Source of the DNA: Bacillota bacterium
GTDB taxonomy: Bacteria; Bacillota; UBA4882; UBA10575
Length of the DNA stretch: 32,000 bases
NCBI GenBank assembly: GCA_012838955.1
Contig: DUOH01000006.1
Span: 1-32,000, forward strand
Reading direction: 5' to 3'
Shown: one piece after another, positions 1 through 32,000 of the stretch
Layout: the number at the start of each line of letters is the position of its first letter
Numbering within the stretch: the stretch's first letter is position 1
Translations under genes and position numbers: made by a program
Notes under the pieces: generated by a model
Database searches by the model: none
What the model saw: only the letters and a program-made list of their open reading frames with translations
Told to the model about the DNA's origin: nothing

Positions 1-890
1 AGCGCCTCCAGATATTTGGAGACCTCGGCATCCAGATAGTCGGCGTGATGCAAGATACAAGCCTCTAAGGAAGCGGGTTCCACCGGGGAGCCCCATTCTT
101 TAAGCCCATGATGGCTGGCTAATAAATGCTGCAAAGGCCATTCATATTCCGGAGGGAAGAATTCAGCTCCTGAAGTCGAGCGCAGATCAGCAACGGCCTC
201 CGTCACCATCTGAATACCCAGGACTAAATGCCCGACCAATCTGCCTTGATCAGTCCCGGAAAAGCCCGGACCCACTTGGTAGCTTTGAAGCTTTCCCACA
301 TCATGAAGGAGAGCGCCGGTGACTAATAAGTCTTTATTCACGCCGGGATAGTTGGCGGCCACAGTCAGACAGATCTTAGTCACTCCTACCGTATGTTCCA
401 GAAGCCCGCCAAGGTACACATGGTGGTGGCGAAGAGCGGCTGGGGAGGTTTCAAATTTTTTTCTGAATTCTTCATTGGAAAAGAAGTGCTGTAGCAGGGC
501 TTGATAACAAGAGATACGCACCTCTGCGCGGGCTTGTTCCAGCTCGGACCAGAGCGCGTCCAGTTCCAGATCGGTGGCGCGCAAGAAGAGCGCCGGATCA
601 TACTGGTTTTCTTGACAGACCCGGAAAAAATCATCCTTGCCGCTGGCCTCCAACTGCAAGACGCCGTTGAAGATTTTGGCTGTCGCCTCCACCTTAATTA
701 CTCTTCCTATTTTTAGTTCATTAAATACTTCTGTACTTAGTTCCCAGACTTTCATGGCAATTTCTCCGGTTTTATCCGCCAAGCGTAAAGTAGCATAGAG
801 AGTTCCGTTTTTGGCGGTCCGCAACTGACTGTCCATAATCAGATAAAATCCGGAGACTCGTCCTTCCGCTTGGATCTCTTTAACCAACAT
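1..890 (-). CDS. yhaM: 3'-5' exoribonuclease YhaM-like (OB-fold + HD domain); C-terminus cut by the window edge
   Basis: My own minus-strand translation from the ATG at 890-888 stays open to base 1. It reads MLVKEIQAEGRVSGFYLIMDSQLRTAKNGTLYATLRLADKTGEIAMKVWE... (OB-fold-like), then ...HHHVYLGGLLEHTVGV...LLVTGALLHDVGKL...LLASHHG (HD-domain H/HD/H pattern). It is absent from the ORF track because no stop codon lies inside the window. Its start overlaps the stop of the upstream ORF by 11 nt. Confidence 0.8.
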   Translation of the reverse strand, partial: MLVKEIQAEGRVSGFYLIMDSQLRTAKNGTLYATLRLADKTGEIAMKVWELSTEVFNELKIGRVIKVEATAKIFNGVLQLEASGKDDFFRVCQENQYDPALFLRATDLELDALWSELEQARAEVRISCYQALLQHFFSNEEFRKKFETSPAALRHHHVYLGGLLEHTVGVTKICLTVAANYPGVNKDLLVTGALLHDVGKLQSYQVGPGFSGTDQGRLVGHLVLGIQMVTEAVADLRSTSGAEFFPPEYEWPLQHLLASHHGLKEWGSPVEPASLEACILHHADYLDAEVSKYLEA

Positions 891-1782
891 CCAACCCCAA
901 CTCCTTCCCTTTCTCCTGGGCGCGTCTACTGATTACCTTGACCAAACCGGCCATGGTCAATAGGTCCTCTTTATTATGGAGAAGTATCTCCTGGAGCAAA
1001 CGGGCGTCGCCGGTCTGTACAAAAGAATGATATTTCTCCGGCGCCTCCCGGCCGGAGATGGTATCCTCCCTTACTTTCGCCAAGAGGTGACTTCCGGCTG
1101 TAGTCAAACGGTAATTAGGGAGTTGTCCCTTGAAGTAACGGCGGGTTTGGCGAAACAGATCAAGTTGATGAGGAAAACCGCTCCACTCCAAACCATGGTA
1201 CTGCATTCTCCTTTTCAGGTATGGCAAGTCAAAACTTCGCCCGTTATAGCTGACTACCACCTGAAACCGGCTGAAAAGGGTTCTTGCCGCGTGCAGTATA
1301 GCCTTCTCCCCTTCGTAATCTCCGGCTAATAACTGTTGAATCAGGGGGGTGGGACCGTCGAAGTAAAAGACACCAATCAGAAAAATAGGGTGCACGGCGG
1401 AGAGTCCCAAGGTTTCCAAATCAAGAAAGACCAGATCGGACCGGGGAAAGAATCCAACCAACTCTTCCTCTTTGGCGCCATACCGGAGCAAGCGATCCAA
1501 TTTTTTCCTCCTGATCAGGTCGCATATTTCCTGAGCCGCCCGTCCCCACTTCGGATGCACGCACAACTGTTCCAAGGTCTCAAACCCGTTCTCCCGTAAA
1601 GACGCGGCGGTCTTTGGCCCAATCCCGTAAATCAAGGAAAGATGCTGTTGGATCAAGTCGGGTCCCGGATATTCCAGGACGATTCCGGTGGAACACTCTT
1701 CCTGAATCCGGTAGTACCTGCCATACTTGTTCTCTTGCTCTTCCCAGCTTGTACCCGTTTTTTCTTCGGAACAACCCGTCAC
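880..1782 (-). CDS. RNase H-like fold exonuclease, YprB family, with N-terminal helix-hairpin-helix
   Basis: 300-aa ORF with a GTG start preceded by AAGGGGGTG. HhH-like GIGPKTAASL. DEDD-type acidic motifs: VFLDLETLGL, VVSYNGRSFDLPYL, LLHNKEDLL. Confidence 0.65.
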   Translation of the reverse strand: MTGCSEEKTGTSWEEQENKYGRYYRIQEECSTGIVLEYPGPDLIQQHLSLIYGIGPKTAASLRENGFETLEQLCVHPKWGRAAQEICDLIRRKKLDRLLRYGAKEEELVGFFPRSDLVFLDLETLGLSAVHPIFLIGVFYFDGPTPLIQQLLAGDYEGEKAILHAARTLFSRFQVVVSYNGRSFDLPYLKRRMQYHGLEWSGFPHQLDLFRQTRRYFKGQLPNYRLTTAGSHLLAKVREDTISGREAPEKYHSFVQTGDARLLQEILLHNKEDLLTMAGLVKVISRRAQEKGKELGLDVG

Positions 1783-1794
1783 CGATCCACCCCC

Positions 1795-2466
1795 TTACAA
1801 GCCTAACTCCTCGCCCAACAAGAATACTTTGATCCGGCCACGATAGGGATCACGGTTTAAAACCACTGTATAATTGCAGATCCGCTCCTCGGAGCGGCAG
1901 TTATGGCAATGCCCTGTCCGGGTGCAGGGCGTATTCCTCTTTAGCCTGTAAGAATTCAGGGGCGCCGCATACTCTTTAGCCCGTAACAAGGCCCCGTCTT
2001 GATCGTGGGTAATCTTATTCGCGCCACTCACCAGAATCACATGGTCGGGCCCATACAGGACGGGCGCCACCCGGTTACCGTAGCCGTCGATCAAGACCAA
2101 GGAGCCGTCCAATCCGATCCCGTTGACACCGGAAAAAAAGTAATCAGCAGTAAGCGCCCTTTTCATGCGGCGTCCTCTTTCTTCAAGGCTGATACCGGGT
2201 TCATCCCTGTCGATGAGCTCTATGCCCCGGCCTGCCTTTTCTGCGCGTAACCAGTCAATCACCCCGCATTCCACCAGAGTTCTGGAACCCCCAAATCCAA
2301 CTGAACTACCTGCCGGGAGCAGTTCACTGATTCTGGGTAACAATTCGGAACGGTCAACCAGACAGACGGCGTCGAAACCGTTTTTCCGTAAAGCCTCGGC
2401 CGCTTCTTCTGCCATTTTTCGTAGAAACCACTTTCTTTCTTCAGCGTTGCTCTGCATCCTACTCAC
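1795..2466 (-). CDS. LUD-domain (DUF162, lactate-utilisation LutC-like) protein
   Basis: 223-aa ORF of typical family size. Shows GFGGSRTL, GVNGIGLDGSLVL and NRVAPVLYGPDHVILVSGANKI, plus a C-terminal Cys cluster (CTRTGHCHNCRSEERIC). RBS AAGGAG lies upstream. Confidence 0.65.
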   Translation of the reverse strand: MSRMQSNAEERKWFLRKMAEEAAEALRKNGFDAVCLVDRSELLPRISELLPAGSSVGFGGSRTLVECGVIDWLRAEKAGRGIELIDRDEPGISLEERGRRMKRALTADYFFSGVNGIGLDGSLVLIDGYGNRVAPVLYGPDHVILVSGANKITHDQDGALLRAKEYAAPLNSYRLKRNTPCTRTGHCHNCRSEERICNYTVVLNRDPYRGRIKVFLLGEELGL

Positions 2467-2592
2467 TCCTTATCTAACTTCAATTCAATGCTTAGCTACT
2501 CTTCTTCAAAGTTACACCCTGTACTCGACAGCAAGCCTTCAACCCCAATCTTTCTAAAGCTACTGTACTCACCAGACCTTCCTCGCTCTCAT

Positions 2593-3351
2593 CTATTGAG
2601 AACCGCTATTCTCCTCTTCCCCGGTCTCTTCCTGGTCATCCTCATCTACTTCCATATGGATCTCCACTCCTCTTATGGCCTCAAAGATCTTTTTCTGTAG
2701 ATTGATGGTGATCTCCTCTCCCCAGACTTCCTCCTGATCCCGCTGTAGATAGACGTTCCCGGAGAAAGTCATCATTTCTTCCCGGTCAAGATAGACTAGC
2801 CTTTGGGCGCTTACCGTAAAGTCTTTATGTTCCATCAGCACATCGGTAACGGCCGTAAAGTCCTTCGTCTCCGTATTAAGCTCCAGAATGTGACAGGACA
2901 AAACAATCTGCTCCTTGTCGACCTTGCCTTCTGCATCCCTGGTTTCTGCCCGCTCCAGCCGGACATTCCCGGTAAAAACTCCCCGGTCTTCCTCAAAACT
3001 AATCTCCAATTCATCTCCGGTGATGGTTACCTCTTCCTGTACCAGCTTTACCCCGCCGCTGAAGACCGCTAGCTTCTTCGCTTTGTCCATCCGAGCGCGA
3101 GGCGCGTAAATAACGGTCCGTTCCTGAGTGGCCACGAGCCTACCCTCGAGAAAAGTCTGGTCGCCATCGGTCTCTCCCCAGATCCGGTCGACCCCTGTGA
3201 CTTTGACCTTTCCGCCGGCCCGGGCCGGGCCGGAATGGTAAAACAGTATAAAACAGAGAGCAGCAAGAGTAAGTATGAACGAAAAAAAACAAGATTGGTA
3301 AGACCGCGTTGGAGTGCACGGCGATAAAAAGCTCCTTTGTTTATGGTTCAT
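2593..3351 (-). CDS. lptA: LptA-like periplasmic LPS-transport protein (OstA N-terminal beta-jellyroll repeats), acidic C-terminal tail
   Basis: 252 aa with a signal/anchor ending PARA-GG. Repeated OstA-type strands: VTITGDELEISFEEDRGVFTGNVRL, LSCHILELNTETKDFTAVTDVLMEH, FTVSAQRLVYLDREEMMTFSGNVYL. The start overlaps the lptC stop as ATGA (3348-3351). Sits in an lptD-lptC context. Confidence 0.65.
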   Translation of the reverse strand: MNHKQRSFLSPCTPTRSYQSCFFSFILTLAALCFILFYHSGPARAGGKVKVTGVDRIWGETDGDQTFLEGRLVATQERTVIYAPRARMDKAKKLAVFSGGVKLVQEEVTITGDELEISFEEDRGVFTGNVRLERAETRDAEGKVDKEQIVLSCHILELNTETKDFTAVTDVLMEHKDFTVSAQRLVYLDREEMMTFSGNVYLQRDQEEVWGEEITINLQKKIFEAIRGVEIHMEVDEDDQEETGEEENSGSQ

Positions 3352-3992
3352 AGCTCCAACTCCACCTCGATCTCTTCTTCCAAAACGTAACGTTCCTCTT
3401 TGCCATAATACTTCAGGGATTTACCGCGGGCTGTATAATCCCCCTCCTCCAGCAGGACCTCCCCGGTAAAGACGAGAGCCTCCGTATCCAAGTTTCCCGT
3501 CATTTGCTGAGCCTCGATCCGTAGATCATCATGAAAAAATATAATCTTTCCAGGAGCCTCAATCTCGTTGGTCTCCGTATTCACCTGGGCTTCCTCTGTT
3601 TCAAACCCACCCTGGTTAATACGGCCCTTGATCCCACCGCCCAACCGCAAGATATTAGTGCGCATATTCATCTCAGCCCACGGGGCGCTGAAAGAAAGAT
3701 GCTCACTTCTGCCGTTGTCTGTTGTTGTTTTGTAGATGACGGCTTCGGAGAGGTTCTGAAAGATGATGGTTTTTTCGTCCTTCGAACGCCAAATGGTCTC
3801 GGCTTTAACCTCCCACTTAGGCTCTTGCTTCTTCCAACCGATCAGATTCGATCCCAGGAGGGTCATCCCCTGCTTCCCCACGGGAATCTGCGGTGGGAGC
3901 TCTTTCCGCGGACGCCAGGTCAGGACCGCCAAGCCGACCAGGACTATTCCCCAAAAAAGTTTGGACTGAAAAACCTTAACTATGATAGACAT
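3348..3992 (-). CDS. lptC: LptC-like membrane-anchored LPS-transport protein
   Basis: The track ORF (3348-4148) overlaps the lptD 3' end. I prefer the internal ATG at 3992 (MSIIVKVFQSKLFWGIVLVGLAVLTW...), which gives a single N-terminal TM helix followed by a beta-rich periplasmic domain of LptC size. An alternative start is ATG 4043. The call rests on architecture and position between lptD and lptA. Confidence 0.5.
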   Translation of the reverse strand: MSIIVKVFQSKLFWGIVLVGLAVLTWRPRKELPPQIPVGKQGMTLLGSNLIGWKKQEPKWEVKAETIWRSKDEKTIIFQNLSEAVIYKTTTDNGRSEHLSFSAPWAEMNMRTNILRLGGGIKGRINQGGFETEEAQVNTETNEIEAPGKIIFFHDDLRIEAQQMTGNLDTEALVFTGEVLLEEGDYTARGKSLKYYGKEERYVLEEEIEVELEL

Positions 3993-4029
3993 GAGTCTCC
4001 GGACAACCTCCACACGCCGACAGGCGTCG

Positions 4030-6249
4030 TTAATTTCCGCCATAACTAAATCCCTGATCACTATTGCCAAAGCCGAATCCGGCATTGGGAAATACTTTAT
4101 ACTGGAATTGCAGGGAATACTCTTCACGGATAGTATCGTATCCCACATAGAGCTCCCGGCAATGCCAATCGTAGATCAAACCGAAACGGGATCTTTCAAA
4201 TCCGTCACCGAAGAAAGAGTATAAAACGTCTACATTGGCGGAGAGCGCCTCAAAAAGTCTCACTTTCAGCTTGGCGTCCAAATCCAGGGTGGACCAGACC
4301 TCCTCCCGGGGGTTATAGATCAGATCCAAACGGAGGTGATTATATTCATCAGGATTATAACGGGCAACCAGAGTGACAAGGCCGAATTCTCTGTCGTTAG
4401 GGTTGTATGAGGTATTAAAATCAACCCGGTTGTTCTCGTTGACATTCCACACTACGGAGGTGGTCATCAGATGCCAAGGATTTTTCTGACCGCTCAAATT
4501 ATAGCCCCCTGCCAGGTTGGCTTGGAGATACGCGCTCCGATAAGAAAGGCCGCTCCGGAAGTTTCCATATGGCATGTAGTATGAACTATTATTCACCAAC
4601 TGATAAAACCTGGTGGGTGCGGCGCCGTCCGCCTCGGTCCAGGTCAATTGATTACGCCACGTCAGTCTGGGCGTAATCTTCTGTACCCCCTCCAAACCGA
4701 AAGTTAAAGCTCTGCGCATGTACTCCCCCTGATCAACCCAGTAGTTTTGCTTACGTAACGACCCGATCAGGTTTAAACTGAAGTTACCCACCTCCAGCAG
4801 TGGTTGGGGCTGACGATTCAATACAAATTCGCTCCGTTCCCCTTCTACCATGGTGGGAACTTCCCGTAAACGCAGATAATCCAGGTTCACCTGGTAATCG
4901 CCGAGAAAATCCATATTAAACCGGGGAGTCTCCATAGAAAGATAAGGATAGCGATTCCAGTCCCGCCAATAAGGGTTGGGTTCGGATGAAAGATCCCTGG
5001 ACTCGGTGATTTCAACCCGGAACTTGAAAGGGTCACCGCCGTAAACCGCCCAATTATGATAGAAGTTAAGCGCATACCGGTACTTTTCGGTGATGCGTTG
5101 ATAACTATCTGCATAAACGGGACTCTGATAATCATAAAGCCCGGAGTAGGCTAACCTCGTTTGGCTGGTAGGCCTCCATTCCAAATTCAGCTTAGGTTCG
5201 GCATAAAAAATCGGATCATAATAATTACTGTCTACTCCCGTATCCAAAGTTAATGTGAACGGCCAGATTCTATCCCTCCCATGAAGCTGACCATATAGAC
5301 TATACTCCTCATCCCACCAGTCGTAGGGCGAAGTCCTCAACCAGTACTCATAGGCTAATGAATAATCATATATAGAATTGATCCGGTGTTTCCAGTCGAA
5401 TCCCAATTGATAATCATCGCTGAAGTACAGTTGATCGGCAAAATGATAGAGACTCACCGAGAGCTCTTTGTCTTCCTCTAATTGGAAATTATGGAGAATT
5501 CCTTCACCGACTCCTCTCCGCTGGTATAGGTCCAGAAGTAACCGGCCGTCACCTCCGGAGTTTAAATAGTATCTATATACCACTTTGAGGAACCAACCGT
5601 CTGTTTCATTATAGCCAAGAACTGTTTCATTGAAATTATTTGCCCGCTCTTTCAAAGAGTACGTCAGTTTCGGCCAGTAAAAGACGGGATATTTACCTTC
5701 GTAATATGTAATCCGGTAAAAGACAATCCGATCACCCGGGTAATACTCTACCTGCTTGGCAGTGAGATGGTAGTGGGGATTTTCCAAATCACAAGAGGTA
5801 AAGTAAGCGCTCTGAAATTTCAGCGTCTCCCCCTCGATCTCCATCTGCTCTCCGGACATGAGCATGGGTTCACCGGTCTCCGAGACCCACTCCGCATGGC
5901 AGTCCAAGAAGCTTCCTTGTTCTTGGCGAAGATTATAGGAAAGGTTCTCTCCGAAGATGACCTCTGCGTCCTGCTCCAACTCGGTCAAACCAGAAGTTTC
6001 GATCTGATCTTTCTTGACCAAAATTTTCAGTTCAGAACAGCGGATCACCGTATCCTGATATTTCAATTCCGCATTTCCCCGGGCGACGATCACCTCTCCA
6101 TCATAATCATAGGTGATCTCCTCGGCAGTGAGTACCGCTTTTTGTCCATCCTGGGTTCCTCCAGCCGCTTCCACTACGTTCAGGGGCCAAGAGCACTGCA
6201 TCAGTAGCACCCCGAGAAACGCTGCGGTTAGCTTGAGTATGAACTTCAT
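4030..6249 (-). CDS. lptD: LptD (OstA) outer-membrane LPS-assembly protein
   Basis: 739 aa with a signal peptide ending VVEA-AGG. N-terminal OstA domain (LTAEEITYDYDGEVIVARGNAELKYQDTVIRCSELKI). Then a long Tyr/Trp/Asn-rich region of alternating pattern typical of a large beta-barrel. RBS GAAGGAGG. Confidence 0.8.
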   Translation of the reverse strand: MKFILKLTAAFLGVLLMQCSWPLNVVEAAGGTQDGQKAVLTAEEITYDYDGEVIVARGNAELKYQDTVIRCSELKILVKKDQIETSGLTELEQDAEVIFGENLSYNLRQEQGSFLDCHAEWVSETGEPMLMSGEQMEIEGETLKFQSAYFTSCDLENPHYHLTAKQVEYYPGDRIVFYRITYYEGKYPVFYWPKLTYSLKERANNFNETVLGYNETDGWFLKVVYRYYLNSGGDGRLLLDLYQRRGVGEGILHNFQLEEDKELSVSLYHFADQLYFSDDYQLGFDWKHRINSIYDYSLAYEYWLRTSPYDWWDEEYSLYGQLHGRDRIWPFTLTLDTGVDSNYYDPIFYAEPKLNLEWRPTSQTRLAYSGLYDYQSPVYADSYQRITEKYRYALNFYHNWAVYGGDPFKFRVEITESRDLSSEPNPYWRDWNRYPYLSMETPRFNMDFLGDYQVNLDYLRLREVPTMVEGERSEFVLNRQPQPLLEVGNFSLNLIGSLRKQNYWVDQGEYMRRALTFGLEGVQKITPRLTWRNQLTWTEADGAAPTRFYQLVNNSSYYMPYGNFRSGLSYRSAYLQANLAGGYNLSGQKNPWHLMTTSVVWNVNENNRVDFNTSYNPNDREFGLVTLVARYNPDEYNHLRLDLIYNPREEVWSTLDLDAKLKVRLFEALSANVDVLYSFFGDGFERSRFGLIYDWHCRELYVGYDTIREEYSLQFQYKVFPNAGFGFGNSDQGFSYGGN

Positions 6250-6373
6250 TATCTACGGGGCCTCCTTCGCGCGCCGTAGTTTACCACGGTTGAGCGGGGA
6301 CCATGGACCGACTGATTACTGGGCCGGGCAGCGGTGAAAACTGCTTCATTACCTGACCGCAGGGGAAGAAAGA

Positions 6374-7450
6374 CTATCTGATGACTCTATTCAATAGAAC
6401 AACCCCGAGCGTCAAATAGATTAAATTAGGAATCCAGGCCGCCCAAAACGGGTCAATTATACTATTCACTCCGAAAGTCCGAAAGATCACTTGTGAAAAA
6501 TAGTAAGTAAAGATGAAAGCCAAACTGATCCCCATGCCCAGTACCCGGCCGCTTCTTGGCATCAAACACGAAAAAGGCAGACCGAGAATAGCTAGTACCA
6601 ATGAAGCATAAGGAACCGCCAGTTTTAGATGGTAATCCACTCTAAAAACTGAAACATCAAAACCACTCTGGCCAAAAAGTTCCATATGCTTCTTCAATTC
6701 CGCCCGGGTCATCTCTTCAGTGCTCCGGGTATCACCTAAATAGGCGCTTAAATCTTCCCCCACGTTTACATTCATCTCGGCAAATCCCGCTTCCACTTTT
6801 ACAAATCCTCGATCATCCAGTTCGTGAATGACGCCTTCCTTCAACTGCCAACTAGTCTGGTCGATCCAGCCATACCTGGCAGTTATCAGACGGGGAAACT
6901 CTGCGGTGGTGGTTGCTTCATAAATCATCACCCCTTCCAGCCGTTTCTCCAGTCCGTTAATTCGTCGCACATAAAAATACCTGTCATCCGGTCCTTTGAA
7001 ATAGACATTCTCCTCCACTTGGGGCGCTATCTCTTGAAGGCTCAACCTCCTCATTTCCTGGTGATATCGGTGATTAGCCGCAGGGACCACCCGGTCATTG
7101 AAGAAAAAAACCCCTGTGGACAAGAGCAAAGTAAAGATCAAGATCGGAGAGACCAGTCTGGGAAAGCTAATACCGCAAGTGCGCATCACATCAAGTTCCC
7201 GGTCTTTGGAGAGCCGGCCCATGCCGAAGAAGATCCCGAACAATACTGCCGCGGGAATTATATCCATCAACAGGTAGGGGATCCGGTAGTAAATTAAGAG
7301 CATCACAACGGAGAGCGGGACCCTCCGGCCCACTAAGAAGTTGTTTAATTCAAAAATCAATTCTCCTATGTAGATCACTAAAAATCCCACTGTACAGAAG
7401 ATGAACTGGACAAGGAATTCTTTCAGTAAGTAGCGGTGGATTTTTTTCAT
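6374..7450 (-). CDS. LptF/LptG-family LPS export permease (YjgP/YjgQ)
   Basis: 358 aa. N-terminus IHRYLLKEFLVQFIFCTVGFLVIY... is the family-typical start. Layout is three TM helices, a roughly 130-aa periplasmic insert, then three TM helices. Only one copy lies in the window. Confidence 0.8.
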   Translation of the reverse strand: MKKIHRYLLKEFLVQFIFCTVGFLVIYIGELIFELNNFLVGRRVPLSVVMLLIYYRIPYLLMDIIPAAVLFGIFFGMGRLSKDRELDVMRTCGISFPRLVSPILIFTLLLSTGVFFFNDRVVPAANHRYHQEMRRLSLQEIAPQVEENVYFKGPDDRYFYVRRINGLEKRLEGVMIYEATTTAEFPRLITARYGWIDQTSWQLKEGVIHELDDRGFVKVEAGFAEMNVNVGEDLSAYLGDTRSTEEMTRAELKKHMELFGQSGFDVSVFRVDYHLKLAVPYASLVLAILGLPFSCLMPRSGRVLGMGISLAFIFTYYFSQVIFRTFGVNSIIDPFWAAWIPNLIYLTLGVVLLNRVIR

Positions 7451-7533
7451 GAGAACTCCCCTCTTAATTCCGCGACATCTAAAAGGTTATTCTACATAAC
7501 TACTAAACTTCTCCTCCTAAAAAGGAAGAGAAT

Positions 7534-7539
7534 ATTATA
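7534..7539 (-). promoter_or_regulatory. candidate -10 box (TATAAT, preceded by GTG) for the lptF/G-lptD-lptC-lptA unit
   Basis: The minus strand reads GGAGTGTATAATATTC about 85 nt upstream of the lptF/G start and just downstream of the lpxD terminator. The -35 is weak. Confidence 0.3.
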
Positions 7540-7627
7540 CACTCCGGACCGCGCAGTCTTCCCTTCTTTGTCTCCGCCACCAGCGTCTCATCCCACCGGT
7601 AGAAGAGGAAGACCCCGATGGAAGAGT

Positions 7628-7656
7628 AAAAAAAACCGGAAAATATCTTTCCGGTT
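7628..7656 (-). terminator. Rho-independent terminator after lpxD
   Basis: The minus strand reads AACCGGAAA-GATAT-TTTCCGGTT followed by TTTTTT: a 9-bp perfect stem, a 5-nt loop and a U-tract. It lies 42 nt after the lpxD stop. Confidence 0.85.
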
Positions 7657-7697
7657 ATGAACTTTATTCATCTTCATTTTTCTTGAAGCCGAGCGCT

Positions 7698-8747
7698 TTA
7701 GTTATTCCCTTTTTCTTGACCTTCTTCTTCCAATTTGGCCAGTCGCTTCTCCAGATTCCTGACGATCTTAAGTAAATCCGGTAACTTACCGGCAGCGGCC
7801 TGTATTCTCATGTCTTCAGCATGAGGACGGGCCGGTTGACCGGAGACGAAAGAGTTGGGGGGCAGATTTCCGATGACCATTCCCCTGGCCGCAACCACCG
7901 AGTCTGAACCGATACTAATATGGCCGACGATGCCCGACTGTCCGGCCAAGGTAACCCGGTCGCCCAGTCTAGTGCTGCCTGCTACTCCAGACATGGAAAC
8001 GATGATATTGTCCTCGCCGACCTGCACATTATGGCCGATTTGCACCAAGTTATCAATTTTAGTCCCTTTTTTGATCAAAGTTTCACCGGTTGTAGCCCGG
8101 TCGATGGTAACATTTGCGCCAATCTCCACATCATCTTCGATTCGGACTCTGCCGACTTGCGGAACCTTGAAATGCTCTCCCTTCACCGTCACAAAGCCGA
8201 AACCATCGGCACCAATCACTGTTCCCGGATGAATGATTACTCTTTCCCCGATCTCTGTCTGATTTCGAATCACCGCGTTGGAATAGATTTCCGTATCATT
8301 ACCGATGACAGTATCATCTTCTATGACCACTCCCGGGTGAATTCGCACTCTTTCTCCGAAAGTGACATTTTTTCCTATATAAACCAGGGGACCGATACTA
8401 CAACCAGGACCGTATTTGAAACCTTCTTCAATTACCGCTGAAGGATGGATTCCTTCCACTGTTTCCGGTTTTGGATGAAAATACCAAAGAATTTTCGCAA
8501 AGGCCAATCTAGGGTTGTCCACCTTAATACAGGCCAAACCGAGTTCAGGAAGGTTACTTGGGATAATAAAAGCCGAAGCCTTACTCTCCCTGGCCAGATC
8601 AGCCACTTTGACGGTAGCCACCAACGAAATCATTCCCGGTTGCGCATCCTCTAAGCCGGCAACCCCGGTAATCTCCAAATTTTTGTCACCCACAACTTCT
8701 CCTTGCACCAGTTCTGCCAGTGTGCCCAAGGTAGCCATAAAAACCAC
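7698..8747 (-). CDS. lpxD: UDP-3-O-acylglucosamine N-acyltransferase LpxD
   Basis: 349 aa. N-terminal uridine-binding domain (LGTLAELVQGEVVGDKNLEITGVAGLEDAQPGMISLV). Long left-handed beta-helix hexapeptide repeats (IHPGVVIEDDTVIGNDTEIYSNAVIRNQTEIGERVIIHPGTVIG, DDVEIGANVTIDR). C-terminal helix. The start is GTG 8747 or ATG 8738 (AAGGAGG lies upstream). Confidence 0.92.
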   Translation of the reverse strand: MVFMATLGTLAELVQGEVVGDKNLEITGVAGLEDAQPGMISLVATVKVADLARESKASAFIIPSNLPELGLACIKVDNPRLAFAKILWYFHPKPETVEGIHPSAVIEEGFKYGPGCSIGPLVYIGKNVTFGERVRIHPGVVIEDDTVIGNDTEIYSNAVIRNQTEIGERVIIHPGTVIGADGFGFVTVKGEHFKVPQVGRVRIEDDVEIGANVTIDRATTGETLIKKGTKIDNLVQIGHNVQVGEDNIIVSMSGVAGSTRLGDRVTLAGQSGIVGHISIGSDSVVAARGMVIGNLPPNSFVSGQPARPHAEDMRIQAAAGKLPDLLKIVRNLEKRLAKLEEEGQEKGNN

Positions 8748-8819
8748 TTCCTCCTTTATAGAAAACCATCAACAAATTTTACACATTTTGGGAAGAATGT
8801 CACTTTTTCGAATAAACCA

Positions 8820-9794
8820 TCATGATCTGGGTATATCCGCGCCTTCCCGCTTCAGTTCTTCTTCTTTTCTTCGTTGCCAAGCGACGAAATCCTCTTCCAA
8901 TCTGGATTTTTCTTCTTGATAACGAATTCTCATTTCCATTAACAATTCTCGCTCAAAGTTGACCAGTTCCGCTTCGCCGGCGGCAACCCGCCTTTGGATA
9001 AACGCGGCAAGTTCCTCTTCAAATTCAGCCGTCCTGGTCACCGTTTTAACTTGCATCTCGTCTTTAATCTTTGCCATTTCTTCTTTTAGTCTCACCTGAT
9101 CCTCTTCAGGCAACCCCGGCAATTGCAGTTTAAATTGGATATTTGTCAACTGCAGAAAATATTCGGCCTCGATCTGCTTATTGTATTCAGTAATCTTCCT
9201 CTCCATACTCAATCTCTTATCTTCAGTGGCTTCCTCAATTTCTTTGCTGATCTGCTCTTTTTTCTTTTGCAATCTGGATTGAAATTCCCGCTCAAGATCA
9301 GCGGCAAAGCGTTTTAAGGTTTCCGCGTTAAGTTGAGCGCGTTCCCTTATTTCAAGCCGGTAGGAGAGGAGCTCTGATAAAGCATCCCCTTGGTTATTCC
9401 GCCGTTTCTCCTCTGCTGAATGTCTGGAAGTGACGGCCGAATTTTTCGGGCCCCAGTTGGTAATCTGCTGAAAAAAAGCGTTTACTTCTTTGCGTAAACT
9501 TCCATAAGCCGACCAGGAACCCTTTGTTTCCTGGGACAAATTACCGGTCGATCCTGCGGTCGTCTCCGTACTCTCCGCAATGGAAATCCGTGCTTCTTTG
9601 CGATCACTAAATAAGCCTCTTTTACCGATGGTGAAAAGACTAATGATCAGAAGAAGGATGGTTAAGATGGAAATTACGTCGGTTCTTCTTCTCTGTACAC
9701 CCGTAAGCACGCGCGGGCGACCACGAGTAGGCTCATTTCTATAGAGACTATGCAAAAATCTAGTAAAAAGCCTAAAGCGTTTAATCTCTACCAA
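8820..9794 (-). CDS. hypothetical membrane-anchored coiled-coil protein (basic N-terminus, one TM helix, about 200 aa of Glu/Lys/Arg-rich heptad-like sequence)
   Basis: 324-aa ORF with a TTG start. TM segment VISILTILLLIISLFTIG at about aa 40-57. The C-terminal half reads RLEIRERAQLNAETLKRFAADLEREFQSRLQKKKEQISKEIEEATEDKRL...EEKSRLEEDFVAWQRRKEEELKRE. I recognise no family. The start codon is uncertain because the SD AAGGGGA is only 1 nt from the TTG. Confidence 0.55.
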   Translation of the reverse strand: MVEIKRFRLFTRFLHSLYRNEPTRGRPRVLTGVQRRRTDVISILTILLLIISLFTIGKRGLFSDRKEARISIAESTETTAGSTGNLSQETKGSWSAYGSLRKEVNAFFQQITNWGPKNSAVTSRHSAEEKRRNNQGDALSELLSYRLEIRERAQLNAETLKRFAADLEREFQSRLQKKKEQISKEIEEATEDKRLSMERKITEYNKQIEAEYFLQLTNIQFKLQLPGLPEEDQVRLKEEMAKIKDEMQVKTVTRTAEFEEELAAFIQRRVAAGEAELVNFERELLMEMRIRYQEEKSRLEEDFVAWQRRKEEELKREGADIPRS

Positions 9795-9822
9795 TCCCCT
9801 TATTTGGTGATCATTAATTTGC

Positions 9823-9858
9823 TTCGCAAATTACTTCGTAAATTATTACGTAAACTTA
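9823..9858. repeat. 12-bp tandem repeat x3 (ttcgcaaattac / ttcgtaaattat / tacgtaaactta) upstream of the coiled-coil gene
   Basis: Read directly from the sequence. It contains the 8-bp palindrome TTACGTAA (9846-9853). It is followed by a second direct-repeat pair, catagattttttatc (9865-9879) and cgtagatttttatc (9885-9898). Confidence 0.7.
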
Positions 9859-9989
9859 TTTATTCATAGATTTTTTATCTAATCCGTAGATTTTTATCGG
9901 CTTATTCGTTTCATGGATAATGGATTTCGCTTCTTTCATTTTACAGGTTTTCCATGCCAGGCAGTGATTCCGGACTTTTCTTTATGAAC

Positions 9990-10042
9990 ACCCAAGAATA
10001 TCTTGGGTATGAAGCGGATCACGCATTCAAAGCGTGATCTGC
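9990..10042 (-). other. two adjacent hairpins immediately downstream of the skp stop (possible terminator lacking a U-tract)
   Basis: acccaaga-ata-tcttgggt (9990-10008, 8-bp stem) and gcggatcacgc-attcaaa-gcgtgatctgc (10014-10042, 11 bp with one G-T pair). Neither strand shows a T-run after them. Confidence 0.3.
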
Positions 10043-10075
10043 TCCATGCTCCGCACTATATGGCAATTCTCCACC

Positions 10076-10645
10076 TTATTTAGTGGCTTTTTGCGCCTCT
10101 GCGATCACCTTGTCCGTTAAATCCAATCCGCCATAAAAGACCAGTTTTTTCTCGAGAACAACTGTGACTCCGGCCTCTGTGGCTACTTTTTCCACTATGC
10201 CATTGATCTTCTCCATCACCTTCTCATATTCCCGTTGTAGCTCTGCGGACAATCTCGCTCTTTCATTCTGGATTTTGCTCTGACTTTCTACCATAATTTT
10301 CTGCAATTTTTCGTTATACTCTTTATCAATGGCGTTCTTCTCTTCTGTATTCTTCCCTTGTTTCTTTTCGTCCCGTTCTTTTTCCAAGCGGACGCGGTCA
10401 TTATTAAACTGGGTCTGAATATACTGTGCATAGGAGTTTAATTCCGCATCTTTGCTTTGCGCCAATTTTTGAAAGTCCTGTAACTCCTGTAAACTACTTT
10501 GGATCTTTTCCATGTCAATATATCCTACAGTCTGCTTCGGAGCGGCCGCCCGAACTGTGCTATTGACGAAGACAAAAGCCACGGAAAAAACCAAGACTAC
10601 CGCAAGTATACTGATTATAGGGTTCTTTTTCATAATATCTCTCAT
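10076..10645 (-). CDS. skp: OmpH/Skp-family periplasmic chaperone
   Basis: 189 aa with a signal peptide ending VRA-AAP. Shows VGYIDMEKI, then a long charged coiled region, then the C-terminal GVTVVLEKKLVFYGGLDLTDKVI typical of OmpH. Located next to bamA. Confidence 0.8.
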   Translation of the reverse strand: MRDIMKKNPIISILAVVLVFSVAFVFVNSTVRAAAPKQTVGYIDMEKIQSSLQELQDFQKLAQSKDAELNSYAQYIQTQFNNDRVRLEKERDEKKQGKNTEEKNAIDKEYNEKLQKIMVESQSKIQNERARLSAELQREYEKVMEKINGIVEKVATEAGVTVVLEKKLVFYGGLDLTDKVIAEAQKATK

Positions 10646-10766
10646 CCTTCTTCTTATTATTTCTTAAATATTAATCATAAGGTTCATACCTTTGATTTAC
10701 GTAAAGGATATTTGGTCTCTGCCAAGATAATCCGTTTTTTCCCAATACTATAATAACATTATGGTA

Positions 10767-12488
10767 TTAAAACATCTCGGAGATGAAGAAGTGTGTTTTT
10801 TGCTCTCCTTCTTGATCCCAGGCAAAATCAAGACGGAGCTGCCCTAAGAAAGGCACTATATACCTAACACCGATCCCGTAACCATAGTTGAACTCCTCAC
10901 GATCTACGGACCCCACGTCATAAAAGGCTACCAGCTCGACGTTTTCATTGGCGGAAAACCTCTGCCTTAACTCGAGATTGGCTAAGAATAAATCAGTTCC
11001 TTCAAAAACACCAGTACTATAACCTCTTAGCGACATGGGACCGCCGATTTCAAACTTGCCGGTAACCGGCACCTCGCCAACCATAGTTCCGCCCTTTACC
11101 CGATAGGCAAAAGTGGTATACTGCCAAGGAGAAATGAATTGTTTATATTCCGCGAGATATTGTTGGTAATCATATTCGCCCCCCAGATAACGCCCGTGTA
11201 AGCTGGTACTTAACTTAGCCCAGTATCCATCGACACTATAGAATATATTAGCCAATTCCCTCTTATCCTGCACGAGACCAATCCCGAAACTATTGTCCCA
11301 GTACTCATTATCAACAGGTAGCGCTACGGAAGCAAGCAAATTGCCTTGCGGATCAATTTCAACTTTTTCAAATTGCAGCGAAGTGTCGACTCGCAGATCA
11401 TGGGCTAAGGGGCGTCCCAGGCTTAGCTCCAAGCCTGTACCCTTCTCGTCGTAATTAAAATTGCCAAATCCATAATCATCGCCATCCAGATCGAAATCGT
11501 AATTGGCGTACATAGTCAGACCAAAAGAAGTTTGCTTATCGTCAAGCCATGGTTCATAAAACTCAAAACTCAAATGATAAAAGTCTTCCGGATTCATTTC
11601 CACGTTAAACGAGATCCTTTGTCCCAAACCGATCAAATTCGGTTCCATCACTGAAACGAAGCCCGCCAACTGGCTGGATTTGGGCGTGTAAGTTATACCA
11701 AAGTTAAACTGAGCGGTTTGCCCTTCCTCAAACTCCAAAAGCAAATCCATGACTTCAGGATCGGAAGTGGGTTGAGGAAGCGGTCTGATCTCTTTAAAAA
11801 GTTGCAGTCTGGTTAGGCGTTGATAATCGTAGCGTAGCTTATTCATATCGAACAACTCGTTTTCCTGCATGGTTAATTCCCTGGTGACCACCGTTTCCTT
11901 GGTCTTCTCCAAACCTTCGATTTTGATCTTGCCCAGCTTCACCTCGGTCATGTGCAGAGTAACCACGCCATCTGCGGAGATGGCAGTCTGTTTTTCTAGG
12001 ACGGTTAAGACCAAACCCTTTTCTTGCTGATATTTTGTGATGGCTGTGCTTAAATCTTCCCGAATCTGCGCGTAATTTATGATCTCTCCCTGTTTCTGTG
12101 TGAAATGTTTGATGATCTCCTCAGGGTCGGCCTTTTTTAAGCCGATAATTTCAAACTTCTGAAAAACAGGGTTTTCATGAACCTCAAAAACGAGCTTCAC
12201 CCCACCGATAAACGGCTCGGTATGGGCATCCACTGCGCTGAAATAACCCAATTGATTAATAGCGTTCAAATCCTTCTTGACTGCTTCCTGATCAAGAGGT
12301 TCGCCCAAACGAATATTTGTTACTACCCTGAGAATCGTATCTTCGTTAATATGCTGATTACCAGTGACCTCCACCGAGAGAACCAATGGCGTGGTCACAG
12401 TTTCTTCGATGGCCTGAGCGGGAGCGGTAAACGCAACTGTAAAAAAGAGCAATGGGCAGAGTAAGATCTTAAAAACTAACTTCACCAA
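10767..12488 (-). CDS. bamA: BamA/Omp85-family outer-membrane protein insertase (POTRA repeats + 16-strand barrel)
   Basis: The track ORF begins at 12539. AAGGAGG at 12494-12500 favours TTG 12488 (or GTG 12485), which gives the signal peptide VKLVFKILLCPLLFFTVAFTAPAQA. POTRA-like units: VLSVEVTGNQHINEDTILRVV..., FEIIGLKKADPEEIIKHF..., KIEGLEKTKETVVTRELTMQENELF. The C-terminal barrel ends in ...HFFISEMF (terminal Phe). Confidence 0.85.
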   Translation of the reverse strand: MVKLVFKILLCPLLFFTVAFTAPAQAIEETVTTPLVLSVEVTGNQHINEDTILRVVTNIRLGEPLDQEAVKKDLNAINQLGYFSAVDAHTEPFIGGVKLVFEVHENPVFQKFEIIGLKKADPEEIIKHFTQKQGEIINYAQIREDLSTAITKYQQEKGLVLTVLEKQTAISADGVVTLHMTEVKLGKIKIEGLEKTKETVVTRELTMQENELFDMNKLRYDYQRLTRLQLFKEIRPLPQPTSDPEVMDLLLEFEEGQTAQFNFGITYTPKSSQLAGFVSVMEPNLIGLGQRISFNVEMNPEDFYHLSFEFYEPWLDDKQTSFGLTMYANYDFDLDGDDYGFGNFNYDEKGTGLELSLGRPLAHDLRVDTSLQFEKVEIDPQGNLLASVALPVDNEYWDNSFGIGLVQDKRELANIFYSVDGYWAKLSTSLHGRYLGGEYDYQQYLAEYKQFISPWQYTTFAYRVKGGTMVGEVPVTGKFEIGGPMSLRGYSTGVFEGTDLFLANLELRQRFSANENVELVAFYDVGSVDREEFNYGYGIGVRYIVPFLGQLRLDFAWDQEGEQKTHFFISEMF

Positions 12489-12677
12489 GTCAGCCTCCTT
12501 CTTTGGAACTGGGTGATACAAAAAGGTTTCAATTTTCATGTGCGTATTGCCGTTGCAAGCGTTTCTGGCGCCGCCTTAAAGGAAATTCGTTATACAACCT
12601 GAGTTTCCTGCCACCGTTGGGGAAAGATTTTACGGAAACTATGGCAAATATTAGCAGGCGCGAGCAAGCAGGCATGA

Positions 12678-15600
12678 TTAAAACATTAGTCTGTACAACA
12701 GTTGCCATTCATATCCGGAATTATTGGAATAGTCCCCGATTAAGGAGAATGACGGCGATAATTGCCATTCCAGTGTCCAAACTTCCTCTGTAATATCAGT
12801 CAAGCTTCTGCTGTAAGAGAGGTAAACATCGTCATCTAAAGATTTTCCCAAATTCATTTTGAAGCTTCCTAAATCACGATCCTGTTCTACACTTAAATAA
12901 TCTATATTCATCAGATCCCGAAACTCATCCATCACCGGTCCGAACAAGGTATCTGTCACAGTATTAATGTTGCCTTGCACCAGATTGGCCACGAAAATCT
13001 GATCAGAGGAGTTTGCAAAACCTTCCGCCCAATTAAGCAGTGCGAAGATCTCTTCTCTGGTCATCGCCGGATTCGAAGTCAGATGCAGAGCCAATTCATC
13101 ACCTAACCAACCCTGGGTGCTTAAGGTAATCTCTGTACCGGAGAGATGAAGGTCCGCCTCCAACTCAAGATAAGGCAGGGTCAGATACTCCGGTTTAAAC
13201 TCCGCCCTGGCCGTATTAATCCGGAAGGTGTCTCCATAGACCGTAACCGAACCTCGATCGGCGGTGAACTCTCCGTTCAACACCGGTTGCTTAAGCGTCC
13301 CCCCCACATGAACTCCTCCACTGATTGGAATATTGGCTAATCCGTATTGACGGAAGTAAACGTCACGACCGGCTCTAATATCCAGGTCAAAACGGAGAGT
13401 CAAATCACTCGGGGAACCCGAAGAATTTAACGAGCCTATAGAGATCCGGGTCTTTTCTACAGTAACACCTCCGCTCAGTAGAGGCTCGGTGAAAGGTCCG
13501 GATAATTGCAACCGGGCGTCGATCAACCCTTTAAAAAGTGGATTTTCATAATGCAGATTGTCTCCGCTGAAGCTAAGGTCAAAGTCAACCGGTTTTAAGC
13601 CACGGAGCGCAATACCGCCCCCGGCATGAAAACGTCCATCTCCATACCTGCCTTTTAACTCCGTAATCTCCAAACGATCCTTGGAAAAGTTCAGCTTGCC
13701 TTGGACATTGCGAAACTCTTCGGGCAATCCGCGAAAAGTGGCGCCCAGATCATTTACCTCCAATCTACCCTGTAAATATAGGTTATTCCATATCCCTTTT
13801 AACGACAAGTCACTGTTGATAGTTCCGGATTGCAGGCGATTCCCGCTGGACAGCGGAACGTCCAATGATGAACCGGCTTCCGGTGAGTCGGCAAAAAACG
13901 GATTAAGCAAAACGGCTTCCAAATCATCGGCCACCAGCCTTACGTTCCATTCCTGGTTTTGATGGGGCCACCGGCTCGGCAGATCCAGGGGGCCAAACCA
14001 TTGAGGGCTTAACGGTATATTACCCCAAATCTTGAGTTTATCCTCAACTCCTTCATAATTTATGAAGAGTAAATCATCATCAAGTTCTCCGGTAAGATGA
14101 AAGGAGGGAATTCTGGTCTTGCCGAAGAAGGCGTCGGAGATCCCCCCGGAAAATACTCCGGTCATTCCCTGTGGCAAAGTATCAAAATCCGCCTGTAAAT
14201 TGACACGGCCGGTGAAACCCTGATCATAATCGGTCAAAGCCACTATGGTTTCCAGGGGAAAGTTACTCATCCTGACTGATGCTTGCAGATATTTACCAGG
14301 AGTGTAGACGCCGGAAGCCGAGAATTGTCCCTCCCGGTCATCCAGTAACAACCTGTTGATCGCAACGGTCTTCCCTTCCATCTGTAGATCCAGTTCTCCT
14401 GAAATATCGCTGAAACCGTTCACCCGTCCCTCCCGAAATTGGGAGATGACCCGAACGAGCGGCTGATTTAACGGACCCAATACCCGAAGATATCCGTCAA
14501 CTTTCCCGTCGACAGTAGCCTTGCTGGAGGCGCCGAGCACCAACAATAGATCGGAGATCCTCGCCTCCTCCATTTTAATACCTAAGTCAAGAGCAGGTTT
14601 TTCTTGGTGAAGAGTGCGGTTAAAATCCACTTGCCCATAGGCCATCAGTTGCTGATCCGCACGGTTCACCCGTAATTCATCGAGGAACAGGATCTTATCC
14701 CTCCAGATTAATTTACCGGTGATCTGATCCAAATCTAAACCAGCCAGGCTTAATTCGTCTACCTTTACCTCTCCGTTAAAAACCGGCGCAGTTATCTTTC
14801 CGGAAATTCTGCCGTCCATCTTCAATTGTCCGGTGATTTCTTTCCCTGCTAAAGCCAGAAGATACTCCCCGTTGCGCTGTAGAGCCGTTAAGGGAAGACC
14901 CGTGGTCAGGACGTTTAAATCCAGTTCAGCTCCGGTCATCTTTCCGGTTATGCTCAATTCGCCACCGTCTTGATAAAAACGGAGTTCCTCCAGGCTTAGA
15001 ATACGATTATTCCAGACAAAACCGGCTTTAACCCGCTCCACTGCCATACCATAGAGGGATAATTGATTTAGGGAGAATTCCCCGCTGAGCTCCGGATTTT
15101 TCCATCCTTGAAGCGAAACCCGCACAGCGCCCAAACCATCCACTTGTACCGGACACTCAGGAGACCACAAAAGCGAGAGGATGGGATCAGCAGTGATATC
15201 TGTACCGTACAGGCGCAAATCATAATAAGGTTGCTGCTCCCAACAGACTTCTCCCGTAATCCTCAGTTGATTGCCTTCCACCAGCAAACTTGAGTCTTGA
15301 AGCTCGATCCGCCGCCCGGCAAGAATTCCGCGGAGTTTAAGATCACCAAGGCGTTTTTCCGCATATGTCAAGTTATGCACTTCCAGCCAGCCCTCACCCA
15401 CCGGACCTTTCTGCTCATTTTGCACATTAATGGAGCCATTGAGCTTTCCTTGAAGCGCGCCTTGCTCGGACCAGACTTCTCCCGGCAGCCATCGGGAATC
15501 CACTTCCAAATTGCGCAGGAGAAGATCGGCAGAGAAATTACTGGTCCCGGGTTTCCACACCACATCCCCGCGCATGGCGCCATCTGCTTTCGTCAAGGCT

Positions 15601-17480
15601 AACCTGGCGGTGACTTCTTCTTGATCCCAAAAGATTTTGGTGTCTAACAGATCAAACTCGAACCCGCCGACACTTGCCTTCCGTACATTCAAATCACAAA
15701 CAGCCTGCAGAGACGGGAGAGAGCCGTTTAACGTCAGTTGGAAGTCGGCTCGGCCGGTCAGGGCAGGAACCTCTTCCGCTACCTCTCGCCAAGGGATCTT
15801 GGCCAGATCAACCTGCTTCCAGTCGGTTTTTAAGTCCAAGACCATTCGATCCCGTAAGGAGCCGACGGCGCCTTTGATCCTTCCCTCCCCTGCAAACGAC
15901 CGCAAAGTTAAGGATTGGATCTTTAACAAATCTTCTTCCCAGTCGTATTCTCCGGAGAGATGAAGATTCTTCCCGGAGAAACCGCGCCAGCAAAGAAAAG
16001 AAGTATGCATCTCCCCTTTGATCAACGGAGCAGATAACCTCTTGCTGATCTGCACATCAAGATCTACCGGACCGGAGTCCAAGGACACGTGCTGGCTTAG
16101 GTCCAAAGCGGACAGGAGCTTCCCGCCTTGGAAACCTTTAATTTTGAAGGCCAGATCCAAGTCGGGATCGTCCCATCCGTTCAGTGTGCCTCTTAAAAAG
16201 AAAAGCGCCTTATTTAAATATCCCTCCGCATAAGTCAGTCTGATTTCTTCTCCATCAAGTTCGGCAAAGAGACGTAAGTGTTCCAAGTTGAAGTCTCCTC
16301 CCGGAAGAGAAAAACTGCCGTCCTTCAGCCGGACCTCTCCCTGAAGCTGCGGTTTATTGAGGGCTCCCTGTATCCGCAGGTTCAGATCGACCAGACCGGA
16401 GGCGCCCACCTTGTGCAAGGCGGGAACAAGACCACTCCACTCAACGGCCTGTAGTTCCTTGGCGTATACCTTTAGATCCACCGTCGCCGGCTGGGTGGGG
16501 GTTTCAGTACTGATCCCGCCCTTAATATCAAACTGACTTTGGTTGTAGTAACCTTTGAACCGGTGAAAATCAATGCCTTCAGCGTCAAAATCAAACTCCG
16601 CATCCACCGCTTCTAAGGGAGCGGGGAGTTTATGCCATTTGAAATCTGTATCAACCAGACGAACCTTAGCCGAAGTAAAGCGGAACCTTTCACCCCAGGA
16701 GAAACGTAATACAGCGTCAGCTTTACCTGCAGTAAACCTGTAATCATCAGTGAGCTTAAAATAGCCAAAGACCTTTTCTCCCCACAGCCGGGCCTCGCCA
16801 TTCTCCGCTTCAATCTCTACAGATCTTTTCCCGCCGTTCACGAAGTTAATGATTATTCTGCCCTCCGCTTCCGCATCAAGAGAGCTTCGGAAGGATAATG
16901 AACCTTTGATTCTGGAATAACCCCGCAGATTCACCTCACCATCTATGGCGAAGAAATCTCCCCACGGCCACTTCTCTTCCGAAGCTGTGATCTGAAGATT
17001 CCCGTTATGGATCGCCACAACCATCCCGAGTTTTCTCTGCTTTCCTGAGGTTTTACTCTTCTCCCGGAAAGTCTCGGGAACAACCCATCTTCCGTCTTCT
17101 CCTCTGGTCATCCAGACAGTAGGAGTAAAAATATCCACCTTCTGTAAAGCGCCGGAGAAACCGGTGAAAATCAGCTTAAACCAGTTAAAACTGATTCTGA
17201 GTTTCTCCGCCTCTAATAGCCGCCGCCCATCCGCCTCGCTAATCTTGATCCCGGATAATTCCGGCGACCATCCATAAAAACCCACTTGTTCAATGCTGAC
17301 CTTAATCCCAAAAGTCTTGAAAACACTTTCCTCAATTTTAGACTTCACCACAGCGGCAACCTGGTTGTTTCGCAAGATAACTCCAGGAATTATCAGCATT
17401 GAAATAATCAGGAAACACAAAATAATAAGGGGAACATAGATTTTTGAAGAAAATAACTTCAATCCAGTTCCCCCCTTCAT
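12678..17480 (-). CDS. tamB: TamB/AsmA-like giant periplasm-spanning protein (N-terminal TM anchor, C-terminal DUF490-like region)
   Basis: 1600 aa with the N-terminal TM helix IYVPLIILCFLIISMLIIPGVIL. Shows repetitive beta-rich G..L.G.V-type modules. The C-terminus reads ...VYLSYSRSLTDITEEVWTLEWQLSPSFSLIGDYSNNSGYEWQLLYRLMF. An alternative start is TTG 17462, behind AAGGGGGG. Sits directly upstream of bamA. Confidence 0.8.
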   Translation of the reverse strand: MKGGTGLKLFSSKIYVPLIILCFLIISMLIIPGVILRNNQVAAVVKSKIEESVFKTFGIKVSIEQVGFYGWSPELSGIKISEADGRRLLEAEKLRISFNWFKLIFTGFSGALQKVDIFTPTVWMTRGEDGRWVVPETFREKSKTSGKQRKLGMVVAIHNGNLQITASEEKWPWGDFFAIDGEVNLRGYSRIKGSLSFRSSLDAEAEGRIIINFVNGGKRSVEIEAENGEARLWGEKVFGYFKLTDDYRFTAGKADAVLRFSWGERFRFTSAKVRLVDTDFKWHKLPAPLEAVDAEFDFDAEGIDFHRFKGYYNQSQFDIKGGISTETPTQPATVDLKVYAKELQAVEWSGLVPALHKVGASGLVDLNLRIQGALNKPQLQGEVRLKDGSFSLPGGDFNLEHLRLFAELDGEEIRLTYAEGYLNKALFFLRGTLNGWDDPDLDLAFKIKGFQGGKLLSALDLSQHVSLDSGPVDLDVQISKRLSAPLIKGEMHTSFLCWRGFSGKNLHLSGEYDWEEDLLKIQSLTLRSFAGEGRIKGAVGSLRDRMVLDLKTDWKQVDLAKIPWREVAEEVPALTGRADFQLTLNGSLPSLQAVCDLNVRKASVGGFEFDLLDTKIFWDQEEVTARLALTKADGAMRGDVVWKPGTSNFSADLLLRNLEVDSRWLPGEVWSEQGALQGKLNGSINVQNEQKGPVGEGWLEVHNLTYAEKRLGDLKLRGILAGRRIELQDSSLLVEGNQLRITGEVCWEQQPYYDLRLYGTDITADPILSLLWSPECPVQVDGLGAVRVSLQGWKNPELSGEFSLNQLSLYGMAVERVKAGFVWNNRILSLEELRFYQDGGELSITGKMTGAELDLNVLTTGLPLTALQRNGEYLLALAGKEITGQLKMDGRISGKITAPVFNGEVKVDELSLAGLDLDQITGKLIWRDKILFLDELRVNRADQQLMAYGQVDFNRTLHQEKPALDLGIKMEEARISDLLLVLGASSKATVDGKVDGYLRVLGPLNQPLVRVISQFREGRVNGFSDISGELDLQMEGKTVAINRLLLDDREGQFSASGVYTPGKYLQASVRMSNFPLETIVALTDYDQGFTGRVNLQADFDTLPQGMTGVFSGGISDAFFGKTRIPSFHLTGELDDDLLFINYEGVEDKLKIWGNIPLSPQWFGPLDLPSRWPHQNQEWNVRLVADDLEAVLLNPFFADSPEAGSSLDVPLSSGNRLQSGTINSDLSLKGIWNNLYLQGRLEVNDLGATFRGLPEEFRNVQGKLNFSKDRLEITELKGRYGDGRFHAGGGIALRGLKPVDFDLSFSGDNLHYENPLFKGLIDARLQLSGPFTEPLLSGGVTVEKTRISIGSLNSSGSPSDLTLRFDLDIRAGRDVYFRQYGLANIPISGGVHVGGTLKQPVLNGEFTADRGSVTVYGDTFRINTARAEFKPEYLTLPYLELEADLHLSGTEITLSTQGWLGDELALHLTSNPAMTREEIFALLNWAEGFANSSDQIFVANLVQGNINTVTDTLFGPVMDEFRDLMNIDYLSVEQDRDLGSFKMNLGKSLDDDVYLSYSRSLTDITEEVWTLEWQLSPSFSLIGDYSNNSGYEWQLLYRLMF

Positions 17481-17591
17481 AGTTCAGTCAAAAGATCCCC
17501 ACGCCCAACCCGCGATACTCTCGTGTTCATTTATTTTGAGAAACCTGAAAAAAAGAAAGGCATGGGGATAGGATAGAGTTTAATAGAGACA

Positions 17592-17620
17592 ATATTATGC
17601 TATAAAATAGAACGTATCAA
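17592..17620 (-). promoter_or_regulatory. sigma-A-type promoter candidate for tamB
   Basis: The minus strand reads TTGATA-17 nt-TAATAT, about 110 nt upstream of the tamB start and just downstream of the S55 gene stop. Confidence 0.45.
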
Positions 17621-17659
17621 GGTTTAATATGTTCCTTGGAAAAATTGTCATCCCCCAAG

Positions 17660-19576
17660 CTACTCACCGGAGAGCGCGGCTTTTTCCAGACTGGAGTCTG
17701 CTTCTTTCATGGAAGCGGAGTCTTGTGCGGCCTGGTCTTCTTTGGCGTTAGGGTCGATGATGGTAATGACCGTCTGATGCTCGCCGAGCAAAAAATACCT
17801 GGTCGACTCGGTCCACACGAGATTTTCAGACATTTCCCCATCCTCACCAGGCCAGAGAAACTCCTCGACCGGCGTCTCCGGATCGGAATCTGTCTCCGCT
17901 GCCGCCGACTCCTCCGGCCCGGAGCTTTCACCCAAGGGAATGGCCTCCACCACTAGTTGATTATTGGCTGGTATGGATAAAAACTCGGAGATTAGGTCCT
18001 CCAAAGAGGTAATCTTCTCCCAGGTAGCCATCTCCGCTTTTTTTTCTTCATTATCCTCTTGAATTGAGGTGTCATACACAGCGCCATGTGCAGACAAGAT
18101 CCATTTACCCGGAGCCATGTCTTCCGGTAACGTAATCCTGATGGGCGCCTTCACCTCTTGGCCTCTGTACGGCAGAAGTCTCTGGTAGATAATGAACTCT
18201 TCGCCCGGCATAAATTCCTCCTTAGGTAAGTCGGACTTAAGTAATTTGGCGGATAGGCGCTTCGAATTGATTTCCATCTCCACCGATACGGAGGTGAGCT
18301 TGACCGGTTTATATTCGTTAGCGGATAACAACTGCAATAGTCTGCTTATTTCATAAAGGGAGGCCGCGGCTATATCCGATCCATAGTAAAAATTCTCTCG
18401 TTTGAGGTCGGAGATGTTCTCTCCTTTGATCTCAAAATTAACCTTGGCGCTGCCCGCTCCGATCCGGTCCAACCTCCGGTCCACCGCGTCCATGATTCCC
18501 GCTAAGATCAACCCCGGAGCCAACTGTTCGTCCTGAATCACACGGAATGAATAATGGTCCTCTTCTGTCTCTCGCTCGCCCCGAACCAGAACGGATACTT
18601 CGATAAATTCAGGGGCGGAGTCTAAGACTCCAGCAATTCCGGCCCCCCGGTCCTCGGTGATCCGGCCTACAGGCGAATACCCGACTCCGATCTTAAAAGG
18701 AAAGACCCTGCTGGTAACAGTATCGAGGATCTCCGCCCCTCCGAAGCCGTAATCGACCGAACCCCTGTTAAAGAAGGGATGCCCAAAGGCAAGAATCCGG
18801 TTGTCTTCAATCCAAGTCAGGGTGCCGATGGATTTCACTTCATAGTCGCCGTCCACCAAGGTGACGGAGATGGCGCTTCCCGGTTTTAATGACAAACGCC
18901 CTTTTTCTCTTGTTGAACCGGTGGCCGCCAATCCGGTGTACACCGGTAACAGATGCTCCCTGGTCAAGGTAGGGCAAAGCCGGTTGAAAGCACGTTTACC
19001 CAAACCGGAGATGAATAAGGGGGTCGTCACCGACCTGGCCTGTAACCATTTTTCTTCGCCCGCGGGCAAAACGGGTGGAAGGTCTGCGTCACTAAAGGCC
19101 ACTCCTTTATAAGCTTCCAGCCCGCCCCGGTAAAAGACCGCAGGTTTCTTTGGTTCCGAAGCGAGTGAGGGATAAGACCAGATCCGTAACATATCCTCAA
19201 TCGGGGTCACCAAACCATACTTAGGATCGGCATTTTGAAGACCATAGCCGATGGCGCCGATTAATTTGTTATCAATAAAGACCGGACTTCCGCTCATTCC
19301 GGCGGCAATCCCGCCCTCCGCGCCAAAGATATTGCCTGATACCTTAATCAAGATAAAATTCTGCACCGACCCGCTTCCTTTGAGTAACCCAATGACTCTT
19401 ACAGAGAAAGATTCAATCTTATCTCCGGAGACTACGGTATATCCGGTTCCTTTCATGCCGGGCCGGATGGCGGAGACCGGCATAAACCCGCTGTCCGCTG
19501 CTCCGGTCTGTAGCGATCCAGGCCATAAAATCAGTAATAACAGTAAAAATACCAACGCTCTTTTTCTAAATTCCAC
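17660..19576 (-). CDS. secreted peptidase S55 (SpoIVB-type) domain protein with a long uncharacterised C-terminal region and acidic tail
   Basis: 638 aa with a GTG start and a signal peptide ending LQTGA-ADS. Shows GIAAGMSGSPVFIDNKLIGAIGYG...GLVTPIEDML (serine-protease GxSGxP motif, aa 93-98) and KSIGTLTWIEDNRILAFGHPFF (aa about 249-269). I recognise nothing in the last 300 aa or so. The C-terminal 100 aa are rich in Glu/Asp/Ser. Confidence 0.7.
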   Translation of the reverse strand: MEFRKRALVFLLLLLILWPGSLQTGAADSGFMPVSAIRPGMKGTGYTVVSGDKIESFSVRVIGLLKGSGSVQNFILIKVSGNIFGAEGGIAAGMSGSPVFIDNKLIGAIGYGLQNADPKYGLVTPIEDMLRIWSYPSLASEPKKPAVFYRGGLEAYKGVAFSDADLPPVLPAGEEKWLQARSVTTPLFISGLGKRAFNRLCPTLTREHLLPVYTGLAATGSTREKGRLSLKPGSAISVTLVDGDYEVKSIGTLTWIEDNRILAFGHPFFNRGSVDYGFGGAEILDTVTSRVFPFKIGVGYSPVGRITEDRGAGIAGVLDSAPEFIEVSVLVRGERETEEDHYSFRVIQDEQLAPGLILAGIMDAVDRRLDRIGAGSAKVNFEIKGENISDLKRENFYYGSDIAAASLYEISRLLQLLSANEYKPVKLTSVSVEMEINSKRLSAKLLKSDLPKEEFMPGEEFIIYQRLLPYRGQEVKAPIRITLPEDMAPGKWILSAHGAVYDTSIQEDNEEKKAEMATWEKITSLEDLISEFLSIPANNQLVVEAIPLGESSGPEESAAAETDSDPETPVEEFLWPGEDGEMSENLVWTESTRYFLLGEHQTVITIIDPNAKEDQAAQDSASMKEADSSLEKAALSGE

Positions 19577-19864
19577 TCATGTACAGCCCCTTAATCCTCG
19601 GCGCCGGTCGCCTGGAGCGGCGCTTGCCGCAGATCCGGCGTGCTCGCTTCCTCTCCACCCACCACGACCTTTGCCGTTTTTTCTCTAATTACCTACGCTC
19701 CCGGGAGAAATGCTCACCGGTTTTATCTATGGGGTCCGGGGTGCCACTCTTTCCCTTACTCAACCTAGAAAAGCGATTCGGATGAAAGCTCCGATCTGCT
19801 CTCTACTTATTCGGTTTTTCATGGAAATATCCTGCTTAAAATAGTATTACATTCCCTAGATCAT

Positions 19865-19896
19865 CCCCGGATTAATCTTCCCCCGGATTAATCCTC
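19865..19896. repeat. 16-bp tandem duplication ccccggattaatcYtc x2 with palindromic GGATTAATCC core
   Basis: Copy 1 at 19865-19880 and copy 2 at 19881-19896 share 15 of 16 bases. They lie 26 nt downstream of the pilB stop, within the 345-bp spacer before the S55 gene. Confidence 0.7.
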
Positions 19897-19921
19897 CCGC
19901 TCCGGTGCCGGACCGGCGCGC

Positions 19922-21625
19922 CTATTCTTGAGTAACCCTCAACACTTCGGACAAAGTGGTAATCCCGGCCTGCACTTTCTTTAAGCCATCGTCCCTCAAG
20001 GTCTGCATCCCTTCGCGAATAGCCTGGTTACGCAGGCGGGAGGCATTAGCCCGTTCCATCACTAATTTTTCAATCATCTCCGAATTAACGAGGAGTTCAA
20101 AGAGGCCGATCTGCCCTTTATATCCCAAGTGATTACACTTGTCGCATCCCACTCCTTGATACAAAAGGTTAGGAGGAGCTTCCACCCTGGACAAGTAGTC
20201 CTTCTCCATGGCGGACGGGGCATACTCCTCCAGACAATAGGGGCAGGCCTTTCTGACCAGTCTTTGCGCTAAAACCCCCCGTACAGTGGAGGCCACCAGA
20301 TACTCTTCGATCCCCATATCCAGCAACCGCGTATAAGCGCCAGCCGCATCGTTGGTGTGCAGAGTGGAAAAGACCAAATGCCCGGTAAGGGCCGCTTGGA
20401 TCGCCACCTCTGCCGTCTCTCGATCCCGAATCTCACCCACCAAAATAATATCGGGATCATGACGGACAATTGTTCTGATTCCTTGGGCAAAACCGAAATT
20501 AAGCCCGTGATTGACCGGGATCTGATTTACTCCGGACAGCTCATACTCGACGGGATCTTCTATTGTTATGATCTTTCTTTCCGTTTTATTCAACAAGGAT
20601 AAAACCGCATATAAAGTCGTGGTCTTGCCGCTGCCCGTCGGGCCGGTCACCAGGATCATCCCATGCGGCAAATTAATCAGACGGGTAAATTGTTGCTCCA
20701 ATCTTTCCATGCCCAGATCAGACAAGTTCAACAAGAGACTCTGCCGGTTCAGAATCCGGGCGACCGCGGCTTCTCCATACAAAGTAGGGACTACAGCCAA
20801 CCGCAGATCCAAGTCCCGGTCAGCGAGGCGGAATTTGATTCTACCGTCCTGGGGCAGTCGCCGTTGAGTAATATCCATGCCAGCCATTAGTTTGAGCCGG
20901 GAGATCACGGCGGCATACAAGTTCCGGGGAGGCGCCGGTCTCTCATACAGAATCCCGTCAATTCTATACCGAAGCTTGACTTCTTTCGCAAAGGGCTCGA
21001 AATGAATATCACTGGCGCCCAACCGTACCCCCTCGGTGATGATCAGATTCACCATCCGGACGATGGGCGCCTCGTTGGCTAATGACTCCAGACCGGTATC
21101 GTCGGTATCATCGATGTTGATGGATAGTGACTTTAAATCGTCAGCTTTGATCTCTTTCAACAGCGCTGAAACGTTATGCAATTTATCATGGTAATACTTC
21201 TCCAGAGCGCTGGTAATCTGTTCCTCCGTGGTCAAAGCAAGTTTCACATCTACCCCCAGCTCTCTCCGGAGTTGGTCCAAAAGCGTAATCTTCAAAGGAT
21301 TGGTACAAGCCACAGTAAGTGAAGAAGCGCTCTTTTCCACCGGAATCACTTGATACTTCTCAGCTTGCTGAGGAGTTAAACTAGCCAAGATCTCCTCGGG
21401 GATCTCTTCGGTGGACGGAAGGACAAAAGGTAAACCCATCTGTTCGGCCAGGATTCTTTTGAAGTCTTCGTCGCTGAGTACGCCCAGCTCAATCAGGATC
21501 TCCCCTAAGAACTTCCCATTCTCCCTCTGTTTGGAGAGGGCATAATTTAGTTGTTCCAACGAGACCAGTCCCTTATCGAGCAGGATTTCTCCAATATACT
21601 TCGGTTTCAAGGCAGCCAAACCCAT
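19922..21625 (-). CDS. pilB: type IV pilus / type II secretion assembly ATPase (PilB/GspE family)
   Basis: 567 aa. N-terminal T2SSE_N-like repeat (IGEILLDKGLVSLEQLNYAL...FLGEILIELGVLSDEDF). Walker A GPTGSGKTTT, Asp box, Walker B ILVGEIRD, His box. Tetracysteine motif CPYC...CDKC. Confidence 0.9.
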   Translation of the reverse strand: MGLAALKPKYIGEILLDKGLVSLEQLNYALSKQRENGKFLGEILIELGVLSDEDFKRILAEQMGLPFVLPSTEEIPEEILASLTPQQAEKYQVIPVEKSASSLTVACTNPLKITLLDQLRRELGVDVKLALTTEEQITSALEKYYHDKLHNVSALLKEIKADDLKSLSINIDDTDDTGLESLANEAPIVRMVNLIITEGVRLGASDIHFEPFAKEVKLRYRIDGILYERPAPPRNLYAAVISRLKLMAGMDITQRRLPQDGRIKFRLADRDLDLRLAVVPTLYGEAAVARILNRQSLLLNLSDLGMERLEQQFTRLINLPHGMILVTGPTGSGKTTTLYAVLSLLNKTERKIITIEDPVEYELSGVNQIPVNHGLNFGFAQGIRTIVRHDPDIILVGEIRDRETAEVAIQAALTGHLVFSTLHTNDAAGAYTRLLDMGIEEYLVASTVRGVLAQRLVRKACPYCLEEYAPSAMEKDYLSRVEAPPNLLYQGVGCDKCNHLGYKGQIGLFELLVNSEMIEKLVMERANASRLRNQAIREGMQTLRDDGLKKVQAGITTLSEVLRVTQE

Positions 21626-21752
21626 TACCCCTTCCTATTTTTCCCTGTTCATTATTGTTCGCTTCTACCCCGCCCGGTTCCTTCTGTAATATAATCATTT
21701 AAACTAATAAACTAATAACTCCCAGTGTTGCGCTGTACCGAGTCAGCCCGGC

Positions 21753-22499
21753 TCAGAAACTTAAAAAAGTATATTCACACCATCTGAATAAGAAGGCCAT
21801 GACCTTACTCTCTAAAACTACGAGAATTAAGGCAGAGGCCAGAAATGGACCGAAAGGAACAGGGGTCTTCCTATTGATCTTTTTTAAACAGAGCAGCGGC
21901 AAGAGCAGAACGGTTCCGCTACAACTGCCTATGAAGATAGCGGCTACAGTCTTTTCCCAGCCCAACAAGGCTCCGGCCACGGCCATCAATTTAGCGTCGC
22001 CCATACCCATTCCCTGCGGATAGAAGAGGGCGATCGCAAAGAGAAAACCCCCAGGTAGCAGACTGCCGAGAAAGGCTTCCAGCAATTGCCCTTGGTAAAG
22101 ACGGTATAAAAGGAAAAGCACGGCCGCAGGCAAGACAAGTGAATTGGGAATGATCTGATGTTCAAGATCGATGAATCCGATGACCAGCAGTAGATAGAGG
22201 AAGACTAAGTGTACAACTCCTGACAGATCAGGCTGAAATTTTGCCGCCCACCCCAAGGTGAGCAAGGCGGTTAACACCTCCACCACAACATACCTCGGGT
22301 TAATCCGGTGGTGGCAGTACCGGCAGCGTCCACGTAAAAAAATATAACTGAGGACAGGAATCAGATCCCCAACACCCAAACGATGAGCGCAAAGAGGGCA
22401 ATGTGACGGAGGAAAGACGATCGATTCCCCCCTGGGAATTCGATGAATCAACACATTCAGAAAGCTGCCGATGATGAGGGCGAAAATAAAGTATAACAT
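21753..22499 (-). CDS. pilD: prepilin peptidase / N-methyltransferase (A24 family)
   Basis: 248 aa. N-terminal IIGSFLNVLIHRIP, zinc-binding CPLC...CRYC, multiple TM helices, and GMGDAKLMA carrying the catalytic Asp. Confidence 0.9.
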   Translation of the reverse strand: MLYFIFALIIGSFLNVLIHRIPRGESIVFPPSHCPLCAHRLGVGDLIPVLSYIFLRGRCRYCHHRINPRYVVVEVLTALLTLGWAAKFQPDLSGVVHLVFLYLLLVIGFIDLEHQIIPNSLVLPAAVLFLLYRLYQGQLLEAFLGSLLPGGFLFAIALFYPQGMGMGDAKLMAVAGALLGWEKTVAAIFIGSCSGTVLLLPLLCLKKINRKTPVPFGPFLASALILVVLESKVMAFLFRWCEYTFLSF

Positions 22500-22608
22500 G
22501 GTATTAATCCTTTTACCCTTATCTATATGATTACGCGCACGGCTGCGCCCACCTTTCTATAATTCTCTGCCAAAATCTCCTCCCCTTCTTCCATGGCTGT
22601 GAATCTTA

Positions 22609-22662
22609 AGACCATGGTGGTCTAATGCAAAGCAACCACCCGACTGGGTGGTTGCTTTGCAT
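22609..22662. other. strong hairpin pair in the SLT-pilD spacer
   Basis: atgcaaagcaaccaccc-gact-gggtggttgctttgcat (22625-22662) has a 17-bp perfect stem. It is preceded by agacca-tgg-tggtct (22609-22623). There is no U-tract on either strand. Confidence 0.6.
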
Positions 22663-22784
22663 GTAGGCCAATTATTACTTGACGATTTCAAATACACGTT
22701 TTTATCTGCGGCGTTCATGTATGGCGTATAGATGCGTGACACATACAGAGGCGCCGCGCATATGATATGTATATAGGCCCGAAG

Positions 22785-23366
22785 TTACTTTGAAAGTTCC
22801 CGATAGTATACTTGCACCCTGCTCACATAATATCTGGTCTCCCGAGGCCAACTGGTGTTCTCCCTGATGTTCCTGGCAATCCTGGTCGGCCCGGCATTAT
22901 AAGCGGCCAAAGCCAGGGAGACGGAGTCAAATCGATCCAGCATCATCCTTAAGTACCGTGTTCCCCTGTCCACATTACCCCTGATATCCCGCCAATCAAA
23001 ATCCTGACATTTATCCGGCATGAGCTGGGTTAATCCCCGGGCTCCCTTGTGGGAGACGGCTGTTTTTCGAAATCCGCTCTCCGCCGCGATCAAAGAAGCA
23101 ATAAGGCGTGGATCCACTTTGTGCTTTTCAGAAGCCTCCATAATCGAGGCGATAGTTAACTTCAGATCCTCTTCCGGAATCCCGGGATAATGATTTTTGA
23201 TGAAACCCACCAACGAATCAATGAGTTCATAATAGTCGTGGTAATTCTTACTTATTTCCAAATGGTTCAAGTAATAATCGGACCATAAGGGAGCGATGAC
23301 CGCTTCCGCGCTCGTAAATAATAATAAGAGCGGCAGCAGGATAAACAAACAAATCCTTTGTATCAA
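22785..23366 (-). CDS. soluble lytic transglycosylase (SLT/GH23 domain) with signal peptide
   Basis: Catalytic region AESGFRKTAVSHKGARGLTQLMP...AAYNAGPTRI. The track start is 23411 (no SD). I prefer TTG 23366, 7 nt after AAAGGAG, which gives the signal peptide MIQRICLFILLPLLLLFTSAEA. Confidence 0.85.
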   Translation of the reverse strand: MIQRICLFILLPLLLLFTSAEAVIAPLWSDYYLNHLEISKNYHDYYELIDSLVGFIKNHYPGIPEEDLKLTIASIMEASEKHKVDPRLIASLIAAESGFRKTAVSHKGARGLTQLMPDKCQDFDWRDIRGNVDRGTRYLRMMLDRFDSVSLALAAYNAGPTRIARNIRENTSWPRETRYYVSRVQVYYRELSK

Positions 23367-23652
23367 CCGGATACTCCTTTCCTTGATAGGATATAAAACA
23401 TTCATGTCCATAATATTATAGGTGGGCCATATTATGGAATCAAGATGAGTTTTCCGGTTAGATAAAGAGTTATTTGATGTTTCCGGTATTTATTCCACGC
23501 TGTCCTGCTTCGTCCGAGTGTTACGCCGCTATTTTATGGGAAACAGCAGAATTTAAGCTTTCCGGCTGACCAAATCCGAAAATCAGCAGATATTAAGGGT
23601 ATTAGCCTCAAGACAACCTTTAGTAAACAAGGGGTTAAGATTCTTTTACTTC

Positions 23653-24447
23653 TTACTCCAAGCGCCCGCTACGAAAAGCCTGGAGATAATCGACACCGTA
23701 CTCATCCTCTCCCACTAGAAACCGAGTGGCATATAAGAGACCCATCAACTGTTGATCCAAAGGATCAAGAATGGCCGCATCAAGTCCGGCTTGGATGGCC
23801 AAGACCAGGAAAGACTGGTTAATCAACCTTCTGACCGGCATTCCATAAGAGATATTGGAGAGTCCGCAGATGATATGAATCTCCGGCCATGTTTCCCGAA
23901 AACGCTTAATCGTCTTCAGCAGAGTCACGCCGGCTTGGGGATCGGTGCCTACCGGCCTAACCAAAGGATCAAGATAGATATCGGACAGGGAAATTCCGGC
24001 GGAGACAAGCCCGTCAACCAATCTACTCCCGAGCTCGTACCGTTCTTCCACTGTATTGGGGAGGCCTTCGTCCCCCATGGACAGCGCCACCACTGCCGGT
24101 TTGTACTCTTGTAAAAGTGGAAGCAACTGACTGTAGCGTTGTTTTTCCATAGATATGGAGTTCACTATGGGCTTTCCTTTATGAACCGCCAAGGCCTTTT
24201 GCAAGGCCGCCGGGTTGGGAGAATCCAGAGATAGAGGGGTATCAACTTCCGCTTGCACCGTCTGCACCAACCAGGCCAGTCCCGCTGGTTCCTCCTCTAC
24301 CAAAGTGCCACAGTTAACATCGATAAAATCAGCGCCGGCCTCTTTTTGCTTTCGCGCCTCTTCTTGGATGAAAGCGGCGTCCCTCTTGACTACGGCCGGT
24401 TCAATCTGTTTACGGCTGGTATTAATCCTTTCGCCGATGATCAACAC
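23653..24447 (-). CDS. pterin-binding methyltetrahydrofolate:corrinoid methyltransferase-like protein (AcsE/MeTr family)
   Basis: 264 aa with a GTG start. MLIIGERIN..., DFIDVNCG, PLSLDSPN, IVNSIS, IYLDPLV and ICGLSNISYGMP...RRLINQSFLVLAIQAGLDAAILDP follow, from memory, the Moorella AcsE TIM-barrel pattern. There is no corrinoid-protein gene next to it. Confidence 0.75.
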   Translation of the reverse strand: MLIIGERINTSRKQIEPAVVKRDAAFIQEEARKQKEAGADFIDVNCGTLVEEEPAGLAWLVQTVQAEVDTPLSLDSPNPAALQKALAVHKGKPIVNSISMEKQRYSQLLPLLQEYKPAVVALSMGDEGLPNTVEERYELGSRLVDGLVSAGISLSDIYLDPLVRPVGTDPQAGVTLLKTIKRFRETWPEIHIICGLSNISYGMPVRRLINQSFLVLAIQAGLDAAILDPLDQQLMGLLYATRFLVGEDEYGVDYLQAFRSGRLE

Positions 24448-24643
24448 TGGCGTTCACTTCCTTTCTTGCTGGCCGCTGCTCCCGGTATCGTATAAATTAC
24501 CGCTCCCGGGGGAGTCCGGTATTCCAAACGGTAAAAGATCCGTGGAGTCGCAGTCATTGTATTCCCTATTTCGCGTAAGGTATCTACGAACTTGATGAGC
24601 AGCCGACCCCGACTAATCATGGACTTAACTGCAGATTATACCA
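24448..24643 (-). promoter_or_regulatory. extended -10 promoter (TGGTATAAT, 24635-24643) plus a roughly 180-nt structured leader of the methyltransferase gene
   Basis: The minus strand reads TTTGGTATAATCTGCAG. The leader contains AAATAGGGAATAC, the hairpin TACCGGACTCC-CCCG-GGAGCGGTA (24498-24521) followed by AATTTAT, and a second copy of ACCGGGAGC (24473-24489) that could pair alternatively. The RNA class is not identifiable by eye. Confidence 0.35.
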
Positions 24644-24700
24644 AAGGCGCCTAAGTATATTCTGGATCACAAACGAAAAATCCTGCACTGACCACCATCT

Positions 24701-26635
24701 TTACCGGGTGGCAGTGTTGAACTCCGTTACCGGATTTCTAATCAAAGCCCTTTTGATAAATTCTCCCCAATATTGGGCGGCAGTTCCGCTACTGATTACT
24801 TGCCCGTTGACATGTAACGGAGAACGGTCATCATTTCCAATCCACAAGACAGCCAATAACTCCGGGGTATAACCGATAAACCAGGCATCCGTATTCTTAT
24901 CCGAGGTTCCGGTCTTCCCCGCCGCCGGTCGGCCCGGATTGGCACGTCGGCCTGTCCCCCTGGTGATTACCCCTTTCATCATATCGGTAACCATAAGGGC
25001 GGTGATGGGCTGAATCACCTGCTCCTGGATGATTCTGCCTCTGCGTAGCACCCGGCCGACACTGTCCTCTACTCGCAACACAGCCAGGGGCATGGATTTA
25101 ACCCCCTGGTTGGCTAAGGGCGTGAAAGAACGGGCCAATTCCAACAGATTCACCCCTTTAGTCAATCCGCCCAAAGCCAAAGGGGCAAGGGCCTGATCAT
25201 TACGGACCCCGGAAGCGACCAGCGGTAATCCCATCCGTTCGATAAAGGAAAATACCTGTTTAATTCCTAGCTCATGCACCAGACGCACAGAGACGGTATT
25301 GACAGATTCCTCCAAAGCCTGGCGCAGAGGGATATAACCGCGATACTGATCGTCAAAATTCCGGGGTCGCCATGGACGCCCGTTAATCATATAAACCGCC
25401 AGCTCGTCCAGGACCGGAGTTTCCGGGGTGAATCCGGATTCCACGGCTGCGGCGAAGACCAACGGCTTGATGGCCGACCCAATTTGACGGTACACCTTGG
25501 AGACTCTGTTGATGGGAGAAAACCGGTAGTTTCTTCCTCCAACCAGCGCCCTGATCTCCCCGGTATGTGGGTCAAGGGCGACCAAGGCGGCTTGAGGGCT
25601 TCCTTCTTCATTCGCCGGCAAGGAAGCAATGATCTCCTCGGCTACTTTCTGTATATACAGATCTAAAGTGGTATGGATCCGTAGACCGCCGGCCCGGATA
25701 AACTCCACCGGCCAGTTATACTCTTCCTCCAGAAACTCCTGGACATAGTCGGCAAAATAACTGCCGCTGACAATATTCTCCGGTTTAACCTTCACCCGCA
25801 ATCGCTCACTTATTCCTCGCCGGTACTCTTCTTCCGTAATCACCTGCTCCTGCCGGAGTTTCCCCATGACTAGATTCCGGCGCTCCGTAGCGATCTCCAG
25901 GTTACGAAAGGGCGAATAGTGTTCGGGTCCGCGAATCAAACCGGCCAGCATGGCCAGCTCCCCCAGTTGCAGTTCCCAAACATGGCGGTCAAAATAGAAA
26001 CGGGAAGCCGCCTCCACTCCATAGATCCCATGACCAAAATAGATTTGATTCAGATAATACTCGAGGATCTGGTCTTTCGTATACTTTTGGTCTATACGGA
26101 CAGCATACCCCGCTTCCACCAGTTTTCTGGAGATGGTCTTTTCATTAGTCAAAAAGATGTTTTTGGCCAGCTGTTGAGTGATTGTGCTTCCCCCCTGAGC
26201 AGCACAGCCGGAGCGAATATTCTGCAGAAAAGCCCGGAGTATCCCGCGAAAATTCACCCCCTGGTGCTCATAGAATTGCCGATCCTCCAAGACTACTATA
26301 GCCTGGCGCAGCAAGAAAGGGATACGCTCCAAAGAAACCCAGATCACCCGGGACGGATTCAAGGTGAGCACCGTCTCTCCATTCCGGTCAAGAATGACGG
26401 AAGCGCGCCTGCTTTCCGCCAAAAGCTCTTCCAGATCGAAGTCAGCAATAAAGGGGTTGAATAAGACTAAGACAGTTAAAGCCAGGACAATAATGATGAG
26501 AAAAGTAACCACCCAGCGAAAAAAGGAATACAACGGGCGTTGTTGCTGACGGTTATTCTTTTTCCGGCGCCGGATTCTTCTCCCAGGCGCCTGTATTACG
26601 CGTGCAATGGGCGGGCGTCTTCGTCTGCTGGACAA
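24701..26635 (-). CDS. class A penicillin-binding protein (GT51 transglycosylase + transpeptidase)
   Basis: 644 aa with a TTG start after AGAGGG. Basic cytoplasmic tail and one TM helix. GT51 motifs: VVLEDRQFYEHQGVNFRGILRA, GGSTITQQLAKN, RKLVEA, KDQILEYYLNQIYFG. Transpeptidase motifs: SAIKP, SVN, KTGTS. Confidence 0.9.
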   Translation of the reverse strand: MSSRRRRPPIARVIQAPGRRIRRRKKNNRQQQRPLYSFFRWVVTFLIIIVLALTVLVLFNPFIADFDLEELLAESRRASVILDRNGETVLTLNPSRVIWVSLERIPFLLRQAIVVLEDRQFYEHQGVNFRGILRAFLQNIRSGCAAQGGSTITQQLAKNIFLTNEKTISRKLVEAGYAVRIDQKYTKDQILEYYLNQIYFGHGIYGVEAASRFYFDRHVWELQLGELAMLAGLIRGPEHYSPFRNLEIATERRNLVMGKLRQEQVITEEEYRRGISERLRVKVKPENIVSGSYFADYVQEFLEEEYNWPVEFIRAGGLRIHTTLDLYIQKVAEEIIASLPANEEGSPQAALVALDPHTGEIRALVGGRNYRFSPINRVSKVYRQIGSAIKPLVFAAAVESGFTPETPVLDELAVYMINGRPWRPRNFDDQYRGYIPLRQALEESVNTVSVRLVHELGIKQVFSFIERMGLPLVASGVRNDQALAPLALGGLTKGVNLLELARSFTPLANQGVKSMPLAVLRVEDSVGRVLRRGRIIQEQVIQPITALMVTDMMKGVITRGTGRRANPGRPAAGKTGTSDKNTDAWFIGYTPELLAVLWIGNDDRSPLHVNGQVISSGTAAQYWGEFIKRALIRNPVTEFNTATR

Positions 26636-26716
26636 GGTGAAACCCTCTTTAGCATTTTTTCTCTGCCGAAATTGAAAGATCAGTTTTTAGGATAACCGAA
26701 AAAAGAAAATGAAGAC

Positions 26717-26745
26717 AAAAAAAAAAGAACCCGACCTCGGGGTTC
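26717..26745 (-). terminator. Rho-independent terminator after the small zinc-ribbon ORF
   Basis: The minus strand reads GAACCC-CGAGGTC-GGGTTC followed by T10. Confidence 0.85.
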
Positions 26746-26839
26746 AGCGCGCATTTTGGCGCAAAGCGCCCTTGCGGGCCGGAACTTCTCTTTTTGCGCT
26801 TTCTCGTTAAATCTTTCTATTTGGCCGTGTTTGCCGGAT

Positions 26840-26986
26840 TTAGAAAGTGAAGAAGAAGTTCCATTTCTTTGTCTGAGTGGTGTTTTTGTATTCACCATGT
26901 TTGCTCAGTTCCTTGCTGCACTTGGGGCAGTATACCTCCCACCCTTTCAGAACTTGCAAGCAATCAGGACATTTTTTCATCATCAT
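26840..26986 (-). CDS. small zinc-ribbon protein (48 aa), not in the ORF track
   Basis: My translation: MMMKKCPDCLQVLKGWEVYCPKCSKELSKHGEYKNTTQTKKWNFFFTF*. Two CPxC knuckles lie 11 aa apart. AAGGAGGAA sits immediately upstream, so the 2nd or 3rd ATG probably has the best spacing. A TATAAT lies upstream at 27011-27016 and a dedicated terminator lies downstream. Confidence 0.6.
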   Translation of the reverse strand: MMMKKCPDCLQVLKGWEVYCPKCSKELSKHGEYKNTTQTKKWNFFFTF

Positions 26987-27010
26987 TTCCTCCTTATTTC
27001 TTATTTCACT

Positions 27011-27016
27011 ATTATA
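27011..27016 (-). promoter_or_regulatory. candidate -10 box (TATAAT) for the zinc-ribbon ORF
   Basis: The minus strand reads GCGGTAGTATAATAGTG about 25 nt upstream of the ATG cluster. The -35 is poor (T-rich). Confidence 0.3.
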
Positions 27017-27307
27017 CTACCGCATCATGGTAAAAAATAAAGTAAGGAATGATTAAAAAGGTTAAAAAAGGTATTTAAGGAAGTGTAACGGAAAAATTTT
27101 GCCTTTGTTACTGATTGATGGATCCCTGCCCTAGAAGCAAAGGATTCCAGCAGGATATGACTCTGAGCAGGTTCTTGGTCTAAAGAAGCAAGAATGCGCT
27201 TCAGGCTTTGAAGCGGGATTCCCGATAGGTAAGAAAATTCTTCTCACCCTTGAAAAGTGGAATTATTCGCTGCCATCTTGGAAAACCTGAGAAGCGAGGT
27301 GGATGTG

Positions 27308-27763
27308 ATGGCCAAGAAGAAACTCAACCCCAAGCAAGAAAAGTACCAGCAAAAAGTCAAGAAATACGAGTCCAAACCCGCTCTTTTCAAAAACGCCTTC
27401 CAAGCCTTCGTCAGCGGAGGCTTGGTTTGCCTGATCGGCCAAGGTTTCATCGACTTTTATGCCGCAGTGATGAATCTACCGAAGAAAGAAGCGAGTAATC
27501 CTGCAGTGGCGACCATGATCCTCATCGGCGCCCTACTGACAGCCTTTGGTGTCTTCGACAAATTAGCGGCTTACGCCGGGGCAGGTTTATCCGTTCCAGT
27601 CACCGGGTTCGCAAATTCCGTAGTCTCAGCCGGCCTGGAGTTTAAGGAAGAGGGACTGGTTCAAGGAGTGGGAGCAAAAATCTTCTCTCTGGCTGGCCCG
27701 GTAATTACTTTTGGGGTGGTGACCGCCTTTTTTGTCGGATTGATTCATGCCTTGATCAGGTAA
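27308..27763 (+). CDS. spoVAC: stage V sporulation protein AC (SpoVAC)
   Basis: The track ORF starts at 27257. I prefer ATG 27308, 6 nt after GAGGTG. Shows MAKKKLNPKQ...KPALFKNAFQAFVSGGLVCLIGQ...GAGLSVPVTGFANSVVSAGLEFKEEGLV...GPVITFG, a typical 4-TM SpoVAC. Confidence 0.9.
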   Translation: MAKKKLNPKQEKYQQKVKKYESKPALFKNAFQAFVSGGLVCLIGQGFIDFYAAVMNLPKKEASNPAVATMILIGALLTAFGVFDKLAAYAGAGLSVPVTGFANSVVSAGLEFKEEGLVQGVGAKIFSLAGPVITFGVVTAFFVGLIHALIR

Positions 27764-27880
27764 ATCCCGGTCCGGTCGGTCACAAATGAATTTGACCTTA
27801 ATTCACAGTAAGTGGTCCAAGAGAGGCAAAGGCTCATCTGTCTGATCTAAAGCCCCGCGCGGAAAGAGGAGGTAAAAAAT

Positions 27881-28891
27881 TTGGGTAAAAAAGCAGGCAA
27901 GCAGACTTTTGAAATCTCCAATCCCCCTACGATCATCAGCACCGGTACAGTGGCCGGCCCTTTTGAAGGTCAAGGCCCGCTCGCCTCTGATCTGGATGTG
28001 ATCGTCAGCGACATCAGAGACGGGCAGACCACCTACGAACAAGGGGAACGCTCCATGTTGACCAAAGCCTGCCGCTTGGCTCTGGACCACGCCAGCCACT
28101 CCATCTCAGAGGTTGATCTGTTTTTAGCAGGTGATCTTTTAAATCAGATCATCTCTTCCAGCTTCACCGCAGCCACTCTCGGCCTCCCTTACTTGGGACT
28201 ATATGGGGCCTGCTCCGCTATGGCCGAGGGGCTAGGCCTCGGAGCGATGATTTTAGACGGAGGTTTTGTCGGCTCCGTGCTGGTCGCGACCTCAAGCCAT
28301 AATTCCGCCACCGAGCGTCAATACAGATACCCCACGGAATACGGGGGACAACGCCGCCCTTACCAACAGTGGACAGTAACCGGAGCAGGCGCGGCACTCC
28401 TTGGTTATACCGGTTCCGGCCCGCGAATAACAGCGGTCACTGTCGGCAAAGTGATCGATATGGGCTGTAAAGACCCGCTCAATATGGGGGCAGCCATGGC
28501 GCCGGCGGCCGCCGATACCATCGCCGCATACTTCTCGGATACAAAATCGGATCCAAGTTCCTTGGACCTAATTTTCACCGGTGACTTGGGAGAAGTCGGG
28601 CTGAACCTGTGCAGGGAAGAATTGGCGGAGGCAGGGATTGAGCTTGGAGATAAATTACATGATTGCGGACTGATGATTTATGACCGGACAAAACAGGATG
28701 TGCACGCCGGAGGCAGCGGCTGCGCTGCCTCGGCTTTAGTTTTTTTAGGCCACGTCTATAAGGGCCTTCAAAAAAAAGAGATGAACAGAGTACTACTGAT
28801 CGGCACCGGGTCCCTCCATAGTCCCACCAGTTATATGCAGGGGGAAAATATCCCATGTATCGCCCATGCCGTACGAATTGAGAGGGGATGA
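27881..28891 (+). CDS. spoVAD: stage V sporulation protein AD (SpoVAD, thiolase-like fold)
   Basis: 336 aa with a TTG start 8 nt after GGAGG. Shows TVAGPFEGQGPL, GDLLNQI, YLGLYGACS, ATSSHNSATERQYRYPTEYGGQRRP, HAGGSGCA, TGSLHSPTS. Confidence 0.95.
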   Translation: MGKKAGKQTFEISNPPTIISTGTVAGPFEGQGPLASDLDVIVSDIRDGQTTYEQGERSMLTKACRLALDHASHSISEVDLFLAGDLLNQIISSSFTAATLGLPYLGLYGACSAMAEGLGLGAMILDGGFVGSVLVATSSHNSATERQYRYPTEYGGQRRPYQQWTVTGAGAALLGYTGSGPRITAVTVGKVIDMGCKDPLNMGAAMAPAAADTIAAYFSDTKSDPSSLDLIFTGDLGEVGLNLCREELAEAGIELGDKLHDCGLMIYDRTKQDVHAGGSGCAASALVFLGHVYKGLQKKEMNRVLLIGTGSLHSPTSYMQGENIPCIAHAVRIERG

Positions 28892-29024
28892 TCTCGTGGC
28901 TCGTATTGAAAGACTGCCTTTGCTGGCCTTATCTTTGGAACCTCGCCCGGAAAAAATACTGGAAACCGGAGGCTAAATTCTGAATGCCTAATTCTCACTT
29001 CTGACTAGACAAGGAGTGGTTAGA

Positions 29025-29384
29025 ATGAATTGGATGCTATACGTCAACGCCTTTTGGGTCGGTGGGCTCATCTGCATGCTCTCGCAATTACTCTTTGACA
29101 CCACCACATTGAATATGGGACAGATCCTCACCGGCCTGACCGTACTCGGGGGAATCCTGGGCGGCTTTGGCCTCTATGATCCATTGATTGAATTTGCGGG
29201 GGGAGGCGCCGCCATGCCCATCATCAGTTTCGGCAACTCTCTGGCCAAAGGCGCCATTACCGAGGCGGAAAGAACCGGAATCATCGGGATTCTCACGGGA
29301 ATGTTCGAGCTGACCAGTACCGGGATTACTTCCGCCATCGTCTTCGGCTTTTTGGCGGCTGTAATTTTTAAGCCAAAAGGATAA
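29025..29384 (+). CDS. spoVAE: stage V sporulation protein AE (SpoVAEb-type membrane protein)
   Basis: ATG 29025 lies 8 nt after AAGGAG. Shows MNWMLYVNAFWVGGLICMLSQLL...GGGAAMPIISFGNSLAKG...GMFELTSTGITSAIVFGF. Confidence 0.9.
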   Translation: MNWMLYVNAFWVGGLICMLSQLLFDTTTLNMGQILTGLTVLGGILGGFGLYDPLIEFAGGGAAMPIISFGNSLAKGAITEAERTGIIGILTGMFELTSTGITSAIVFGFLAAVIFKPKG

Positions 29385-29416
29385 GGCGTGTATATTCCAG
29401 ACATGTATATTTTACG

Positions 29417-29439
29417 CACCCGTGAAGACTACACGGGTG
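29417..29439 (+). terminator. hairpin after spoVAE (weak terminator candidate, no T-tract)
   Basis: cacccgtg-aagacta-cacgggtg has an 8-bp perfect stem and lies 33 nt after the spoVAE stop. Confidence 0.3.
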
Positions 29440-29528
29440 TATACTACAAGAATATATACTACACTAGTGTATACTATAAAAGTATATACTACAAAAGTGT
29501 GTACAACACCAGTATAACACGAATTATC
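29439..29528. repeat. 15-bp tandem repeat array, 5-6 units (consensus RTATACTACAAnAGT)
   Basis: Units: gtatactacaagaat | atatactacactagt | gtatactataaaagt | atatactacaaaagt | gtgtacaacaccagt | ataacacgaattatc. The first base alternates G/A, so the real period may be 30 bp. Confidence 0.8.
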
Positions 29529-29689
29529 GAATCAAACCCATGTAAGATTGATTCCAAACTCCATCTCCCACTTTTAGCCGCAAAATTACCATTGTTCCCC
29601 GGCAATATAAAACAATGCCCTCGTAAGCTGTAAACGCTAGTGTAAAATTATTGTAGATTTGATGAAGGAGATATCTTTATAAAAGAGAA

Positions 29690-29744
29690 GAGGAACCACA
29701 TACTCTGTAAGAAAGAATCCTCCGGAAGGAGGCCAAGGTTCCTC
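29690..29744. other. nested inverted repeat upstream of the ADH-family gene
   Basis: GAGGAACC (29690-97) ... CCTCC-GGAA-GGAGG (29719-32) ... GGTTCCTC (29737-44). Confidence 0.5.
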
Positions 29745-29924
29745 ACGAATTTAAGTCGTTTAGTAGCAGAAAAAGTCCGCTCGGTTGTATTCAATTATAT
29801 GATGATTCGAATTACGGCTGACACTTAAAAAGTCACCCGGAACATAACTAAAATCACACTACGTTTTCCACTATTACCGGGTTTGAATATCTTCGCTGTT
29901 CAGCGATTTTAGTAGGTGAATAAG

Positions 29925-31322
29925 ATGATCACAATATCCCAAGAACAACATGGATTATGGAGTGTGCCCGGCCTTTGCGAACTTGACCCTACTCTCGGTC
30001 AAGTGGTTCTCAATCGGACTGCCTTCCCCGAGGCTGCCAAGGAGATTTTTTTTAGGCGCGGTTCTGCCGCACAGCAACTGACGAAAGCAATCGAAAAGAA
30101 ATCCTCCGCCGTTCTCGTTGTCGTCGGAGCGTCAAGCTCTAAAACCCAATCTATTCAAGAGAGTTTACAAAGGGTCTTTTCATTGGTTAGGAAAGTCCAG
30201 ATCTTTGAGGTTCAAGGCCACGCCGACCATCAAACGATCCGCAACGGTATAGAAGCTGTGCATAGAACCGACCCCGATCATTTGATCGTCATCGGCGGTG
30301 GCACCACTCTTGATGTGGGCAAAGCCATCGCCGGTTTAGCCCACCAAGAAGGTGGGGAAGGGATCACCCCTTTCCAAACAGGAGAAAGAGAGCTCAATCC
30401 GGATAAGGTTTTGCCATGGATTGCCGTACCGACCACCTCCGGTACTGGCTCGGAAAGCACCAATAATGCCGTGGTGGAACTGGGGGAAGAAAAACGCAGT
30501 ATTCGAAGGATCCCTCCCCCATCAATGATCATCGCCGACCCATGCCTGACCGATTCCCTACCACTCTCCTCCACCGTTATTTCGCTAGTAGACGCTGTAG
30601 CACAGTCCCTTGAGGTCATCACCCATGCTGCGGCTACTCCGGCGGTCCAAGCCCTCTCCCTCGCTGCCTTCCTCAATCTGGTCCAAGGGATGCAGGTGCT
30701 CATCCAAGATGAAAAAGATCCGTCCGGAGAATGGGTTCCTTCGGATAAGGAAGGCTCCTCCGCGAGAATAACTTCTGCACCGGCCGCCTCCAAACTTACC
30801 ATCAGTCCGGAGATCCGTACTACCTTAAGCTGGGGTAGTCTTTTGATGGGGATTGCCTTTGCCCACGCCGGGCTTGGCCTCCCCCATGCGCTGGTCCATT
30901 TCTGTATGAAATTCGGTTTGGCTCACGGGCAGATGGTAGGAATCCTGCTGGTTCCCGGATTGGCGGTTCAAGCCTTATCTGATGGGGAGTCCGCTCTCCG
31001 CCTGACCAGTGTGGAGCAGGCCTTTATTAACTCAGCTGAGGAAAATTCCCTGAACCTCAGCTTTGACCAAGAGACAACCACTTCTGCTGATCTTGATTTT
31101 AGCAAACTTCTGAGTTGGTTGGAGGGGTCCATTAGCAAATTATTTGCCCGGGTTGGTTTGGCGACTTCCCTGCAAAAAGCCGGTCTGAGCGCCGCCGACC
31201 TTGACTGGATTACCGCGCAAGAGCATGCCTTGGGCGCCTCCTTTGGTGTTCCGAAACGTCGAGCGACCAGAGACGAACTCCGGGCCGTCCTACAAAAGGC
31301 CTGGTCGAAACAGAGCTCATAA
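29925..31322 (+). CDS. iron-containing alcohol dehydrogenase family protein (divergent, with insertion)
   Basis: ATG 29925 lies 6 nt after AGGTG; the track start is GTG 29916. Shows GGGTTLDVGKAIA, VPTTSGTGSE, ADPCLTDSLP, and GLGLPHALVHFCMKFGLAHGQMVGILLVP. The DxxxH metal motif reads DAVAQ. Confidence 0.75.
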   Translation: MITISQEQHGLWSVPGLCELDPTLGQVVLNRTAFPEAAKEIFFRRGSAAQQLTKAIEKKSSAVLVVVGASSSKTQSIQESLQRVFSLVRKVQIFEVQGHADHQTIRNGIEAVHRTDPDHLIVIGGGTTLDVGKAIAGLAHQEGGEGITPFQTGERELNPDKVLPWIAVPTTSGTGSESTNNAVVELGEEKRSIRRIPPPSMIIADPCLTDSLPLSSTVISLVDAVAQSLEVITHAAATPAVQALSLAAFLNLVQGMQVLIQDEKDPSGEWVPSDKEGSSARITSAPAASKLTISPEIRTTLSWGSLLMGIAFAHAGLGLPHALVHFCMKFGLAHGQMVGILLVPGLAVQALSDGESALRLTSVEQAFINSAEENSLNLSFDQETTTSADLDFSKLLSWLEGSISKLFARVGLATSLQKAGLSAADLDWITAQEHALGASFGVPKRRATRDELRAVLQKAWSKQSS

Positions 31323-31615
31323 ATTTATCCGGAAAGTTGAAATATGACGAAGGCTTGTGAATTTGCCAGCTTGCCATTATGGCAAGAAAGACTTATAATA
31401 TATCACAACATGTATATATTTTAATGAAGCGAAGATAGAAAAGAAAATTGCTCGTGCTTGATGGGCTTACCCATAGCCAATCGCTTCTTAACATCTAAAC
31501 AAAAGACTATTTTGGTGAGTTCTTGGTTTCAACGTTCTGTACTTAGGCAAATGATAATAGTATTATTGCAAACTGGGATAGAACCGGCATGAACTGCAGT
31601 AGGAGGATTCCCCTT

Positions 31616-32000
31616 TTGTTCAGACCAATAACCTTAAACGATTTGTCATTATACAAAAAACATGTTCACCACGGGATTGAAGTCTCTGATCTTTCTTTTG
31701 TCTCTCTTTATATCTGGAGAGATTCCTATCAAGTCAAATTAGCTGAATATAAGGAGGCTCTCTTATTTCTCTGTGTCTACCAGAAAGAAACCTATCTCCT
31801 CCCTCCGCTAGGCAAGAGTGAAGCATTCCTTCCCTTGCTAAAGGAGGCGGTCTCCTATTTTCACCGGCAAGGAATGCCTTTCAAAATGAAAGCCGTCCCC
31901 CCCGGAACCGCCGAGTTCCTCCAGGCTAATCTACCCGGCTGCTATAGTCTGGTCCCGGACCGAAAAATTTGGGATTATATCTATCTGACCAAAGACTTGA
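31616..32000 (+). CDS. DUF2156-like protein (lysyl-phosphatidylglycerol synthase C-terminal domain fold), N-terminal part only
   Basis: My translation from TTG 31616, 9 nt after AGGAGG: MFRPITLNDLSLYKKHVHHGIEVSDLSFVSLYIWRDSYQVKLAEYKEALLFLCVYQ...DRKIWDYIYLTKDL, open to the window edge. The pattern (PITL.D...Y......SD.SF..LY.WR..Y) matches my memory of DUF2156 N-termini. Confidence 0.55.
   Translation, partial: MFRPITLNDLSLYKKHVHHGIEVSDLSFVSLYIWRDSYQVKLAEYKEALLFLCVYQKETYLLPPLGKSEAFLPLLKEAVSYFHRQGMPFKMKAVPPGTAEFLQANLPGCYSLVPDRKIWDYIYLTKDL

Follow-up and report, generated by a model that had tools for sequence, protein, structure and literature searches.

An outer-membrane biogenesis cluster with an LptD homologue, linked to spoVA genes, in an uncultured member of the Bacillota

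Genes for lipopolysaccharide (LPS) transport and outer-membrane (OM) assembly share a 32,000-nucleotide stretch of Bacillota DNA (the whole stretch analysed, hereafter the window) with a sporulation operon, which raises the question of whether both belong to one diderm spore-forming lineage and whether that lineage or its gene order is new. Very likely, the window holds the OM biogenesis cluster of an uncultured diderm member of the Bacillota, of the OPB54 / Hydrogenispora-Capillibacterium / 'Limnochordia sensu lato' group, on its native chromosome and about 10 kb from spoVA. The taxonomic placement is suggested by protein similarity to named metagenome-assembled genomes (MAGs), the closest named relatives by this measure being Hydrogenispora and Capillibacterium MAGs.

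Gene content and organization of the cluster

An earlier note on this DNA had named eight genes of OM biogenesis (lptA, lptC, lptD, lptF/G, lpxD, skp, bamA and tamB). All eight are present where it had placed them, on the minus strand, and Pfam and NCBIfam models back every one except lptD. The features of the window are as follows.

2593..3351 (-), lptA: Pfam LptD_N 4.6e-14; TIGR03002 4e-12, below cutoff
3348..4148 (-), lptC, likely true start about 4043-4070: TIGR04409 2.7e-12, 46.6 bits vs cutoff 38
4030..6249 (-), lptD, 739 aa: profile and structure evidence
6374..7450 (-), lptF/G, one gene: Pfam LptF_LptG 2.1e-91
7634..7656 (-), intrinsic-terminator-like hairpin and U-run between lpxD and lptF/G: consensus scan, RNA fold
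7698..8747 (-), lpxD: NF002060 5.9e-113; TIGR01853 358 bits vs cutoff 242.5
8820..9794 (-), cc324, conserved unknown, 324 aa: family alignment of 17 sequences
10076..10645 (-), skp/ompH: Pfam OmpH 3.6e-15, 56.8 bits vs cutoff 32.4
10767..12539 (-), bamA: Pfam Omp85 3.6e-36, POTRA 3.2e-23; TIGR03303 3.7e-60
12678..17480 (-), tamB, 1600 aa: Pfam TamB 2.2e-43, DUF748 8.6e-13
17660..19576 (-), secreted S55 (SpoIVB-like) domain protein, about 607-638 aa: Pfam Peptidase_S55 1.2e-11, aa 46-130 only
19922..26635 (-), pilB-type ATPase, prepilin peptidase, SLT lytic transglycosylase, pterin-binding protein, class A PBP: Pfam
27308..29384 (+), spoVAC-spoVAD-spoVAEB: Pfam SpoVAC_SpoVAEB 3.8e-37 and 2.4e-31; SpoVAD 1.6e-141

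Homology and gene order suggest a function for the cluster in two parts. The genes (S55 protein)-tamB-bamA-skp-cc324-lpxD may form one transcription unit, a putative operon that would supply the OM protein insertase BamA (Omp85, whose POTRA repeats are joined to a barrel domain of the 16-strand type), the periplasmic chaperone Skp/OmpH for outer-membrane proteins, the AsmA-like TamB, which is inner-membrane-anchored and spans the periplasm, and LpxD, the UDP-3-O-acylglucosamine N-acyltransferase of the third step of lipid A synthesis and the sole lipid A enzyme that the window encodes.

The earlier note had the cluster too small: the S55-domain protein and cc324 also belong to it as conserved members. 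The cc324 gene, in the gap between skp and lpxD, had been overlooked; it encodes a membrane-anchored protein with an N-terminal TM helix, a W-x-x-Y motif and a long charged coiled coil, and it has no match in Pfam, NCBIfam or PDB sequences. Most of the relatives examined have a homologue in that gap (17 were aligned), and a 323-aa protein at the same position in Halothermothrix orenii matches it with an hhalign probability of 96.8% (E 2.8e-10), while its relation to Skp is weak (probability 62%). The true upstream end of the cluster is the S55-domain gene, one gene beyond tamB. Homologues of its product number 611 and include proteins of Halanaerobiales, Negativicutes and Limnochordia; the gene immediately precedes tamB in H. 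orenii and one Limnochordia MAG, and lies upstream of mlaEFD-tolC-tamB in one Veillonellaceae MAG. It marks the OM cluster's upstream edge in each lineage of diderm Firmicutes sampled. Its AF2 model has a pLDDT of 80 and matches the SpoIVB fold only locally; because non-sporulating Veillonella also has an S55 protein (PMC5491611), it is not SpoIVB proper.

The terminator that had been claimed after lpxD was recovered by both scan and fold as a hairpin at 7656-7634 with a 9-10 bp stem and a U-run (dG -11.7 kcal/mol, z -3.0), and it probably separates two transcription units. Beyond it, an RBS and an extended -10-like motif (TGtATAAT) stand before the lptF/G start. The second unit would be a translationally coupled lptF/G-lptD-lptC-lptA operon, in which the start of lptC overlaps the 3' end of lptD and the lptA ATG overlaps the lptC stop (ATGA). 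It would encode the membrane and periplasmic parts of an LPS export bridge in which an LptF/G permease, presumably a homodimer, works with LptC anchored in the inner membrane, LptA in the periplasm and LptD as the OM translocon. The lptF/G product scores 195 bits with the TIGR model for LptG and 186 bits with that for LptF, below both equivalog cutoffs, and is thus a single undifferentiated permease. LptC is an OstA-fold protein with the TM segment FWGIVLVGLAVLTW (translation) and is 231-240 aa long in independent gene calls, which start at about 4043-4070. LptA, the OstA-fold bridge protein, starts with a signal peptide and ends in an acidic tail, and its gene is kept downstream of lptC in relatives whose locus extends that far; the downstream cluster boundary is also conserved among relatives. 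None of lptB, lptE, lpxA/B/C/K, kds, msbA or ompM is found within the 32,000-nt window, which therefore does not establish a complete LPS pathway; LptB as the ATPase, the other enzymes for lipid A and Kdo and, if there is one, an LptE-like plug would have to be encoded elsewhere.

The LptD homologue

The earlier assignment of lptD finds no match in the Pfam and NCBIfam LptD models for the 739-aa protein, but it stands on profile, fold and cysteine evidence. A signal peptide is followed by an N-terminal beta-jellyroll (about aa 38-200), and some 540 aa form a beta-barrel region. Profiles of the family find N. gonorrhoeae LptD among PDB sequences at 1.3e-9 and 1.2e-13, and reach PF04453/PF19838 proteins at 1e-12 to 1e-15. 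In a Foldseek search with the predicted structure, the top 35 matches are all LptD (best 1.3e-22, TM about 0.5). The model is only moderately confident (pLDDT 61, <50 for residues 195-430) and does not fix the number of strands. An invariant cysteine pair, C153/C697, aligns with E. coli C173/C725 (FTSC and WHC motifs), and an identical protein carries the name LptD at NCBI. LptF/G is fused to this LptD family in three divergent metagenomic ORFs, and an unrelated 8.2-Mb genome likewise has lptFG next to lptD. Together these data show that the protein is an LptD homologue.

Compared with proteobacterial LptD (E. coli b0054; PDB 5iv9, 4q35, 7omm), the protein shares the signal peptide, the N-terminal OstA beta-jellyroll, the ~540-aa barrel region, the FTSC cysteine (C173) and the C-terminal cysteine (C725), with a full-length Foldseek match at 1e-22. 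It differs in that identity is only 10-17%, Pfam PF04453 does not detect it, the C31/C724 pair is missing and no LptE, LptM or LptY partner gene is nearby; here lptD lies inside an lptFG-lptC-lptA operon, whereas the E. coli genes form three separate loci. Acetonema longum, a diderm Firmicute that sporulates, also has one LptF/G, no LptE and jellyroll-plus-barrel proteins encoded near LPS genes, namely F7NLY8 (480 aa, 16 strands) and F7NII2 (26-strand type, low confidence). In size, the 739-aa protein of the window corresponds to the 26-strand type and not to the 16-strand protein preferred in that study, in which F7NII2 was judged not to be the functional LptD (PMC13018214).

This A. longum protein and the LptD-like proteins of Borrelia are proposed precedents for an LptD-like barrel with another job, such as a flippase for surface lipoproteins or other lipids, and the missing Pfam match and the lack of LptE fit that idea. 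Such a role in place of LPS translocation is nevertheless improbable here, as the gene sits between lptF/G and lptC-lptA with its end overlapping the lptC start, this position is kept in at least 20 other genomes, natural LptF/G-LptD fusions exist, and the jellyroll and the C173/C725-type pair are conserved as in LPS translocons. In the role of LPS translocon, the protein's jellyroll and large barrel would be locked by a disulfide of the C173-C725 type.

Linkage to spoVA and comparison with known clusters

The spoVAC-AD-AE genes claimed at 27308-29384 were borne out, and they form the dipicolinate-channel operon of endospore formers. A chimeric assembly, with an OM cluster of Gram-negative origin fused to spoVA DNA of a Firmicute, might be suspected from the dip in GC to 0.42-0.44 around 8-12 kb and from assembly ERZ18327520, which splits the region into two contigs between tamB and pilB. 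The dip, however, coincides with the AT-rich skp, cc324 and bamA genes, no 4-kb window falls outside a tetranucleotide r of 0.81-0.91, the two halves correlate at 0.90, and at least three independent assemblies from different projects (Logan SRR17204923, JGI 3300002898 and ERR11420240) span spoVA to skp in the same order (spoVA...pilB-S55-tamB-bamA-skp) at 99-100% identity. The PBP-SLT-S55-tamB linkage also recurs in two relatives (L043 and L044), compared with which pilB/pilD and the pterin-binding gene are extra in the window. The OM cluster and spoVA are thus physically linked, without a compositional break, and a chimeric assembly, which the earlier note had named as a risk, is effectively refuted. 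It is also improbable that the genes exist without both phenotypes, in a diderm non-sporulator or as a decaying relic in a monoderm. The spoVA genes are the only sporulation genes seen in the window and do not alone prove sporulation, and the S55 protein is no SpoIVB; yet the spoVA genes are intact and score very strongly, all ORFs of the cluster are intact and long (tamB 1600 aa) and 99-100% identical across samples, and the cultured relative Capillibacterium thermochitinicola is Gram-negative and spore-forming with an outer membrane visible by TEM (PMC8375423). The reading as a diderm Firmicute of a sporulating group, which the earlier note had proposed, therefore holds by its relatives, and we infer from the genes that the organism itself makes LPS and sporulates.

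The suggestion of an undescribed variant or lineage fared less well. The order tamB-bamA-skp-X-lpxD-lptFG-lptD-lptC-lptA occurs in at least 20 other GTDB species-level genomes, including Hydrogenispora, Capillibacterium, UBA5486, UBA5388, UBA11021 and many digester MAGs, and an OM cluster was already known in 46 UBA 'Limnochordia' genomes (Taib et al. 2020, as cited in PMC11456536); the relatives of the window are digester and sediment MAGs of that sort. Novelty is thus unlikely, even though the nearest GTDB genome outside the species has only 44% LptD, 53% BamA and 67-75% LpxD identity, a search of 5.8 billion proteins returned only nine close LptD homologues, and the detached lpxD, the lptD inside the lpt operon and the lack of lptB depart from the published description of Negativicutes and Halanaerobiales. 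The layout also varies among relatives: the UBA4882 clade has it without lpxD, and since lpxD in the close relative L044 is directly followed by an RNaseH-like gene with no lpt module, the position of that module is not universal.

That the order differs from the known Negativicutes/Halanaerobiales arrangement was right (Antunes et al. 2016, PMC5007114; Poppleton et al. 2017, PMC5491611). Common to both are the tamB-bamA-skp core, a single lptF/G, two small OstA-fold proteins (LptC and LptA), lpxD after skp, the absence of BamB-E and LptE, and an S55/SpoIVB-domain protein at the cluster edge; H. orenii also has a no-Pfam coiled-coil protein between its ompH genes and lpxD. In those lineages lpxABCD lie together, lptB is in the lpt unit and LptD is elsewhere or unrecognised, the V. 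parvula gene being about 110 kb from the OM cluster and unrecognised in 2016 (PMC5007114, PMC5491611). In the window, by contrast, no other lpx, kds or waa genes follow lpxD, the lpt unit has lptD and not lptB, and ompM, mla, tolC and sigma-factor genes do not interrupt the cluster. The E. coli-type bamA-skp-lpxD-fabZ-lpxA-lpxB locus shares the bamA-skp-lpxD order; in the window tamB immediately precedes bamA, skp and lpxD are separated by an extra coiled-coil gene and, as had been noted, the terminator and lptFG-lptD-lptC-lptA take the place of fabZ-lpxA-lpxB. The S55-tamB-bamA-ompH-(X)-lpxD backbone is found in H. orenii and in one Limnochordia MAG, L040, where it is contiguous and lpxD is likewise detached from lpxA/C, but followed by an ABC-F ATPase and not by an lpt operon. 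Because identities to L040 are low (BamA 29%, LpxD 49%, S55 34%), the window probably falls in a clade on the Hydrogenispora/Capillibacterium side and not in Limnochordales proper.

An OM cluster in a known rare group of two-membraned Firmicutes is real but largely expected; the useful extra that this locus offers is a clear LptD gene within the LPS-export operon.

Gene content and integrity of the outer-membrane cluster

ORF calling combined with Pfam and NCBIfam scans resolves the minus strand of the window into an unbroken, co-directional series of long ORFs. The genes of the outer-membrane cluster and the spoVA operon are as follows.

Outer-membrane and sporulation genes of the window
2593-3351, minus strand: lptA (Pfam LptD_N, 4.6e-14)
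3348-4148, minus strand: lptC, probable start near 4043-4070 (TIGR04409, 46.6 bits, cutoff 38)
4030-6249, minus strand: lptD candidate, 739 aa (profile and fold evidence)
6374-7450, minus strand: single lptF/G (Pfam, 2.1e-91)
7698-8747, minus strand: lpxD (TIGR01853, 358 bits)
8820-9794, minus strand: cc324, a 324-aa coiled-coil protein (no family)
10076-10645, minus strand: skp/ompH (Pfam OmpH, 3.6e-15)
10767-12539, minus strand: bamA (Pfam Omp85, 3.6e-36)
12678-17480, minus strand: tamB, 1600 aa (Pfam TamB, 2.2e-43)
17660-19576, minus strand: S55-domain protein, ~607-638 aa (Peptidase_S55 model)
27308-29384, plus strand: spoVAC-spoVAD-spoVAEB (SpoVAD, 1.6e-141)

An earlier note, made from the sequence alone, had placed LPS and outer-membrane genes and a spoVA operon at these positions and a terminator after lpxD; the Pfam and NCBIfam scans, the profile and fold evidence for LptD and the hairpin fold confirm them. 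The cluster is larger than the note reported, since the S55-domain protein and cc324 are added here as conserved members. The genes tamB, bamA and skp are contiguous and co-directional, as in the diderm Firmicute outer-membrane cluster. Downstream, the 3' end of lptD overlaps the start of lptC, and lptC in turn overlaps the beginning of lptA at its stop codon. The lpt unit has a single lptF/G (scoring under the equivalog cutoffs of both LptF and LptG), lptC and lptA, with lptD in the place where lptB would be expected. On the plus strand, spoVAC, spoVAD and spoVAEB are adjacent, with scores of 127.6, 471.3 and 108.9 bits (cutoffs 25, 22.1 and 25).

The Pfam and NCBIfam scans found no lptB in the window, nor was an LptE partner lipoprotein found within it. 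Among the lipid A and Kdo genes (lpxACDIBK, waaA/M, kdsABCD) only lpxD lies in the window, the flanks carrying housekeeping genes, as they do in relatives; the remainder must be encoded outside it. The 23 main ORFs scanned contain no OmpM-type SLH or porin domain, and no Rfam families or tRNAs were found in the window. Genes for a pilB-type ATPase, a prepilin peptidase and a pterin-binding (CdhD/AcsE-like) protein occupy 19922-22499 and 23653-24447 on the minus strand. RNase_H_2/PolB-exonuclease-like and LUD-domain genes follow lptA (880-2466, minus strand); eight relatives keep the RNaseH-like gene next to the downstream end of their clusters, and the LUD-domain gene was found only in contigs of the window's own species (L001-L005). 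An 81-aa ORF after spoVAEB ('orf81', 29388-29633, plus strand), called by several pipelines and assemblies, is probably not a gene; its translation consists of low-complexity YYK repeats, and a 15/30-bp tandem repeat lies at 29428-29513 (GC 0.37).

The possibility that outer-membrane and sporulation genes were joined by a chimeric assembly, which the note had named as a refuting outcome, is rejected on the evidence of base composition, of the tetranucleotide profile and of assemblies made independently. Tetranucleotide profiles show no break, with r 0.81-0.91 across the window and 0.90 for the outer-membrane block against the 20-32 kb block; the GC dip at 8-12 kb tracks the AT-richer skp, cc324 and bamA genes. 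Three independent contigs, from Logan SRR17204923 (35.8 kb), JGI 3300002898 (31.2 kb) and ERR11420240 (20.6 kb), agree with the window in gene order at 99-100% protein identity over all or part of the Fe-ADH, spoVA, PBP1A, pterin-binding, SLT, pilD, pilB, S55, tamB, bamA and skp genes.

Identity of the 739-aa protein encoded between lptF/G and lptC

The Lpt, Bam and Tam assignments of the earlier note stand on Pfam or NCBIfam support for lptA, lptC, lptF/G, bamA and tamB, but the LptD assignment finds no match to a curated LptD model. The 739-aa ORF does not match PF04453 even at E<=10, its NF002997 match is not significant, and the only curated hit is a weak LptC/OstA (LptC/LptD_N) match over residues 35-111. 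Profiles built from the family itself give a different picture. A nine-homologue profile searched against PDB sequences retrieves Neisseria gonorrhoeae LptD at 1.3e-9, and a 22-sequence profile does so at 1.2e-13, aligned to LptD residues 90-381 of 7omm, a span that takes in the jellyroll and the initial strands of the barrel. The family profile also reaches PF04453 or PF19838 proteins at 1e-12 to 1e-15. The AlphaFold2 model has an overall pLDDT of 61, with good jellyroll and C-terminal half (pLDDT 77-85 for the jellyroll strands at 39-198; below 50 for residues 195-430). In a Foldseek search of the PDB with this model, the 35 best matches are all LptD (best 5iv9_A, 1.3e-22, full-length, TM ~0.5), and TonB-dependent receptors appear only below them.

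Cysteine positions agree with this assignment. In the alignment with E. coli LptD (Cys 31, 173, 724 and 725), C153 in an FTSC motif corresponds to C173, and C697 in YDWHC (WHC motif) aligns with C725 in YSSCC; both cysteines are invariant in 22 family members. In E. coli LptD, C173-C725 is one of two inter-domain disulfides, at least one of which is needed for function. By alignment, a C153-C697 disulfide may be inferred for the window protein. The region after the jellyroll measures ~540 aa (E. coli, 554 aa) and has ~29 DSSP strand segments, with a pLDDT of <50 over 195-430. As modelled, this region would fit a large, roughly 26-strand barrel and appears to exceed the size of a 16-strand one.

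An exhaustive HMMER search puts this large family at 185 representatives with E<1e-30 and at 1835 with E<1e-10; of ten members sampled, most escape Pfam. A complete LptF/G is fused to the LptD family in three divergent ORFs of ~1080-1100 aa from metagenomes (P0011, at L046:769-4023; P0185; P0272), the join consisting of a linker and an internal signal-peptide-like hydrophobic segment, with TC and HCRE cysteine motifs kept. If these fusions are real, an inner-membrane permease and an outer-membrane barrel would be made as one precursor. In addition, an unrelated 8.2-Mb chromosome (L042; GCA_942493375.1, OW818698.1) encodes at 4919-8178 a 725-aa, Pfam-invisible LptD-like protein directly after lptF/G with a 1-nt overlap, and the lptFG-lptD pairing therefore extends beyond the Firmicute clade of the window. 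The fusions and the adjacency provide independent support for a functional link. Four independent lines of evidence (the profile matches to PDB sequences, the fold search, the reach of the family profile to PF04453 or PF19838 proteins, and the cysteines) support the assignment of the 739-aa ORF as LptD, and gene context agrees.

On homology and gene order, LPS export in this organism may proceed as follows. TamB, BamA and Skp would insert beta-barrel proteins, LptD included, into the outer membrane, and LpxD would contribute to lipid A synthesis. An LptB2(F/G)2 transporter, its LptB encoded elsewhere, would extract LPS, which would pass along an OstA-fold bridge of LptC and LptA to the LptD jellyroll. 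LptD would then insert LPS into the outer leaflet; no LptE plug is recognised in the window.

Conserved gene order, lpt module and two further cluster proteins

The earlier note had raised the possibility of an undescribed variant or lineage, and this proposal is mostly unsupported: a tblastn comparison of the window proteins with all loci recovers the order tamB-bamA-skp(-skp)-coiled-coil-lpxD-lptFG-lptD-lptC-lptA in at least 20 non-self loci, as far as contigs reach. Some variation was found. Two UBA4882-type MAGs (L022 and L023) have tamB-bamA-skp-coiled-coil-small Skp and lptFG-lptD-lptC-lptA with no lpxD between. Four more distant relatives carry a 430-aa gene without Pfam match between bamA and skp (L021:4130-5422, L025:3585-4880, L026:3999-5291, L027:4191-5483) as well as an extra ~140-aa Skp-like gene before lpxD, both of which the window lacks; the 430-aa gene occupies the position of SonA in Negativicutes. 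In the relatives examined the cluster ends at lptA, followed by an RNaseH-like and/or HD/OB-fold gene, MiaB-like, HIT, NfeD and FloA genes, which indicates that the missing lpx genes and lptB are sited elsewhere in their genomes too. Upstream, relatives L043 and L044 have the order PBP1A-SLT-S55-tamB, into which the window has pilB-pilD and the pterin-binding gene inserted. The apparent absence of bamA after tamB in L043 was traced to a 100-N scaffold gap. The proximity of spoVA to the outer-membrane cluster is specific to the lineage of the window, and is a taxonomic marker rather than a functional linkage.

The note's observation that lpxD is not followed by fabZ-lpxA-lpxB, but by a terminator and a complete lptFG-lptD-lptC-lptA unit, holds, and this arrangement differs from the published clusters of Negativicutes and Halanaerobiales. 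The hairpin after lpxD (7656-7634) has a stem of approximately nine pairs followed by a U-run (dG -11.7 kcal/mol, z -3.0). Between this terminator and the lptF/G start, a TGtATAAT extended -10-like motif and a strong RBS are found at 7530-7550 (minus strand), consistent with a promoter belonging to the lpt operon itself. In the unbinned relative L044 (Logan SRR27370449, 11529-12864) the RNaseH-like gene directly follows lpxD, with no lptFG-lptD-lptC-lptA module at the site. Taken with the terminator, this arrangement shows the four lpt genes to form a module that can be separated from the rest.

Residues 46-130 of the S55 protein match the C-terminal part (85 positions) of the SpoIVB S55 peptidase model. 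Within the match lies an invariant GMSGSP motif, the Ser motif thus falling near the N-terminus of a secreted protein, and an invariant FGH motif follows ~170 residues later, the reverse of the His...Ser order of SpoIVB. The AlphaFold2 model (pLDDT 80, pTM 0.81) has no significant match among PDB folds save the local SpoIVB segment. A genuine SpoIVB is therefore rejected, the protein having an otherwise unmatched fold of ~600 aa and occurring also in non-sporulating Veillonella. Full-length homologues (33-36% identity) are found in Halothermothrix, Halanaerobium, Natroniella, Fuchsiella and Negativicutes/Veillonellaceae and Limnochordia MAGs. The gene immediately precedes tamB in H. orenii and in a Limnochordia MAG, and lies upstream of mlaEFD-tolC-tamB in a Veillonellaceae MAG, positions that make it an edge marker of the outer-membrane cluster in each diderm Firmicute lineage sampled. 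Its Veillonella orthologue, Vpar_0521, was flagged as a conserved outer-membrane-fraction protein of unknown function (Poppleton et al. 2017, PMC5491611).

The cc324 protein has a long coiled coil rich in charged residues, together with a TM helix and a W-x-x-Y motif, and most relatives examined encode a homologue between skp and lpxD (17 aligned). A 323-aa protein without Pfam match, encoded between the two ompH genes of H. orenii, is a probable homologue (hhalign 96.8%, E 2.8e-10, a score that coiled-coil composition may inflate). That cc324 is a long Skp/OmpH paralogue is unproven, with an hhalign probability of 62% over 42 columns and no PDB-sequence match. Identity of either cc324 or the S55 protein with SonA/SonB of Negativicutes is rejected on differing architectures (POTRA-barrel, lipoprotein) and positions, the Son genes flanking bamA; in the window, bamA and skp are direct neighbours. 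As conserved cluster members, the S55 protein and cc324 are candidate outer-membrane biogenesis factors.

Host lineage, published clusters and implications for LptD

The identical LptD in NCBI belongs to a TPA MAG named 'Firmicutes bacterium', and in the GTDB species set the species of the window is represented by MAG SMAG_U7079 (L005, 99%). The LptD family at 25-44% identity adds 23 further loci from 22 other genomes of that set, and all 24 related loci are titled Bacillota or Firmicutes. Relatives include Hydrogenispora sp. (DUQQ01), Capillibacterium sp., UBA5486, UBA5388, UBA11021, UBA4882 and many anaerobic-digester MAGs. The organism is distant from the named relatives outside its own species (LptD <=44%, BamA <=53%); L044 is nearer to it than these and is the closest relative found (BamA 57%, LpxD 80%). 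The OPB54/Hydrogenispora-Capillibacterium group is presumably placed in Bacillota_G by GTDB. The reading of the host as a diderm spore-former is supported by the cultured Capillibacterium thermochitinicola of the OPB54 cluster (with Hydrogenispora), which is Gram-negative and spore-forming and has an outer membrane visible by TEM (PMC8375423). Of the sporulation genes, the window itself holds only spoVA. SILVA puts the OPB54 group under Limnochordia (PMC12663870).

A large conserved outer-membrane locus with tamB, bamA, skp and clustered lpxACDIBK/waa/kds genes was described in Negativicutes and Halanaerobiales by Antunes et al. 2016; its four-gene lpt unit combines lptB and one lptF/G with the genes of two OstA proteins, and LptD and LptE were not found in these groups (PMC5007114). 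A citing paper (PMC11456536) credits Taib et al. 2020 with finding the cluster in 46 UBA 'Limnochordia' genomes as well. The window and the known clusters share the backbone, including the S55 and coiled-coil genes, and have one LptF/G; both lack BamB-E and LptE, the latter being unreported in other diderm Firmicutes (PMC5007114, PMC13018214). An S55/SpoIVB-domain 'hypothetical' of the Vpar_0521 type stands at the cluster edge in both. In contrast to the clusters of Negativicutes and Halanaerobiales, lpxD is detached from other lpx genes (as it also is in a Limnochordia MAG), the lpt operon contains lptD and lacks lptB, and no ompM, mla, tolC or sigma-factor genes lie nearby.

Léonard et al. 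found lpt genes clustered only in Proteobacteria in their own sample, while acknowledging Taib's report. The lpt operon of the window is a direct counter-example to Proteobacteria-only clustering, although Negativicutes LptD was reported earlier. In V. parvula, LptD is encoded outside the cluster (Poppleton et al. 2017, PMC5491611), and in a 2026 study of Acetonema, which had two LptD candidates, a 16-strand, 480-aa protein was preferred (PMC13018214). One 2022 evolutionary analysis called lptD absent from 'atypical diderms' (PMC8871954). LptD was reported missing from diderm Firmicutes in 2016, was still called absent from 'atypical diderms' in 2022 and was ambiguous in Acetonema in 2026. With a gene between lptF/G and lptC-lptA, a jellyroll, a large barrel and a conserved key cysteine pair, the window gives the clearest context-based LptD assignment in a diderm Firmicute.

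A broader reading, which we regard as doubtful, is that the 739-aa protein is a true, vertically inherited 'Terrabacteria-type' LptD of a family that curated models largely miss. If so, the lptFG-lptD-lptC-lptA operon together with the fused ORFs would define a minimal LPS machine of diderm Bacillota that works without LptE; in Negativicutes, too, the ancestral LPS translocon would be the 26-strand-type protein rather than the 16-strand one; and the statement that 'atypical diderms never have lptD' (PMC8871954) would be unusable against a diderm Firmicute or bacterial ancestor.

The basic phenomenon is already known; organism and locus are both of a known kind, of which the window is a new and poorly sampled member. 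What it usefully adds is an LptD that is encoded within the operon and bears the canonical hallmarks, a modular lpt unit, and a pair of conserved proteins without an assigned role. A curated profile for this LptD family would improve annotation and calls of outer-membrane presence in MAGs. For the gain or loss of the outer membrane by bacteria, and for the remodelling of an inner membrane into an outer one during spore germination, the main natural model is the diderm spore-forming Firmicutes, of which the window supplies a clean genomic example from a clade that has been little studied, on the OPB54/Hydrogenispora side.
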